Source of the DNA: Iphione sp. A-MEVVRFRX5
Lineage: Eukaryota
NCBI GenBank assembly: GCA_976226885.1
Contig: OZ320322.1
Coordinates: 25,730,001-25,794,000 of the forward strand
Reading direction: 5' to 3'
DNA: 64,000 nt
Shown here: positions 1-64,000 of the stretch, piece by piece
Position numbering within the stretch: the first letter of the stretch is position 1
How the letters are laid out: each line of letters starts with the position of its first letter
Program-made: the position numbers and the translations under genes
Notes under the pieces: model-generated
Databases searched by the model: none
Told to the model about the DNA's origin: nothing
Seen by the model: the letters and a program-made list of their open reading frames with translations, nothing else

Positions 1-1962
1 TTACATAACACTATAAAATAAACAGTCTTTATACACAGCGTAAGAGTAACAGGAAGCATGCATGCTAAGTATCGGCGTATCTTCAGAGATAGTGGCGTTA
101 TTCCCTGCGGGCTATCCGTTGTCACTGACGTACAGAAGGAAGGGGGAGTGGAGTATATGATGTTGAGTTGCTGCTCTACTGTTTAAGGTTTCACTACGAC
201 TAGCAGGAACAATTCTATGGAATGAAGTAGAGTGGAATATAGATCATGTCGTTATCTTACCTTTTCACAATATCTCTGCCACGAATTTTGGATAAGTACA
301 ACCCTAATTGTTTTCCAACATCAGAATCCCACTGGCATAAAAGCAAACCAAAACTGATGTAAAACAAAATGTGGTTATAGTACAAGGGAAAGAGGCGAAA
401 GAATACGTTTTAATGCTATACGCATTCCATTAGCCCTACTGCATAGCGGTCCATGTTTGTGAGTCACCCTATACAAATTGATATAATTAAAAAAAATCGA
501 AATTCTTGTCAAATCCATGGTGAAGTGCAAAAGGTTTGTACAAAGCATAGTGCAGTAATACCTTTATAAGCTTGTTCATAGAAGCGAAGATGGGATAAAT
601 CAAACTTGATAGGCAGACTATAGTTAAATGTAATGAGCAGTTAAACTAACAATACCGAATAGAAGGTAATCAGCTCCTCATACAAATAAAATGCAGGTAA
701 ATCAAGTGATCCGAAGCATAAGATGAAATAGACAGTGTAGTTCCTGCTCAACTCTTTGGGAGGATTTCGCCAAAAACCGTTATGCCGTCTAGCAAGTCCA
801 TAAGCACAGGGGTGACTTCAGCACATATTCATTGAGCATATAGGAATACAAAGTGTGCCGTCATCCTTTTACCTACATCGCGAAGGACATCGACAAGGGA
901 GGCTACGTTATTTAGCTTGAGGCATTTGATCTCCTGGCACTCAGAAAGTCAATGACTGCCTTGGGATGGTCTCTCTAGTGGGAAGTATGGCCCTGAGGCA
1001 ATAGGTGGCAGTAGCGCTCCCACCCCGACCTCTGCGGGACAAAAGGTGTACCATCCGAAAATGTCGCGATAATTCGTATGTGCCACACGAGGCAGATACA
1101 CTGACACCATTTGGCTGGACACACATGGACCTGATCCAAACAGGAGAAGGTTAAGACTTGTGCAAAGAAGGTCATGTTTTTCCTTTTTTGGTCTTCATTT
1201 CTGTCTGCCTGAATATTCACCGACAAAAATGATGGTTGGCAACACGAGTTGCTTGTCTGAATTGTAGTACCAAATGGTTCGTCAAAGGGTTCCCATACTG
1301 ACTTAGTGACCTAAGGACACTTTCTAACAGTTGTTATGAAGAGGAACTGGCTGATCAGGGGATAGATAGGTGAAGATTTGTCAAGGATAAATAACTTATT
1401 GGGCTTACTCATAAATATAAATTTTAAAATGCCCATGTCAAAAACCTGATTATCGCAAGACCAGGTTTCTATGGTTAAAATTATTTACTAACATACAGAT
1501 TGTGTAACATATATGGAACATTCTGTATCATGCTATAAGAATCCTAGAGAAACCTACTCTCTTCAAAAGGACTGTTAGGGAAATGCTTCTCTGCAGACAA
1601 GTTTTGTGGTTGTATATGTGCCTATTAGTTTTCTTGTTGCTCTCTAGTAGTTGATGTATCTTGCAGAGCTAGCAAAGAATGTGATATTGCCACAATATTG
1701 TGGCAACAACGTGTTATGTTTGTGGTAACATTATTGTATAATGAGAACATTGTAGCAATGTAAAAACGTGACAGCTTTTGAATGTGTCTAGAACTTTACA
1801 GCGAAACATATGGCAACACCTTCTTGACAATTTCAAAAAACTTTTGTTTAAAATCACTTCCCACAGTCAGATTCAAACTCACTGTTACTGATTTAAGGTA
1901 CAACACCTAACCAATTGTACTGTTTGCCTTCTTGTCAAAATCTACACAGAGTACAATGCTAT

Positions 1963-2353
1963 CCCAGGCAACCATTTACGACTTTTGTAAATGTTGCAGA
2001 TTTGGTTTGGAGATAATTTTAAAATACTGCTGGTGAACCTTTTTTAAAGGTTATAAAATGTTGCAGCAAAATATTGGGAAAATCTTAACTAGAAGGTTTT
2101 AGAAAATTACTTACCATGTTACAACATTTCATGAAAATATCATATCAATGTGATTCAATTCTATAAATTTATATTTATATTTTGTAAATTTGTTTCTTAT
2201 CTAAAAAGTTTTAGATAAATAAGTATATAAACGTTTTACCTAAATTACCCAACTGTTATAATGTAATGTTCATATAACATCATATAAAAGTCTTTCAAAT
2301 CTAACCAAAATAGGTGTTGTATAAACGTTTCTTCATGTAATGTGTTAGCTGGA
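1963..2353. mobile_element. Possible degenerate non-autonomous DNA transposon (CCCAG-type ends)
   Basis: Begins CCCAGGCAAC and ends GTGTTAGCTGGA, an imperfect inverted pair. The AT-rich interior has repeated aacatt/aaatgtt motifs. No clean TSD. Confidence 0.3.
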
Positions 2354-5324
2354 CCACAGGTAAGACCACAGATAAGATAGAGGGACTTTTATCGTCATTT
2401 TCTCAAATACCAAAGTTCCCACAATTGAACCGTGTTCCCGAAAAGATAGACACACAGTGTTAGGCAGTGGACCTGCAGAATTTACAGTTCGGTGGATTTT
2501 CTTTGATACCCTCATTCAAGTATCGGCAAGTTTATTCTAGAACTCTGTTGAGAAACGCTCATTCTGGACACCTACCTGTTTTGTGCGGGAATTCTAGGCG
2601 ACCTGTTTTTGGTATCTAGAAGTAACTGTAGTTGGGATCAAACCAAGACCGACCACCTCCTTAAAGAACGAAATAATTTGGACCCGTCTTGTCAAAATAA
2701 CTAATATGACTGCCCCTTAAATTCAGGGCCAATGGAGCAATGATGGTGTTATCAAGGGGAGGGGGCAATTAGTTTTGCCATCTTGCTTTGCCAAACCTTA
2801 TAGTCATACAATGGCGACTTTCACGGAAGCCTTATGCAGCATTCAATACTGCACCTGACTCGCATGCATCTGTTTTACGTTGCCAGACCTGTCTGTGAAC
2901 CATAACCACAGGCCAGTTTATCGAGGCACCAAGGTCTGAGCTCCATGAATGAGCATACGATTTGTATTCTATAATTTTTTCTGAAGTAACTCAGCCCAGT
3001 GCAAGAACGGTGCTCATGGCAATGCACTCATAGTAGTTTTGGATGGAGAATATGATTTAACTAAATTGCTTTAAGGCATACAGGCAATAAAATGCTGGGT
3101 GTATAATGTCCAATGTTGATAACGAACATTCATTATAAGAGAGAGTGGTGCTAGCATGTTTCACCATCGTAAAATAGTCTATGTAAAAGATAGTCTATGA
3201 AATGTATAGTATATGATTCCTACGCTTACATTACATGCTCGATTACTACACTGTGCTTGTAGACTTCCGAAGTTGCCAGAATAAACTGATGATTGAGCCT
3301 TATCTATTGAGTAAAAAACTACATTGTAGAATATGCCGTCCTAAAGAAAGGCTACATAAACTATGGATCTGTTTTAACCAAATGCTCTCGATGATTCTGC
3401 TCGTTTGTATGTAGTCGAAGTGATGCCATATTATAAGAAAAACTATAGACACCTCTCTCACATACAGAACTGATGGTAATTGCAGTTTCCGATGCACATT
3501 GATTAGAAATGTTAGCTCTTGTGCAGGAAGAAAGGTGCCTCAACATGTATTCTGTATGGGTATGCGACCCCTAGGTCGCCCTTTCTAAAGAATACAATTT
3601 ACGATTTGTCCCACTAAGGATTTTGTAGGAAAATGCAAGATCTCATCCCTCACAATATGCAATCTCGTTCTGTCATAACATAATGTAAAAGCGCAACATT
3701 ACGGTTACAAATGGTCACCGTTTCCTATTGCATCACTTCTGATGGTGTCAGAGATCCTTCTTACAGGACTTAGACCTTAAGTGCCTGGATCAAATATGGT
3801 CCAGTCGCACCAGCCTGGCTAGATATACAAGGGATATATTGAAGCTGCTGAACACATACTTTCTCAAGCGGGAAAATACGTCTTATGGATCAGATGACCA
3901 GCGCGCTGAAAGGGAGTGATCATGAATTCAGCATTTCAATTTTGGACATCTGGTTAATCACCCAGACATTCATTATAACCCAGATGGGCATCTTTTAGGA
4001 CAAAGTAACCATTTTCAAGGTATGTATGACTGCACTGTGCATCATATTGGGAAATGTTTGTGCATCCACGATAACTATGTTTCTTCACATTAATATAATT
4101 TCAATCTTTCATCAGTATAGTGTAGACAATTTCTTCACTCGAAAATTTGCACACACTCCGAGCTCAATGTGTTACCTTTGATGTACCTTATTTAAACATC
4201 CAAACACTATAATCACTTGCCTAAGTTACTTACCTGAAAAATGAGACATTATTTCTGTTTATGTCCTCGGTACATGGGAGACATCACTGACACCTACATT
4301 TATTGTTTTTTTGTACCTGCCATTGTTGCCGTCTAGCCCTGATACTGAGAGCATAAATCGTGTCGGCTTTAGTGGCTTCTTACTGCAAAAAGGAATAGTA
4401 ACAATTAAGTTATCATCAAACTGTCGGCAAAAACGTCAAATATCATAAATGTTTTTAATTGGCAGACACCGTCATTTTTGTACGATTGGAATTGGTACCC
4501 AATGCTTCACCTAAATATCATATGTTGACTTAAACTAACCAAAAACAAACACATTTAGTAGTGTTAAACATTCCTCACTCCCTGCAGTGTTGGAATATCA
4601 TTTAGGTCTGTAATTGTATACGCACTATATCGAGTTAATTTTCTCCTGTAGAATACATCTAAATTAATACAGAACACAATGGAAAATTGATTGTTTTCAA
4701 TCGGGTCTCCTCAATTAGGGGGTTTGTAGTGTGTGGTCTGTCTAAGAAAACATCCGCATGCCGACTGAAGTATGGCCCAAGGTATGCCCCCCATTAATGA
4801 ATTAGTTTTGCTCTCTCTGATACATACGTGCAAAACCTTAATTTTAACGCCTGCCATAGATGACCTGTTTCCCCGAGGGACTAAGGGAAAGGGGTCTTTC
4901 ATCGCTTTCAGTCAATCCTGAGTGTAATACGAAGTAGATATAATAGACTCATTGAAGTATTGATCCTTACTGTACAGTTCTTTACACTCTGTCATTCAAC
5001 TTACATGTATTGAGCAGTAATAAGTGTCAGTACCTCAGCAAGGGCGAATCACCATAAAAGGAACCGAAGCGGTTCTAGATGTAACTTATGCACCTAGACG
5101 TAAGTGAACACAAATCGTACTGAATTCTGTCGCCATGATGTTTCCCATAAGTAATTACGTAACACAATTACGTAACACATTACTCTTTCTTGCACAATTC
5201 GAACAAGGTTTCCAGAATAAACAGTGAGATCCTTCATTTTGGATAGGGCTCTATTAACACCTTAATCTCCACCCATAGGCTTACCAGGCATATGTTCGAT
5301 GATTTACAACCTAGAAGTTAGGTA

Positions 5325-5502
5325 CAGTGGAAAGCCACCTTAGGGACACGTCTCCAATAGGGACAAATCTCTAATAGGGACACTTTTTAGAAGAACAGAT
5401 CCTGTTTGTTCTATATTAAATGAAGTCTCTAATAGGGACACGTCTCAAATAGGGACACTTTGGGACAGAACCAAGGGTGTCCTGATTAGAGACTTTCCAC
5501 TG
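5325..5502. mobile_element. Tc1/mariner-pogo-type MITE (178 bp)
   Basis: TA|CAGTGGAAAG ... CTTTCCACTG|TA: perfect 10-bp TIR with TA duplication, and internal repeats of AATAGGGACA(C). Confidence 0.8.
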
Positions 5503-5558
5503 TATTAAATATTTCATGGATTTCTGTCATGTTTAGGAGAAATGTAGATCATATTGTA

Positions 5559-5678
5559 GGGTGCTGATACGACTGGGTGCACGAGTATAGCTTTACAGGC
5601 TATGCAGAACTAGCCCTGTGGGTTTGTTCTGCTCTGCCGATCAAGCTGACTACGTCAGATTGTCATATCAGCATCCCC
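5559..5678. mobile_element. Small MITE-like inverted-repeat element (about 120 bp)
   Basis: TA|GGGTGCTGATACGAC ... GTCATATCAGCATCCCC|TA: imperfect TIR of about 15 bp, flanked by TA. Confidence 0.5.
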
Positions 5679-6905
5679 TAGATGTACATGTATTCTGTTT
5701 ATTGTACGAATTCAGACATACAATTCAGACCTACAATTAAAGAATTATAAGAGAATACCAGATTGCTTATATTTGTCACTATTTATCATCTTTGACAGTG
5801 GGACCTTAGGGTCATCTGACTCTTCCCAACAACATAAATGATGAAAATATTATAAAAACTAAGGAATTTAACCCCTTGTACTTACTTCAAAGTGCTTTAA
5901 AAGTGGATATATATGATAGTAAGTTTATTTATTTGATTTTGATTGCCACAATCTCTTCTAATATATTTCAATCATTATTTCATCTAGTTCCCCCCAAAGA
6001 AATCCACTAAGGGCAGCGCAGATGGTGTGCATGTACATGTTTATACATGCCATACACATCTACATGTTGCACCCCTGATTAGCACCTAGTAAATGATCAC
6101 TGTATCTTCACAAGAGTATAATTATACATAATTGATATATATAGTGAGTGTATGATAAACACTGTCTTCTTCTACTTTCTGTCTTGTTGAATTGTTTAGT
6201 AAATTATAGTTTCATTCATGACAAGTCATTTCTAGCTAATATTTCTAAATAGATAATAATTTTCTCTATTTAGATAATATCCCATCATGCCCCGAAGCTA
6301 CATCATTGATGCCTTTGCCGATGGTGATGGACTAACTTGGGGTACATCATATCAAATTCCAGGAAATTCATTCTCTGCTATGCAATATAACCCAGTAAAA
6401 GAAATGTGCAAAAACACTTGCTGAACACTTTTAAGATCGGACATTTTTCGATAAAACTTATAACCCTGTTTCTACACATTTCTTTTACAAATTTATTTAA
6501 AATTGGTTGGCATTTCTTCTGTAGCATAGTCTCCTAAATCTTACTGGTTGCCATAGCAATTCCAATGTAAACAATAAAACAATATCAAAATGAAGTAGAA
6601 TTCCTTGCCTTTAAATTAATGTATCATATGTCCATACTCAAAGCAAACTGAAGTTCAAGGACAGAAATCTGACTTTTAGTAGAATTTCAGGTGTGAAAAC
6701 CGTAGACCTTGTTGGTCCTTAAGAGGGTAAGGACAGCCCACAATACATGTATGTGCAGGCTGAAAATAGAATCAAATAGGAAATTATTCAGGACAGATCT
6801 GACATGTGTCATACATTGAAGTATTTTCGTCTTGGGGATTGATATAGTCATGCATCTACCATCAGCATACATGTATCGAACGCAACGCTTTCTCTGTTAT
6901 AACAG

Positions 6906-7378
6906 TTCTGGCGAGTGTTTTTGGACTTGGTTGAGATCTAATGATTTATGGTACCGGTACGGGGTTCTGTGAAGTGAGAAATTGTAGCAAGATAAACTCT
7001 GTCCGGAATGTCAAGATGCTGTAATCCCTGAAATTTGAGAGAGGATATTCATGCGCATCTAGTGTCACAGGTATTTGTATATCTAGTTTCGTACATGGTT
7101 AAAATGGTACACAGCATATTTTACACCTTAATTTATTCATTTGCATGGCTAAAACCATAGCCTTGAAAGTTGTCACAACGTGCTACCCATCAAATGTGAG
7201 GTAATAATGTGCACATAGCAATGCTGAAAGTTGTTGCGCATATTTGCATATAAAAAATGTATATTTCAAGAGTGTTTTTTACAATTACACTTGTGATTCT
7301 ATTTGTGTACATTTTAAGACAAGATGGAGTGAGAAAGAACCTATTGAATATGTTGAAATAATTTGTGAGTGTAGCTGA
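6906..7378 (+). pseudogene. Decayed secreted cystine-knot-like gene (trunk/PTTH/noggin-like Cys spacing)
   Basis: Acceptor ctttctctgttataacag ends at 6905. One frame follows with 5 internal stops (6932, 7022, 7100, 7202, 7205) and no frameshift, ending ...ICMAKTIALKVVTTCYPSNVR**CAHSNAESCCAYLHIKNVYFKSVFYNYTCDSICVHFKTRWSEKEPIEYVEIICECS*. The terminal CxC, C-x14-P and C-x7-C spacings and KTRW resemble PTTH/trunk C-termini. Confidence 0.45.
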
Positions 7379-8953
7379 AACACTATTTAGCTTTGACCCG
7401 ATTGTGCAGGGTGTGAAAGTACACAGCCTTGACAACCTTAGTAATACCCAGCACTGAAGGCCAATCTGAAAAACAATTGTCCACAGCCATCAATATGAGA
7501 ACACGTGAAGGGTAACACATTACAGCAGTTTATATGCAGAAATTGATCACATGCATGGGATGTTCCTGAATTAGTCCCTGTGCCTCAGCCAAATCAGACA
7601 ACGTTGTCTATAATTGGTTTTGGTAGGAGGTTCTGTCTCGGCACACACTCATCGGGAACTTACTGTTAGGCATTTTCATCATAGAAAAATGAGGCAGTAC
7701 AAATCCGCGCACAGATTTCCGTTAAGTGAAATGACGTGATTACTGTAGACAAATTTATTATATTGAATATATATACACTTGACGTGAATAGGAACTGTCG
7801 CATTCGTACATTAGAAATTGATACAAAAACAAGAGGCAACATAATAATACTATATTTGTTAAGACCAAAGAAATGAGAGATGTGCTATTGTAAATAAATG
7901 ATGATTTTTTTCGAAACTTTAATTCTAGAGGTGAAATCATCATTAATTTTAAACGAACTGGGATACACGAGAGTTTAGATAATCCATTAGATGAAAATGA
8001 GTCATACAGAGAGGTATAGTTTTTCAGTAATTATTTCAGGCATGGAATAACAGTAAACCGTTAGATAGTGATAGGATCTACAGTCCAATCACGGATGGTT
8101 AGCGTCTGCCCGTCGGCCATTGCCCTCACTCAAGACATAACAAACTTCGACCGCGCCACATCAAACCAGTTCACCTTACCACCCATGATGTACATGTATA
8201 TGATCCTAAGGAGTCAGAAGAAAGGGTGCATCCTTATGGGAGAGGGGTGAGAATTGGTGGAGCTTTACTACAGACACCGCCATGGGCAGTACAAGTGACC
8301 AGGAGGGAAAAGCTTATGTAGTACAATGTTGTTTTTTTCATGTTTGGCATTGTTGCATTATGAAAACACCCTGTCGGGTGGAATATTATATATTTGTTAT
8401 TCTAGTCCCTATACTCAGGAAGCCTCGATTATGCACCGACTTAAACAGATAAAAACCATTGAATCTTGGAGCTCTTGAAGCTAAAAACATAAATACCGGT
8501 ACATGACTCCGATAGGATATCGCACCAGGCGCTTATGGCCCTAAATTAGGAACGAGTTATGCATAACCTTTAAAGAGATATTTGTAGCTGAATTAACATC
8601 AAAGCATGTATCACAAAGATCGGGCCCACAACATTCCAATCTTATTTTTCACCTTCAGTATCCTCATGCCACAACACTAATAGCTGGTCAGAAAAGACAC
8701 AGAAAAGAATTTCACTTTACCGCTTAGAGTCATAGTCGCCGATTGAGAGTGAATGATTTTGTCTCCTTATCTTGATTTTTTAAGGGCGTGGTCTTCATAA
8801 CAATTACTGGATTATCTCTTTGAGAACTAAGTAGTCATGAAATCGTTTGCGTGCAGCTACTCCTCAGCATTCATCCATAAATTTCCACAAAAAAAAGGCA
8901 AACTTGGTTCAACTTATCTATCCCATCTCATGGCACTTGACATAAGCGTACTA

Positions 8954-8990
8954 CATTTAAATGGAAGATTCACGACATCTCGGTTCAGTT
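8954..8990 (+). promoter_or_regulatory. Putative core promoter of CK1 (TATA-like element plus Initiator)
   Basis: CATTTAAAT at 8954-8962 and TCAGTT (Inr consensus) at 8985-8990, about 30 bp apart; the Inr ends 43 nt before the ATG of a signal-peptide exon. Confidence 0.5.
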
Positions 8991-9033
8991 TTTCTGCATC
9001 AGGTTTCCTACACTGTTTAGCAAGTCTACAGGA

Positions 9034-12000
9034 ATGGCTTTCAAAATAGTACTAACACTTTGCCTTTTGGCAATGGTGCTGACAGGTAAGTATGCTTCTA
9101 TTGATACTATCAACAAATGCTAACTGCTTCAAATTCAAAGTCACACTAAACGGACTATGATTTGTTGTTTTAGAGTCATCTGTGTAACAACAGTGCTAGT
9201 AAGGACCCAACAACAAAGGGCAAAATCCTTTTTCTCGTAAGGCTTGTATATAGAACCATTCCCTTTAGGATAGAGGGAATACGCGTAAACCTACTTCATC
9301 CAAGAATTCCTCTTTTACCATCCAGGAGGGAAGAACAGGGCTAATATTAAAAAGCAGCGAAGGAAACACTAATATCGTGTTTAAATGATTTTTCCGTATT
9401 GATCACAATATCATTAATGCGAAGAGATTAGAGGCTTTGCCCACTTGTTAACACCATTTCACTGTATCCGTTGTTATACCACATGTAACTGTCCCCAAAT
9501 GGTGATTCCTGATGTGAGCGGGACTGAGAGACATTTAAGGAGGAATAGGGGGCGAGTGAGAGAGAAAGAGAGAATAGGTGAAGATGAATAAATAGAACTG
9601 AAAAAAGCACTGGTATCCAAACATATAACACAAATACATTGACATTGAAAGAGGAAACCGCTCGTTCCCATATTCAAACGTGCTTCATATGACTTTGATA
9701 TTTTATACGATTATGACCACACATCACACACGGGCTGATTGCTTCTACGTGTCCCACCTTTTGTAAGAGTGGCAATGTTTCCCAACTTTTAATTATGTGG
9801 CCAAATCTTATGTAAATGTATCTATATGTTTCATACTATGTGATTGCAGCCATTGGTTTCAGCCTTCATCAATAGAACTGACAGAGACTAGAGGAGTAAC
9901 GGGAGTGTGCGGATTAGCTGAACTACATACACCTACATACAATACACTTCAAAACATATATAGCAGTTGTTCATCACTCCTACACTGACTGTCGTCTTAT
10001 GTACCTGAGGCCACATGAATAAGAGATAGTGACATGAGTGGGGAAGTGATACGTTTCTGCTTTCATATCCAATACCTGTCTTTTAATGGCTTCTGGTCCG
10101 ACCTACAGTCACTGGACATTTCTCACTCTCCTGATTTCTTTCTCGCTGTGTGCCTTTTTCACTGCCTCTTGTATTTTAACCACCAGGCTTATCGTATTTT
10201 TCTTATCCTAAAATCTTACCTACACTCTCTGCTGCTTTCTTTCCCTAGCCCTATCATCCTCTCCCTGCAGCTTCATCATCAGCATCCTGCGTCAGTGCAA
10301 TACTCTCCCTTCTATTTACATTCATCCGATTAGTGGTGAAAGCTGAATATCTCATGAGGTTGTTGTGCTATGTCTTGGGCCTCGTGCAAATTGGTTCGAG
10401 CTGCGACCTGTTTTGGGCAGTAAATTGAGAAATCAAGATGGGCATGGCATAACATTCGTGTTCGTGTGGGCTGATTATGACAGGGATCGATAAACTCGCA
10501 GAGAATATCACTTTGTCAGACTGCAGCCGTGCATCTTCTTCCCAAAGAAATGAAACTAAGCCAGCCGCATGACGTTCACTGTTGTGTGAGTAGCTGTCAG
10601 CTACATTTGTGTCGGATCCCTCACTGAAGCAGTAGATGAAAAACATGCATGCTCACAGTTCACCCTGTTTGTATAGTTTCTGAGACTGAGTCTGTGTTTC
10701 CTATAATCAAATATAGAGGTTTCCATGGTATATATATTCACGTCTGCTTCGGTCAAAATAATAATGTGGCTATGCTGTCATTCGCACTGGCAGTAGGAGG
10801 ACTGAATGAAGTAGTTTGACTAGCTTTTTCCACGTATTACCGGAGAGATGGCAGTAGGAACTGTGATATCTTGCAAGTGCGCTTATATTTTAGTAGTGGG
10901 ATGCGTTTGTGAAAATAAGAACTTCAGTGATTGCAAAGTACCTGCTGGGAGCATCATCGAACCGTTGTCCTCTATTGGAGTGATGACCCAGCTTTCCACC
11001 TTGTGTTTGTACTCATAGTTATCCGTCCGAACTTTAACCCTCCCAAACGTCGTGCGTGATGTTTTCCTAATCAATCAATTTTAAAAGCCTTTCCCGGAAC
11101 TTTTCTTTCTACGCCGAATTTTCGCGGCATTGGCTGATGTTTTGAAGCAGTTCAAGTAGTTTTGTTCCAGGCTGTTACTGATGAAAAGTGAACCGACACC
11201 CCTTAGATGTCAAGACACACATGAGAGGTCGATAAATTTCTTTTTGTCACAACTGGTTTGTTGTATTGTTTATCAACGGGATTAGGCCGAGGTGAATTGG
11301 GTCGTGGTGAGTCCTTGAACAGCGATATTGTTCAAGGAGCATTTGGTGATTTTGATGGTACCAATTCAATTTTTCTTTGAAGTGAATCTGCAGAATTTCC
11401 CAATAGAGGACGCGATTTTTACACTTGCCTTTCAGCCTCACCTCACTAAGTAGGGGAATATTTGCTCACTAAAGAAAGATTTAATTACGGTGACGTTTCT
11501 CACCCTTATCCAAAACAATAATTGTGCGAACAGGATAGAATAATGAGCTTTGCTATTTTCAAAAGCATACGGAATTTTCTTCCTTCTGTTAGCATCACCA
11601 GTGTAACGTTCTCGGGGGGGGGGGGTCTTTTAATTGCCACTTACAATTTTGTAGATTCAGTCGAGTGAGGGTCAGGTCGAACATTTCGTCCCCGAATAAT
11701 AACAGGTCAGGTATTATTCCAGATGTTTTTTTGACATTTGGAAAATTGGTGGAAAAGTTCTCTATCTGTTTTATTCTCACCAGCATGATCGCGTTGCTGA
11801 GAAACCATGCAAAGACTCATTCCTTATCCTCAAACATGTGCACGGACTTCTTATTTCTTCTTATCTATCACTTGGTAAAGGCTCGGTTGCAGTTGCTGGA
11901 GGACATGTTGACAGGCAACATATCTGTAGTGTTAGTGTGATGGCAAATTTTGATTCTCCTATGCAAGGTCTCCGTTGCTTGGATGACCGGAAGGGGTATT

Positions 12001-15000
12001 ACCCACTTGCACGTTTATATATTCATATTGTTAGCCCCGAACAAAGTGACATGACTCTTGTTGTACAATTGTGACCGAGGTTTATTCCAAGACAGCACAG
12101 AAAAGAATGGCAAAAATTCCCTCCAGTCCCTTATACAGCCAATGTTAATCTGTCTGGAGAGGCCAAACTCCGGCAAATCCCGGAAACAACAACTCCGCCG
12201 AACTCCGCCTGGAGCATAACTAACTCTGGGCGCAGGCCAAACACTATGTGAGATTGAAGCAAATCGAGGAGAAGCGGGAGCATTCCATGCATATAGAATA
12301 TATCGATATATTTTAGAAATTCATTTCTTTCCGTTCTTTGAGCCTGTACTACCTGTATACTGTATGCCGCCTGCCTCCTAAACAGTTTCAAGACATGTAT
12401 AAATCCATGCGACCTCCAAGTAGCCTGATGAATGATGACATGCATTTTTAGTTAATATGCATATGTGTCTAAATTAGCGAGCAGATTTATCAACAGGTAT
12501 AGATGATATCAGATACATGCTCTCAAGGCACATTATCTACTTACCATTCATCTATCAAATCGGCCATATTCGGTCAACATGTTCTATGCGGCTCTCGTGG
12601 TTCGGATCAACCTGCTGTCGTTTGGGCACAATATGTCTCATTTCCAATCATGTTGTGGGAAAAGTAATCTTCGTTACTGCAAATCAAGCAAACGATATCA
12701 GTAGAATATTCTGTTATTCCACCTACGGACCTTAGCTATCAATTGAATTCGATGAATCGCATGACATTTCTTGCAGATCGCTCCTTAATGGCTCTCCTTA
12801 CTGGATAATACTTATTCCCCTCGGTACTATGCGGACCTGTGGTGTACAACTTGTGAAGCTTTTCCTTGTCGTTCAATAGTGGTGCATTGCCTACAATACC
12901 CTCTCATTACGAGACGTCTAGTTATGAAAGGGTTGTAAGGATATGCAACAGACTTCCTAGTACAATTTATGAAGATAATTTAGTGTTCAGGCCTAAATCG
13001 GCTCTTCGTGCAAATATACAACACATTTGTCATTTCAATTTATAGCAATGCTGAAATGGAGGCAATTATGATATAATCATGTATTAACAAAGTACAAGCG
13101 CCTTTGGCGAGAGAGAGGGAGAGAGAGAGGGGGGGCAGGGAGGGTTGTAAAATAGTACCTTGTACTTTGACCCCTCTTCCAAGTTTACAACCCTCGGTTC
13201 TGCTTGACTGAACAGAGGGGTAGGAATACACCACTCTGTGTAGAAAGTAGGGCCACATATGTCATATGGTTTTTAGTAATTTAAGCATTTTACATACACA
13301 ATAGATGAATAATCATCCTTCTTTTGTCCTACAATATCATTATGCATGAAGTACTTACAAAAATAATGTATTTTGGTATAATCACATCAGAATGACATGG
13401 CAGCCCCCATGGCCGGACTACTTTTAGGCAACATTTTATATAGGTAGTGTAAATAACACATGGAGGATGGTTTCGCCCCACTTCAAATGGAGACATTTGA
13501 GATTCTGCAGGCAAACACAGATACAAAGTATGTCTTTTCTACACACATGACTTAACATTGTTCGCATATATAATATTAAGAAAATCCATGTAGAAACGTT
13601 GGGATATCGATATACAGAAGGAGCACTGAGGCATATAGCCATTGAAGTGAATAACGTTTACTGACCGCAGGTATACCCTGGTATTCACTGGTTTACGACT
13701 GCTGCGAGGCTTGTAAGGGGGTCATTGTTGCCATAGAGACATTTCAACGGATTTTGTTGAAGTAGGGTGTGGTAACGCGAGTACAAAAAAATACACTCAG
13801 ACAAAGGGGTTTTACCGTTCTTTTATGAAGGTTTCGTAGGCATGGCAATCCTTGGAAGTATTATATGGCATGTTATGCTCTAAATCAAAGGACATTAACA
13901 CCACTTAAGAGGAATCCCCAAAACTGCACACAAAGCCTGGTAAACGCCATCATTACCACATTCCAAGGGAGAGAAGCCTTATTTTCAGAGAAGAAGAAAG
14001 TCACGAAAACACAAAATAGTTTGGAAAAGACTACACCACGAAAGACTATGGCCCTTATGGACCTCGGAATAATGATTGGTGTTTTATGCAAACCAAAGAC
14101 GTAGAATTACTGGAGTAAACGTTGTGTGATCGCCACTATCTTCTTCATCAGATTTGTTGTCTACAGAAATATTTATGCAAATATTACAGTAAGTCAGTGG
14201 TTTCCTTTAGACTGTAGATGTCCATGATCCACTAGATTTTGTCTATCGTATTTGTGTTTTCCTCGTATTTTTCTAAATAGTCACACAAATATTATACCAA
14301 GGTACGATTATATCATGGATTCATTGCAGGTATAAACACTCGATCGGTTCTGACACAGATGATGATACGCAATGAAGCCACCTGAAAACCATGAAAGTCA
14401 AGTTAGTCTTTCAACATTTCATCAGCATTCCAAAAACCTCCTCAAATTATATCAATTGACAGATGTATGATAGCATGAAAGTGGTATGTTACTTTCACTG
14501 GTATTTACCGACTAAACCTGTACATTGATGGTTAAATTCTTCGTGTTGTAACCGGTGAATTGCCCTTCTGACGCGCGATTTCTAGTCTCTCTGATGCTAT
14601 CATATGGGAAAGTTAATGTAAGTTTGTTTTTTTATGACAAACATGTTACGGATGATCTGACTGCCATGTAAATTAATGTTAACCTGTTTGGTTTAGAATT
14701 TTTAAGATAATAACATGCATTGATGATGACAGATAAATATAACTAGTATCAAACTTGCATGGGTATTGGTGTCATTCAGTGAAATATACATGGTTGAATC
14801 AATAAAGATCTAGTGAAATACAAACTGGAGCTCGTAACGTCACGTGAAGAAAAACAGTTCTCATGTATTCATATCTTATATATAATAAAGAAATAATCCT
14901 TTTAATATTGCTTTTCATCCACAGTAGTAAATTTTAATGATCAATGAGCCATATGTCAAAAGTCACCCAAAGCAAAGTTTCTTGCATGTTCAACATAATA

Positions 15001-17609
15001 TGCTTGATGCGCTTCCTCACAAGATATGCTTGATTTGCTATCATTTGTTGTTATTTGACACATTGATAAACCCCTACTGCAATTTATCTAGCACTCCTCC
15101 CGCTTTCCAAACGACTGCAGTCTGTCCAGGGTCCAGACTGGATACTTCTTATAATGTGCCTAGACACGTGACGTGGTCATAAGACAGAGTCTAAAAAACC
15201 TAAACACACATTTGAAATAAAATGATGGTGTCTGAAAATAAATATCACTTACGCCCAAACTATAATCCAGATATTACAGGAATGAGACATGACAGTACTA
15301 ATTGGGTAGCAGTTGGCAGGAGCATAGCCAGACATACACCAAAGCTCCGAAGAAGAGACATCAAACTCTCGATTTTAAAGTATTGAAACCTCTTCCCTAG
15401 AGCCCATGGATATACCTGTATTCAAGCTGTATTCTTTTTCCATGCATTATAAATTTGGTATGGAAGATCTCCAGAACATTTTCCTGGTGACATCTTAGCA
15501 TCTATTAATATCACATACATGAGTGACGTCCATATTCTCTTTTATAATATAGTGTTTAAGAGCATTCAATTATTTCGTGATTCTGTTCTCCGTTTGGCCT
15601 GTTTTTGGTTAATAGCCAGTTCTGCATGTGATGAGGTAGGACTGGTAATTGCCACACCACCGGTCTTTGGTCGGATGCTAAAACTGTTGCTGTTACAGAT
15701 AATTTAATCCGACTTATTAGTCCAGTTGACAACAGTTGTATGTTCCTGGTGTCTTTTAGGGATCTCGATCGATTCTGTGGATGCTCTTCTCGCTGGTCTC
15801 TTGCAGCGCGGTAATCGCGGCCAAGTGTTTGCTCTTCCGTTTGTCTTTCGCCCAAACTTCCTACATGGAAGTTGTTTGACTGGTCGTTTCTGCTTTCGCA
15901 ATATATTATGATTTCATATAGGACTACCAAACTTATTTTTCACTTTGGGTCAGAAAAATCTATTGTTTAATGTACACCTTCATCGAAAATCTACCCAAAA
16001 TATGCCCATTCACAAGAAGAACAAATCAATTACAAAAATTATCCTGCAAGGGTATCATTTTGCAATTGGCCTTCTCCCCTTGATGTAATGGTAAATTAAG
16101 GTTTTAGCCCATATCCATGTCAGAAAAATATAGGGATAAATGTCGAGGAGGCAGAAACACTCCACTTCTCTGTTCCCACTCAAACTTATATACTTATATA
16201 TTCAAGGGATGTAGGCAATCAAGTCATTCTGTGGTTGTTGCCTGCAGTGAGAGAACATATTTCACACTCTAGAAACAAGGCAATTGAAAGATGTGATTGA
16301 TCATATTATTGGTTAAGCGAACACTGTGGTGATAAAAATAGATGTATATAATTTTGAGTAGACACCTAAGGGTAGTCCTTCTTCCGGGAAATGAAGGCAA
16401 CGGAGGTCTTGCCTATATGCTGGATGTTCGGAGCTCAGACATTAAAAGATTGTTCTCCAACCTGTGTCTTGTCGTTTTGTTGTAATAGGTACAGATAACA
16501 CTCCAAAAAGTACAGCTGAGTCACTGACTATCTTTACTGTATATAAAACAATGTTATGTTTTACTTCTGTAAAAAAGTAACTTGTTTTTACATAGATATT
16601 TATATGTAACTACCAAGGAGAAAACGTCTTGTTTTGGATAATGCTATTCATTGGTAACTACGAATGAAAAATTATCTTGCTTTTGGCATTGCCATTTATA
16701 GATAAATGTTGGCATTTCAGGTGGCGAAGCCCGTGGAAAGGTATGGCAGGAATAGTATGCAGAAAGAATTGAATGGATTTCAATTTAGTTTACTGACATT
16801 TCATAATTTTGAATGATTAGAATCAAAGACTTTGCTCTTCCTGATTCTAGACATTTGCAATGATATTCCATCTTCCAAGTAACTGAATATATCTGATCTT
16901 TCAGCGTGGATGCCGACCGGCGGCTTATCGTAGCCGTATTTACAAGAATTTCAGAATGCACGACGGTTATGTACAGAGATGTGTTGCCCATGTGTTCAGT
17001 GAGAGATGTACTGGCTTATGCCCTGCCACTGTCATCAAGAAAGCTGCTCATGGTGGTGCCCGTCGAGCATATGGTGTGCCACACGGAAATGGTGTTCAAC
17101 ATGGTTATGGTGTCAGTCGTGGATATGGTACACAGCATAGATATGGTGTCCAACAGGGGTATGGTGTCCAACATGGTTATGGTGTGAGTCAGGGCTATGG
17201 TGCCCAGCGTGGATACGGTAATCAATATGGGTATGGTTTCCAGCGTGGATATGGTGCCAGTCATGGCTATGGTGTCCAATATGGATATGGCTTCGGTCGT
17301 GGATATGGTGCCAGTTATGGACATAATGTCCGGGGTGGATATGGTAACTATGGTAATTATGGTTATGGTCGATCTGGGACCCATGGAACTTATGGTGGTT
17401 ATGGCCAACACAGATCTGCTGCCCATGGTCCAAAGAGCTCTGGCGCCGGAAAGGGCAAACTCAAGACCTACTACCAGGCCAATTGCTGTAGAGCTGCTGC
17501 TGTGTCCCCTAGACAAGTATGGGTCACATATCAATGTGGCAAATACGGATTCAAACGAGTTCTTTTGACCCAGAACCTTCCAAAGGAATGTTATTGTACG
17601 TCCTGGTAA
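9034..17609 (+). CDS. CK1: secreted cystine-knot protein with a Gly/Tyr-rich repeat insert (258 aa, 3 exons)
   Basis: Exons 9034-9085 (MAFKIVLTLCLLAMVLT, G|gtaagt, phase 1), 16721-16740 (20-nt micro-exon, catttcag|...AAG|gtatgg, adds GGEARGK) and 16905-17609 (tttcag|, phase 0). Cys pattern C-x22-C-x8-CTGLC-x154-CC-x15-C-x17-CYC-TSW*. AATAAA at 18026. The join across the 7.6-kb first intron is inferred from phase compatibility and from the parallel structure of CK2. Confidence 0.8.
11595..12900 (-). pseudogene. Possible tubulin-tyrosine-ligase-like (ATP-grasp) pseudogene, antisense within CK1 intron 1
   Basis: Minus-strand fragments in the expected order: LLNDKEKLHKL, then KYID...PLLLD...FGLRPELV (cf. 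QxYIxxPLLxxxxKFDLRxYVLV), then LLFGDEMFDLTLTRLNLQN (cf. ELxGxDxxxDxxLxPWLLEVN). Interrupted by stops and frameshifts. Confidence 0.3.
17067..17318 (+). repeat. Coding 18-bp tandem repeat, 14 GYG-x-x-x hexapeptides
   Basis: AYGVPH GNGVQH GYGVSR GYGTQH RYGVQQ GYGVQH GYGVSQ GYGAQR GYGNQY GYGFQR GYGASH GYGVQY GYGFGR GYGASY. Confidence 0.95.
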
Positions 17610-18853
17610 GTGACTTTCATAAATACCTTTCATGTTTTTTTTTAACTTCACTTCTGTTGAAAACGATTGAATCGAGAATGCTTTTTTCTGGCAAAAACTG
17701 GTTTTAGTGCTGGAAGCTTAAATGTCATGATTTGTATATGTGACAACCATCCATTCTCACACGATTCGTATGCTGTAAGAGTGAATCTATCTACTTTAGG
17801 GTCCTTCAGTGATGAATTTGAGTAACAAATAAGGACAAATAGTGATATATACATGTAACCTGGGAGCGTGCATAAACACTCGCTCATAAGGAATGGTATA
17901 TTTGTAATACGAGCATATGTAAAGCTTATCTTTATTTTTAATTAAGATGGAAATTTTCTAATATCTCCTTGTTCTTGTTCATCATTCTTTACCATACCCA
18001 TTCTTTATTAATGTTCTTTTTAAAAAATAAATGTCCCTTATCCCCATCTTCATCTCGTACTCCCAACATTTCTAGTCAGACCGTTGAGGGAATAAATTTA
18101 AATCTGCCTACATAGGATTTCCATATTTTTGATATGAAATCTATAAATATATTCTTGATGTGTCTTTTACAGCAATTTCTGAATACTCTTGCACATGTGC
18201 TGATGTTGAAAACATGCTGGTAATGTACTAAGACATGTGCTAACTGCGTCTCGGTCTAGTTAAGGTGGAATTTTGGTATATCCAAAAATAATTCATTTCA
18301 ATAAAATATAGACTTAAATTTGCATTTCATTTCTAGATATCTCAATTACCTCATCATGTGGAATCTTACTTAAAAACCACGCTCTTAAAAGTTAGTACTT
18401 TGTAGTTGGTCATGATCCTATATTTCAGATGGTTCCTGTGGCATCAGTGTGAGAGGAGGGAGGGGGTACACAGCCAAAAATCCCTTTCTTGGTTCAAGAA
18501 AATTTCTTATTTTAAGATTTATTATCATAAAACAAGATATTATCTTAGTTTAGCTATCTTAAATTTTAATAAGTAGTGCATTGATCAAGATATTTCTAGT
18601 AGATTTTATTTAAAATAAGACAAATCTAGGTTTATCTTATCATTATTACTTAATTTAAGATAATTTAATTATTTTTTCTCACATAAATAGAAATCTTTAC
18701 TCCACCTTTCTTAAAAAGAGAAAATAGAGTAAATATTTGTCAAAATTTTATTGAATCTCTTGGATATTGCTGAACTACATCAAAATATTTTTTCCACAAA
18801 GAGTCATGGTGATGTAACTGCATGTACACCTTACACAATCAAACACTAAAGGA

Positions 18854-21800
18854 CTATATTTGAATATTTTCCTCAACATACAATTGAATAACATCCATCA
18901 AATCATAATTTGTTGGTATAAATGTCTCATCAGTCATTGCTACTCCTGTAAAGGGCATTTTGTGTATTAAATTTTCTAACTTCGTCCATACAAAACTTTC
19001 AGCTAGTAGAGGAATTTCAATATGGTAAGCCTGTAATTTTTCATTGAAACATATGGTCTTGTACATTTGTAACTCTAAAAAAATATCATTTCCTTTACTA
19101 CAAGTGTAAATACCTTGCACTAGACCAAAGCAAGGATGGAACTCTGTGGTTTCAGTGATCACATATGACTGACCTTTAATATATTTCATCCCATGAACCT
19201 CAGCAGACTTACTTTTGTAGACACTAATATTTTCCTCAGCAATATTGCAAAATATTGCCATTTTGGTCTTTGCATTTAGTTCATCATTACCTGTAAGTTT
19301 AACAGCTTTTCCAAATTCTCCTTCACCAGAAAACAATGAATGTTTACCAGGATTTTCACCTTTATCAATGCATTCTGCAATTTGGGCCTCTGTTGCTACT
19401 GATTTAGCCAGGTTTATAAAGTTTTGTACTCTTGCAATACGTTTATAGTGAACGTGTTTACCTTCAAAACGCATACACCAATGTCTAATTGCTGGACCAA
19501 GTTTCTTAATATTAGAAGGAATATGCAGTAGATAGTGATGCTTAGGCAGAATACGGCAGTCTGGAAATAATTTCTTGAATGATAACAAATGATTTTTTAT
19601 CATGTCTTTAAGATTTGATAAAGTTGCAAAGCTTAAAACTGGTGCCATCACAATCTTAACTATCTCAACCAATTCTATGAAAAAAGAATAGTAATTAGTG
19701 TTCACATCTACAAGTTGAGACAAAATAAAAGGTAATATTTTCAATAATACAATAGTTTGACTGGATGATTGTTTAATCTTATTATCATCTGTGTGAAGTG
19801 TACTCATTTGAAGCAAGGTTGGTTTTGAGCTAACATTATTATATCCATAGTTAAAGTTAGCAAGCTGATCATTCAACTGTTGTAAAGTGAAGATTTTGCT
19901 GTCTAATATGTAGAATTTCAATAACAGCTTCAGTTCATATTGTGCTATGCCTTCAAAGATCACATGCATAATATCTTGTGGCAAGCAAATAGAAATATCA
20001 AAGTAAGGAAATTCTAATAGTATGCTCTGTCTAGTAATGCCATACAAAGTACTCAGATAGTCTCTCATATATTTAGAATTTGCTCGTTCTATCTCTACAC
20101 ACCTGCTTTGATAATCCTCTACAGTAAGGCACACAAAATCATTTTCATTAAATATCGTTTGCATATCATCATCAGTACATTGACATTGACGACATTTTTG
20201 ATATGCTCCACCTACACCTTCTTTGAAACCACCAATTAAGTTGCTTGCTGGAGTATCACCAATCACTGAATGGAGTGTAGCATAAAACAATATTTCATGG
20301 CCATTGATTTCAAAGGTGAAGCCATTTCCTAAGATAATCATCTCTTCTAGAAAAGGTTTCATTATTTTATTGATGCCATACTTATCAACAATATCTCTAT
20401 CAGCACAAGCAAGTAAACGAATGGCAGATAACTTGGATCGATATTTCAGGTTGATGTTTCCAATAGTGAAATAAAACATAGACAGTTTAGAGGTTTTGCT
20501 CCCAAGGGGATTGCATATTTCAAGATCATCAAAATACAATATTACTGCAAGGGAGTTTTTCTTCTTCAAGTTAGGATGTGTTTTGAAAAAATCTCCATCA
20601 CAAATATCAACAACATAACCAGGTGGTGCATACAGAGGTTGTGATGATAACATTTCTAATATTTTGTCATTCAACATCCACTGTTGGAGACTTTCTTGTA
20701 TGGGAATATAATAAAATTTATCTTGTACTACAGTAGGTTCTAGACAACCTGATTTACGCTTTCTCGTATATGTATGCCCTAGGACTATTTCCCTAGGCTT
20801 AATAAATGGAAAATTAGCTTGTAAATTCTTTTTCTGTTGGTATGCAGAATTCATGTTTGACATAGGATTCGTGTATTGTTCTATAGCATGATCTATGATA
20901 CTTTCCATCTCTGTTGGATTCGCTAGTCCAGTACTATGAACCTGCTCCATGACATGCTGCTTCAGTTGTCCAATGCTTTGGGAAATCAGAGCACTGCAGC
21001 CATCTACAATTTCATCAACTGCTGCCTATAACATAATAATTAAACACAAAACTGTACTATATGAATACATCAATATGTTAGGAAAAACTACATATCAGAA
21101 GTTTGTCCCCATTTGATAGCTCTTTCATGACAACACACACAAACTTAACTACATTAATATCAGACAGCTTACAGATTTGTATTTAGATATAAAGATGACA
21201 TTGGAGGAACATTTGCCATTTGACACTTCTTAGGACTAGATATATCTGAATTGATATAACAAATGGCTGTGAAATATAGATTTTCAGAAAAAACATCTGT
21301 CACACTACCTGTGTCAAACTGTGTTTTGTCTTTATACCCATCACAAACTGCACTGCTTTTCGTGTTATATTTTCTGGTTTATGACCTGCACTGCTTCCAG
21401 GATCCTGAAACAAGCATACATAACACAGGTATGGGTAGTGTATTGGTAATTATGACCTTAAATTGTTTTGTTACTAATAATTTGTTATACTTTACCAGTA
21501 AAACTATTTTATATATATATGTATTGGTATTATGTATTATATATATTTTCTATTTACCTCTGAGATCTAGGTAGTCTTAATATAGCCTTGAAATTATTTA
21601 TTAATACACCTGTCAGAAATAAATGACTTTATTGTTTAAATGGTTATTTTACATGACTATACATCAATAACTTACATTAAAAACATCAGTGTCATCTTCC
21701 AGAGTAGCTGGGTTACCCTCTGATGCTTCACTTTCATCAACCTCCCTTTGCATGTGGGTAGATTCATGATTTATTGCATTTCTGGGACTGTAGTTATACT

Positions 21801-21987
21801 CCTCACTGTGGTGTCTGGTGACATGTCGATAAAATGAGTTGAAACGGTGAAAGGAAGCAGGGCATCCATTTATTCTACATACTACAAAGAATTTTGGATC
21901 TTGGGAATGACTGATGTTCATATGGCTTAAAAGTTCCTTGAGTGTTATTGTCAGAACCAGAAGGCATATTGCACATCTCCAAGCCAT
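18854..21987 (-). CDS. EnSpm/CACTA-type transposase with N-terminal C2H2 zinc fingers (about 859 aa, 3 coding exons, intact)
   Basis: Exons 21987-21676 (MAWRCAIC...H...H, C..C...H...HH), 21404-21309 and 21025-18854, all GT-AG, phase 0, with no internal stops. Motifs YFDDLEICNPLG, GDTPASNLIGGFKE..CRQC, QDIMHVIFEG, PKHHYLLH and WCMRFEGKH. Confidence 0.92.
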
Positions 21988-23029
21988 CTTGTATACCAAA
22001 TTGCCAGCAAGTCTGGTTGTAGATCCTAAAGAAAAATAGAGTTACATGAATGCCAACAAATTCTAGTGTTAAGTTGTACACAGTAAACAGTAAGTACAGT
22101 TAATTCAAATTATCCAAACAAGATGTTTTCCCTATCTATCCACTTGTTCTTACATATAACTATCTATATGTATATGACAAAGTCCACCAAAAAATGTACC
22201 AGAATGTAATCTCCAGGATGGTCTTTTTTTTAGTAAAAAACAGCGTTAAATTTTATATTTTAAATTACTTTTGCTATGATGAGACTAGGGAGCATCAGGA
22301 GTCTGTGCTAATCTTTGTACTACCTCCATAAATATTAGGTACTTTTCATAAATCAAATGCATCTTTAGCATAGCCTCCAGAAAAACTGTCTTTTCCCCTT
22401 TCATTCAAAGGGAATTCTCCTATGCCTTCTCTTCTTTTTCACCAGGTCTACTTTGTATGAAATGTTTTGTACATTATTCTGTTGCTCCTAAGAGTCCCCA
22501 TACCTGTAAAGGTACATAGTAACCCCAGCCTTGGCCTTGTTGCCCTTAGACATCCCCACACCTCTGCAGATGCTACCACTATCCTTTGCCTTGCTCCTAT
22601 TGCCCTTACAAATTCACAAACATCATCAGGTGCTATCCCCAGCCTTGACCTCACTCCTCTCACCCTAAGAAGTCCCTGCACTTTATCAGGTCTACACCAG
22701 CCTTGAAATGTTAGGAGAAAACATTCTTAAAATGTTTTCAAATGGTTGCAAACATTATAACCAAATGAGAACATTATAAAATGTTTTAAAAACATTCTGT
22801 GCTACCTGCGAAAAGAGTGCTCCCCACCTAAGAACAGAGACCTTACAATGACAGCTCCCTTCTCCAAAGGTCAAGTTCAGATTCAAAACACAACATTTGT
22901 ATGTTTGGATTTACCTTTACGTCGTTGGCAAAAATGCTCCGATTTTGATGCAAAAGGGTGCAAATGAAAGGTAAGGGTCTAAGGATTACAACCATGTATT
23001 TCTCATCTTTGTACAGTCATTAGTTTTTG

Positions 23030-23280
23030 AGCAATCAATGCTTAAAGTCGGGTCGTAATGATCGCGATTTGCGTGCGTCCATAGTGTTTACAAGCCCCCG
23101 ATGCATTTCGGCGCTGACGTTTTCGGCTCTACAGCGGCGGCAACTGCACCTAGAAACACGTGTAATAGCTCGTTGGAAAGCTCTTGATGAGAGCTTTCCA
23201 ATGAGCTATTACACATGTCTCTAGGTGCAGTTGCTGCCCCTGTAGAATCGAAAACGTAATGTGAAAACGTCCATGAAAAT
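23030..23280. promoter_or_regulatory. CpG-rich putative bidirectional promoter of the CMC element, containing a long hairpin
   Basis: This is the only CpG-dense patch in an otherwise CpG-poor element, and it lies between the 5' ends of the two divergent genes. It contains the inverted repeat 23117-23257. Confidence 0.55.
23117..23257. repeat. Near-perfect palindrome: 68-bp arms, 5-nt loop
   Basis: 23117-23184 pairs with 23190-23257: 61 of 68 Watson-Crick, 3 G-T, 4 mismatches. Core TTGGAAAGCTCT-TGATG-AGAGCTTTCCAA. Confidence 0.95.
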
Positions 23281-24693
23281 CAAATCACTTGAACTTAGTC
23301 CATATTCTTAGTGTAGCAGAATGACAAGGCATATATGCATAACATCACCAAAGAAAGACATTATAAACAGAATATCAAATATGTTATATGATTGTATTCA
23401 TGGTTTTGAAATACACCTATTTTTGCTTGATTGACTAGGTCTTTTAAAAGAGGTTCCAGTTTGTCAGTGCAAAACCAAAACAAAGCATCCCTGAGAATGA
23501 GGCTGAGCCCCTTCTTAAATAGATTTCTTGTGATAAAAAATATATATTAATCATGTATGCTTGCAAACTTGATATAATCATGCTATATCTCTCTTCTATG
23601 ATTGGACATAATATATGCATGTTTCTGTTGTGACTTTTCAAGTGAAAGAGTAATATTTACTTACTTTCTTTACTGGTTGAAATCAAGTCAGCTTATGATC
23701 ATGTCATCAAGTGAGGATAGAGTTCTTCAACAGGAGAAGAAATTATGCGAGAGGTCAAAAGTCATTGATTTACCTGCAGGTATGTGTGTCATTAGTATGA
23801 ATAAGTGTTGCTGTTGTGTTGATGAATTCCTTTGGTTGAAAGAATGTCTTTGTTTTACATATTTAAATGATTTTTATTCCAGAAACATTCATCCAAGTAA
23901 ATAAAATGCTCAATTTTCTATTTTTTTGTATCATCATACAGATAGTTAGGTAGACACTCCTGACAGTGCAGTGTAGCTAAGAAAATCTGATACTGTTTTT
24001 TTAATTTTTTTTTGTTACTCATCACTATGGCTGAAATATCTCCCAGCATGGGTATTGCACAAAAAAAGAAACACTATTTATTGAGAGACCTGACAGGGGC
24101 ATTCTTACATGTGATTCAGACTCATTGGTGTGTATTGCTATGAATGTTTGTCAAGTTGCTGTTAGCAACTGTCTTGGCACAAGTGGGGGGTTGATCATAA
24201 TCCAGATGGAACTAGTTCTTGTAAGTTTACAGCCTGCAGGTATACCACCTGTTAAAACCGGTTCTAACCAGTTTAAGCTAGTATGACCTGGATAAGAGCT
24301 ATATAAACAGAGATTTCCAGAAAGGGCAGCCATTTTGAAGCAGATAACAGTTTGGACAAAACCAAAGGTAAATTATCTATTTTTCTGTTTAAGAAAAGCA
24401 TTGATTTTCATCATTCTTCTTCTCTAGTGATGCTTATCAACTACAAATTCATAGTAGAACATATTTTAACAAACAAATGTGTTTATAACAAGTCTTTCCC
24501 TGATTCAAATAAAAAATTGCTCACCTACTCAATGTAATCTAGTCAACCTGACAAGTCAGCTTACACTTATTGTCATACTATTTTAGATTTTATAATCATC
24601 AGTAAGTGTCACAGATACAATATATTGGTGTTTAACAAGACTTTTTTATGATTTCTCACATGATAGGTTGTTGTTAGAGCAAAACTGAGAAAA

Positions 24694-27600
24694 ATGAGTT
24701 TAGAAGACTTGTCAACTAAAGAGCTCTTGGAGCACCTCCAAGAATTTGGGCCAGATGTTGTGGGAGTTTTGGAGGGTAAGTTCACAATTTGACTCTTGAT
24801 TTCTTTTATTGAAATATCTCTGTGAAGAATACTTAAAACATGATTTTATATATATATAGTCAGGATTTTATGGGTAGACAGTCAGTTCTGTAGACAGGCC
24901 TAATCTATCATTGTATTACTTTAGAAATATTGATAGTTTACAGTAAAGAAATTGTATCTTGATCATATAAAATTAATTTATTTTAACATTACACAACAAA
25001 GGATGTCCAGTTCTAATTTATTCTACTTGCTTTTATAAATATAAATATACAATTGATTACATAAATGACACAAAATATCTATTCTAATTTCTAACTTGCA
25101 AGCATTTAACAACATTACTTCCTTTATAGACAAACTGCAAAATCAGGCAGGCTGCTATGTAGTAGTTAAACAGTATTTAACAATTCAACAACTCTTATGC
25201 AGTTAAAACTTTGTTTTACAGAATCTGGAATTGATGGCAGGACATTTGGCACTCTAACAAGAGATGACTTGAATGAATTGCTACCAGGGCCAAAAAACTT
25301 CCTGGTGCGCCGGAAATTAATGAGCAAGATTGAGGTATGTGCAACTAGTTAAGAATCATTATGAGTAGGTTCCAGTAAAGTATACTACCAAAGCAGAGTG
25401 CCAAGGATGATTATGGTCACTGTTGAGTCAAAGGAAAAACACCTCAAAAAACCCTTTGACTACATTTGTAATAATATTTAAATTCCAACTGTTATTGTGC
25501 ACTTTAATTTTCTATGGGTGTGACACATTCTGATATATTTGAACTGATCACCATGTTGATCCACTATGGTTTTAACATTTACCTTGTCCCTAAAGAGATT
25601 TCCAGCTTTTCTGATACCTGTCAACATCTTATCCACCACTAATCCACCCCCAACATCCTAGCCAGTAGTGCTTTGATATTTGACCCTGAATTGAGTATGT
25701 ATGACTGTATTATTCAGTTAATGAAACAGCATATAAAAAATGGTTGAAGTTATAAACTGAAACAGGTCAAGAGGGAGAACACTTATGCAGTACTGTTTTT
25801 AAACTAAACTGTTTTTGAGGGTAATTAAAAGCTTTTGTTCATAACAGAGTGTGTTCATACAAGATAAATCCTAAACTCGGTGTTACCTGCTGAATAAGGC
25901 ATTCTGTAGATTTGTACAACCACAACACAATTGTGTTGGGTAACCAGAAACACATCTATTTATTGGATGGTGCAAGAACCTATCAACCAAACCCTTTAAC
26001 CTTTCCCCATAAGGTAATCTAGCCAACCTAGATATGTGTGGAGTCATGTTTCCCTTATTGTTAGGTTTCCTGTGAGAAAATAATGTATTACAAGGATATC
26101 CTTGAGAATTGAAATATTTAAATCCCTTTTTTCCAATCTTCAGAAAATGTCAGACATGAGGATGTTCCACCGGGAGAGATATATCCTTGAAGGAGGCAAA
26201 CCTACCCTTCAAGATTGTACCCAGTATCACATGTTTGCCCTGTTCCAAGAGAACCTAGGTCTACGGCACCCCAACATCTCACAAGAGCAAAGGCATGAAA
26301 TGCTGTGGCTCCTTTCTTATGCTGTAGATGCTCCAGGGACAATCATAAAACCATGGAGAGGAATCTTTTTTAACTTAGACTGTCCACTTGTTCAGCTCAC
26401 TATTGTTCAACTGATCTCAACCCACCTGCAAACACAGCTGGATCCAACAATTCCTACCCGCTTCCTGCCTGTCTGGGATAACATAATAATGATAGCCATG
26501 AGTGAACTTCGCCACACCTCTTGCTTATCTTTTGCAACAGACCATGTTAGGGAGGCATCAGTGAATGCATTAACAAAGTATATGAAACGAACATCATCTC
26601 CCCTGCCATGCACAGACCTGTTGCATGGAGGTCTCTACCCCTCTTATGTGTATGACAATGATGACTGAGATTAACTGAACCCCTTTTTGTGATGATCACT
26701 GAGCTACCTAAGCCTATTGAATAATGATAATACAATCAAAATCCTATTTATGGCCATATCGATTTGAGACCAAATTCTTCTTCAGATCATTTTAGATGGC
26801 AATGTAAGTATCGATTTCTATAATTAACAATTACCTATTTGCAAACAAACTAATAAGACAACTTCTGACTGGAAGCAAGTGATGGTCACAAAGAGGGTTT
26901 TGACTGTACCTCCTGTTTTATTAAAACATCCTTTGTATCTCAGGGGCATGTCAGACTGATGCATCTGGACTGCACAAGGTGCACAATACCTGCAGGAGGG
27001 AGATAAATGTTACAGGTTCTACCCTGACATTTCAATTTTTTGCAGATATTACTACAGACTCTTTACATTATCGTTTAGCTGTGATCTTCATTGTATTGAT
27101 ATTTATTACATTACTGGCATGGTGGTTCATATTTACTCCAGAGAATATTTTCAACAGATAATATCCTAGCTTTATTTATTCTAGGAGAGACATTTACTAA
27201 GTTGGTTCCTAGAATTAGCATATGACTACCTTAGAAATTGGATTTTCATAAATATTTACCCCTGAAGGAGGCAAAACTGCCAAAACATTATAGTTTGTAA
27301 TAAAGCCAACTTAAACTTTAACTCAGGTGTTTTGTTTGTGTGATCAATCCACATTCATAATTGCATTAAGTACATTATAGTAAATCTGTAAATAATTCAA
27401 TAATGAGACAGTAAAAGATTGGCTTTATGATGGGATCCTTGTATCACCATTTCTAGCAGCCACATTAGACACTGGCCCCACTTATTGCAGTTCTCCTCAA
27501 CTGAAAGCGGCTGCATCACATACTCCCCATGCTTCCACCTACTCAAAAACTGCCACAAATACATTACTCCTCACAAAACAAAAAGTCTGCAAGTCAGCAC

Positions 27601-30600
27601 CAAATTTACTAAGAACATGATCGGCTCCTCTACACAAACCCCACATATTTTTACATTAACTACCAGATAGTCATATCCATACACATGTCAATCCTATGTT
27701 CACCCCAGCTACCCACCTTGGGACACCTATGGCTGCCTGAATGCTGGCCGGCAGCTTTCTCCTCCTCCTGCCTGCTCACTGTGGTATGTCTGTTGCCAGA
27801 TTCTGGACCTCTCCATCATGGTCACCATGATGCTCAGCCTTTGTCTAGGTGACTGCACGTATTGTGCTGTGGTCAGACAGCAAAAAAATTTAGAAATTTC
27901 AGAGATCATAGTCGGTGACACTGCCCTTAATTCCCTACTAGTGGTGTATGCTGATCATTTCTGGTTCCTGCTTGTATGCCCCATGCTGTCTGCCCTAAGC
28001 CCTCTCTCAGGGATGGATTTGAAACTCTCCTTATGGAAGTCTCTTAGTGCATAGTTGCAAACACAAGAAATCTCTCTGGTATCATCACTAGATCAGCAGA
28101 AAGAAGAGCCCTTCTATTAGTTAATAGCAAGACCAGAAATATTTAAGAACTTCTCTTGGTTAAAGCCTGGACCAGATATATAGAGGTAAAATACACATAT
28201 AGATTCATAAGAAACACAGTCAAAATACATGAGACATTGAGACAGAGAAAGACATATGCACAAGGAACACTGATTCTCCTAGAAGCAATGACATTGCTAA
28301 TTTTGTCTTTGTGTTTAACTTTTTTCAGAGGGGATCACAGTCTAATTCCCCAATATCTTCTGATCCTGCTGCTGAACCAACATCAGATGCAACTTCTATG
28401 AAAAGTAGCAATCAGAATCTAGCTCCATCAGCAAATCCTAAGCCAATACCAAGTACTTCTAAAGCTACTGATGCTGAACCAACCTCAGATGCAATTTCCA
28501 TGAAAGGTAGCAATCAGCATCTAGCTCCATCAGCAAATCCTAAGCCAATACCAAGCACTTCTAAAGGTGCATGCAGGCATATAAAGCATACTGGAGATCC
28601 AGGTCTACAGATTGAATCAATAGCTTTTCCAATCTATGTGGATGAACATTTAAAAGAAGAGCATATATCAAAAGCACACAAGGACCATCTAGTTCGCATG
28701 ACCATTGGGAATATGAGAGCAGCAACACACGTTTTACAACCTCCAAGAGAGCCTTCAGGCTATGAGGTGGCTGAAATGGCTAAGACATTAGTATATAAAT
28801 ATCCAGGGTTGAAAGATGATGCATCCCTAAATCCTCAGAAGCCATGGCAGGGGCTTTGCCAGTTATTGAAACGGAGATTAGCTAATGTTAAACCAGTGAA
28901 AACACCACAGGGCAGTGTTCCTGCCAGATCTTGGAAGAAAAGGAAACTTCAAGTACAGGAAATGGAAAGAACTGATGAGAATCAAGTGGATATTCTTCCT
29001 CTGAGAACACCTGAGCCAGACCCTCAACCCTCAACAAGTACATGTACTTCAATATCTCCTGGTGAACATCAGAAGAAAACTTCTAGTGCAATTGCTTCAG
29101 TATCTGATAGTAAAGCTCATAAGATGAAACCTTGCACAAGTTCCTTCATACCTCTTTGTGAAGGTCCAAGTGTCCCAGCATCTCCTGTTGAAACCCAAGA
29201 AATGGATTCTGATAATGAGTCCTCACATTCACAGGAGGAAGATTATAATGCTAAACATATGGCAAGACATTATGAAAAACTCCAGGAACATCTCAAGAAA
29301 GCTAAACCTAACCCAACTGTGACAACACATTTGATGGACCTGGAGTTCCAGTCTCGGAGAGCTTTCATAAGAAACAAGCAAGGTACTATCCAGAACCAGG
29401 TCACACAAGTATGTGATGCTTATCCATGCTTTACATATCCTGGACCAACAAATGAGGTATGTAATTTCATGAAATCATATATCTGACTACAACTGGTGTG
29501 ATTTAAAATTATTAGGTGGTTTCAATAAGGATAATGTTCTGATTAAAATTTTGAAACACTTGTATTCTTAATTGTTTCATGATCATTTCTTCATTGCAGA
29601 ATTTCATTAATTTATTAAAATATATAGCATTTTTGTCTATATTGATGAGGAGGATGAGATCAAGTACATATGGCTAAATAGTTTTTTAAATGATTCAAAG
29701 GATTTCCATTTGCTTATATTATATTCATCTCTATAAAATATTTCCTAAATCAGTTCTCATATTTTCAGCTTTTAGAAGAGATGCGACGTATGATTGACAG
29801 AGAAAACACACAATACCTCAAAGAGTGTACAGAATGGACAGAGAGTGCATGGGACCAATTCCTTTTCTTTGGTCTTTCCAAACGCAGAGTTCAGCCCCCT
29901 GATGACAACTCAAAATGTAAGCTTGTGATATTTCATATCAAAGAACATATATGCATGTGTAACTGGACTATACTTCAAGTAATCTAGTATCATCACACTA
30001 CCCATATTGATCATATCACATTCATTTATATGATATTATTGTTGGTTGTGAAAATATGTTTTGGATAAAAGTTTTTGCTGATAGATATTTTCCTATATTT
30101 TTACACTGGAATCACAATAGTGCTGTAGAAGAGAGGCTATAGTTCTCAAGCATTGTCTAAGCCAGGAAATATGCACACCTGTCTTGACCATATTTACTTA
30201 ATCAGTAAAATCATTCACAAGTGTGGAAATCAGAGGAACAACATAAACTATAACAGTATCTATCTTTATTTACATTTTTATATTTCAGTCACTAAGATAA
30301 CAACAGTTCTGCTGGCATTGACTGATATATTTCCCAGCAAAAAGAAGCCAAAGCATCAAATGGTATCTCTGCTTGATGTAAGTAATTTACTTTTGTTAAT
30401 TTAAACATACAATATGATCAGTTGCAAGCATAAGTGGGGGGTCTTGGACAAAACTGACCACAATATGGCATTGTCCAACTTGTAACCCACTGTTATTACA
30501 CAGGCAAAGATAGTTACAAGTCATATTATGCAGCTGATAATTTTCACATTTTGGACACAAGATATCTCTGCTAACTATTAATCCATTGTAAACTACCTGT

Positions 30601-31542
30601 GGCTACCTGGTGGTGCGGGATATATATTCTCTCCAAACCTGACTACACAGGACAGTACCACTGAGCATTGGATTGAAGAGTGAGGAAAGAAAGGTTAATG
30701 TTAGATCACTCCTTTTTCTCCCGTCACATGACACATGCACACACACCTCTCAGATCCTCCACTTTCTCATCAATAATGGCATTAAAAACAAAGAGGGATA
30801 TTGTATTTTCCTTGGCTAAATTTTTTACTACAAGTTAAAAGGATATATTTATCCTGTAAAAATTCTAATGCAATATTTTCTGAGAACAAGACTTTATAAC
30901 ATGAAAGGTCTGCATGATAATCCCGTGAGATGAAAACACTTGATGTTAAAGCAGGAAATAATTAGGTTTATTGTCTGAAAATGAGATATTTTCTTGTTAT
31001 TAACAGAATTATTTTAACTCATGGAGTGGCAAATCACAAAAACACAAAAGATTCTATTTTAGGAATTACATCTAGCAGTAAGAAAATACTTTGGCCTGAG
31101 AAAAAAATGTTGGACTATGTCTGCATAACTATTACTCAATTCAGTGCAATATTTGTTGTTGTACTTTGCTATGGTCTATATAAATATATTTCATATAAAA
31201 TAAGACCTCCATGTTCTTTTTACTTTTCAGGAAAACAAAAATATCAACAAGACCATACAGAAAATCAACAATCCTCAAATACTTCTTGGGAAAAACAGCA
31301 TACTCATCATTGCAGGACAAAGGTTGCTAGTCAAACTTGAAAGAAGTGCAGTGGGACATGCCCTTCTATATCTCATGGCAGTGTTCTATACATTTGAACT
31401 GTCATATCCCATTGGCCAAGAAGTTACATTGTTGTTTCTACAGAAGTTTTTATGTAAGGACAACATTCATCCTGAAGATGAAACCGTAAAGCTGAAGGAA
31501 ATTTGTTCAGAGTTTGAAAGGTTTTGTTGTGGTAAGAAGTAA
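24694..31542 (+). CDS. Transposon accessory protein with N-terminal SAM domain and SAMD3-like C-terminus (about 623 aa, 6 coding exons, intact)
   Basis: Exons 24694-24775, 25222-25334, 28329-29456, 29769-29916, 30289-30377 and 31231-31542; all GT-AG and phase-consistent (1,0,0,1,0). SAM-like MSLEDLSTKELLEHL...ESGIDGRTFGTLTRDDLNELLPG...RRKLMSKI. C-terminal ALLYLMAVFYTFELSYP...TLLFLQKFL. Confidence 0.82.
26144..26668 (+). CDS. Unknown 174-codon ORF inside SAM-gene intron 2; probable alternative terminal exon
   Basis: Polypyrimidine acceptor tcccttttttccaatcttcag|AAA ATG, phase 0, in frame with the SAM exon ending at 25334. Stop-free to TGA at 26666. No recognisable domain. Confidence 0.55.
   Translation, partial: KMSDMRMFHRERYILEGGKPTLQDCTQYHMFALFQENLGLRHPNISQEQRHEMLWLLSYAVDAPGTIIKPWRGIFFNLDCPLVQLTIVQLISTHLQTQLDPTIPTRFLPVWDNIIMIAMSELRHTSCLSFATDHVREASVNALTKYMKRTSSPLPCTDLLHGGLYPSYVYDNDD
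28371..28564 (+). repeat. 102-bp in-frame tandem duplication in the SAM-gene large exon
   Basis: AEPTSDATSMKSSNQNLAPSANPKPIPSTSKATD / AEPTSDAISMKGSNQHLAPSANPKPIPSTSKG; copies start at 28371 and 28473. Confidence 0.95.
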
Positions 31543-34500
31543 GTCCACAATCGACCAATCACCAACTAACATCATTACAATGCAAAATGGACTAGAACAA
31601 TCTTGCAACTGGTAAGAAGGCTACAACAGCCACAGGTCCTAGCACAACAGCTGTCACATGCTGCTTGTAAAAACTCAAGATAAGAAGTGTCTTTCCAAGT
31701 ACAAATAAAAACTTCTATTGCTCTGATGCTCTGAAAACTTTGACCAAATGAAAGCTAAGGATATGGGGAAGAAGAAAAACCATAGTTTATCTTCCTAGCT
31801 TAATTCACAGAGAATTATAGCCTTGTAAATTTTCCCTGTTGACTCATGAGAAAAATGCCATCATTATTATCAGAGTGTAAACAATGTCATTTAATCCCAA
31901 AATGATGTGAAACAGCAATCAGTCAGTTACCAGGTCAGTCTTTTGTCTTTTGACTGATTTTTGCTATGGAGAAAGTTCTCATTGCAACTCTTCATGAGTT
32001 AGGAGTCACTGAACTAAATCATGTTAGTAATATTATATCCTTGATTGGCTCTATACTTTAAAGTTTTACCTCAAACATACAGGCAACCTGTGGGATATCA
32101 CTTTGCTAGAGTGAAACAATTAGTTGTAGTACAATTATGGCTTGGTAACCATTATAATAAGTTTTATGTGGTAATGATGTATGCCAAGGAGCAGTGAGGT
32201 TTTTGGCTGATTTTTACCCTAGAAAAATTCATGCAACAACTCTTTATAAGCCTGTGGTCATTAAACTGAAATTGTGTGTGTTGTCTTATCATATTCAAGA
32301 ACATCTCAGCTCTTAAATATTGTACATTAAATACGGAGGCAAGCTTTGGGTGTTACTTACAGTATATACACTCAAGGATCTGTAGTCACTGAGCTAAAAT
32401 GAGGTGTGTTGTATGATCATATTCCAGAATATCTTCCTGCTTTTGAATCTTATATATCAAATACGGAGCCAAAGTCCAGGCTGTCACTTAGATGGAAAGA
32501 TTTAGTCCTGCTTTATTTGACTTGCTTACTATTATGGTACAGTTTAATATGTTGTATAACAGAGTCTTAATTCTCTTGCATTGACCATATATCATTAACA
32601 AGGTAGAACTTGAACCAGTCAGAAAGTTTTGTTATTTAGAACAAACATTGTGTCACCTGAGGGTTCTCAAATTGAGATAATTAACATGAAGTATTTTTCT
32701 CATTTATGGGAACAGATTTCTAGGCTATAAAGAGAGATTAGAAATATTATCTTGCATCATCTAAGTTTATATTTCAACTATGAGAAAAAATTCCTAGAAA
32801 AACTTTTCTTAAAACCAGAATTGTCTTATTTGAGGAAAAATCTTCTTACCCCATGGACAAATAAGAAAATGTATGTAGAACAATTTTCTATTTCAAGAAA
32901 ATTATTCTATACCTAATAAGAAATGTCATAAGAAAATGCCTATGATTATCTTCTTATCATAAGAATAAAAAACTTATGTAAAATCTTAAATACACTGGTG
33001 TATTTTCTTATTTTAAGATTCCCTTTTCAGAAAATTGTTCTTTTTTTAAGAATAGGCTAAGATATATTTTTCTTAAATTTACAAGAAAAATGTTCTTGTG
33101 TCACTTAAAACTTTTTTTCTTACATTTTTTCTTATTTTAATATTTTTTTTCTGATAACAAGAAAATGATTTTTGGCTGTGTACGCATGCGTGCTTGGGAG
33201 AGTGTCCAAACGGCATTTAAGATACTTTCTTATAAGGGTGAATTTACATGGGCTCCTCTACTCCTGTGTGTGCTGCTGACAGTTTCCATGGATGTTGGTC
33301 ATGAAGTGGCAAACAGGATGTCTGCTAAAGAGATTCCATGAGGTTAAGTCTGTATTGGAAATTATAAGTAGCCCTGCGTCGGGCTACTTTGTCTGGTTAA
33401 CATTCTCCTCTGAAATGTATATGTTAATTAGGCCATAAAATACTGGTCAAAGACTGTTTTTAAATTTTGTAACCAAGGAATGTAGGCTTCGGTCATTTAC
33501 AACTAGTTAGATATATTGTTGAAGTTCTGTAATATTTGTAATTTATGGCTAGATGTACGTTACTGTTTCTTGTGAGCACACTTGCAAAATGGCTAACAGC
33601 TGGTAGAAGTTATTTTTCTGAAAATGCCATAAAGAAAATGTGAGATGTAGAAACCTGTACTTTACTGTTTGTCACAAATACACATGGCAAGTGACTAACA
33701 GCTGGTAGAGGGTTTTCGAAAATTCAATAATGAGACTAGGAAACAATGGCAAGATGTAAAAACGTGTACATTACGGTTTCTCTCAAACACACTTGGATAA
33801 AAAGTAACAGCTGGTAGAAGTTGTTTCGTGCAATTACCATAATGAGAATGGGAAACAATGGCAGCTTTTCTCTCAAAATATGCCACACCATCATCCTGAA
33901 ATTCCTATACAGAAAACATTCCCTAGAAATCTGTGCAATAAAAAACAGGTGTTCTAAGCATCTAACACTCTGTTTTCTCATGGCCAAAGGAACTTTAATT
34001 CAAGAAATAAATGGTCATTCGCATGGACAGAATCATATTTGTAATACGAGGCAAAAGTAAAACATATACAAAAATAAATTAGAATCACCCCGAATTCACT
34101 GTTGATGACCTTGTTTTCGGGGCTCTGTATGAGGCATCTTTGTTGAGAAGGGTCCAGGAAGAGAGCTTTGAGGATACCTTTCTGCTTGGAAGCTTTCCAA
34201 TCAGGTATACATTCTATATTCTTGTTGTGTTCACTTTGTCTCTCGTGCACCCAAGTGAACACGATGTGGTACTGGTATTGACACCTGAAACGTACATGCA
34301 AATATAATGAACACAGCTATTTTTTTCTTAACATTAGTTTTAACCTTCATGTGATTACGTTGATTTGAAGTTCTTCAAATGGTGATCATAGATATACAAA
34401 TGGCAGGCTCAATTTTGAGAATAGATACTGGTCAAAGCAGATAATATAAAAGCACCGAAGGACTAGTTTACATAATGGATAGTGTAATATTTGTAGAAAA

Positions 34501-34670
34501 TGGTAGATTTAGTGAAGGGGAAAAGTATCCAGTGTTGCTTGCATCTTCGCTGATACGTCTGGTCCTTTAAACAATGTGTCCTGTAGATTTGGATGATTTG
34601 TATCGTCCCCTTACTTGTGTCCTCTTTGTCTTTGGTCTCATCCTTTCCTGTTTAGCAACCCAAGGTGATT

Positions 34671-37073
34671 ATGTCATTGCGTTGCATCCTGCTGCTGTGT
34701 CTGGTCGCAGCATTTGTGGCCTGTGATGCTTGTGTCCTCTCTCTGTCTCCTTCTCTCTCTCATGCAAATATAATGGAAATTTAGCCAAATCAGTATGCCT
34801 TCTTCCGTAAATCTCTTGGAAATTAAGCGACGTCTCCCTCATATCCATACTTTATTAGAGCGTATTAGGAGCTGACTTATTGGTGTGCATCTATTATAGA
34901 TGTCTAGTGGACACTAGTGGACACATAAATGCTTCATTCCTTGATCAGTCGGGGTTGAAAAGGTTTGCTAACAGAGCTTGGCTCAGGCCAGCATGGACAG
35001 CGTAGTGATCACCTCTTTTACACTCTGCAGTGAGCAATTCTTTGTAAGAATATGTCTCCACATTACTGACCGAAGTTGGCTACGGACTGATTGAACCGAA
35101 TATATCGACCAGTTGAGCAGACACATTGGCTGGATTATTCAACGCTAACTTTGAGTTTTTCTGCTAGCTAACTTTAATATAGACAATAGACCACTGAGCC
35201 AAACTTGGCCTTAATACTGAGGTACCTTCCCATATGAGTTGCCTGCAACCTACCTGCTTCAAACATGGTTCTGTTTTATTTTGTATTAATAATTAATTAT
35301 TATTAGATAGAAACAATACCAAAGTTATGCCAGAGCTGGGTCAAAAGGATGTTGGTATCAATTCAAAATTACTATATCAAATAACATAAATTGAATTGTG
35401 GATCAACAAAACTATTTGGGGATACTTTTTGATATTAAGGTAAAGTTAGACTTTAAACATTCTAATTTATTTAGAAAATTAATATAGACAATTTGTCTTC
35501 AATTAGATTGCCTCGTGTAATCTTACTAAACTATATAAAACTCATATATAAACTCATGTTGATTATTCAGCTGTGTTTTTAACTTACAATAAAAAGATTA
35601 AGCTTTACTATATTCAAAGGTTACAAAAAGGTGCTTGGTCCTTGACAGTTGCTGACAATAGTTCAACAATTAAGGAGAGATTATATGTTATGTATGGTGT
35701 CATAAGCACTTATCAAAAAGGAGCTTATTTTTCACATGGGACGCAATCTACTATCATTATGTATTTTTCACACTAACCCTGATAACATTACCAAACAGTT
35801 TTTAGATTAGCATTCATCATTCGAAGACCTTAATCAGAAAGGTTAAAAGATTTATCTCCATCTGTATCTGTAAGACTATTATATCTGTTAGTACTGCATT
35901 TGGCATGTAAGCAGAGTATAATATTTTTGCACAAATGATATTTGACCATTTGTATATTTTACAATCATTACTATATGTTTGAATATTGTTATACACTATC
36001 TACTTCTGAAAAAGATCTTTCTCTTGATGATCAATTAGGAAAAGATTTTCTTATCTTATGTGAGGGTGAAAACCTCTCTAAATACCATAATCAATTTGAC
36101 ATTCCTCAAACTTCTGTTATGGGGTCTTTGTAAGCCAAGAGAAACAGAAACGGCTTGAAATATGTTTTAATTTAACAAAATACTAACGACAAGGATAATG
36201 ATCCTGCAGTAGGCAGCATAATTGACACATCACATGCGTGACAGGATGACCTGTTGTACAGTCATGATATCTGTCAATCAAAGTGTTTCATAGCCAATGA
36301 CACTATACTATTTTGTCACATGACTTGTGTAACCAATCTCTGCAGATGACATTCAAGAGACACTGTCGCTCACTTGTGATTGTAGTATAATTATAACTGT
36401 CATATGTCATTATGTGGTTATGTTAATGTAAAGACATTATATCCAATGAGAACATGTTGAGACATCTATATTTATTTTCAAAGTATATGAGAAAGTGAAG
36501 TACACTGATACTATGACTAGAAACCTTTTTTAATATTGCTCGTGATGATAACAAAAGTATGACTCACTTTATGTTGGCTGGGCATGGTTACATGACAGGA
36601 TGGTGATGTGTCAATTGTCCAGTTGACTTTGTTCATCTTTAAGAAAGCCTCCCATTTTTTGTTCTAGCCCAAGCAACAGCAGTGCAACATTATGGTATTT
36701 AACGCCAGTATATCAAAAACATATCAATATAATATGCTATATCAACAGCAGTCTGCCATGGTGTTGTTTTCACCGCTGCTAGATATAAAAGTGTCCGAAA
36801 TTAGCTGCGCAACCATATGCCCGTGCCCATTTCATGACCCTATGAATGGGACTGTCCTGTAGTTACCGATTCCTGCCTGCGGGGAAGGCAGGAGCTGGCC
36901 CTTTACATTCTGGCGATACTACACCAACCAAGAACCAGATTAAAAAATCCGGTGTTACTATAGACTGCAACATCAGGACAGAAACTATTGGCATGTCAAC
37001 CAAGCCACTAGTCATTGTAAGGCAATACAGCCACGGAATTCATAACCGTTTTTGTGAAAGGCAAACTGGATGA
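34671..37073 (+). pseudogene. Decayed third paralog of the CK1/CK2 family
   Basis: Signal-peptide-like MSLRCILLLCLVAAFVACDA at 34671-34730, with TATAAAA at 34445. Phase-0 acceptor cccattttttgttctag| at 36667 is followed by PKQQQCNIMVFN-(1-nt frameshift)-RQYIKNISI*YAISTAVCHGVVF, aligning with CK2 NFCKLVPYDRMVTKKIEIEGHTKVCKALVVY. Then TGCTAG--ATA..TGTCCGAAA (cf. CK2 TGCCAGGGATACTGTCCAAAC), and near the end FCE.Q-W (cf. FCACEDW). The C-terminal half aligns only loosely. Confidence 0.55.
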
Positions 37074-40000
37074 CAGATAGAGCAGAAGTAAAAGAGTCAA
37101 CGGCATGGCAGTCTTATAGGGTGATATATCAGAGTCATCAACACACAATCGAGAAATTCACAGCGATATTAAAATTGCTAGTTAGGACATAGTGCATCGT
37201 TAAATCATCTTAGGTTGAAAAATGTATGACTTATGTGAGACTACAGATAAACAACATGATTCGCTAAATGATTGATTTAAGTTATATCGCCTAAAGTTAG
37301 AAGAATGGTAATGGTTTTTGATTGCCATCAGAACCTTAATGATATCTCATGTTTATACACCTAACGAAACGTGTACAGTTTTATTTCCTAGGGCAACTTT
37401 CTTGTTCTGATGACAAATATTTATATACATTGTATAAACACTGGGTAATCGTTGTGTGCTGACAGCCTATGTTTCGGGTCCCTTATCTTCCATGGCTTTG
37501 GAATCTCCTCAAGATTTTGCCTTTGATGTTTACTGAAAATGTTGCTTCGTTTTCAGTCTCTTAAACGATATTTTTACTGGACTTACTTTTGAGGCTGCTA
37601 TACTCGTACCAAATACCTTTATCTTTAGCTGCATATCAATTACTATCAGAGAGGGCTGTCTGATGTCGCATTCAGTCCACTTTACAGAATGCTTTACATT
37701 CTTAATACCTATTAGTGCGTTTGCTTCTTAGCTTCCCTGGCGAAATGACAGAAACAAAGAGCTCTTTTATTTCGAACTTGGCTCTACTTTTGGTGGATGT
37801 GCATTGTTGAAACCATCTTTTAATGGACTCGTCTCATTTCTCATCCTTTCTGCCTCACATTTTTGACTGGATTCTGGCCAGATGGCTGTATCACTGTTTC
37901 ATGCAGTGAAAATACTGAAGTGTCTCGTCTCGCTTGTATTTGAGCCGATGCGTCCAGTTGTCCAACTGACGTGTCCTGCTGATTGGGATGGTGAGTTTAC
38001 TCCCCATCACTGTGTCCAGTCCCATATGCTCATTCTTGCTTATGGGTCGTGTTGATGTGTCTCGTCACAGCTAAGGATTGCGACTGATCTGTCGACTGAC
38101 CTACCCAATGACCTCAAAGATAGCATGAATATGAGCCTCAATTTCCAAGAGGTTCGCATAAAAGAACCTTACGCTACATAGAAGTGGTTCCATTTTATGA
38201 AGGTATGAAGGTACAACTAACACTACTTTGGCACAATTTCCAAGATATTTGCACAAAAGGTACATTTAGGTACATTTTGGTTATTTGTACATCCATACAC
38301 ACATACATAGTAATTCCAGACACACGCTAAGAGCCTAGATATATCTGTTTTGATTTGGCTCCGATGCAAGTGGTATTTGTCTTTGTTCTACGTCTGATTA
38401 CTGTATTTTACAAGATATATTGAAATAGAAGTTAAATTATATGATTCAGTTATGATCATTCCTGTGTCTCTACCGATTGTTACTCCTAATCACCAGATTA
38501 TATTCTGAACTATATATTCAGGGATATATACATACATGTACATATCATAAACACGCCATTACATTAGCGCCATCTGTATAGCTATTTGACAAAACTCCAG
38601 ACACCACCTTTATGACTCCATATTGAACATGATCATAATTGCCTAATGTGAGAAAGATTAAAAGGAAGTAGTCGGAATCCGGAAACAAGTATGATTCCGA
38701 ATTACTAGCACAACAATTGGACTTAAATGTAGTGGAAGACATGTTAATAGAAGTAGCCTCAATTTTAAGATTGTCACATTTATAAACATGAACTAGAGAC
38801 AATGAATGCATACAAATAAACAAATTTAATCTAAAAATGGAACATTTAGTTCATCAGTCCACCAATCATACCCTGCTGCGTCTCATACAAGTTTAGCCTA
38901 AATTTGTGTAGGTACATGTTTCTATGTCTGGGATTTCCTGATTTTGTCGGGACTGTGCTTAGTACCAAGGCTGTTTCCATTCACCACAAAAACACGGCTG
39001 ATTTTTCCAGAGTTGTATGAGAAAACGAGATGAAAATGGCCTTGTTAGTTATGTTTTATGCAAAAAAAGAAATATATTCCCATATTTACTCACATTTCTT
39101 CCTTCACTTTTACCCGATTCCCATTATGTGTTTTGCTATTTTCCAGCTACATTTCGGTGCAATTTGCCGCCTTTTAGCCAAATTTATGGGAAAAGTGCCA
39201 TTTTCCATCTGAATTTCCATGACATGCACTGCTTTTTTGTTCAAATTTACTTGAAATGCATATTTTCTTCAATTTCCAGATTAATTTGCAAGGAATTTAT
39301 GACTATTCAGCCGACTTTGCATGCGTGTCTTTCATTTTCCATCTAAATAAACACTTTCATAACCGTGAAGCCATGGCAGAGATTATATGTTTCCACGGTG
39401 AAATGAGGCAAATGCTGCCTGTGAATACGCACTTCCAAGGAATTTCCGCCTTACACTTAGATCACAGTACACACCACACTTTACCTTCTTTTTCTGTCAT
39501 GGATATTTATACCATTACATATTGATGTTTGATTGAAGAAACGTTTCATTGTGGTAGTCTCAATACTGGCCTGGAGGTGTTGAGAGGATACATTTTGTTT
39601 TGATTGCACCATTTCTGTCCAAAGTGGTTTGGGTAGCTGTTATATGCATTGTACACATTCTAGGCGAATGCGTTCATACGTATTTGAAAATATGGAATTG
39701 TGCTTTTGTTCATCTAAGCAATAACAACGGAGTAGAAAACTGTGTTTTGACATGGGCAAAGTCCTTTATTCTTGGTGTTGCTACCGAGCTGAATACAAAG
39801 TAATTTCCTGACAGCTATATGCTTTCGAACCTCCTGGGATTCTTGAAACAAAGAGCTTTGATACTTGAGGAGTAACTGCGAATTCATTGCAAGTGCGCTG
39901 CTGAGGCTTTCCATTGATCCTCTGTTAATCCTTTGTATTCTCTATCATGTTTCTTCACTTCACACCACTGTAGCTCTGTGTATTTGCTATCGCCGGGTTG

Positions 40001-41186
40001 CCTGTCGATGTATCAGAGATATCCTTTTCCGCAATTCAGACACAGCAAAAGCACTGGAAATGAAAATCATTGTCCCTGTGCCTGCCATACGGCTGCTGAA
40101 TTGTGTGAACAGAAGAGCTAGTAAATATCGGGAATCACAGTAGGATTTGCCACACACAGAAAAATTGTCGCCTTCAGAAATAGCTTCGGTGAATACATTT
40201 ATGTCAAAGAGGACGAGAGGCGTACAAGAAAGCACTGATTTACCTAACGATTCCTTTGAAGAGATAGATACTGAAGTTACAATCACACTTAACATGACAG
40301 AAAAGAACTCCACAGCCTGTACATGCACTACATGACTGCGCTATGTTTACAGATAGGGAACTAGAGATCGTTTCAATGAACTTGTAATGAGCTGAAGTTA
40401 TGCTCCTTCTCGGTACTGTGCTTAGTTTGTTTAAGGTTAAAGAATATGAATATCTGCAGTGCAAGCCTCCTAGGGGTTTCCATAAAGGGACCTTGATCCA
40501 TAATCATTAGCAAGTTATGATCTCCTCACCTCTTCTCTTTGGAGATAATTTCGAATTGTGAAATGAGAGACGAAACGAAACCAATAATCATATAGAATAG
40601 TCAAGGTAACTTAATGCCCTTATGCCCTGTTTAGTTGATACTTTGTTCCTCCCAATCATGGCTATTCTACTAGGGGCAACCTTAAGTGATATGTGATGTT
40701 TAACAAGACGTTATCATACAGAGTGGCATCATACTGTCTGTAAACCCAAACATTGGGTACAAAAAAGTCAGAGGCTACCAAGGTAGGCGCTTAGATTTTA
40801 TGGACTCTCTCACTGTTCTTTTGCATTGGGTGATATAAATATATAGGGAAACTTCTCCATTCTGTCACCCCTCCATTCTCACTATTCAACACACAGTTTC
40901 GTGGAATGGAATTAATTCAGGGTAAAATGTGACTTCCGGACCAGGGTGTGTGTTGTTTGAACCATTCAATGACTCATTTTTTTACAAATCTCTCTGTAAC
41001 CCCCCGAAAATCAGTTGAAAAGTGGTTAATTGTATGTATCCATGTAAAAAAATAGTGACCCCTGTCTCTTTGAGGTACATTATATGTTCTGGTTAAAGGG
41101 TTCATTATTCATCATAAGTTATGATTTTTTAAAACTCAACTCTATCCCAATGGAATATAGCAATTGTAAATTTCAGTGTTCCAAAT

Positions 41187-44100
41187 GTGACCCATTCTGG
41201 CGAAATGAGTCAAATATTGGAAAGAATCAAATTTGAGATATTCATTTCATCCAAAAATGCTGTTTCATAGCAGGCATAGCATGTCTTCCTTCCATGAATA
41301 GGCATCATTAAGTGATGTGTAAAAAGTTATGTAGTGATGGGGTAAACCGTCAATGATATAGTGGCCTTTGAAGTTTTGGTAGGCACACTCTACCAGTCTT
41401 CCTGAGCAATGGATATTTCTTATTCTTCAATCTTCCTGAAACTCAACATAGTCTATCTAGACTTTCTAAGCCACAAAATACCAAGGAATCATGTATTTTG
41501 AGACATAAGATTTTATGCCGGACTCTGAAAATGTGACTAGATCTCACTCTGGAATAGAAATTTAACCTAGAAAGGCAAGCACAAAGTCTCACAGTACCTC
41601 CATCCTGAAGCTTAAAAAGGGCTGTAGGTTGACCCTTGTCTTGGAAAATAGTCTGTGTAAGTGTTCATGGTTGTCTTAGGTTGATTAAATGCATAGTCTT
41701 GGAGGTTTTAATAAAATAATAATTATAAAAATGAACTGTCTTGAACAAAGTCATTGTACAAATTATTAGTAAGCATGCATTTTAGTTTTTGATTCCAGTC
41801 AAGTAGATAATCAGGCATTCAAACACCAACAGTGGAACAAGTTCATCTGTTTTTTAGGGGTCGACCACAACTTCCTTTAGCTTGCTTAGTTTGTGGCTGT
41901 GGCTGTGGCTCTGGTTAATATCAGAGTCCTGGTCCAAGCTGGAGCTCTCCATTTGTTTGAGCATCTCCTCCTCCACCTCCTCTGAAGTGTCCAGGGTCCA
42001 GAAATGCCCACGGCACCTACCTTTACCTCTATCTCTGCCTCTATCTCTGCCCCTGCCTCTGACTTGGCCCCAGCCTCTGCCTCATGCAGGGCCTTCCTGT
42101 CCTGGAGCTGGGCCTGGAGCTGGTCCTGGAGCCGGGCCTGGAGCTGGTCCTGGCTCTGTTTCAACTCTGGTTCTGTCACAGCAGGCACAGGAACAGAGGG
42201 CTTTGGGTGCATTATTTCTTTGGTCTCCTCTATGCAGAAGTCTCTGATGTTCTCGAACAGATACCAGTATCTCTTGGTAGACAAACCGGCAGAGGGAACA
42301 GGTGGGGGAGGGTCTCTTGGGACAGCTTGGGGGTTAACATTTAGCATCTTGAAAATGTTTGACTGGCTGTCTACATACTGACATAAGGAGATAACCTTGG
42401 GGTTCTGGTTTGAGAACTCAAAATGGTGAAGTTGCTTAATAAATTGCAAACATCAGACAAAAGGTGAAAGAAAAGCTTGTCAGTCAGTGGATGGCTCATG
42501 AACATTCCCAGACTCATCATCAACAAGTTGGGGAACATTGACCTAATCCTGGGTACTCTTAAGCACTGTCTGAGACAAATGCCATAGGCTAGAGACAGAT
42601 TCACACCAAAACTTCTGTTTCAGCAAACCGAACCACCAGTCTTTGACAAACTTTATGTGGCCAGTAATAAGAAAGTTAAAAGTAATTTGGTTATGACCAG
42701 TCAGGACCCTCCACATGAGATATGCTAGCATCCAATTGTTCTTGTTCTAGCCACTGCAGTTGTCACAGTGGAAATCAACAGGGCATGACCCCAGATCAAA
42801 CATTTTAAAATAATGGTGCAAATTATGAGATTACAGCATTAATTGGCTCCCTTACTCCCACAGTGTCCCTCATCTATAAGATAGTTAACCTGCTTTGGAA
42901 TAGCCTTATTGCACACCCCAAAGATACCCACCTTCCATGGGACTAGAAAATAAAGTGGCCCAGGCTGTATGGGGGGGGAGGGGAGGTGGATCTGCTGGGC
43001 ATAGTCAAAACTGATAGGAGTAGCTATGTCAACAGAGCAGGGTGGGTGTGGACCAAGGGCTGGGACATCTGCTTCCTGATATGCAGCCTTCGCATTCTTC
43101 ACAATATTCTGATAAAATGCTATATGTGTAGATAATACACCAACACAACACAGGAGGTCAGGTTTTGGACAACTTTATTACAATTCCCAACATTTCAAAA
43201 AACTGCCTTCATCAGGGGTAAATATAGTGAGATATGATAAACCTGAAGTACTTTTTTTGGCCAGTTAGTGGCTTGAGTTACCATAATTAGTCTAATGTTG
43301 ATTTGTTGCTTGTGGCTAAGAACCTTGGTTAATACAATGTTCAGATATGTAAATTAAAGTGATAATGAATGTTCTATTTTCTGATAAAATGTCCTTTCTG
43401 CTGTTACTACCTCCAGATGTTTCTGCTACTTCTTAAGTTTTGCTGCCTTGACTATCTCAGGGAGATTACTAGATGAGGAAATGTCCCTGTAGTTACGTTG
43501 ACATTCCCAATATAGATCAGTTCTGGGGTGGGAACAAACTATGTATATGGTAAGGAAGTTACAGCCACAGATTCCGGAATGTGGAGTCTGCTACACACCT
43601 GTACTGAGACTCCTCAATAGCTTGAAGGTACAGTTTGTAGATGTCCACCCTAGTGACAGATGAGGGGAGTGAGAGGAAATCATTGTGCTAGTGGGTAGCT
43701 AGACAGCTAGGTAGAACAAGGGCATTGGTTTCTGCAAATGAGGTGATAAACCCTGCAACTCTCTGATTGTCAGTGAGGTGGAGGATCTTGGTTTTGGACT
43801 GTCTGCCACCAGCCCTCTTGACACGGGGTACAATGCCATCATCCTTATACCATTGAATGATGTTGATGAGTTCGTTTTAGCTGATGCTGGAAGGTAAAGT
43901 GAAACACCCTTAATATCTAACCAAAACAGAAGGCCATCAATGCAAGTGGTTTGTACTATCTAATTGGTGAGTTGTTACATACTCCAAATTCATGACTCTC
44001 TGATATACTTATCTATTAATTAGAAATACTTCTATTACTACTATCTATACATGAAAATTTTATTTTATCATTATGGTACCTGGAAGGAGAAAAGTACAAG

Positions 44101-45782
44101 GATGAGGGATACTCACACATAAATAAACTTAAAGGTGTCCCTGCAAATGACCTTGGAACAAATCATGTAGTGGCTGCGTGAAGTACGTCTCTCGTGCTTC
44201 CCCTTTTCCCCCTTCTTCCACATTGATGTCATGGCACTGATGTCTGTAATCGTGCTTATTTTGCCTTGGAGTAGCATGCCCTTTTCTCCTAGAAGAGATT
44301 TGTATATAAAACATCTCATCAATATGAATAGGGTTGACATAGAATTGTTTTTTCTGGTAAGGTGAAATTGACAAGTTAATAATAGTAATGAATAATTTTG
44401 GCAAAATCAAATCAAAGAGATCTTTGGATAATGGTCGCTGACATTCTCAACAAGTTTTACAAGTTCAGAAAACAATAAGTACCTGAGGACAGCTGGAAAA
44501 TTTCCTGCCATCTGTCTGCTCACTCGGTTGCCATGAACTGTTTGCTATAGTTTTCATCATTGTAGTGTTTGCAAGAACACCTACAGAAAATGTTCACAGT
44601 CACATGGTCAGTTTTCCATAGTTTAACAAATTTTAGAATGACCCTAAATACAACAATAAAAACCAATTCTAACATGTTCACAAGATACTTCAGAACCTGC
44701 AAGGCAATTTCCAATGACAGAGACAACGTTTTGGGTGTTTTCTTAGATTGATGAGAGCAACCACAAATCATTATTAAAGTCAATTAAAAATGGCCCCAAT
44801 TATAATTGCAATGGTAAAAACCTATTCTAATCAGTTCACAAAATACTTCAGATTCTGCAAGGGGATTTAAAACTACAGAGACAATGTCTTAATAGGTTTT
44901 TTCTTAGATTATTGCAAGCAATTGCAAGTCACCATTATGGCAGGTTAAAAAAACTCACCTGAAGTTTTCGCAGCATGTCCACTCATCTTTCAGGATCTCT
45001 TCTGCAGGATCAATGAATACCAGTGGATTATTAACCTCCACTTAGGGTTCATCCTTTTCCTCAGATTGTTCTTTCACCTCCTTGACATCCTCCTCTTCCT
45101 CCAAGCCCTCCTCCAGCTCCTCCTCATAGAGAAAGTACTCATCAACAAGATTCTACCATTGTGCCTCTGCAGCCACACCATATAATTGGCCCTGGTGATG
45201 TTGTTTAAAGCATCCATATTTCCCATCTCTATCACTTATTATCCTCTGCTAGAGCAGAGACCTACATCCACTCACCACAAATCCAGACATTTAAACTGAC
45301 CCAAACAAATGTATGTGGGAGGCTCTCGACCAATCAGCACACTGCATTCGCTACACATGACCCCATGGCAATGATTGTTTATGTCACGCCTCTCTTTAAA
45401 ATGCCTGGTTGTTAGTCCGAAAGAATGCATTTTCAAAATCTGACGATGTCATTGGCTAGAGAACTATACGCCCTTGCAGTAGGTACCTGGGAAATGGGCC
45501 TAGGATGATGGGAGGACCACAAGCTGAGCTACTGAAGTTTGGAAAAATAGCCCAGAGTGAGGGTTCTTTTGTCATTGTGCACTCAAGCATCCACAAACTT
45601 CAGAGCATATTGCAGGCACTTATAGACATCAAAGAGGTCTAATATTTACAGACAGGAAATTTCAGACATGATAGATATGAAAACAATTAAAACCCCATTT
45701 TCAATAATTTGACCAACATCCAACTTTGGATGCCCATATCTTCAGCCCGCAACTTCTGACTCATTTTGCCAGAACGGGTCAC
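41187..45782 (-). mobile_element. Decayed Sola-superfamily DNA transposon (4,596 bp)
   Basis: AAAT|GTGACCCATTCTGGCGAAATGAGTCA ... TGACTCATTTTGCCAGAACGGGTCAC|AAAT: 26-bp TIR (24/26) and 4-bp AWWT-type TSD, enclosing transposase remnants. Confidence 0.85.
41886..45200 (-). pseudogene. Sola-type DDD transposase pseudogene (spliced, with stops and frameshifts)
   Basis: Fragments VICRDTFKFIY, FRNLW, TDLYWECQ, FDYAQQIHLP..QPGPLYF..PWKVGIFGVC, SKGAN, DNCSG*NKN, YLMWRVLTG, GHIKFVKDWWFGLLK, GLSTKRYWYLFENIRDFC, followed by a PGPA repeat and an RG-rich tail in a shifted frame. Confidence 0.85.
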
Positions 45783-46493
45783 AAATGAGGTTCAGTTTTC
45801 ACTGAACATTTTATAGTAACACAGCACAGATTAGTTTTAGGAACCCTAAGTCGTTTCATGTCCTTATCTTTTAAGAAAACTGCTTCTAAACATTTAAATT
45901 TTGTGTCTCGAAGATAAAAAGCAACAACAGAAACAAAGTTTTTACAAGGGTAGAAGCTACAAAAGATTTTGCACATGTCTAAAACGGGGGCAAATTTGAA
46001 GAAGACAAGATGTTTTTCCCAATCCTGGGGAAGATTATAAAAAGTCTTTTGTCAGTGCAGTTTGCCAAAAAGTACATTAATATAAAGGAAATGAAGTGCT
46101 GCACCAAATTTTTTCACGTTCAGAAGCTGCAATCTACCGTTTCTTATACCTGTAAAATTATTAAACCCTTTCGATTTAATCAATGAATCCCTTCATATAG
46201 AAAGCGCCTTCTTTATTTTCACAATTCTTATTCATGTAATAAGATGGTTTTTTACCTACCTTGTCTAATGCGATGTAAGAAATACCATTTAAACAATTGG
46301 TATATGTTACATCACATTTTGTTTCAGTGATGAAATATTGATAAACCTTTGACCTTTACCATGGCCTTAAAGTATTGTATTTCTGACTTTCATCAAGGTT
46401 TTCACAGAAATATCAAGCTTTCAGCCATACCATAACTATACAAGTGTACCTGAAGACCCTCTATCTCTGTTGTAGCTCCAACAAAGAAACATA

Positions 46494-46993
46494 CACAGTG
46501 AAACCCCTCTACGGTGTCGGGGGTGCCCCTTCTGTCCGAGCTACCCCTTCTCCCTCTCTCTCTATCATGTGCCTGGGAACTCATTAAAAGAGGGTCAGGA
46601 GTAATTTCTCCAGGGTCTTGGGACAAAGTCATGCCTCTGCAGTATGTGAGAAGTCATCAAAGGAGGGTCAGGAGTGGGTGTTGAGACGAGCTAGCACCTG
46701 TCGCAGGTGTGAGCGTCCATCAAAGGAGTAAGCGACAGACCTCTTCCCATGTGTCAGGAGGCTGAGAGTGGTTCCTCCATGGTGTCTGTCCACTGTAAAC
46801 CTGTAAAAATCACTGTTTGGGACTGTCCAGGAACTGTCCAGAGGTGAGGTGTCCACTGTCCATGAGTGTCCGCTGTGTCTGGGCACCAATAAACATGATA
46901 TAGAGGCTATTTGGTTCGGACTGATGCCCGGGCGTCTGTTATAGGGGTTGTCCGCTGTGCCCGGGCGTCTGTTGTCAGGGTCTCAACTATACA
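46494..46993. mobile_element. Possible degenerate Tc1/mariner-type non-autonomous element
   Basis: Starts with a CAGTGAAACC motif and has internal GTGTCCGCTG/GCCCGGGCGTCTGTT repeats. The right end (GGTCTCAACTATA) matches only weakly. Confidence 0.25.
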
Positions 46994-47049
46994 GTATTGA
47001 GACAGAGTTCGGCCAGAGTATTCAGTAACATGACTCTGATGTCCTCAGC

Positions 47050-47420
47050 AATAAATGTCTTTAGCATTACCACTCTCTTTACCCATTGCCTGTACATTAT
47101 TATTTTCAACCTCGCATAAAAATACGGGATCTGAAATAAATGTTAAAACCTTCATCTAATCTATAATGGTTACTTTAATCCCATTTATGTTAATATTCAA
47201 ATCATATTCGATTAAGACCAGAAGTAAAAAAATGGATGAGAGCTTTGAAGCCAGAATACTGTTGATGAGTACTTCAATAATTTTCCCCCCTAGACAGGCT
47301 CTTCAGAGGCCACAAATGTGATTTGGAAATTATTTTGCCTTCTTATGGAATCAATTACTAACCTTGATGATCTGGATTCCCTTAAAGTATTGCTCTCTAA
47401 TCGTTACTCATCCAACACAA
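47050..47420 (+). mobile_element. Possible 3' fragment of a CR1/L2-like LINE
   Basis: Degenerate FAFLWNQL..LDDLDSLKVLL, resembling the 'LWNxLP...FKxxL' end of non-LTR ORF2. Confidence 0.3.
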
Positions 47421-49294
47421 TTAATACAGCAATAAGATGCAGCACAAGTTCTTTATTCAACTAGACAAAGTAGTCTCTTGAGACTGACAATACGATACAT
47501 TGACATTGGTACATAAGACAAAATACATGACTGCTGTAGTCTCTAGAGACAGATTTCATGTATTTTACATCCAGACCCCTGGGGCATTATGCCAAGTCGA
47601 ACAGGGTGGCTAGAACCTTGGATGTTTGGTCAGAGGCGATTCGCCTACTGGTGTGTGCTGCAGAGCCTGGTATAGGCTTCCAGGTCCCTTGAGCTATTAT
47701 CTGCGTATCCGTGGCGCCTGTGTCCTGAAGGGACTGTGCACCACCCCTCCTGAAGCTGTGGAGGGAGTACTCTTTGGGGCAGTACCCCGGGTGGGATGGG
47801 GCCTTCTTGAGGGCAGGGGACAATTTGTTAGCTGGGAGGGCCTGATGATACACTGGATCGAAGAATAGTGGTTGGTCTGGGGACCTGGTACGGATATCAG
47901 ACATCATTTTGATGAGGGCCTTTCGGGGGCATACTGGGGAGTCAATGGAAGGGCGGAGGATAGTCTCAGGGCAAGTAGAGGATATGGTTTTGGACCATTT
48001 TATCCTAACTGTCACCTTATTCTCTCAAATGACAACGTCTGAGCGGGTGAGCTGCTTGGTTGGGTTAAACCTTGCCGGGCTCTCAGGGCAATGTTCCTCT
48101 GTCTGACCATACTGAAAAACATGAATGTATATACTGCTTGGAGAGTGGAGCCCAGGGGGCCTAGGGGGGCTAAGAAGTTGTGAGGCCTGGTTAGCATGCA
48201 AGGCGTAAATGGTGCCTTCTGGGCTGGGATATGGGAGGATGACTGTTTCAGGGCCCTGAAAGCAGTGGTTACCCTGAAGGAATTTATACCTTGCAGGTCA
48301 TATTCTTTCGACTGTAGGAAATAGTGGAGGGAGGAATAATGTTTGGCTGTTACATCAGGAGTGAATGAAGCCAAATCAAGGTATTCTATTAGTAGCAGAA
48401 TGTGATAGTCCTGCAGGGCATTCACTGGGTGACCATAGTGTAGGAAAAAGGCCACAGCTAGCTCTGCCTGCTTGACACGACGGGTATTGGTGGACGGAAG
48501 GCCCAGTTTGTTGTTGCCTAAGGATCGCTCGCTCTGCCCGGCGTATTAGTAGGGGTTCTGTAATCAGAAGGAAGGAATTTTAGAGACAACATTATGAGTT
48601 GCGTAGACTCGTGCATTAGTAAGAAATTTTGTGTGGAAGGACTTTTAAACTGCCTTGTATTTAAGGGCGGTGTGGAGATGCGACAGGGCGTCATGGTAGA
48701 TCATTGTACTGCCTAGATGGTGAGTGAATAGGAGTATATTGCTATTTTTGCTGCCCTCATCTAGATTTCCCTGGCTATCATAGCGAGGAATTGGTCCCTA
48801 GTTCTGCCTGATAACAGCACATGTATAGTTGCTGAATTATCGCATATTACTTCAACTCGTTTGTTACGAGTGTGTATACTGCTAAAACAGTGTTGAACGC
48901 TTCCAACTGTAATATTGGTAATGCCTTAATGACTGTCGGGACTGGGACCAAGTAGTGCATAGTGCTTGAATAGGCGTCCATTCCAGAGAGATAGATACAG
49001 AACGAGGGCATGCATGTATGCGATATATTGGCATGGTTTGGATTTGATGCACGAGACACAGTCCAGTGTGGCAAATCCAAACCATGACAATGTATCACAG
49101 ACATGCATGCCCGAGTTCTGTATGTAGCTTAAAGCACGGCCCCCTCCTCTATTGAGCGATTTGTCAGTCCAGTCAAGAAGAATGGGTTTCATGCCAACCC
49201 AGTTGATTGGTTTTTAGATGAGGACAGGTCAAGAAGGTTTGTAGAGAGAGAATATATTGCAGACATGCATGCCCGAGTTTTGTATGTAGCTTAA

Positions 49295-49346
49295 AGCACG
49301 GCTCACAACTACAATACTAACAAACCCCCCACCGACCCCCCTTATC

Positions 49347-49380
<34 letters not shown>

Positions 49381-49726
49381 CAAAACGTTTGAGAGAAAAA
49401 GTGAGAGAGCAGTAATCCTTCTCCCCTTTCTCTTCCTTTCTCCCCTCTCTCCCTGTCCCTCTCCTTCTCTCGCTCTCTCCTTCTCCATCTCACTTTTCTC
49501 TCCCTCTCCCCTTTGTCTTCCTCTCCCTCTCTGTCCCTCACCCCTTCTCTCTCCTTCTCCACCTTGTCTTTCACTCTCTCTCTCTCTTCCTCTCTCCCCT
49601 CTCTCCTGGACCTCATTGCCTCCCCTCTCTCTCCTTCCTCCTCTCCCTCGCTCTCCCTCTCCTTCTTGCCTTTCCCTCTCCCTCTCCCCTTCTCTCTTCC
49701 TCTCTGTCCCTCACCCTCTCTCTCTC

Positions 49727-49772
<46 letters not shown>

Positions 49773-50017
49773 CACTAATGAATGCAGGAATGATATTCCA
49801 ATTCACTGTGGTAGCTCTGTGGTGCAGTGGATAGGAGTGCTGGCCTTAATGGTTTCATGCCTCTGTGGAGAGGATAGTCAGGTCTGTGTGCACCCACACC
49901 CTTAGCAGATTGATTGTGTACATTGTGAAACCCACTCATCCATAACCGTGCACTATGCGAAATACAGGCATGGTCGCTCAAATAGGCTCAATGAAGAAAA
50001 AAGATGGCCGCCGTGCT
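49295..50017. mobile_element. Possible Kolobok-like non-autonomous insertion in the DIRS RT/RNase H junction
   Basis: TTAA|AGCACGGC ... GCCGTGCT|TTAA: 8-bp TIR starting AG, with TTAA duplication. The DIRS reading frame breaks exactly at the right TTAA. Confidence 0.5.
49350..49770. repeat. (GA)n/(CT)n microsatellites and long polypyrimidine tract
   Basis: (GA)n at about 49350-49378, followed by about 350 bp of almost pure C/T ending in (CT)n at about 49770. Confidence 0.95.
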
Positions 50018-52502
50018 TTAAGTCAACAGGAGCGGGAGGGGGGACTATTGTAACTCCGTTGTAAAGGGGTAGATACTCACGGAACCACTGAAGGTCCTTG
50101 ATAGCGAGGGGTGAAAGCCTTATTTGTTTTGAGCCATTATGGGCGGTGACCCTGTACTGACCAAGGAGTGTATTAATATGTGGGTTATAAGCTGCTCTAT
50201 CTTATCTGTTGGTATTGATATAACCTTATCATGAGTCTGAAACCTGACCCCCAGCCAGGTTACATCCTAGGATGGGGGTGGGGGTACATTTCTCAAGGGT
50301 TAGCATTAATCCCAGGCAAGAAATTGTAATTTTTGCATGGTGAAAGACCTCAGAGAGATAATGATGGTCATGATGGATGAATATATAATCTTCAAGGTAG
50401 ACATATGTATGGATCTTGGGATATGAGACAAATATTTTGTTAATTATGGTCTGGAAGATGGGTTGAAGGAGAAGGGATGAAAACCTAGTGCCAAATGGTA
50501 GGGCTAAGTCTGTTAGGAATTTGTTTCCGACCTCGAATGGCAGCAAAGGTCAATCGAGCGGGTCGACTGGAAAGTGCAGATAAGTCAAGTGTAGCTACAA
50601 ATAGATCATACTGGTTGGCTATGATCAAATTGAATAAATAAGTTGTGGTAGGCAGCGGGAGTTTTTCTTGGGTGTCGTCATTACTGGGCTAACCGTTGAG
50701 TAGGAATAGAAGGAATCAGTGTCAGATGGGCCTGCCAATGCTGTATGACCCAGCTCCGCGCATACCTATTTACCAACATGCTGGGTATCCTCCACGCAGA
50801 GGGGGTATGGGGATGCTACGCTATGGGGTGGGTTGTGGCCCATAAAACCTACAGGAAAGCCAAGTGTTTTGAACTGAAGTATCACAATCTTTGCTTGGTC
50901 GTGTTCGTTAAGAAATAGGTGCCAATTCGGGGTGTTAAAGTGGGAATATAGAGGAATGCGGGCTTCTAAGTGGTTTGGGAGGCCTGTTTCGTGGACTGCT
51001 TGATATATTCTGGCAAGGTGTGGGGGGAAACAGGGCGAGGGGATTGGCCAGTTCATGAGGCGGGGGACTAGGAGATTCACCTGGTTGGCTGGTGGTGGGG
51101 TGAGCGAGTCATGTCTCAGGCAATCACCATGAGGAACAGTGGAATCAACACACAAAACACATGGGTGATCAACGTCATTAAATCAAACGTGTCCTGTAGA
51201 TTCTCCACCACTCTTGGTCCTGTCTCTGTCGGCGGAACTCTTGAGCCGGCTGGTTCGTCTTGGTTGTTGTTGCCGTCTGGGGTTGGCTGCGTCGTTTCAA
51301 TCGACACCGATCTACCTTGTGGTCCATCTGCTTGTTCGACACAAGAAAACAGTATGGGCAAATGTGAAAAAAAGAAAAATATCATTAGATGTATGTGGCA
51401 AGTGGTCTGTGCATTTGGAATAGTTCCACTTAGGGTAGGGAACTATGTTCTCCTTAGTTGGAGGAGTGAATTTCTCGCGGGACTCCCTGTTGTAGGTAGA
51501 GATGGTCCTCTGCTTGAGTGTCTGGATGCGTTGATGGTTATCCCATCTCAGCCTGTCATTAGTGGTGTGAGTCCGAACCTCATAGGCCCAATCCTTAATT
51601 GCTTCCCAGCCTGAGGCCTGATGAGGAAAAGTATAACAAATTATGAACTTGACAGGAAATATAATATAAGAAAATTGATGAATTTGAGGCAAAAAGTATG
51701 AAAACTGATGAATATGATGCGAAAAAGTATGAATTATGGCAAATTTGTGTGGATATATGGTAAAATGTGTAAATCTTTGTATATATGTGATGACAATTGG
51801 CAAATTCAACAAGGAAAGGGTGAATTCGAAAAGGAAAAGAGCTTGCTTTCCCATGCAGTTGTGCATTGTATGCAAGAAATTATCAAACATGTTTGAAACT
51901 GAGCAATGCACACCCATTGCACCTCAATGTACACAGCCATATACAAACATAGATGACACCCTTCAATGAAGTCAACCTGTTGTTTTAAAATGCCTTGGAA
52001 TGCACCCAAATGCATTCATGCATAAATGCCAGTAAGGCAACCAGGCTTAATTGACTTAGGTAATCATTGAACAATGGTATATCTTCTTGATTGCAAAGTT
52101 CTTAATAATGTTAGTAACACAAAAATTACCAATATTGTAATATGGTAAGACAAGCGAATGTCTCAAGGTTCATAGAGTTTTGGAACAATGTTTCAATGTT
52201 GCCATGTCTTGTGATTATAGAAATACATATATAGAGAAATTAATACGTTTCAACAGCAATTCAAAGGATCTTATCCAATCAATACATGTTTTCTAATTTT
52301 ATAGCCTCACATAAACAAGATATTGTAACATGTCACTGTCTGGATGAGCTCTTGTTTGCCAATGGTTAAATAAAATTACAAAGATTAAGAATCTGGTTCA
52401 CTCGAGTTACACTATAAAGTTGTACATGGGGTGATCTTTCTCGTATGTGCAAGGAATAAGGGTCTATTTATCCAGAAAAGATGGGGTTTATATATCACAG
52501 TA

Positions 52503-53190
52503 CAGGAGAAACTCGCTTTGCGACCATCACTTGGGTCGGCCCAAAATGGTCGTAATTCTGAATATGGTCGCAAAGTGATTGTGGAGGGGGTCTGGGCTTG
52601 AAATCATATCCCTTTCTCTCTCTCTCTCTATTTACATATGAAACGTCCAAAAAGTGCTGAATTTGATGACTTCAAGTCCAAAAAGTGCTGATTTTGATGA
52701 CTAAAAGTCCAAAAAGTGCTGAATTTGATGACTCTAAGTCCAAAAAGTGCTGAATTTGATGATTAAAAGTGACTCAAAGAGGTGAGAGACCATCAAAGAT
52801 GTCGCAGTAAAGGCTGCGACCACTCTCGAGCAACCCTCTCCAGGGTGAGAGACCATCAAAGTCGTCGAAGTTGACGCCCGCGACCACTCTCGGGCTACCC
52901 CTCCAGGGTGAGAGACCATCAAAGACGTCCCCATTGATGCCCTCGACACCCCGCGACCACTCTTGGCCTTACCCTTCCAGGCTGGGCGGTCGCAAAGTGA
53001 TATTAAAATGTACTAAAAACGACCCTAAGATGAGTGGTCGTATGGTGAATTTGGTCGGAAAGCAATATGGTCACAAAGTGAGTCCCTTTAACATAGGAAA
53101 TGTACTTAAAATAATTTCGTTCCGAACCAAAATGGTCGCAATAGTTGATTTGGTCGCAAAGTGAGGAGGTCGCAAAGCGAGTTTCTCCTG
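52503..53190. mobile_element. Tc1/mariner-pogo-type MITE (688 bp) with internal minisatellites
   Basis: TA|CAGGAGAAACTCGCTTTGCGACC ... GGTCGCAAAGCGAGTTTCTCCTG|TA: perfect 23-bp TIR with TA duplication. Contains 4 x 31-bp units (52645-52768) and 3 x 63-bp units (52781 to about 52970). Confidence 0.9.
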
Positions 53191-53734
53191 TATTACATAA
53201 TGGTTACTAAAAATAGTATACAGTCTAGACATATGTCTGGTTTGGAGGAATCTATGCAGTATTTAACCCTACTGTGTTACAGACTACATTTGTGTGGTTA
53301 CCTCTATGCAGTACCTTTGATGTGCAATCTAATCCATGACAAAGGGGATTGTTTGAGACGGATCACCTGATGCAGATCACCTGAAATGGACTTCACCAAG
53401 CCAGATTGCATGGCTTCATACATACACAGACTACATTATTAATACGTTTAAACAGCAATTAAAAGGATGTTATCCAATCAATACATATGTTCTAATCTTA
53501 TAGCCTCACTTAAACAACACCAGTAAACTTAATGTGAACAAAATGAAAATCAATGCATTTATTTGTGTATCGATCATGCCAGCCACTGCCTTCCTATTGC
53601 ACGAACTGTAGCTGTGACTAAATCACACTCTCTGTATTTACATGTTAGGATCAAAAACCATCTATGGACTCTGTTGAAGAAACGTTTTAGCTGCATTGGG
53701 TTAATAGGAGCAACTCTTATCTGCCATTATCCAG

Positions 53735-54090
53735 TTATGAGTGATGAATGGACAAACGACGTCTGTCCACGAGCAAGTATAGGGCAATAGTGCTGCAAGA
53801 TGTGACGTTCCCGTATCTCTCGCCTCCCCTGTTGAAGGAGGTCTTTTCGGGAATTTTTTTTTTTCTTTGGAGGATGTCACTTTCATCAGGGATCGATTGG
53901 GTGGGCAATGTGGAATAAAGCACCTTCCACCTCAGGGTTTTCTTCTTGAATCCTGTTTCTTCATTCTTCAGCAGTCCAGGGCAGTCTCCAGTCCTGTATC
54001 CTTTAATCTTAGATCTGATGGTTTCTTTCTTCCAGCAAGAGTTAATAAAGTTTTGTGCAGATACACCTGTCCCGTGTTGTTTGATCTTAA
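53735..54090 (-). mobile_element. Possible Penelope-like GIY-YIG endonuclease fragment
   Basis: RIKIKQH...WKKETIRSKIKG...SFNRGGERY loosely resembles the Penelope EN C-terminus (RxxEH...ExxxxxRKIKE...LNRDxG). Confidence 0.25.
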
Positions 54091-54093
54091 TTC

Positions 54094-55247
54094 TGTAGAG
54101 GCTTATGATCGTCACCCTAACAGGGTAACGTAAGAGGCGAAACAGGAAAACGAGGATCCCGAGTGTAGGGTTTATCGTGCTTTATTCTGAGTACATCAAT
54201 GGGATGATACTCTTATATCCCCTCTGACAATAAAGCTTAGATGGCAGACGCATGGCAGTAGGAGCTTATATTAAGGTGGGGGGGTCAGGACTTACGAGGC
54301 AGACCGGAGCCTTGTGGAGTCAAGTCCCAAGTAGGAGAAAGTCCTTCTTAGTCAGGAGTTCTTTCGACTAGGCAGCAGTCAGCGGCAGGCCGGAGGATAG
54401 GTGATTCCTCCAGCAGGGCTCTGGCCTGATCTCGGCCACTCGAAAGGTGTTTAAGCCTCTGGGTTTCAGTCTCTCTCTTCTTCCTACCTGTCTGACTCTG
54501 TATCTCTATATTCATATCGGGAGGATGTGCAGGCTCCTTATATACGTCCCTAGTTTTGGACTCTCCCTTCCTATTGGCTGAAAAGGGGCTATTCCGATTG
54601 GACGGTTGGGAGAGAGAGCTGCTCTGATTGGCTCACATAAGTAAGTGCCCCATGATGAAATCCTAAAGATCAAAGGGATTCCAGGTGAAGACAAATGGGG
54701 GCCTTAGGAATTGCACAATCTGCTGACGAAGACTGATGAGGGCCATTAACGTCAGTTTAAGCTAAAAGTACACCGGAATTCTCGTAAAGTTAATGCTCAG
54801 GGCCATGATGCCTGTCAACTGCTAGGAAAGATAATTGGATGGGTAAGGAATTAGGATTCCAGGCCCTTTGAAAAGGCCGACATCCGGGTCTAGCTCATCC
54901 AAAGGAGGAATTCAGACCGGAGTCACAAAGACAGGAATTTAACCGAGTATGCTGGACACCCAGAAGTGGGGCCATAAAGAGAGAGAAAACATCCTTCACC
55001 TGTCGGATCCCTATCAGGTTGAGTTATTACGAGGTAGAACTCTCTTTTGATCTGGTAACTACCCTGTGTGGGTTGCGAAAGAGAGGAATTACTCATAGCT
55101 GTTTTAGATTGCTTCGAGTTGCATCACAAAATGTTGGGAATTTGCTGACTGTCCTTTTGAAGGGAACGTTGGTGCTTCCGGAATGGGAAAGGGTGGGATA
55201 GGTATACACTAAGTGCCGAGTGGGCACGGAAGGCTCAGGTAAGACAA
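54094..55247 (-). mobile_element. Probable solo LTR (about 1.15 kb)
   Basis: TGT...ACA(A) ends flanked by AATTC (54089-93 and 55248-52, one extra A). The minus strand has three CCAAT boxes (54573, 54597, 54627), TATATAA (54544-54538) and AATAAA (54186-54181) in U3-R-U5 order. No ORF. Confidence 0.6.
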
Positions 55248-56369
55248 AATTCGCCCTTCCATGATGGTGTTGATTTTTGAGGGAGTCATTGATCTAACAA
55301 AGATATAAGGATATAAAATCCTTGGTAATGTGCTTTCTGGCTGAGGCTGTTTAGGTACACTGTCTTATATACTTCACATTGTCAAACAGTCCGATCAACC
55401 AGTTATATTATAACTAGCCATAGATATCAACATCTTATAAGAGGTCTAAGTCAATCCGCAGGGCCATCCCTCAGTGACAAAATCAATAAATGGCGCATCG
55501 GTAGAATTGGCAAAGAAGTACGATTTAAGAAAGCGTCACTCCCCCAATAATCAAGTAGAAATGCTTTTAATTGAAACTACAACTGAGCTTTTAAAGCAAG
55601 CTTGCAAAATCACACGTTGGCTGCATGACAAACTGCTGTTTCTCCTTTTTCTATGTATAGCTCGTATTGTAGGCAGAATTGTATTCAATGAATTCAGTTA
55701 TGATGTCACGAGCCGAAGTGGTTTATGATGTTATTCTGAATAAGAATGTCATTAGGTCATGAACCGGTCTTCATTCTATGCATACTCTAAGTATCAATTA
55801 AATACATTTATATAAATAACAGGCATTCCTAAATATGATTTTGAACAGTGAATGAGGGATGTTCTGGGTACGTTATTCCAAATGGTGTACGTCAGTTTCC
55901 ATGGAGCCCCTTGATTCCTGGGATCGGTAGAAAAATGAGGATAGTAAGCAGAATATCAAAGAGAAAAGGATCAGGACAAAACATGCATGATCATGTTTTA
56001 ATTCATAGTGCAATGTATGTGACCAATGGGCGTAGAATAGGAACATTCGCTAAAAGTTTCATACGGTCTGCACTTGAACATCAGCTCTCTACACCTCATT
56101 AATGTTCCTCACCTGTAGTTAAAACATGTAACCTCTCTAGTTCGGAGATATTCTTTACCTATAAGAGAAGCAATCCGAGCAGTGCAATGTATATTCGCCA
56201 GAGACAGTTCACGAAATCAACAAGGCATGTCTTTTCTATACTACAACACTTTTATTCGTAGGCCATTTACCAATTGCTTTGAAGGTTTAAATATATTGTC
56301 CATCCTCACGTCTTTGACAGCTGGCCTTACCTCAGATGTCTCTTTGCAGAGAACACTTTTACTGCACCA

Positions 56370-57719
56370 TCAGTATAATAAATTCATAATGGACAGTGTG
56401 CAAGCCTTCCACTGATAGGTGAACTGAAAATTCGAGTCCGTTCCATATTGTATGTGTTCTGAGGCGTTGTCGATCTGTTTTTATATCTTCATCCCCAGAG
56501 TTGCATCTACTATCAAAACCGTATCAGCTGTCATAATCCACGCTCGCACCAAATTATATTTTTTTGTCGTAAGCCAATAAATCACTCTTACCGTATCCTT
56601 TCGGAAGACCTTAATATCGTGTATAATATAATTTGATTACCTGCGTCGAAATGAAAAAGCTATCATATTAGTGTCGTGACTCCCTGCCGACGTCAAACCA
56701 AAGGTCGATATCTAATCCCCTGTGACTGGGACGTGTGCCATTTGTATGATTGACGACATTGGGATGTCTTACGTAAAACGACCTAGCGATGACGACGACT
56801 GGTAATGATTTGATTCTCTCTAGATAACTATAAAACATACCGTCTCTTGCCATTCTATTGTTAAGACTCAATAACCAGGTGGAGGCGTACCTCCCGAAGG
56901 GAAAGATAAACTTAACTGGCCCTCACACCAGAAACCCCCACCGTACAACTCCATTTCCAATGATCTTTTCTGCAGTGCAGCTCGGACGTAGATTAGAACT
57001 CGGGAAAATAGCAGCAAAGACGACGTTAACTGGGATGGGACGATGATTTTCTTCTATAAGTTAGTACAGGAGAGTACCATTGTCGAAGTAACATGTATAA
57101 CCTTCTTAATATATCATTGTAACAACAGAGAAACACGGTCTATTTTGTATCACCACATGGTCCGCGAAATTAATGAATCATGCACTATTGCATGTGCATT
57201 ACTATTCCCTTGGATAGGACAGGTTTGCGTGGCTGCAGATGCATGATTAAATGTTCTAATTTACATTCATTATACATATATTCTACTACAGGAGATTCAT
57301 TTTACTTGAAACGTATTCTTGTCGATATTTCTGAGGCAATTCCCTTACCATTAAAGCATTTTCGCAAATGTGCCGCAAGCATTTTAGGGAACTCCACCTC
57401 CACTGATTTTAAATGTTCGACTGGTCAATTGATAGGTTTTGTGACTAAAACTTGTTTTTCAGCAGGCTACATGACTATGGATGTGTCATACGAGGCGACG
57501 CGCATCTTTTTCTAAGCCATGGAGTATGACATTGTACATGAAGAGTATTGCGAATAAAACTAAAATGAAAACTAGTGAATCATGCAGTTTTTTATTATAT
57601 AAAGCTAGATAACGCTTCCTTCTTCTCAGACGAAAATACTGGTATGCAGAGTGCTTCAGTGAAGTAAAAGATTCTGACAATGTGGTTGTAATGAAAAAAA
57701 AGTTGTAAAATCGATGCAT
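56370..57719 (-). pseudogene. Possible decayed intronless gene for a type II membrane protein (Golgi glycosyltransferase-like topology)
   Basis: M...RLRRRKRY...LVFILVLFAILFMYNVIL (basic tail plus signal-anchor), then long frames broken by scattered stops. ETS motif ACCGGAAGTG upstream at 57792-57801. Family not recognised. Confidence 0.25.
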
Positions 57720-58619
57720 ATCAATTATATTCTACTGGTGTTAAATAAACGTTGAAACCCGGGAGGGTGCAGAACACTAAACGGCCTTTTCACCGGAAGT
57801 GAAGCATCCTCGCCACTGAAATTACATTTGTACATATAAATAACCATATTTGTGATGACATTCTCAAACAATGATTAGATTGCACTTATTTAGTGGGGAT
57901 CCCAGCTCCGAACCTGATAATATATCTTAGTTATATCAGAAGGACAAGCAGGCTAGAAGGCGTGTGCAATCGTGATGCAAAAGTGTTCAAGACAGTTTTC
58001 GAGGGAGGCTTGTTCGTTGGGAATCAGCAAGCTGTAGGTCACATTCTTACATGCAATTTCCATTGAAATCTTAACTAAAATACATAATAAACTTGGCTGG
58101 TTTCAGTCTTTTATTGATATCGGTCTTGCATTTTGTAATATGGAGAGGAAATAGCCAGTCCCATCCAAACCAAAGATAATAGGTCTGTAGTTGTCAATCT
58201 TATCCTGATCACTCTGTTCATTTTTCACCAGACTTAAAGATTTGATTCATAAGATATGTGAGAGACGGGATTATTTGCATGATAATTTTTGTATGTCCCT
58301 TAATGATGTTCTAAGTTATTGAAATCCACGGACCCAGGGCGATCACCGATTGACTGGCCAATGTTGACAATGTTATTTTTATAATGTGGATATTATTTGT
58401 CTGAAATGTATCTGAGTGTTTCTAGGGGAAGAAAAGATTTATTATGCCACGTAAACATGAACTAAACCAGAGTAAACATTGATGGACGTCGTTGATGTGA
58501 CAAACCATTTCTTGACACTGTACGATAATGCATGTATTGTAAAGAAACAAGAATTATTCAGAACAGCATCATATATAAAAGTCCGATTTAATATTTACTT
58601 AATTGTCATCACGAATAAT

Positions 58620-59800
58620 GAAAACATTTCTTTCATGTTTACCAATAATTCAAGTTGTTTACGTTCGATCTTAATATGGTCATTAGATGTTCACCCCTTT
58701 TTGTTTTTGAAGATTTTTGTTGATCGATGTGACATGACTGAAGCTTTGAAAATAAAGATAACAGAGTTATTGGCCACTGCTTGGTAAAATGTACAAAACC
58801 CTAATAAACTGAACCGGCGATTAATTCCAGAACGCTTACGTTACAAGTAAAATATTCGCATATCAATTCGAAATTCAAATTCCACATAGCTCCACATATG
58901 TCCCTACAGTTACCAAGTGTATATCTTCATGATAGCCTCTGAAACTGAATTCAACTCTGTCGCTCTCTGAATATACAACGACTTATTCAAAAGGTCTGGA
59001 AAATGAATGAATACAAGATATACGGCCAATTTGGAAGACGCATGTGTTAGGAATGTAGAAGGATTAGATGTGTCCTAAATTTGCAAAAATTGCCTACGAT
59101 GTTACTAAGTTGTTACCCTTTTTTATCCTGCATCGTTCTTTAGCCATTGCAATGTTATATAGAGGATTGTCGCTGCATTGCATAAGGGTATCTGCACAGG
59201 CTATTATGCAGATGCATTCAGTGTTGCTTTCTACATTTCAGTGTATAGCAGTATCGAAGGCAAGTGTAGGATTAAAGCAAGTTTAACAATGCCCATGGTC
59301 TCCTACAAAACAGAAAGCAGCATCCTACTGCCTTTCGTATTGTTCGACAAATGGAGATCTTTCATTAATTAGCAAACATTGCCCTTGCTTTTCCCGGACA
59401 TTCGCACTTTGACGAAGTTATATATCCCCAGCTTGCTATACGCTTTATCAGTAATATTCCGTTAACATTCTCTAGTCGATAAGTATTTTATGATGGTAAA
59501 CTGGTGGCCGGGGATCGCTCACTTTCCCCCACTGCTAAGATGAAGTTTCTCCATGAAATGCTTATCCGCTCGCACACAGGTTCTTTTAATTAATACCTCG
59601 TCCGTATCCTATTTGAGTTAAATCTATGAATACTCTGAGCGTTTATGAAACTTTAACAATGGCAAGAGGGGGTTTTGCTTTCGTTTTCAATAAGGTGGGA
59701 CGTTTAGCATCAAGTGACCGTGTAAAGAAACTTGATAGGAGAGTAGCCCTTTGTTAACAATCGGACATTACAAGAATCGCTACTTCATAGGCGTTTAAGA
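58620..59800 (+). pseudogene. Possible glycosyltransferase family 92 (GALT-1/DUF23-like) pseudogene
   Basis: Ordered remnants CPK...LLPFFILHRSL...LY, V*QCPW...QKAASYCL, LLFPD(I)/DEVIYP and GHYK match my recollection of the GT92 pattern C..P...EWIE.H...G...F..Y / W / Q.A..DCL / D.DE.I.P / HYR. Frameshifted. Confidence 0.4.
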
Positions 59801-60556
59801 AGTCCTTATCTGATGGGAAACAATTACAGAAATAATGAAGACATTTTCAAGACAATAATTTCTGCCTTTTCTATTTCAAATGAAGTGGACCGACAAAAAG
59901 CTTGTCTTTGTTGAGAATAATAAATACGTACATGTAATAAATGGAAAAGCCTTGCCAGAGACTTGAAGCCATCAATTTTGACGAAGAAAAAGATCCATGG
60001 AAACGGCTCTTAATCACTGTCATGCACTGGAAAGGAGAAAACAAATCTCCAAGTTTAAACTTATTCCTTGGGATCTACATGTACCTGCATCAGTAGTCAG
60101 TAATCTTCTCCACTGAACTCTTTTTTATTTTTTGAGACCTCTGTGTTCTATAAACAGCTAAAGAAAAAAACATGGTCGCAACATATTTTTTCGATACAAA
60201 TTTTACTACGACCAAGTAAACTGGTCCAACCTTTAATCAGCGGGGAAAAAAAACATCTTCGGACAAACTTTATATAAGGACATATTCATCATCATTAACT
60301 CCCATCTACTGTAGCTATGTCGGCAATCTGTCTTCTATGGTCTAGTTTGTTAGTCATTAATATTGTTGCAACTATACCATAAGTGTCCTAAAATGTGATA
60401 TATGTGATACAGCTTATAAAGTAGAGTAGTGCGTTTTGATTTCATCAGGTTTGGGAGGCGGGGGTTGATCTGAATATTTGAATATAGTTTGCATTGCGTG
60501 AATGTCTATATTTAAGAAATATATGAGCGAATCACATGACCAGATAATTGGAGCAT

Positions 60557-60642
60557 CCAATAGGAATGCATACTCCATGTCAGTCGGTGACGTCAGTTGC
60601 TCTCACTGCCTGAAGTGAATGCGTTTAAATGGTGGTATATAA
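60557..60642 (+). promoter_or_regulatory. Putative CK2 promoter: CCAAT, CRE and TATA
   Basis: CCAAT at 60557-61, perfect CRE palindrome TGACGTCA at 60588-95, and TATATAA at 60636-42, about 90 bp before the ATG. Confidence 0.6.
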
Positions 60643-60734
60643 GGTAAAGGGGGACATCACTTGTGTCGTCACAGGCTAAGACGTCTACATGCAACTTTTC
60701 ATCTATTGGATTTATTCACGCTTTCGGAGAAGAG

Positions 60735-63402
60735 ATGTCTAAGAAGATATTCCTGTGGTTATTGTGTGTAACCATCCTTGGATATGTATCGGGAAAGGAT
60801 CTTTCATTTAAAGGTATGGAACACGACCATGATTCCCATGATTTACAAAGTGTAAGGCATTCTTCAACATCGCCATTTAGTAAATGGCCTGCTCATTTGA
60901 GTGCAAGCCTGATATTAAGTAGAACGGAGGAGGTCTAATTCAGACACTTCATTAGTAGATAGCGGACCCATTTAACACAACTTAGGTTTTTATGCTTTAC
61001 AAATATTGATATATACTTTATTGACATTATTTGAAATAAGTCTATCCTTTAATTCTTTTCAAATTTATATGATGAGAAACATTTCAGTAACATGATGGAA
61101 TGTTAGTCTATTTCTTTTATATTCATTCCCCATTGGTATGAGAACAGTGTATTTATTAAGAACTGGTCGGAAACACACTCTTCGCTACATGTCAGATAGT
61201 GATTCTAAGATAAGTACGACTATCATCTTTAGAAACGATGATATTTCAGCAGCACTATCAAAATTTGCCATCTAGTAAACGAATGATTATTAGCTGTGAA
61301 ATAGTATGGCATACATTGCCAGCATAATTACAAAACTGTTTTCTCCATTTGCATGATAATAAAATGTTAAAGTGCTAAGTCAAACTTTCAACAAAGGATT
61401 GGAAGTAGTTTGTCCATCTAATTTTGATAATGGTTATGGAAATCACATGAGATAACCCCCCCCCCCCCAAAAAAAATAGTTGTGTTTCTGGTAACCCACT
61501 CCTACCTAGTAAAACCTCACCTTACCTAAAAATATTTTGGGCCCAAAGAGTTTCTAAGGCTGAATTTCCTTAGATACATGTTTTCATGACATATTTTTTG
61601 TACATTCAGTAGAAAAACAACAGAATTCATGGAAATTCACCAAAAAACTGTAAAACTCATACAGATTAGTCAAAATTTCATATTGTCTTTATTATTATTC
61701 AAAACCAGAGGAAGAAACTGGAAAAAAGTCTAAAAAAAATGTAACCCCCATCCCTACATAGGTTTTTGGCTGGTCATTACCAGAAACACATTTCTGTGGC
61801 CTAAGGCATATTTTAGCAGCCCGATAAGGAGTTATTTCATTCCTGTAGTATGAGAATGATTATGAAATTTGCAAACAGCGGAGCACGCTTTTTTTCCTTA
61901 CTTTGAAGAGTTCCCTATATAAGAAAAGCTTCATCGTTGGATTTACAAGTGTTCAGGAAAACTTTGTCAATATGATTGGAATGTATCATGCCCATTTGGT
62001 ATTAGTATAATTTTAACATATACATTTGATCGGATATATTCTGACAGCCTTACTGGAAGATAGTTTCCCATCTGGCATAGGAATAATTATGATAAATATT
62101 ACGAATACTTATTAACTACTACAAATGCTTTGCCGTTTCGGTTAAAAGCTAGTTTACTGATTTTGAAAGATGTATAAGGAATTGCAAATAATAGATGGCC
62201 AAGACGCTCCTTTTAAACAGACTCATGGGCTATCCTTCGTGTTCCTTCACGTAGCTCAATTTATCCTCTGTATGTTTTACCAGTTATCATGTTCTTTCAT
62301 GCTTTTTCAATGTGGTATTGTCTGCTCGCCGGGTCTCTCCTATATGGGACGGCAGTATTCTTTCCTTTTATTCAACGTGTTTTTAAGAAAATACTGAAAC
62401 GGAAAAAAGAAATAAATATTCCAAATTATTGCAAAACATTAAATTGCTCTGTCATTTTGTCATCAGTGCCATGTCAAAGTCCATCGTACATATTTGATTT
62501 GAATGCAGTCATAGTAAAGAGCTTTATGCATGTTACCGATATTAATCAAATTTTGTCACGTATCATATAGCTTCAAAATAGGTTCAATTATGTTTCATTG
62601 TTTTTCAGAGTTCTATTATCAAAAATTCCGGGTAAGTGCGATCTTTTCATGAATAAATTCACCCCAGTTGAGATTCATTTTGAAATGTTCGCCTATAAAA
62701 TTTCTTCTTTTTGGCAATAAAGTGGTTGATCCGAATGCAGCTGTACCGCCGGTTTGCACTAAGCGATTAAAGTATCTAGTATGAAATGTCAGATAGATGG
62801 AGTAACAGCTACGGAAGGTGGGTGTGATGCAGCATTCCAAACAAAGACCATTTCTACATCAAGAATGCGTCGTGCACGTCATCGAATTATCCAAAATGGG
62901 TGTGTTTAGCCTTCATACAGCTCCCTCTAAACCTTTCTCTTTCTGTTTCTGCTTTCTTTATTCGATGAACTCGCAGAATTTCTGCAAGTTGGTTCCATAC
63001 GATAGGATGGTGACGAAGAAGATAGAAATTGAGGGACACACGAAGGTCTGCAAAGCTCTTGTCGTCTACAAGAAATGCCAGGGATACTGTCCAAACTTCA
63101 CCATGTACCGTTACGTACGGAAGTTCATTTACGACCCTTATTACTACAAGACACGCGCCTACGGCAACGTGCTAGACGTGTTCAACCGGCACGCGTTCCA
63201 TTACGGACCTCGTCATAAGACCAAGTACTTCTCGGGGCGATTCGTCTGGTCCAGGGTGCCCTACGAACGTGCACGCTGCTGCAAGCCGTTCCGTATCGGC
63301 AAGCTGGTGCAGCTGGTCAAATTCGACTGTGGGAAGTTTGGCTACAAGAAGGTCGAGCTCGGTATCGAGCAGCCCAAATTCTGTGCCTGCGAGGACTGGT
63401 AA
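60735..63402 (+). CDS. CK2: secreted cystine-knot protein with a Tyr/Lys/Arg-rich insert (175 aa, 3 exons)
   Basis: Exons 60735-60813 (MSKKIFLWLLCVTILGYVSGKDLSFK, G|gtatgg, phase 1), 62609-62631 (23-nt micro-exon, tttttcag|...CGG|gtaagt, adds EFYYQKFR) and 62977-63402 (ctcgcag|, phase 0). Cys pattern C-x21-C-x8-CQGYC-x62-CC-x15-C-x17-CAC-EDW*. Confidence 0.88.
61481..61790. mobile_element. MITE-like element in CK2 intron 1 (310 bp)
   Basis: TGTGTTTCTGGTAA ... TTACCAGAAACACA: perfect 14-bp inverted termini. Confidence 0.6.
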
Positions 63403-64000
63403 AAGATTGCTACCATTTATATTTTAACATCTTCCACTTGTATAATTCACCGATTGCTTTTGCGGCTGTAACTCCTCCACCGCCAGACATCACAAACATG
63501 TGCTTTTGGCGTAGACATCCTGCAGCTTCTCTACACGTTTCCGATGGTAACAGACCCATCTTGGAGCTTTTGTAACATAGGGATTAGTTGGTTGGAAAAT
63601 ACTCGATCCTCCCTTTGATTCCAATGCTAGACTACTTTGTTCGTCTATATTCGAATTTCACACACTTTTTGGGTGATGCACTGTTGTTGGCTAGACTCAA
63701 ATATCACTCAAAAAAGCAATTGGTGAATATATTCATTTTATAAGGAAATACTCGACTCAATTAGCCTGGCAATGTCAGAAGATATAGTTTATAATACCAA
63801 TTCAAATTCCAAAGAATTTTTTTAGGCATAGTGGATATGTATCCCACTGCATAGCTCATGTCTTTTTCATAAAAATGAATTGTTTTAGTGTAGGGATAGG
63901 CAGAAACAATCATCATGCAGAGGTCATATACTCCCTGCTCCGTTGACATAATACCTATGCTATAGTTTTAGGGAGGGGCGATTAGTGATCCATACGTGCA

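Follow-up and report, generated by a model that had tools for sequence, protein, structure and literature searches.

Predicted cystine-knot proteins with a hypervariable heel loop in a genomic window of Iphione sp.

The window analysed here, a stretch of 64,000 nucleotides from Iphione sp., contains two genes, CK1 and CK2, which judged from their sequence are genuine and belong to a small family without detectable sequence relatives outside itself. Modelling indicates that their scaffold very probably has a growth-factor-type cystine-knot fold, and the loop that it carries is hypervariable from paralogue to paralogue, from species to species, and even from haplotype to haplotype. The explanation as a whole, in which this structural description is joined to a role in extracellular material, has in our judgement slightly better than an even chance of being right.

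Gene Structure

Rebuilt from the sequence, CK1 and CK2 lie on the same strand with three exons each and encode products of 258 and 175 aa (Table 1). All of their introns are bounded by GT-AG, and their phases are alike: the signal exon ends in phase 1, the final exon begins in phase 0, and a micro-exon of 20 or 23 nt lies between the two. Upstream of the knot exon, each gene offers only a single candidate signal exon whose phase-1 donor is strong. The final exons are 49-51% GC in flanks of 32-38% GC, and the repeats hold other reading frames open as well. The TTTAAA upstream of CK1 sits within the 9-mer TTTAAATGG, which is also found upstream of CK2. The third-copy relic consists of 21 codons with 62% identity to CK1 residues 35-55 and is not followed by CxGxC. 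A first-pass annotation had described the coordinates, strand, exon phases, and micro-exons of both genes, and the rebuilt models agree with it to within a base. Its term "cluster" was generous, as the window has two intact genes, 43 kb apart, and one short relic.

Table 1. Features of the CK1 and CK2 loci, in window coordinates
Feature	Position	Strand	Description	Support
CK1 TATA-like motif	8956..8961	+	TTTAAA, ~78 nt 5' of the ATG	Motif match only
CK1 exon 1	9034..9085	+	ATG and signal peptide (MAFKIVLTLCLLAMVLT + 1 nt); phase-1 donor CAG/GTAAGT	Only strong signal-exon candidate with consensus phase-1 donor
CK1 micro-exon	16721..16740	+	20 nt, G-GEARGK, AG/GT bounded; brings phase back to 0	
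CK1 final exon	16905..17609	+	Nine mature Cys, knot scaffold, loop, stop	HMM: N-half 1e-24, C-half 5e-26
CK1 heel-loop insert	17022..17483	+	154 aa	Repeat and composition analysis
CK2 TATA box	60636..60642	+	TATATAA, ~95 nt 5' of the ATG; TTTAAATGG at 60624	Motif match only
CK2 exon 1	60735..60813	+	Signal peptide (MSKKIFLWLLCVTILGYVSG...), 79 nt, phase-1 donor	CK-Y exon 1 of equal length and phase
CK2 micro-exon	62609..62631	+	23 nt, E-FYYQKFR	
CK2 final exon	62977..63402	+	Scaffold and loop, stop; GC3 72.5%	
CK2 heel-loop insert	63091..63276	+	62 aa	Predicted disordered (pLDDT < 50)
Third-copy relic	63803..63865	+	CK1-like	Match E 4e-4; N-half HMM E 1e-3

Shared Scaffold and Second Species

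The cysteines of mature CK1 follow the pattern C-x22-C-x8-CTGLC-[154]-CC-x15-C-x17-CYC-xx-W and those of CK2 the pattern C-x21-C-x8-CQGYC-[62]-CC-x15-C-x17-CAC-xx-W, the Trp being followed by the stop in both. Both rebuilt products also contain the motif CGK[YF]G[FY]K[RK]V (CGKYGFKRV in CK1, CGKFGYKKV in CK2) that the first-pass annotation had listed along with the shared scaffold. The C-terminal halves match each other at E 4e-7 to 7e-8 in a search within the window, and at the level of sequence this similarity exceeds chance.

Among 1.84 billion proteins searched exhaustively there was one relative, P0001 (here CK-X), which was found by CK2 at E 1.8e-5 and comes from a eukaryote within an ENA metagenome assembly. 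CK-X forms a tandem pair with CK-Y, about 10 kb apart, and CK-Y repeats the three-exon plan of CK1 and CK2 with a 79-nt phase-1 signal exon, a micro-exon, and a phase-0 knot exon. The family members found thus number four, in two species; proteins of the Iphione sp. genome itself are absent from the protein collections searched. In one CK-Y haplotype a TGA stands at Cys7 and the reading frame is shifted, which may mean that at least this allele is not needed or that the assembly contains an error at this point. All four genes keep the nine cysteines, the terminal Trp and stop, and an intron directly before C1 at 21-39% identity, which is also the range among their finger sequences.

Predicted Fold

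A cystine knot is defined by a disulfide between knot cysteines I and IV that passes through a ring of II-V and III-VI (PMC4079206). The six knot cysteines of the CK proteins are arranged as C ... CxGxC ... C ... CxC, which corresponds to an eight-membered ring. CxGxC itself is present in CK1, CK2, and CK-X, and CK-Y has CQDNC (CxDxC), with intact spacing and Asp in place of Gly. AlphaFold2 models of CK2 and CK-X, built from 4-5 sequences, gave scaffold pLDDT values of 81-94 for CK2 (with the loop below 50, and confident in only one of five models) and of 76-88 for CK-X (all five models alike). Strands 4-18/21-35 and 101-117/123-138 are present in two independent AlphaFold2 models at pLDDT 76-94, and in the predicted structures two long β-hairpin fingers extend from the knot on the side opposite to the heel loop.

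The top 50 Foldseek matches are cystine-knot growth factors throughout, and VIA-align gave a Z of 7.3, with VEGF aligned over 76 residues at 2.6 Å and Norrin over 95 residues at 7.7 Å. When 48,161 PDB representatives were searched without bias, the top 30 all belonged to the CKGF superfamily (Z 6.8-3.5; on an absolute scale, VIA Z-scores of 6-7 are moderate), including GPA2/GPB5, VEGF/PDGF, Norrin, sclerostin, gremlin, and the VWF CTCK, and unrelated chains appeared only at Z 3.4 and below. The ESM-Atlas matches by shape are GPA2, the partner of bursicon, VEGF/PDGF, and CCN, and those by feature are CTCK/DAN clusters.

Neither the whole final exons nor the N and C halves of three members match Pfam Cys_knot (PF00007), DAN (PF03045), or Hormone_6 (PF00236) at E <= 10, and the family profiles have no match among PDB sequences at the same threshold. 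GPA2, GPB5, burs, and pburs gave no sequence match among 1.84e9 representatives or in Pfam. With no cystine-knot sequence profile matching, it is only the cysteine spacing and the predicted fold that link the CK proteins to the known cystine-knot families. The hormone-like cystine knot read from the sequence by the first-pass annotation is upheld as a predicted fold by AlphaFold2, Foldseek, and the PDB-representative search.

The PROSITE-type CTCK pattern, CC-x13-C ... C-x-C-x(2-4)-C, ends in a cysteine and goes with a C-x-CC trio that makes bonds between chains. Membership in this class (Norrin/VWF/mucin type) was rejected, as the CK proteins have CC-x15-C-x17-CxC-xx-W with an invariant Trp in place of the terminal cysteine; none of the four has a cysteine two residues ahead of CC. 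They were also rejected as subunits of glycoprotein hormone or bursicon heterodimers, which are marked by 10-12 cysteines, a partner subunit, and an LGR receptor; the CK proteins have nine cysteines and no sequence match, with a likeness in fold only. Profile, structure, and protein searches and the literature yielded no described family that combines a knot scaffold with a long heel loop, in agreement with the first-pass annotation, which had recognised none.

The Heel Loop

The heel loop is an insert between CxGxC and CC, and the four loops, of 154 (CK1), 62 (CK2), 86 (CK-X), and 138 aa (CK-Y), are mutually unrelated. The CK1 loop holds 14 GYG units (29% Gly, 15.6% Tyr, no Asp or Glu, pI about 10) with a tandem-repeat substructure of 18/36/72 nt on a base period of 18 nt, and the CK2 loop has no repeats, with Tyr making up 16% of it, aromatic residues 27%, and basic residues 26%. 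In CK2, CxGxC-P is immediately followed by an NFT sequon, and CK-X has an N-glycosylation sequon at the same place. The CK-X loop is rich in Lys, Asp, Glu, and Leu (5.8% Tyr, 17% acidic) and predicted to be partly helical. The CK-Y loop is made up of Tyr/Lys/His 14-mers (Y 21%, K 17%, G 20%, H 12%), and its length differs between haplotypes by one repeat (14 aa). CK1 is not the counterpart of CK-Y, since the two are 21% identical and CK1 has the most divergent scaffold of the four members, which implies a separate origin for each of the two repeat loops.

Composition and repeat analysis bears out the earlier claim that the CK1 and CK2 loops are unrelated, and the wider claim of hypervariability stands, with paralogues, species, and CK-Y haplotypes all differing in a heel loop that is predicted to be disordered. 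"Tyr-rich", also from the first pass, describes three of the four (CK1, CK2, and CK-Y), whose loops have the composition of the DOPA-type adhesive class; neither term fits CK-X.

Comparison with Known Proteins

Norrin and the CTCK domains are among the top predicted-structure matches of the scaffold, and Norrin and the VWF/mucin CTCK share with it the pattern C ... C-x8/9-CxGxC ... CC-x13/15-C-x15/17-CxC. The disulfides of Norrin are C39-C96, C65-C126, C69-C128, and C55-C110, with C95 bonded between chains (PMC3828517). This map transfers one-to-one onto the nine cysteines here and leaves the first cysteine of CC unpaired, and from this analogy we infer the disulfide map of the CK proteins. 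Common to both would be an eight-membered ring threaded by C1 with the second cysteine of CC, a finger-tip disulfide (C55-C110 in Norrin), and a cysteine just before the knot cysteine of CC that in Norrin is inter-chain bonded (PMC3828517). Norrin differs in having no sequence-profile similarity to the CK proteins and in its three inter-chain cysteines, two of which are missing here, the last (CxC-xx-C) being an invariant Trp and then a stop. Its spacings are x15, x13, and x15 compared with x21/22, x15, and x17, and its heel loop has about 23-25 residues in its own numbering (PMC3828517), whereas those of the CK proteins have 62-154 and are disordered. CTCK proteins carry their variable "cargo" N-terminal to the knot, while the CK proteins carry it inside the knot domain. 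The knot of mucins and VWF dimerises large structural polymers, a function similar to that proposed here.

The best unbiased structural match is GPA2/GPB5 (C. elegans alpha2/beta5, Z 6.8), and the GPA2/GPB5/bursicon group also provides the best ESM-Atlas shape matches (TM 0.45-0.46). The CK proteins share with this group a knot of CxGxC and CxC, small size, and secretion, but differ in cysteine number and spacing and lack a seat-belt segment and a Pfam match. The group is conserved across bilaterians, whereas the CK family is found in two species and has low-complexity, polymorphic loops. DAN-family proteins (gremlin, PRDC, NBL1, sclerostin; Z 5.5-6.3 to the CK models) are likewise secreted nine-cysteine knots, in which the ring is eight-membered, a disulfide bridges the fingers, and one cysteine stays unpaired. 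They have C-x2-C rather than CC and no long heel insert, their profile PF03045 is unmatched by the CK proteins, and the finger surfaces of the latter are not conserved.

Among adhesives, the sabellariid cement proteins Pc-1 and Pc-2 have basic Gly repeats and bear DOPA (PMC12621633), and annelid tyrosinases modify Tyr-rich glue proteins (PMC12403961); the CK1 and CK-Y loops are similar in composition to both. Pc-1, Pc-2, the "GY-rich" group, and mussel foot proteins contain basic Gly/Tyr (and Lys/His) repeats like those of the CK1 and CK-Y loops, a likeness of composition only for which homology is not claimed, and no cystine-knot frame was found described for them. By analogy, the CK1 and CK-Y loops may work like DOPA cement proteins.

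Proposed Mechanism and Alternatives

In the mechanism that we propose, a secreted core of about 85 residues would form an eight-membered ring from CxGxC and CxC, with the C1-C6 disulfide passing through it and the tips of the two β-hairpin fingers tied by C2-C7. The heel loop has turned into a place where long segments are inserted. With 62 to 154 residues, these evolve fast and are predicted to be intrinsically disordered; in three of four members they are basic and Tyr-rich, and in two they are independently acquired tandem repeats. The knot would act as a compact, protease- and heat-stable anchor joining both loop ends, and the unpaired first cysteine of CC would bond two chains, as does C95 of Norrin, or react with quinones. 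The first cysteine of the CC pair of TGF-β is likewise inter-chain. The product would be a dimer showing two flexible Tyr/Lys/Arg/His/Gly-rich loops. These could form coacervates and, by way of DOPA, dityrosine, or metal bridges, become cross-linked to give an extracellular material, with tube cement, cuticle, chaetae, jaw, and egg coat as candidates. Both dimerisation through the odd (ninth) cysteine and Tyr modification in the loops are steps that we infer by analogy.

Two other functions can be imagined for such a protein. The CK proteins could be signalling ligands or antagonists of the thyrostimulin, bursicon, Norrin, or DAN-family BMP type, with the heel loop as a tolerated or modulatory appendage, as hormones, Wnt/BMP modulators, and growth factors are the nearest predicted structures, the proteins are small and secreted with nine cysteines, one of them odd, like dimeric ligands, and CK2 and CK-X have the sequon after CxGxC-P in common. 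We consider this unlikely, given that the ligand families have no sequence similarity to the CK proteins and are widespread rather than limited to two species, that the fingers are so divergent, and that low-complexity loops, unrelated between paralogues and of variable length between alleles, are unlike constrained receptor-binding ligands. A part in host defence appears improbable. A stable disulfide core would here carry a cationic Gly/Tyr/His/Arg-rich antimicrobial segment, comparable to the glycine-rich cationic antimicrobial peptides of arthropods, and the loops are indeed strongly basic (pI 9-10.2) and rich in Gly, aromatic residues, and His, while immune effectors typically diversify fast, duplicate in tandem, and vary in length between alleles, as this family does. 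However, antimicrobial families have no similarity to the CK proteins, processing sites that would free the loop are absent, the CK-X loop has its 17% of acidic residues, and the Tyr-Lys 14-mers and GYG hexamers look more like cross-linkable structural repeats.

It is very improbable that the genes are non-functional, whether as chance ORFs, decaying pseudogenes, or mis-joined exons. The relic beside CK2, the premature stop and frameshift in one CK-Y haplotype, and the other open frames in the repeats could be taken that way, but the cysteines, terminal Trp and stop, and pre-C1 intron are kept in four genes of two species despite their divergence, the signal-exon and micro-exon layout recurs across species, the AlphaFold2 models of CK2 and CK-X are confident, and the exons form islands of high GC that are bounded by consensus splice sites.

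We return to the material role, which by analogy with known adhesives is plausible, if a little short of an even chance when taken by itself. More tentatively, the family may be a lineage-restricted one in which a knot of the hormone/growth-factor type was turned into a covalent two-armed cross-linker of an extracellular biomaterial, its heel-loop cassette repeatedly and independently gaining Tyr-rich DOPA-type modules. The modules in that reading are GYG hexamers in one species and Tyr-Lys-His 14-mers in the other. No knot-framed cross-linker architecture was found described in biological adhesives or sclerotised materials.

Implications

The CK family is a clean case in which sequence profiles are blind and cysteine spacing together with predicted structure is revealing, and the repeat variation between haplotypes makes loop evolution visible in real time. 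The CKGF fold is familiar from hormones, from modulators of morphogens, and from the tails by which mucins and VWF dimerise, and a family that keeps the knot and fingers while its heel loop carries disordered Tyr-rich repeats would widen the uses of the fold. If the material role is true, the CK proteins would represent a simple natural biomaterial design, in which a disulfide clamp that withstands heat and proteases forms dimers and holds out two arms able to coacervate or be cross-linked. They would also add a new candidate to the components of annelid tube, cement, jaw, or cuticle, whose protein inventory is only partly known.

Gene models of CK1 and CK2

CK1 and CK2, the two genes of the window that encode secreted cystine-knot proteins with a long insert (the heel loop) between CxGxC and CC, had been described in the first-pass annotation as same-strand, three-exon genes with common phases and a common scaffold. 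Both were rebuilt as such from the sequence, which was read and then spliced by script. The four introns, all GT-AG, agree well with the consensus. In each gene the signal exon ends in phase 1, micro-exons of 20 nt (CK1) and 23 nt (CK2) bring back phase 0, and the first mature Cys sits one or two residues into the final exon. When the sequence was scanned for ATG exons that are hydrophobic and end in a phase-1 donor, a single strong exon 1 candidate emerged before each knot exon, the one already annotated. The mature proteins follow the pattern C-x22/21-C-x8-CxGxC-[154/62]-CC-x15-C-x17-CxC-xx-W-stop (CK1/CK2) and have the motif CGK[YF]G[FY]K[RK]V in common. The final exons form GC islands, at 49% and 51% GC versus 32-38% in the flanks. 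In a search within the window the C-terminal halves of the two proteins match at E 4e-7 to 7e-8. A DNA-level comparison showed no similarity between the two genes or anywhere else in the window; as CK1 and CK2 share none, their duplication is old.

The loops also turned out as first described. That of CK1 has a repeat lattice of 18/36/72 nt bearing 14 GYG units and is 29% Gly and 15.6% Tyr, with zero Asp or Glu. That of CK2 is 62 aa long, non-repetitive, and 16% Tyr, 27% aromatic, and 26% basic.

Several further features were recorded in these genes. GC3 differs strongly between the final exons of the paralogues (35% in CK1 versus 72.5% in CK2), and the CK1 codons are those of GGT/TAT-dominated repeats. 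An R-G-K-R motif at CK1 residues 22-25 (9083-16907) bridges the junction of micro-exon and final exon directly before Gly-Cys1; it could be a furin-type cleavage site trimming a very short propeptide, and it is absent from CK2 and from the two relatives described below. The 9-mer TTTAAATGG lies about 80-110 nt upstream of the ATG in both genes (8953-8964 and 60621-60632). From its sequence it could be a promoter element or a coincidence, and we estimate that such a 9-mer would rather seldom be common to both genes by chance. At 60636 CK2 additionally carries TATATAA, with the CRE-like palindrome TGACGTCA some 30 nt further upstream.

Besides CK1 and CK2, the window holds only a 21-codon relic of the family, 400 nt downstream of the CK2 stop and with no CxGxC after it, probably left over from a third copy that resembled CK1. 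A candidate third paralogue at 36668-37073, in the stretch 36545-37073 (+), found no support and is not counted. All that is seen there is a signal-peptide-like stretch with an in-frame stop, in which 15 aa are 60% identical to the CK1 signal peptide; its tblastn E was 3.6, and the family HMMs gave no match there at E <= 10. The DNA between CK1 and CK2 is largely transposon, with what is apparently a large, young DNA transposon at about 18.5-33.2 kb.

Coordinates of the CK family genes and of neighbouring features (L001 and L005 are stretches of second-species contigs)
Feature	Sequence	Position (nt)	Strand	Description
CK1	window	9034-9085 / 16721-16740 / 16905-17609	+	3 exons, 258 aa; sequence read, then spliced by script
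CK2	window	60735-60813 / 62609-62631 / 62977-63402	+	3 exons, 175 aa; sequence read, then spliced by script
CK1-like relic	window	63803-63865	+	21 codons, 62% identical to CK1 residues 35-55 (…NF.RH.GYV..C.AHVF)
Transposase-like ORF	window	18854-20950	-	Intact, 698 aa; weak Plavaka-type (CACTA/KDZ-like) transposase match, E 0.0017
C2H2-like ORF	window	21664-21999		Adjoins the transposase-like ORF
CK-X	L001	9555-9647 / 9989-10483		2 exons, 195 aa
CK-Y, haplotype 2	L005	9536-9614 / 10269-10303 / 11541-12191		Intact, 254 aa

A tandem pair of relatives in a second species

An exhaustive phmmer search of 1.84e9 representatives returned a single protein, P0001 (E 1.8e-5), referred to here as CK-X. 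No other relative was found in a word-indexed protein collection queried with CK2, the family profile, and the CK1 C-terminal region, and none at all in JGI metagenomes scanned with CK-X and CK2. P0001 is encoded on two contigs of about 1-1.5 Mb each in the ENA metagenome assembly ERZ25767047, and these contigs are eukaryote haplotypes that are 97% identical. CK-X has the same scaffold as CK1 and CK2. Its gene has the signal and micro-exon parts joined in one exon and retains the phase-0 intron immediately ahead of the first Cys. Its loop of 86 aa is rich in Lys, Asp, Glu, Asn, and Leu, with Tyr at only 5.8%.

Contig walking brought to light another gene on the strand of CK-X, CK-Y, which lies about 10 kb downstream. 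Its 79-nt signal exon equals that of CK2 in length and in phase (phase 1) and is followed by a micro-exon of 35 nt and a knot exon in phase 0. The CK-Y scaffold reads C-x21-C-x8-CQDNC-[138]-CC-x15-C-x17-CNC-xx-W-stop. The CK-Y loop is built of 14-residue repeats of the type GDAHYKGDYKGYHK (Y 21%, G 20%, K 17%, H 12%, D 12%). The haplotype 1 copy of the knot exon (L003 12518-13108) has one 14-aa loop repeat fewer than that of haplotype 2. In addition, a TGA falls precisely on its Cys7 codon, and a 1-nt difference in an A-run shifts its frame between the first two Cys, so that this copy represents a segregating null allele or else reflects errors of assembly. Scaffold identity is 36-39% among CK2, CK-X, and CK-Y and 21-31% for CK1. 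The repeat loops of CK1 and CK-Y are made of unrelated units in non-corresponding genes and were thus independently acquired.

No further family members were found in about 58 kb around CK-X and CK-Y. A weak C-half match about 3 kb upstream of CK-X (L001 6798-6941, equivalent to L002 5910-6053; …NCRTVGYKYREITLVAPKYC…NW; HMM E 0.008) has no CxC and was not taken as a member; judged by its sequence, it may be a decayed copy or a chance match.

Predicted fold of the scaffold

The first-pass annotation had assigned the scaffold to the glycoprotein-hormone/bursicon/DAN/CTCK type of cystine knot, an assignment that found a counterpart in predicted structure and none in sequence. Pfam gave no match, to knot profiles or otherwise, at E <= 10 with whole final exons or with the N and C halves of three members, and no PDB chain was matched at E <= 10 when family profiles (whole, C half, and N half) were run against PDB sequences. 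By sequence, the CK scaffold belongs to no existing family. The monomer structures, whose prediction had been suggested at that stage, were modelled with AlphaFold2 on very shallow alignments. For CK2 (4-row alignment), one of five models was confident, with the scaffold at pLDDT 81-94 forming two long beta hairpins and the loop (residues 41-99) predicted disordered at below 50. All five CK-X models gave the same scaffold at pLDDT 76-88, again with the loop (39-123) below 50.

In a Foldseek comparison against the PDB, the top 50 were all cystine-knot growth factors (Norrin best, E 0.027), and VIA-align gave these matches Z values up to 7.3. An unbiased VIA search of the CK-X model against 48,161 PDB representatives likewise placed the cystine-knot growth-factor superfamily in the entire top 30, including C. 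elegans GPA2/GPB5 (Z 6.8), VEGF-C (6.8), Norrin (6.0), and the VWF CTCK (5.4), together with PDGF, sclerostin, FSH, gremlin, TSH, GDNF, NBL1, the TGF-beta family, noggin, and IL-25; unrelated chains appeared at Z 3.4 and below only. ESM-Atlas shape matches were to GPA2, the partner of bursicon, VEGF/PDGF, and the CCN C-terminal domain, and its feature matches were weak (0.83-0.84), to CTCK and DAN clusters. Since the predicted structure links the scaffold to cystine knots where sequence methods do not, the modelled scaffold is best described as a growth-factor-type cystine knot at the level of fold.

Proposed disulfide framework

In the crystal structure of Norrin, the knot bonds are C39-C96, C65-C126, and C69-C128, the finger-tip bond is C55-C110, and the inter-chain bonds are C93-C95', C95-C93', and C131-C131' (PMC3828517). 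We infer a disulfide map for the CK family by aligning its nine mature Cys (C1-C9) onto this framework. C1 would pair with C6, the second Cys of CC, C3-C8 and C4-C9 would close the ring, and C2-C7 would bridge the fingers. Under this mapping every Cys but C5 would have a partner in its own chain; C5 is the first of the two in CC and corresponds to Norrin C95. Unlike Norrin, the CK family has an invariant Trp at the position of C131 (CxC-xx-C in Norrin) and no counterpart of C93. In TGF-beta it is the first Cys of CC that bonds the chains. With a lone C5-C5' bond, the CK proteins would be like TGF-beta-type dimers, in which one bond links the two chains, as in TGF-beta3 (PMC3828517). A C5-C5' inter-chain bond is the simplest expectation, the alternative being a free C5 thiol that reacts with quinones.

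Possible function and novelty

The CK proteins are secreted and have a conserved knot as their core, with the heel loop as a hypervariable insert that is predicted to be disordered. Three of the four members have a basic, Tyr-rich insert, and the number of repeats in the insert varies between alleles. We consider this structural description very probable, and hold the material role proposed here tentatively, at a little under an even chance. The knot would be a stable clamp and, through an inter-chain bond of the odd Cys, also a covalent dimeriser. The work itself would be done by the loops, as sticker-rich sequences that could phase-separate and become cross-linked once Tyr is oxidised. In composition the loops can be modelled on the cement of sabellariid tube worms, which contains the basic, Gly-repeat, DOPA-bearing Pc-1/Pc-2 and a 'GY-rich' group (PMC12621633), and on glue proteins rich in Tyr that annelid tyrosinases modify (PMC12403961). 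For the dimeriser there is a functional precedent in the CTCK of mucins and VWF, a knot that dimerises a structural polymer (PMC3828517), although the CK cargo lies within the knot domain itself.

Alternatively, the CK proteins may act as a hormone or antagonist, as would suit the fold, but such a role does not agree with so narrow a taxonomic range, with low-complexity loops that are unrelated, or with length variation between alleles. A function in host defence would be in keeping with cationic Gly/Tyr/His loops and with fast evolution, but is considered improbable. That the genes are non-functional is unlikely, because conservation across two species extends to every one of the nine Cys, to the terminal Trp-stop, and to the arrangement of exons.

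The first-pass annotation recognised no described family with this architecture, and none emerged from Pfam, the PDB, protein collections, or the literature searched, where cystine knots combined with Tyr-rich, adhesive, or DOPA material gave no such family. Mussel Mfp6 is Cys- and Tyr-rich, yet is not described as having a cystine-knot growth-factor fold. The CK-X/CK-Y pair in a second species is new information, and we regard the CK genes as a new family and a new architecture inside the cystine-knot growth-factor fold.

Follow-up and report, generated by a model that had tools for sequence, protein, structure and literature searches.

A 64,000-nucleotide stretch of the Iphione sp. A-MEVVRFRX5 genome (contig OZ320322.1, positions 25,730,001 to 25,794,000 of the forward strand; hereafter the window) contains an open reading frame in which Gly/Tyr-rich hexapeptides lie between two cysteine motifs, CTGLC and CC. 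An initial annotation had read this segment as a disulfide-closed, silk-like or coacervating loop. We asked what kind of protein this locus, here named CK1, would encode, and what such a repeat might do when both of its ends are anchored in a folded domain.

Gene structure and loop composition of CK1

CK1 is predicted to comprise three exons, a signal-peptide exon, a 20-nt microexon and a terminal exon, and to encode a secreted, strongly basic product (Table 1). At the DNA level, exon 1 matches its counterparts in paralogues on contig C19 with 78-82% identity, and its MAFK-type signal is common to every paralogue inspected. A model with exon 1 joined straight to the terminal exon was ruled out by a frame clash (phase 1 vs phase 0); the microexon resolves this clash, shifting phase 1 to phase 0. 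Equivalent microexons are present in paralogues L006 (29 nt) and L002 (14 nt), their length being 2 mod 3 as in CK1. In the terminal exon, Cys1 follows the acceptor AG at a distance of exactly two codons. This spacing is shared by all 22 complete exons examined (CK1 included), and the acceptors of two exons of one other species fall within one codon of this position. The terminal-exon product has a mass of 25.5 kDa and a pI of 9.9; searches and folding were done exon by exon, on this exon rather than on the joined protein. An exact-match query with the 217-aa ORF against public assemblies returned no record.

Upstream of exon 1, six paralogues (L002, L003, L004, L006, L017 and L023) carry a (T)GACATCA(T/G)C motif followed after 8-10 nt by a TATTTA-type box. 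CK1 retains the first half of the motif and the box, while the second half has diverged. Intron 1 measures 7.6 kb, against roughly 110-160 nt in L006 and L002, and carries transposon insertions; its 360-bp SINE-like element has more than 4,000 first-look candidates genome-wide, and the 40 that were scored are 95-99% identical.

Table 1. Features of CK1 and of its paralogue CK2, with positions in the window
Feature	Position (strand)	Details
CK1 putative core promoter	8938..8962 (+)	TGACAT half-motif, then TTTAAA TATA-like box; 78 nt before ATG
CK1 exon 1, signal peptide	9034..9085 (+)	MAFKIVLTLCLLAMVLT plus first base of next codon; phase-1 donor G/GTAAGT
CK1 intron 1	9086..16720 (+)	7.6 kb; SINE-like repeat at 13094-13452
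CK1 microexon	16721..16740 (+)	20 nt; GGEARGK with split codon completed; acceptor tttcag/, donor AAG/gtatgg; predicted from sequence
CK1 terminal exon	16905..17609 (+)	234 codons plus TAA; single open frame
CK1 knot, N-terminal half	16905..17021 (+)	finger 1 (strands 4-17, 23-36); Cys3, Cys26, Cys35-x-Gly-x-Cys39; pLDDT 90-97
CK1 loop 2 ("heel" position)	17022..17483 (+)	154 aa between CTGLC and CC, no D/E, G 29%, Y 16%, pI about 10
CK1 14 in-phase 18-bp units (x-x-[HRQY]-G-Y-G type)	17076..17327 (+)	VPHGNG to ASYGHN
CK1 irregular GNY/GGY/GYG stretch	17328..17405 (+)	
CK1 His- and Lys-rich linker back into knot	17406..17483 (+)	
CK1 knot, C-terminal half	17484..17606 (+)	Cys194-Cys195, finger 2 (strands 193-210, 216-233), Cys211, Cys229-x-Cys231, terminal Trp234; pLDDT 87-97
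CK2 candidate signal-peptide exon	60735..60813 (+)	phase-1 donor
CK2 terminal exon	62977..63402 (+)	141 aa plus stop, same nine Cys; family profile E = 4e-40

The loop extends from CTGLC (residues 35-39 of the terminal-exon product) to CC (residues 194-195), and its translation reproduces exactly the 154 residues without Asp or Glu that had been reported (G45 Y24 A12 Q12 H10 R10 V9 S8 K6 N6). The 14 in-phase 18-bp units of the initial annotation were likewise recovered, with His, Arg, Gln or Tyr always in third place, as were the GNY/GGY stretch and the Lys-rich linker described behind them. One further unit on each side (ARRAYG and VRGGYG) brings the array to 16 in-phase hexapeptides (17058-17345), 12 of them exact xxxGYG. 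Tandem Repeats Finder detected periods of 18, 36, 54 and 72 with scores of 126-235. The 18-bp units are 44-94% identical in DNA, so the array is old and diverged and no fresh microsatellite.

The absence of acidic residues from the CK1 loop exceeds chance. When the loop DNA was shuffled 20,000 times by mononucleotide, GAN codons appeared in every shuffle, and a single nucleotide change would turn 124 of the 154 codons into one for Asp or Glu. When the 48 variable loop codons were allowed to diverge neutrally in a star-divergence simulation, a mean of 3 acidic residues arose and the probability of zero was 0.04. Across 19 paralogues with Gly/aromatic loops, Asp and Glu make up 0.7% of the loops (11/1604) vs 6.0% of the knot halves. 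The composition of the CK1 loop matches Gly/Tyr biomaterial repeats, as had been proposed; the term "silk-like", however, found no support as far as it implies beta structure, the loop being predicted without confident structure (pLDDT <50).

Fold and sequence relationships of the knot

In the AlphaFold model of the CK1 terminal exon, the flanks of the loop are confident and adopt a cystine-knot growth-factor fold, while residues 57-183 have pLDDT values below 50; the same picture was obtained with the short-loop paralogue L003. It is thus strongly predicted that both ends of the product fold together as one cystine-knot growth-factor domain. The nearest shapes to this knot are partner of bursicon, GPA2, Norrin, VWF-CTCK, VEGF and the DAN family. 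With a trimmed model, the top 30 VIA-align matches were all cystine-knot growth factors (best Z 7.2), and so were the top 50 Foldseek matches of the L003 model, with E-values of at least 0.02. The support for the fold lies in the consistency of these matches rather than in the strength of any single one, because Z does not exceed 7.2 and the Foldseek E-values do not fall below 0.02. With the full CK1 model, the long disordered loop restricted the Foldseek alignment to one hairpin (42 columns); both halves of the knot are covered by the trimmed VIA-align comparison and by the L003 model. Searched by shape, the ESM Atlas ranked partner of bursicon at the top, ahead of GPA2 and GPH-beta (TM 0.52-0.58). 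Searched by features, it returned CTCK, DAN and GPH-beta clusters at 0.80-0.84, a range below the level that counts and taken as a lead only.

The ring pattern of the superfamily can be read in CK1 as C35-T-G-L-C39 and C229-Y-C231 plus C3 and C194/C195, and the model shows its layout, two antiparallel beta-hairpin fingers with the variable loop 2, or heel, opposite. With six knot cysteines and two fingers in the model, CK1 would belong to the cystine-knot growth-factor superfamily at the level of fold. The idea of a disulfide-closed loop holds up in this model: the knot would pin both loop ends through predicted disulfides, its CxGxC and CxC motifs being invariant and its pLDDT 90-97. Structure prediction of an L003 homodimer gave a score of 0.02, which speaks neither for nor against a dimer.

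Sequence searches were far less productive. Pfam gave no match to CK1 even at E up to 10, and nothing above threshold for seven paralogues. Of the seven, L039 alone matched Cys_knot (E = 0.29, 11.9 bits vs a cutoff of 24); since no curated Pfam threshold was reached, we do not file the family with the glycoprotein hormone, bursicon, DAN or CTCK proteins (Pfam Cys_knot, Hormone_6 and DAN). A Keratin_2_head match on paralogue L025 (Pfam, E = 0.11) was taken as compositional. A profile search of the PDB found only inhibin beta A (E = 0.31) and a C. elegans Cys_knot protein (E = 1.6). Word-based protein searches returned nothing for an alignment of nine paralogues or for the short-loop member L038; with the whole CK1 exon including the loop, the sole match was a WW-domain protein (P0001, E = 3e-3), which shares a QQGYG/QHGYG repeat and was rejected as compositional rather than homologous. 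HMMER was run exhaustively against 1.84 billion proteins with a profile that largely excludes the loop, and retrieved three relatives only, all from one other animal assembly (ERZ25767047) and with loop repeats quite different from those of CK1; no described cement, shell or beak protein was among the matches. By these searches, no described family or annotated proteome matches the CK1 family.

A paralogue family with variable loops

A family-profile search of the genome found at least 55 distinct loci, 54 of them without an internal stop, and the paralogous terminal exons sit in tandem arrays. All share the same nine cysteines and enclose a loop of 18-154 aa that is almost always rich in aromatic residues and Gly, basic and acid-free, the CK1 loop being the longest. 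Across 22 paralogues there is no variation at the nine cysteines, at Gly37 or at the terminal Trp, and the cysteines remain invariant when the sequences of the other species are added. Of 14 paralogue pairs, 13 have a knot dN/dS of 0.06-0.27; only L027 vs L028 lies higher, at 0.56. The knot of the family is under purifying selection, and loop 2 is hypervariable in length and repeat type. Pooled over 19 paralogues, the loops contain 37% Gly, 22% Tyr+Phe+Trp, 14% Lys+Arg+His and 0.7% Asp+Glu. Loop types in this genome include GYG, GFG, GLG/GYG and (W-S/N-D/N-K)n, and the other animal has Y/K/H/G/D decapeptide-like repeats. At the short end, L038 and L039 have an 18-aa loop and an extra Cys that gives CxCC. 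On contig C26, at least 16 copies follow one another in an array with a 3.37-kb period, and the terminal-exon products of the seven copies read are identical or one residue apart, which suggests amplification for dosage.

The initial annotation had regarded a disulfide-closed repeat loop as unusual. In the literature searched, there is indeed no description of a low-complexity module at the loop 2 position of a cystine knot; within this genome such loops are the rule and no peculiarity of CK1, because a Gly/aromatic loop is what defines this family and its 55 or more genes.

The window holds a second member, CK2, with a non-repetitive 62-aa loop rich in Tyr, Phe, Arg and Lys; its microexon was not located. 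A "hidden third paralogue" at 36668-37073 is without support (family profile E = 2), and a fragment at 63803-63865 that resembles the N-terminal part of CK1 (61.9% over 21 aa) reaches only E = 0.48 with the family profile. The long ORFs of the window include no tyrosinase or peroxidase; their sole match is a weak one, to a Plavaka transposase.

Proposed function and comparison with known systems

The most likely function of CK1 is, we infer, that of a structural or adhesive extracellular matrix protein, a reading to which we give close to an even chance. CK1 has the features of GY-rich adhesive or structural repeat proteins (a signal exon, a basic product and Gly/Tyr-rich tandem repeats), and as judged from sequence its resemblance to known material proteins is compositional only, without homology. 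The protein would be exported as a building block of a cement, a tube lining, a bristle or cuticle matrix, or a capsule. In its loop, Tyr together with Arg, His and Lys could act as "stickers" and Gly as "spacers", allowing condensation through pi-pi and cation-pi contacts; condensation of spider silk proteins is reported to be driven by Arg-Tyr cation-pi contacts (PMC12772222). Given the 10 His of the loop, a rise in pH at secretion may turn condensation on, and curing of the material could follow through DOPA or dityrosine formed from its tyrosines. By holding the loop ends together, the knot may provide a stable, stretch-resistant node; models show a strong resistance of cystine-knot proteins to stretching (PMC3592873). 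The invariant ninth Cys may link two molecules by a disulfide, which would yield a two-loop cross-linker. More tentatively, and with somewhat less than even confidence, we suggest that the family forms a new class of extracellular material protein, in which a cystine-knot "clasp", possibly dimerising, displays an interchangeable aromatic low-complexity loop, and in which amplification and loop swapping would generate a tunable set of phase-separating, Tyr-curable closed loops.

Three other explanations were weighed against a material role. CK1 could be a host-defence effector, with the knot as a protease-resistant carrier and the cationic Gly/aromatic loop as an antimicrobial or antifungal part acting intact or after cleavage. 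Type II crustins, which combine a Gly-rich region with a Cys-rich domain, count for this, as do the pI of about 10 and the acid-free loop of CK1, and fast-diversifying tandem arrays with hypervariable loops are a typical pattern of immune families. Basic Gly/aromatic composition in fast-evolving tandem gene arrays agrees with defence peptides no less than with a material role, a point against the latter. In C. elegans, the NLP/caenacin peptides are basic, Gly/aromatic-enriched (YGGYG) and infection-induced, and are encoded by 111 genes (PMC6780910). Loops of 70-154 residues, however, far exceed the length of these peptides, the CK1 loop (which ends in ...YYQAN before CC) is not bordered by a conserved dibasic or furin site, and the near-identity of the products of the C26 copies points to dosage, not diversification. 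Purely cationic killing does not fit the other-species relatives P0003 and P0004 either, whose loops are Asp/Glu-rich, and we consider a defence role unlikely, if the most credible of the three. A role as a signalling ligand, a bursicon/GPA2/DAN-like hormone or antagonist that acts on a receptor and carries loop 2 as a spacer or propeptide-like insert, would agree with the nearest folds, which are hormones, growth factors or their antagonists, and with L038 and L039, which look like ordinary small cystine-knot ligands (the latter with its sub-threshold Cys_knot match). Against it, hormone genes are not organised as at least 55 genes with near-identical arrays, the loop composition is clearly maintained by selection, the loop reaches twice the size of the knot, and the Pfam models for hormones, DAN and CTCK all stay below threshold; we regard this reading as highly improbable.

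CK1 alone might also be a decaying or silent copy within a functional family, its extra-long repeat reflecting unconstrained slippage. It lies on a long branch (terminal branch 1.99 vs a median of 0.45) and has a raised knot dN to L003 (0.37 vs 0.13-0.16 for other L003 pairs); to this come a swollen intron 1, which holds a young SINE-like insert, and a promoter motif that is half lost. The repeat is stop-poor in several frames, and therefore the open frame alone proves little. Nevertheless, CK1 retains all nine Cys, Gly37, the G-K-x-G motif, Pro226 and Trp234, its splice sites are intact at all three exons, and its 234 codons run without frameshift or stop. A knot dN/dS to L003 of 0.25 and a loop kept free of acidic residues, with most of its codons one step away from them, also speak against decay, which we hold to be quite unlikely.

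Under the preferred reading, a material role, the interest of CK1 lies in its topology. The Gly/Tyr low-complexity repeats of animal glues, silks, beaks and shells have so far been described as linear chains, whereas in CK1 a fold that ranks among the most stable small ones known would close such a sequence into a loop. If the family members are material components, they would amount to a natural experiment in which the effects of chain topology and of a covalent node on condensation and curing can be followed, provide ready-made design modules for recombinant adhesives, and add a further case of a signalling-type fold recruited to a structural role. If they are defence molecules instead, the idea of Gly/aromatic peptides, described until now only in nematodes, would extend to another phylum and a new scaffold.

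Among known systems, CK1 compares most closely in fold with the branch formed by bursicon and its partner, GPA2/GPB5, Norrin, VWF-CTCK and DAN: these proteins are secreted and share a CxGxC/CxC ring of eight residues, a pair of long beta-hairpin fingers, a CC doublet ahead of finger 2 and an extra Cys pair that is predicted to link the fingers. The odd number of cysteines recalls the covalently dimerising members of the branch. In contrast to the short heel of these proteins, loop 2 of the CK1 family consists of 18-154 low-complexity residues, and the family comprises at least 55 tandemly amplified genes that stay below Pfam thresholds. Horseshoe-crab coagulogen is a cystine-knot fold that acts as a gel-forming material and not as a signal; unlike CK1, it has no low-complexity loop, and its polymerisation follows the excision of a helical peptide. 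A fibre matrix is cross-linked by high glycine-tyrosine keratin-associated proteins, in which Cys occurs together with Gly/Tyr repeats, but these proteins are intracellular and unknotted.

Black widow dragline silk contains small cysteine-rich constituents, CRP1, CRP2 and CRP4, with a predicted cystine slipknot (PMC7397007). CK1 is likewise predicted to be disulfide-knotted, whereas the CRPs are without a Gly/Tyr loop module, belong to a different phylum and show no sequence relation that we could find. With the NLP/caenacin peptides of C. elegans, the CK1 family shares a basic character, Gly/aromatic repeats and many clustered genes, but those peptides are short, linear and without a folded domain (PMC6780910); according to the same review, NLPs are not known outside nematodes. 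In the annelid cement of sabellariid tubeworms (Pc-1/Pc-2 and their Sa homologues), secreted proteins with basic GY-rich repeats have their Tyr converted to DOPA for adhesion and curing (PMC12621633). CK1, likewise from an annelid and predicted to be secreted, resembles them in its basic Gly/Tyr repeats, a likeness of composition only, and no such protein was among the matches of the exhaustive profile search; the cement proteins are described as linear repeats with no mention of a cystine knot (PMC12621633), while the repeat of CK1 would lie in a knot-held loop.

CK1 and its repeat loop

The initial annotation had placed 154 residues free of Asp and Glu between CTGLC and CC of CK1, with 14 in-phase 18-bp units among them. 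In the translated terminal exon, CTGLC falls at residues 35-39 and CC at residues 194-195, and the 154 residues between them correspond exactly to 17022-17483, with 0 acidic residues (G45, Y24, A12, Q12, H10, R10, V9, S8, K6, N6). The 14 units were recovered at 17076-17327 (14 x 18 bp), each with x-x-[H/R/Q/Y] ahead of GYG or a close variant of it; counting one more unit per side, the in-phase run reaches 16 units (17058-17345), 12 of them exact xxxGYG. Downstream, the irregular GNY/GGY stretch and then the His/Lys-rich linker were also as annotated. Tandem Repeats Finder reported periods of 18, 36, 54 and 72; because the units are only 44-94% identical in DNA, the array is old. The absence of acidic residues is not a matter of chance: none of 20,000 mononucleotide shuffles of the loop DNA was without GAN codons, one step separates 124 of the 154 loop codons from D or E, and when the 48 variable loop codons were simulated under neutrality, the probability of no D/E was 0.04.

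Two look-alikes of the repeat were found. An 18-bp minisatellite (L015, G000:C19:66777495-66777791), 66-74% identical to the CK1 repeat in DNA, reads T-H-D-G-Y-G in one frame and has no surrounding knot; it could be a satellite with no link to CK1, or a clue to the origin of such loop repeats. An unrelated JGI protein (P0001, 248 aa, Pfam WW domain) carries QQGYG/AQHGYG/VQHGYG hexapeptides, nearly the CK1 unit; this is apparently a case of convergence in low-complexity sequence.

Every paralogue inspected is built of three exons. The first, of MAFK type, encodes the signal peptide and closes with a phase-1 donor; the second is a microexon whose length is 2 mod 3 (29 nt in L006, 14 nt in L002); and the acceptor AG of the third, the terminal exon, lies exactly two codons ahead of the first Cys. 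The CK1 model listed in the table, which we infer from sequence alone, fits this plan, and its exon 1 shares 78-82% DNA identity with that of the paralogues on contig C19. Intron 1 measures 7.6 kb in CK1, whereas L006 and L002 have one of roughly 110-160 nt. The SINE-like element inside it had more than 4,000 first-look candidates genome-wide; since the 40 copies scored are 95-99% identical, it was recently active. Elsewhere in the window, a 698-aa open reading frame (18857-20950, -) weakly matches a Plavaka-type transposase (E = 0.0017, under the Pfam cutoff).

Upstream of exon 1, six paralogues (L002, L003, L004, L006, L017, L023) share a promoter-like motif about 60-100 nt ahead of the ATG, made of GACATCA(T/G)C, 8-10 nt and a TATTTA-type box, which suggests common regulation of the gene family. 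The CK1 version (window 8938-8962) keeps only the first half (TGACAT) and the box, and the first element is absent upstream of CK2, the paralogue in the same window.

Coordinates of the CK1 gene model (window positions) and of the family arrays
Feature	Location	Strand	Remarks
CK1 exon 1	9034-9085	+	MAFKIVLTLCLLAMVLT, donor G|GTAAGT
SINE-like element	13094-13452		~360 bp, within CK1 intron 1
CK1 microexon	16721-16740	+	20 nt, both splice sites good
CK1 terminal exon	16905-17609	+	single open frame, 234 codons, stop TAA
Tandem array	C22 25.68-25.79 Mb		five genes, CK1 and CK2 among them
Tandem array	C22 50.6-50.8 Mb		
Tandem array	C19 26.6-27.0 Mb		
Tandem array	C26 48.16-48.22 Mb		
Tandem array	C26 40.32-40.45 Mb (G000:C26:40322461-40452767)		one family gene in 16 or more copies, 3.37-kb period

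An amplified gene family

A profile search of the genome (1.18 Gb, 89 contigs; window at C22:25,730,001-25,794,000) found 55 distinct terminal exons, all but one (54/55) without an internal stop, arranged as tandem arrays. Seven copies of the 3.37-kb array (L006-L012) were read; their terminal-exon products, each of 152 aa, are the same or one residue apart. The knot halves, the cysteine-bearing flanks of the loop, are under purifying selection, with pairwise dN/dS of 0.06-0.27 in 13 of 14 paralogue pairs and 0.56 in the remaining one. Loops range from 18 to 154 residues, with GYG, GFG/SFGN and GLG-GYG motifs, and a long (W-S/N-D/N-K)n repeat in L037. Across 19 paralogues the loops contain 37% G, 22% Y+F+W, 14% K+R+H and 0.7% D+E, vs 6.0% D+E in the knot, which makes the acid-free Gly/aromatic loop the trait of the family. 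CK1 is its extreme, with the longest loop and a branch of 1.99 vs a median of 0.45; the short-loop L003 is tentatively placed as its sister.

Several members deviate. In L037 (G000:C26:48178607-48179239, +), ~30 copies of a W-S/N-D/N-K tetrapeptide make up the loop in place of Gly/Tyr, which shows that an aromatic repeat of an unrelated kind can take over loop 2. As C-S-S stands where its final CxC should be, this gene is perhaps broken or deviant. The divergent single-copy members L038 (G000:C2:107879437-107879613, -) and L039 (G000:C22:28249480-28249767, +) have one Cys more (CxCC) and a loop of 18 aa without repeats; they resemble common small cystine-knot ligands and may preserve the ancestral state of the family. 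Downstream of CK2, 21 codons (window 63803-63865, +; family profile E = 0.48) are 62% identical to the N-terminal knot part of CK1 (..KNF..GYV..C.AHVF) and may be a relic of another copy. A further candidate at 36668-36859 (+) is not supported (family profile E = 2, no knot pattern seen in any frame).

Predicted fold and distant relatives

A structure prediction for the CK1 terminal-exon product, made with 22 aligned paralogues, gave confident ends (pLDDT 90-97) with two long beta hairpins (4-17/23-36 and 193-210/216-233) and pLDDT below 50 for residues 57-183; the predicted core of L003 was the same. The top 30 VIA-align matches against 48,161 chains were exclusively cystine-knot growth factors (Z 7.2 down to 3.4), among them C. 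elegans alpha2 (GPA2), VEGF, PDGF, Norrin, VWF-CTCK, gremlin, sclerostin, FSH and GDNF. Likewise, the Foldseek top 50 for L003 were cystine-knot growth factors, Norrin being best (E = 0.02), and a shape search of the ESM Atlas ranked partner of bursicon first and GPA2 and GPH-beta next (TM 0.52-0.58). Though no score is strong by itself, the agreement between the searches and the CxGxC/CxC pattern together make assignment to the cystine-knot growth-factor fold safe at superfamily level. No Pfam match placed CK1 or the family, nor did a PDB sequence profile (inhibin beta A, E = 0.31). The predicted fold thus puts the repeat in the 'heel', loop 2, which connects Cys III with Cys IV. Nine Cys are invariant across the family alignment, and we infer three knot bonds and a further bond between the fingers (C26-C211); this leaves one Cys of the CC pair spare, which could form an intermolecular bond. 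The L003 homodimer prediction (score 0.02) speaks neither for nor against such a bond.

Word-based protein searches returned no genuine relative of the family. When 1.84 billion representatives were searched exhaustively by HMMER with A2, a family profile largely without loops, four matches reached E <= 0.001, with zero in annotated proteomes. Three (P0002, P0003, P0004; E = 3e-9 to 5e-5) look real as relatives; P0005, a 1570-aa protein with a weak match spread over ten short stretches, was discarded. All three lie on long contigs of ENA assembly ERZ25767047 (GC 37.6%), which comes from another animal than this Iphione sp.; P0002 and P0004, the two tested, have no near-identical copy in this genome. 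At the same two loci, which were checked for the exon start, it lies one or two codons ahead of Cys1; upstream of P0004 and P0003 there are candidate signal exons of the MALK type. The loops of the three are unlike that of CK1, being N/L/R-rich in P0002, K/D/E/N-rich in P0003 and built of Y/K/H/G/D repeats in P0004. In the latter (L042:10001-10621), the units of loop 2 are GDAHYKGDYKGYHK-like Tyr/Lys/His/Gly/Asp repeats that recall the adhesive decapeptides of mussel type, and CxGxC reads CQDNC.

Possible functions of the knotted loop

CK1 is strongly predicted to encode a secreted, basic, disulfide-knotted protein with a pinned disordered aromatic/Gly loop, within a large amplified family whose knot is constrained and whose loop is constrained in composition. 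Whether this copy is itself silent or decaying was judged separately from function: its long branch, swollen intron and half-lost promoter motif point that way, but all invariant residues are kept, splice sites and reading frame are intact and the knot dN/dS is 0.25 (vs L003), making decay distinctly unlikely. As to function, a cationic defence effector, for which the nematode NLP and caenacin YGGYG peptides (PMC6780910) offer an analogy, appears unlikely, and a signalling ligand very improbable. The most likely reading, plausible though tentative, is that CK1 is a component of an extracellular material. Condensation of such a material would be driven by Tyr and Arg/His/Lys stickers that Gly keeps apart as a spacer, loop Tyr would permit oxidative curing, and the cystine knot would form a stable node.

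The cystine-knot fold and Gly/Tyr repeats are each already known; in Pfam, PDB sequences, 1.84 billion protein representatives and the full-text literature we found no description of a low-complexity module as cystine-knot loop 2, kept across a large gene family. There are precedents for a material role. Sabellariid annelid cement contains basic GY-rich, DOPA-bearing proteins (PMC12621633), and spider silk condensation is attributed to Arg-Tyr cation-pi interactions (PMC12772222). Cystine knots are described as mechanically resistant in models (PMC3592873), and dragline silk contains predicted cystine-slipknot proteins (PMC7397007).

What the first reader, a model, noticed from the sequence alone, without database searches (positions are those of the whole stretch)
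26144..26668. Unexplained in-frame alternative terminal exon fused to the transposon SAM domain
Seen: a 3-kb intron directly after the SAM-coding exons contains a stop-free 174-codon frame, preceded by a good phase-0 acceptor matching the phase-0 donor at 25334. Splicing would give a 239-aa SAM plus novel-domain isoform instead of the 623-aa protein. It also has its own ATG at 26147. Established: SAM domains oligomerise, and maize En/Spm makes TnpA and TnpD by alternative splicing. Inference: a transposon-encoded isoform switch (dominant-negative regulator or anti-silencing factor co-polymerising through SAM), or captured cargo. I cannot assign the domain.
Basis: partly seen in the sequence, partly recalled or inferred. 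Interest (0 to 1): 0.7.

Follow-up and report, generated by a model that had tools for sequence, protein, structure and literature searches.

The report
Retroelement accessory gene captured by transposon
The open frame is a real, selected protein-coding module that a cut-and-paste DNA transposon picked up from a very abundant retrovirus-like element and now carries, with its own splice site and start codon, inside an intron of its SAM-domain gene; its function and RNA form are still unknown.

Summary
Observation confirmed. The stop-free frame 26144-26668, the acceptor CAG|AAA-ATG, the phase-0 donor at 25334 and the 65+174 = 239-aa fusion arithmetic are all in the sequence.

The frame is an integral part of a 14.7-kb CMC-type DNA transposon (18469-33180). 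Eight full copies have perfect 2-bp target duplications; a ninth is rearranged downstream. The frame is open in 8 of 9 copies and under purifying selection (dN/dS 0.17-0.41; simulation P = 0.005).

It is not a native exon. Four sister lineages have the transposase, SAM exon 2 and exon 3, but a shorter intron (0.6-1.5 kb against 2.4-3.0 kb) and no detectable copy of the frame.

The same ~165-aa all-helical domain occurs at thousands of loci (4537 first-look candidates). There it is a separate reading frame downstream of a ~1780-aa integrase-bearing polyprotein, each time behind a pyrimidine tract, CAG, 2-3 bases and ATG.

So it is a captured retroelement accessory gene with its own acceptor and start codon, placed so that splicing from SAM exon 2 would also be in frame.

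No relative was found in Pfam, PDB or 1.84 billion proteins. No RNA run was listed, so the isoform is untested.

The parts
18469..18502 (.). Left terminal inverted repeat of the 14.7-kb CMC-type DNA transposon (starts CACAGCCAAAAATC)
   Evidence: Homology with the other copies ends sharply here. The 34-nt arms are 82% complementary to 33147-33180. All 8 full copies have a perfect 2-bp target duplication.
18854..20950 (-). Transposase reading frame (698 aa), intact in all 9 copies
   Evidence: Pfam gives only weak hits (Plavaka, DUF4218), both below cut-off. dN/dS between copies is 0.13-0.22. The family has only 73 first-look candidates in the genome.
24694..24775 (+). SAM gene, coding part of exon 1 (27 codons plus 1 base, donor G|gtaagt)
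   Evidence: The ATG and the donor are conserved in the 8 aligned copies.
25222..25334 (+). SAM gene exon 2 (phase-0 donor GAG|gtatgt)
   Evidence: SAM_1 scores E = 0.098 for this exon alone. The exon is also present at 61-70% identity in four sister transposon lineages.
26055..26143 (+). Upstream flank that came with the module; its last 20 bases (26124-26143) are the pyrimidine tract and acceptor CAG
   Evidence: DNA similarity to the relic retroelement copy c10 starts at 26055; the tract and CAG are conserved in all copies and in three paralogous families.
26144..26668 (+). The 174-codon frame (own ATG at 26147, TGA at 26666-26668). It encodes a ~165-aa all-helical orphan domain.
26720..26909 (.). 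Nested ~180-bp repeat of the miniature inverted-repeat (MITE) type, with ~27-bp inverted ends, just downstream of the stop
   Evidence: more than 25 dispersed matches at 75-84%; inverted ends seen, and the repeat is present in all 9 copies.
26920..26925 (+). ATTAAA, the first poly(A)-signal-like hexamer, 252 nt after the stop
   Evidence: Conserved in the 8 aligned copies. Only a consensus match; function not shown.
27299..27304 (+). AATAAA, the second poly(A)-signal-like hexamer
   Evidence: Conserved in the 8 aligned copies.
28329..29456 (+). SAM gene exon 3 (376 codons, phase-0 acceptor and donor), the competing downstream exon
   Evidence: Matches at 69-74% DNA identity in sister lineages. 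dN/dS 0.23-0.91 between pairs of copies.
33147..33180 (.). Right terminal inverted repeat

Best explanation
The frame is a copy of the spliced 3' accessory gene of a very abundant group of integrase-bearing (LTR-type) retroelements in this genome.

Origin. The module consists of a pyrimidine tract, the acceptor CAG, 3 bases, an ATG and a ~175-codon frame. It landed in intron 2 of the SAM-domain gene of a CMC-type DNA transposon before that lineage split into its two present subfamilies and amplified. It has since been kept by purifying selection, so it contributes to the spread of the transposon.

Expression. It is most likely expressed as an alternative last exon.
- A transcript that carries SAM exon 2 and uses this acceptor would give an in-frame SAM-plus-domain protein of 239 aa here and 241 aa in the other copies.
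- A transcript spliced from an untranslated leader, or started inside the intron, would give the stand-alone 173-175-aa protein. That is the ancestral retroelement form.

Function. The protein is soluble, all-helical, and ancestrally ends in a short acidic tail with a tryptophan. I infer that it acts in trans to help element expression, for example by countering silencing or by activating or handling transcripts. My reason is that such a role would serve both a retroelement and a cut-and-paste transposon.

Shown: the anatomy, copy history, selection and family links. Inferred: the splicing, the product and the function.
For: 1. The frame is part of the transposon. The whole 18469-33180 element recurs, 86-95% identical and with sharp ends. 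Eight full copies have perfect 2-bp target duplications; a ninth is rearranged downstream.
2. Selection. The frame is open in 8 of 9 copies. dN/dS is 0.17-0.41 between subfamilies, close to the transposase at 0.13-0.22. Among the copies there are 27 synonymous, 31 nonsynonymous and 1 stop change; a spectrum-matched simulation gives P = 0.005. Between-subfamily divergence is about 0.07 in the frame against 0.10-0.14 in the flanks.
3. Gain, not ancestry. Sister lineages at C1:59.52M (two copies), C4:33.35M, C1:131.17M and C2:59.91M have the transposase at 69-89% aa identity, SAM exon 2 at 61-70% and exon 3 at 69-74% nt. Their introns are about 0.6-1.5 kb, against 2.4-3.0 kb here. They give no match to the frame at DNA level (all 10 candidates scored) or protein level.
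4. Retroelement home. The protein search gave 4537 first-look candidates; the 150 scored all had E < 1e-32 at 38-50% identity. In family C the frame lies about 900 bp after the stop of a 1775-1788-aa intronless reading frame. In family B the Pfam integrase core (rve) lies in a 1783-aa frame 1.5 kb upstream of that stop at two loci (C13:556070 and C13:95482351), and 2.9 kb upstream of the domain at two decayed loci (C5:4311146 and C5:6515624).
5. Own acceptor and start. A pyrimidine tract, CAG, 3 bases and ATG are seen in families A, B and C. The second domain frame of L045 and L046 has CAG, 2 bases and ATG.
6. Foreign composition. GC3 is 0.46 in the frame, against 0.27 in both the transposase and exon 3.
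7. ATTAAA and AATAAA downstream are conserved.
Against: - No RNA evidence of any kind. No RNA run was listed and no called gene with this product is on record.
- The retroelement assignment rests on coordinates, open-frame lengths and Pfam rve hits in tables. LTRs, gag and reverse transcriptase were not seen, and family C is linked to family B only through the similar tail of the long reading frame.
- No donor family closer than 50% aa identity was found. The nearest DNA relative is a decayed fragment (c10, 67% nt).
- The selection signal is moderate (59 changes).
- The function is pure inference. The fold model is poor (pLDDT 61.7) and nothing similar is known.
- Absence in sister lineages relies on searches that score only the best candidates.
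Confidence: 0.65

Rival explanations
1. The functional product is the SAM-plus-domain fusion, made by an isoform switch at the exon-2 donor. The SAM part lets it co-polymerise with the long isoform and regulate it.
For: The phase-0 donor at 25334 and the phase-0 acceptor at 26144 join without any stop, and both are conserved in all aligned copies. The acceptor is the first one downstream of exon 2 and has the stronger pyrimidine tract. A retroelement accessory protein that shares its N-terminus with the upstream gene through splicing is known: CERV of Cer1 (PMC10309623).
Against: In-frame junction has a 1-in-3 prior by chance, and there is no variation among the copies to test it. The start codon right after the acceptor is conserved in four paralogous contexts. 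The spacing is 3 bases in three of them and 2 in the fourth, so reading phase across the acceptor is not kept. In families B and C the upstream frame ends in a stop. No RNA data. SAM polymerisation was not tested here.
Confidence: 0.3
2. It is a neutral passenger: a fragment of a retroelement nested in the intron of the ancestral transposon. It is still open only because the copies are young, and it plays no part in the transposon's life.
For: It originated as an insertion into a pre-existing intron. One copy has an internal stop, and the window copy has lost its last two codons. With 59 changes, about 3 stop-creating changes are expected and 1 is seen; that alone is not significant (P = 0.18).
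Against: There is an excess of synonymous changes in this frame only (0.46 against 0.27 and 0.22; P = 0.005). dN/dS of 0.17-0.41 accumulated after the capture, between the two subfamilies. Divergence is lower than in the flanking intron. The acceptor, ATG and poly(A) hexamers are untouched in all copies.
Confidence: 0.12
3. Reverse direction. The domain is an old gene of this DNA-transposon family that was lost from the sister lineages, and the retroelements acquired it from such a transposon.
For: The three families cannot be rooted with the sequences I could fetch.
Against: There are thousands of loci in several deeply diverged retroelement families, some with two or three paralogous copies in series, against one small transposon lineage of nine copies. 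Four separate sister lineages would each have had to lose it. Its GC3 differs from that of the transposon's own genes.
Confidence: 0.05

Closest known systems
Maize En/Spm (CACTA), where TnpA and TnpD are made from one transcription unit by alternative splicing (established knowledge, not tested here)
   Same: A transposon of the same broad superfamily (CMC) whose layout allows two proteins from one unit through choice of splice acceptor.
   Different: Here the alternative exon is foreign, derived from a retroelement. The transposase is a separate gene on the opposite strand. There is no sequence similarity to TnpA, and splicing is not shown.
CERV of the C. elegans LTR retrotransposon Cer1 (PMC10309623)
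   Same: An accessory protein of an LTR element made from a spliced mRNA, restricted to one animal lineage and without recognisable homologs. Its N-terminus is shared with the upstream gene through splicing. It acts in trans on element RNA.
   Different: CERV is 517 aa with three domains, one of them like a G protein. No similarity to the present 165-aa domain was found or tested. CERV's export function would be of little use to a DNA transposon.
ORF3 sharing between unrelated retroelement classes in bdelloid rotifers (PMC5408684)
   Same: The same extra reading frame turns up in mobile elements of different classes, which shows modular gene exchange between elements.
   Different: There the shared frames are enzymes (GDSL esterase, DEDDy exonuclease) and the partners are all retroelements. 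Here the domain is an orphan with no enzyme signature, and the recipient is a cut-and-paste DNA transposon.
Additional ORFs downstream of pol in plant LTR retrotransposons (PMC7264820), and env of errantiviruses made from a spliced subgenomic RNA (established knowledge)
   Same: The position after pol, and for env the acceptor just before the start codon.
   Different: This is not an envelope protein. It has no signal peptide and no hydrophobic span (maximum Kyte-Doolittle score 1.5 over 19 residues).
Gene-fragment capture (transduplication) by plant CACTA and Pack-MULE elements (established knowledge)
   Same: A DNA transposon carries sequence acquired from elsewhere in the genome.
   Different: Captured host fragments are usually decaying pseudogenes. 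Here a complete frame from another mobile element is kept under purifying selection, with its expression signals.

Membership tests
Alternative 3'-terminal exon of the SAM gene | Functional-looking splice acceptor, conserved among copies | tested here: met
   A pyrimidine tract plus CAG at 26124-26143, with the acceptor CAG unchanged and the tract differing only by pyrimidine-for-purine or pyrimidine changes among the 8 aligned copies. An equivalent tract plus CAG is present in three paralogous families.
Alternative 3'-terminal exon of the SAM gene | Reading phase compatible with the upstream donor | tested here: met
   Donor GAG|gt at 25334 is phase 0 and the acceptor at 26144 is phase 0, with no stop across the join. 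The chance expectation is 1 in 3.
Alternative 3'-terminal exon of the SAM gene | Stop codon followed by a poly(A) signal inside the intron | tested here: met
   TGA at 26666 (TAA two codons later in the other copies). ATTAAA at 26920 and AATAAA at 27299 are conserved. These are consensus matches only.
Alternative 3'-terminal exon of the SAM gene | Junction reads 25334-26144 and 3' ends in RNA | not testable with these tools
   No RNA run was listed for this stretch, and no called gene with this product is on record.
Accessory reading frame of an LTR-type retroelement (post-pol position) | Homology of the window frame to frames that lie downstream of pol | tested here: met
   E of 1e-45 to 1e-50 at 46-50% identity over 160-165 residues to families B and C.
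Accessory reading frame of an LTR-type retroelement (post-pol position) | Those paralogs are linked, on the same strand, to a long polyprotein frame with an integrase core | tested here: met
   Open frames of 1775-1788 aa end about 0.9-1.1 kb before the domain ATG. Pfam rve lies within the 1783-aa frame at two family-B loci, and upstream of the domain at two further, decayed loci where the frame is broken (328 and 768 aa). This comes from coordinates, not from reading the elements.
Accessory reading frame of an LTR-type retroelement (post-pol position) | Long terminal repeats, gag and reverse transcriptase in the same unit | not tested
The 150 best RVT_1 matches did not include these elements.
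Retroviral or errantiviral envelope protein | Signal peptide and membrane-spanning segment | tested here: not met
   The N-terminus is charged. The maximum Kyte-Doolittle score over 19 residues is 0.95-1.50 in 13 members.
CMC (CACTA/Mirage/Chapaev) DNA transposon, host element of the frame | Terminal inverted repeats starting CAC.. and short target duplications | tested here: met
   CACAGCCAAAAATC at both ends and perfect 2-bp duplications in 8 of 8 full copies.
CMC (CACTA/Mirage/Chapaev) DNA transposon, host element of the frame | Transposase of the family | tested here: inconclusive
   Only sub-threshold Pfam hits: Plavaka 18.1 bits against a cut-off of 26.3, and DUF4218 15.9 against 27.
SAM domain (PF00536), upstream exons | Pfam match above the curated cut-off | tested here: inconclusive
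   Exon 2 alone scores 13.5 bits, E = 0.098, against a cut-off of 23.
Any described protein family or fold, for the 165-aa domain | Significant sequence or structure match | tested here: not met
   - Pfam: 0 hits for 13 members at E up to 10.
- PDB sequences: best E = 0.033, unrelated.
- Profile against 1.84 billion proteins: 0.
- Word search: 0.
- Foldseek PDB: no match at E <= 0.001; best E = 1.2.
- Structure aligner against 48,161 chains: Z <= 5.0.
- ESM Atlas shape search: TM <= 0.42 by query.
The model itself is poor (pLDDT 61.7), so the fold searches are weak tests.

The most novel reading that the evidence does not exclude
The 165-aa orphan domain is a trans-acting helper that protects or boosts expression of mobile elements, for example by blocking host silencing. 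On this reading it is useful whatever the transposition mechanism. That would explain why it is multiplied (up to three paralogs per element) in a dominant retroelement group, and why it was taken up and kept by an unrelated cut-and-paste transposon. There it may have been newly wired to a SAM polymerisation module.
Probability: 0.15. Interest if true: 0.8.

Novelty: new variant of a known kind. Interest (0 to 1): 0.5.

Why it matters
Extra genes in mobile elements are known, and so is their exchange between retroelement classes. A complete retroelement accessory gene kept under selection inside a DNA transposon is unusual.

It also narrows what the protein can do. The function must pay off without reverse transcription or particle assembly, which points to host-interaction or expression functions.

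The domain sits at thousands of loci in a 1.18-Gb animal genome, yet it is invisible to Pfam, PDB and a 1.84-billion-protein library. It is therefore a large unannotated protein family.

The nine near-identical transposon copies, together with sister lineages that lack the module, form a natural with-and-without comparison for experiments.

Tried and rejected
Searches that gave nothing for the domain:
- Pfam
- PDB sequences
- Word-indexed protein search
- Profile search of 1.84 billion representatives
- Viral and metagenome contig scans
- Foldseek PDB, the wide structure aligner and the Atlas shape search
- Atlas feature search, which gave only generic HEAT/ARM-like neighbours at low recognition; I give it no weight.
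- The word search with exon 3 also found nothing.

RNA:
- No run was listed.
- The exact-product look-up was blank.

Class of the home element:
- Helitron rejected. PIF1 frames are 1930 and 2136-2168 aa, with only 52 candidates.
- BEL/Pao rejected. Peptidase_A17 frames are 2163-2170 aa.
- The 150 best RVT_1 matches were uninformative.

Other rejected ideas:
- A second domain copy at about 27254, suggested by a 28-nt repeat. It is full of stops and gets no profile hit.
- An envelope protein.
- Similarity between the flanks of the frame and the flanks of families B and C: none beyond one short hit.

Limits:
- More own-genome DNA could not be fetched. The retroelements and sister transposons were therefore studied through coordinate tables only.
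- A majority-rule string of the nine 519-base frames was used only inside the script, as the background for placing simulated mutations. It was not printed or saved.
Full report
**1. What is in the sequence**

- SAM gene exon 1: ATG at 24694, ending at 24775 (donor G|gtaagt, phase 1).
- SAM gene exon 2: 25222-25334 (donor GAG|gtatgt, phase 0). The two exons encode 65 residues.
- Exon 3: starts at 28329 behind ttttttcag, in phase 0, and runs 376 codons to a phase-0 donor at 29456/29457.
- Inside the 2994-base intron, a pyrimidine tract and CAG end at 26143. They are followed by AAA, ATG (26147) and an open frame to the TGA at 26666-26668.

Exon 2 alone gives a sub-threshold SAM_1 match (E = 0.098).

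**2. The frame belongs to a transposon that has moved recently**

The window lies in a 1.18-Gb animal genome. The stretch 18469-33180 recurs at 86-95% identity with sharp ends.
- Both ends start CACAGCCAAAAATC.
- Eight full copies each have a perfect 2-bp target duplication in a different flank. A ninth copy is rearranged downstream.
- A 698-aa transposase frame on the minus strand is intact in all nine copies. It has only weak Pfam support (Plavaka, DUF4218).

**3. The frame is a coding sequence under selection**

- It is open in 8 of 9 copies. One copy has an internal TGA.
- Between the two subfamilies dS is about 0.14 and dN about 0.05. Across the pairs compared (excluding near-identical copies), dN/dS is 0.17-0.41. 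That is like the transposase (0.13-0.22) and mostly like exon 3 (0.23-0.40, with one pair at 0.91).
- Over all copies I count 27 synonymous, 31 nonsynonymous and 1 stop-involving change. The synonymous share is 0.46 in this frame, against 0.27 and 0.22 in the other two.
- A simulation placing the same mutation spectrum at random gives P = 0.005 for so many synonymous changes.
- Divergence between subfamilies is about 0.04-0.10 in the frame, against 0.10-0.14 in the adjacent intron.
- The acceptor, the ATG, both SAM donors and the exon-3 acceptor are unchanged in the eight aligned copies.
- ATTAAA (26920) and AATAAA (27299) downstream are also unchanged.
- The other copies end two codons later than the window copy, which has TGA where they have TGG.

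**4. It is not an original part of that transposon**

The transposase family is small, with 73 candidates. Besides the nine copies it includes sister lineages at C1:59.52 Mb (two copies), C4:33.35 Mb, C1:131.17 Mb and C2:59.91 Mb, at 69-89% protein identity.

These sisters also have:
- SAM exon 2 at 61-70% identity;
- exon 3 at 69-74% DNA identity, on the expected strand and in the expected order.

From those coordinates their intron 2 is about 0.6-1.5 kb, against 2.4 kb in the other eight copies and 3.0 kb in the window.

Neither the DNA search with the frame (10 candidates, all scored, one as low as 67%) nor the protein search finds anything in or near the sisters.

The frame also differs in composition. 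Its GC3 is 0.46, against 0.27 for both the transposase and exon 3.

The simplest reading is an insertion of the module into a pre-existing intron, in the ancestor of the nine copies.

**5. Where the module comes from**

A protein search of the genome with the 173 residues gave 4537 first-look candidates. The 150 that were scored all had E < 1e-32 at 38-50% identity. Most are open frames of 186-196 aa, some are 300-400 aa, and several loci have two or three hits in series on one strand.

I could read 21 such loci.
- Family C is a 189-195-aa frame ending ..DEEEW.
- Family B carries a ~125-residue tail rich in Arg, Ser and Pro (pI 11.4) and ends ..NWDSDSN or ..DWDLESV.
- The ancestral end in the transposon is ..NNDWD. 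A short acidic tail containing a tryptophan is therefore a family feature.

About 0.9-1.1 kb upstream on the same strand another frame ends in a true stop codon.
- In family C that frame is 1775-1788 aa long, without introns, in dozens of copies.
- In family B the Pfam integrase core (rve) lies in a 1783-aa frame at C13:556070 and at C13:95482351. That is 1.5 kb upstream of the stop next to the domain copies L038 and L039.
- At C5:4311146 and C5:6515624 the rve core lies 2.9 kb upstream of the domains L041 and L040.

The tails of the long frames of B and C share motifs. The home of the domain is therefore an integrase-bearing, LTR-type retroelement, with the domain after pol.

These elements are not Helitrons and not BEL/Pao.

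A decayed fragment (c10, C19:26.37 Mb) joins a piece of such a pol tail to a domain copy. That copy is the closest DNA relative of the window frame (67% identity), and the similarity starts at 26055, 89 bases before the acceptor.

**6. How the domain is expressed in its home, and what that means here**

In all four contexts I could read, the domain frame begins the same way: a pyrimidine-rich tract, CAG, then 3 bases (families A, B, C) or 2 bases (the second domain frame of L045 and L046), then ATG.
- The base at position -3 from the ATG is a purine each time.
- The methionine is conserved but the spacing is not, and in the two contexts where the preceding frame was examined (families B and C) it ends in a stop. 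The ATG is therefore a start codon and the acceptor brings in a leader. This is the arrangement of spliced subgenomic mRNAs of retroviruses and errantiviruses (established knowledge) and of Cer1 CERV (PMC10309623).

The module thus arrived in the transposon with its own acceptor and start. In its new place, the acceptor is the first one downstream of the SAM exon-2 donor and happens to be in phase with it. Any transcript that contains exon 2 and uses it would encode SAM plus domain. A leader-only or intron-initiated transcript would encode the stand-alone protein. Which of these occurs cannot be decided without RNA, and none was listed.

**7. What the protein is**

- It is soluble, with no signal peptide and no hydrophobic span, so it is not an envelope protein.
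- AlphaFold with a 13-sequence alignment predicts seven helices, at low confidence (pLDDT 61.7, pTM 0.58).
- Nothing similar was found by sequence or by shape.
- Invariant polar residues include the G-L-R-H-P and D-H-x-x-E-A motifs and two tryptophans. I can attach no chemistry to them.
- The zero result in the 1.84-billion-protein library does not prove lineage restriction, because repeat-derived frames of animal genomes are rarely annotated.

**8. Most likely mechanism**

Shown: a retroelement accessory gene was inserted into an intron of a DNA transposon's gene, and has been kept by selection together with its acceptor, start codon and downstream poly(A)-type hexamers.

Inferred: it is expressed as an alternative last exon, and its product acts in trans for the benefit of the element. 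It is retained by two mechanistically unrelated kinds of element, so a role in particle assembly or reverse transcription is unlikely. A role in expression or in evading host control is more likely. I put about 0.65 on the origin-and-expression account and no more than about 0.2 on any particular function.

**9. Comparison with what is known**

- Exchange of ORF3-type genes between retroelement classes is documented in rotifers (PMC5408684).
- Extra frames after pol are common in plants (PMC7264820).
- CACTA elements produce two proteins by alternative splicing and capture host fragments (established knowledge).

The new points here are the direction of exchange (from a retroelement to a cut-and-paste transposon), the maintenance by selection, the size of the unannotated family, and the possible new fusion to a SAM module.

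**10. Verdict**

It is a new variant of a known kind, of moderate interest.

Noticed in passing
window 26720-26909: A ~180-bp repeat with ~27-bp inverted ends (MITE-like) sits 50 bases after the stop of the frame. It is in all nine transposon copies and has more than 25 dispersed relatives at 75-84% identity (653 first-look candidates for the 6-kb query).
   Followed up: partly
G000 C5:7027931-7031441, C10:47316569-47320294, C17:86923299-86926810, C1:176804011-176807737 (coordinates): Some elements carry three paralogous copies of the domain in series on one strand: a first frame of 320-400 aa, then two of about 190-270 aa. Others carry two (for example C13:34908 and C13:36870). I could not fetch the DNA.
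   Followed up: no
window 26663-26668; ends of the frames in L038, L043, L045: All families end in a short acidic tail containing a tryptophan (..NNDWD, ..DEEEW, ..NWDSDSN, ..DWDLESV). The window copy alone stops before its tryptophan.
   Followed up: partly
window 28366-28566: A 99-base tandem duplication (93% identical) lies inside exon 3 and gives two 33-residue repeats. The heptapeptide PIPSTSK in each repeat also occurs at the start of the readable pol-tail of family C (L043, L049). There is no wider similarity (tblastn negative).
   Followed up: partly
window 27500-28104: A variable part of intron 2. Two copies lack 27499-28103, and five copies keep it up to about 27599 and lack the rest up to about 28178. 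The window copy has the longest version.
   Followed up: partly
window 23117-23257: A 68-nt inverted repeat (90% complementary, 5-nt loop) lies in the most variable part of the element, between the two divergently oriented genes.
   Followed up: no
window 24694-25334 versus 28329-29456: The two SAM exons have GC3 of 0.46, while exon 3 and the transposase have 0.27. The sample is only 65 codons, but it raises the question whether the SAM exons were themselves an earlier acquisition. They are present in the sister lineages.
   Followed up: partly
G000 C19:26359424-26376424 (loci L027, L028): The decayed domain fragment c10 lies among long arrays of short tandem repeats, next to a Harbinger-like transposase frame and a MADF-like frame on the opposite strand.
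   Followed up: no
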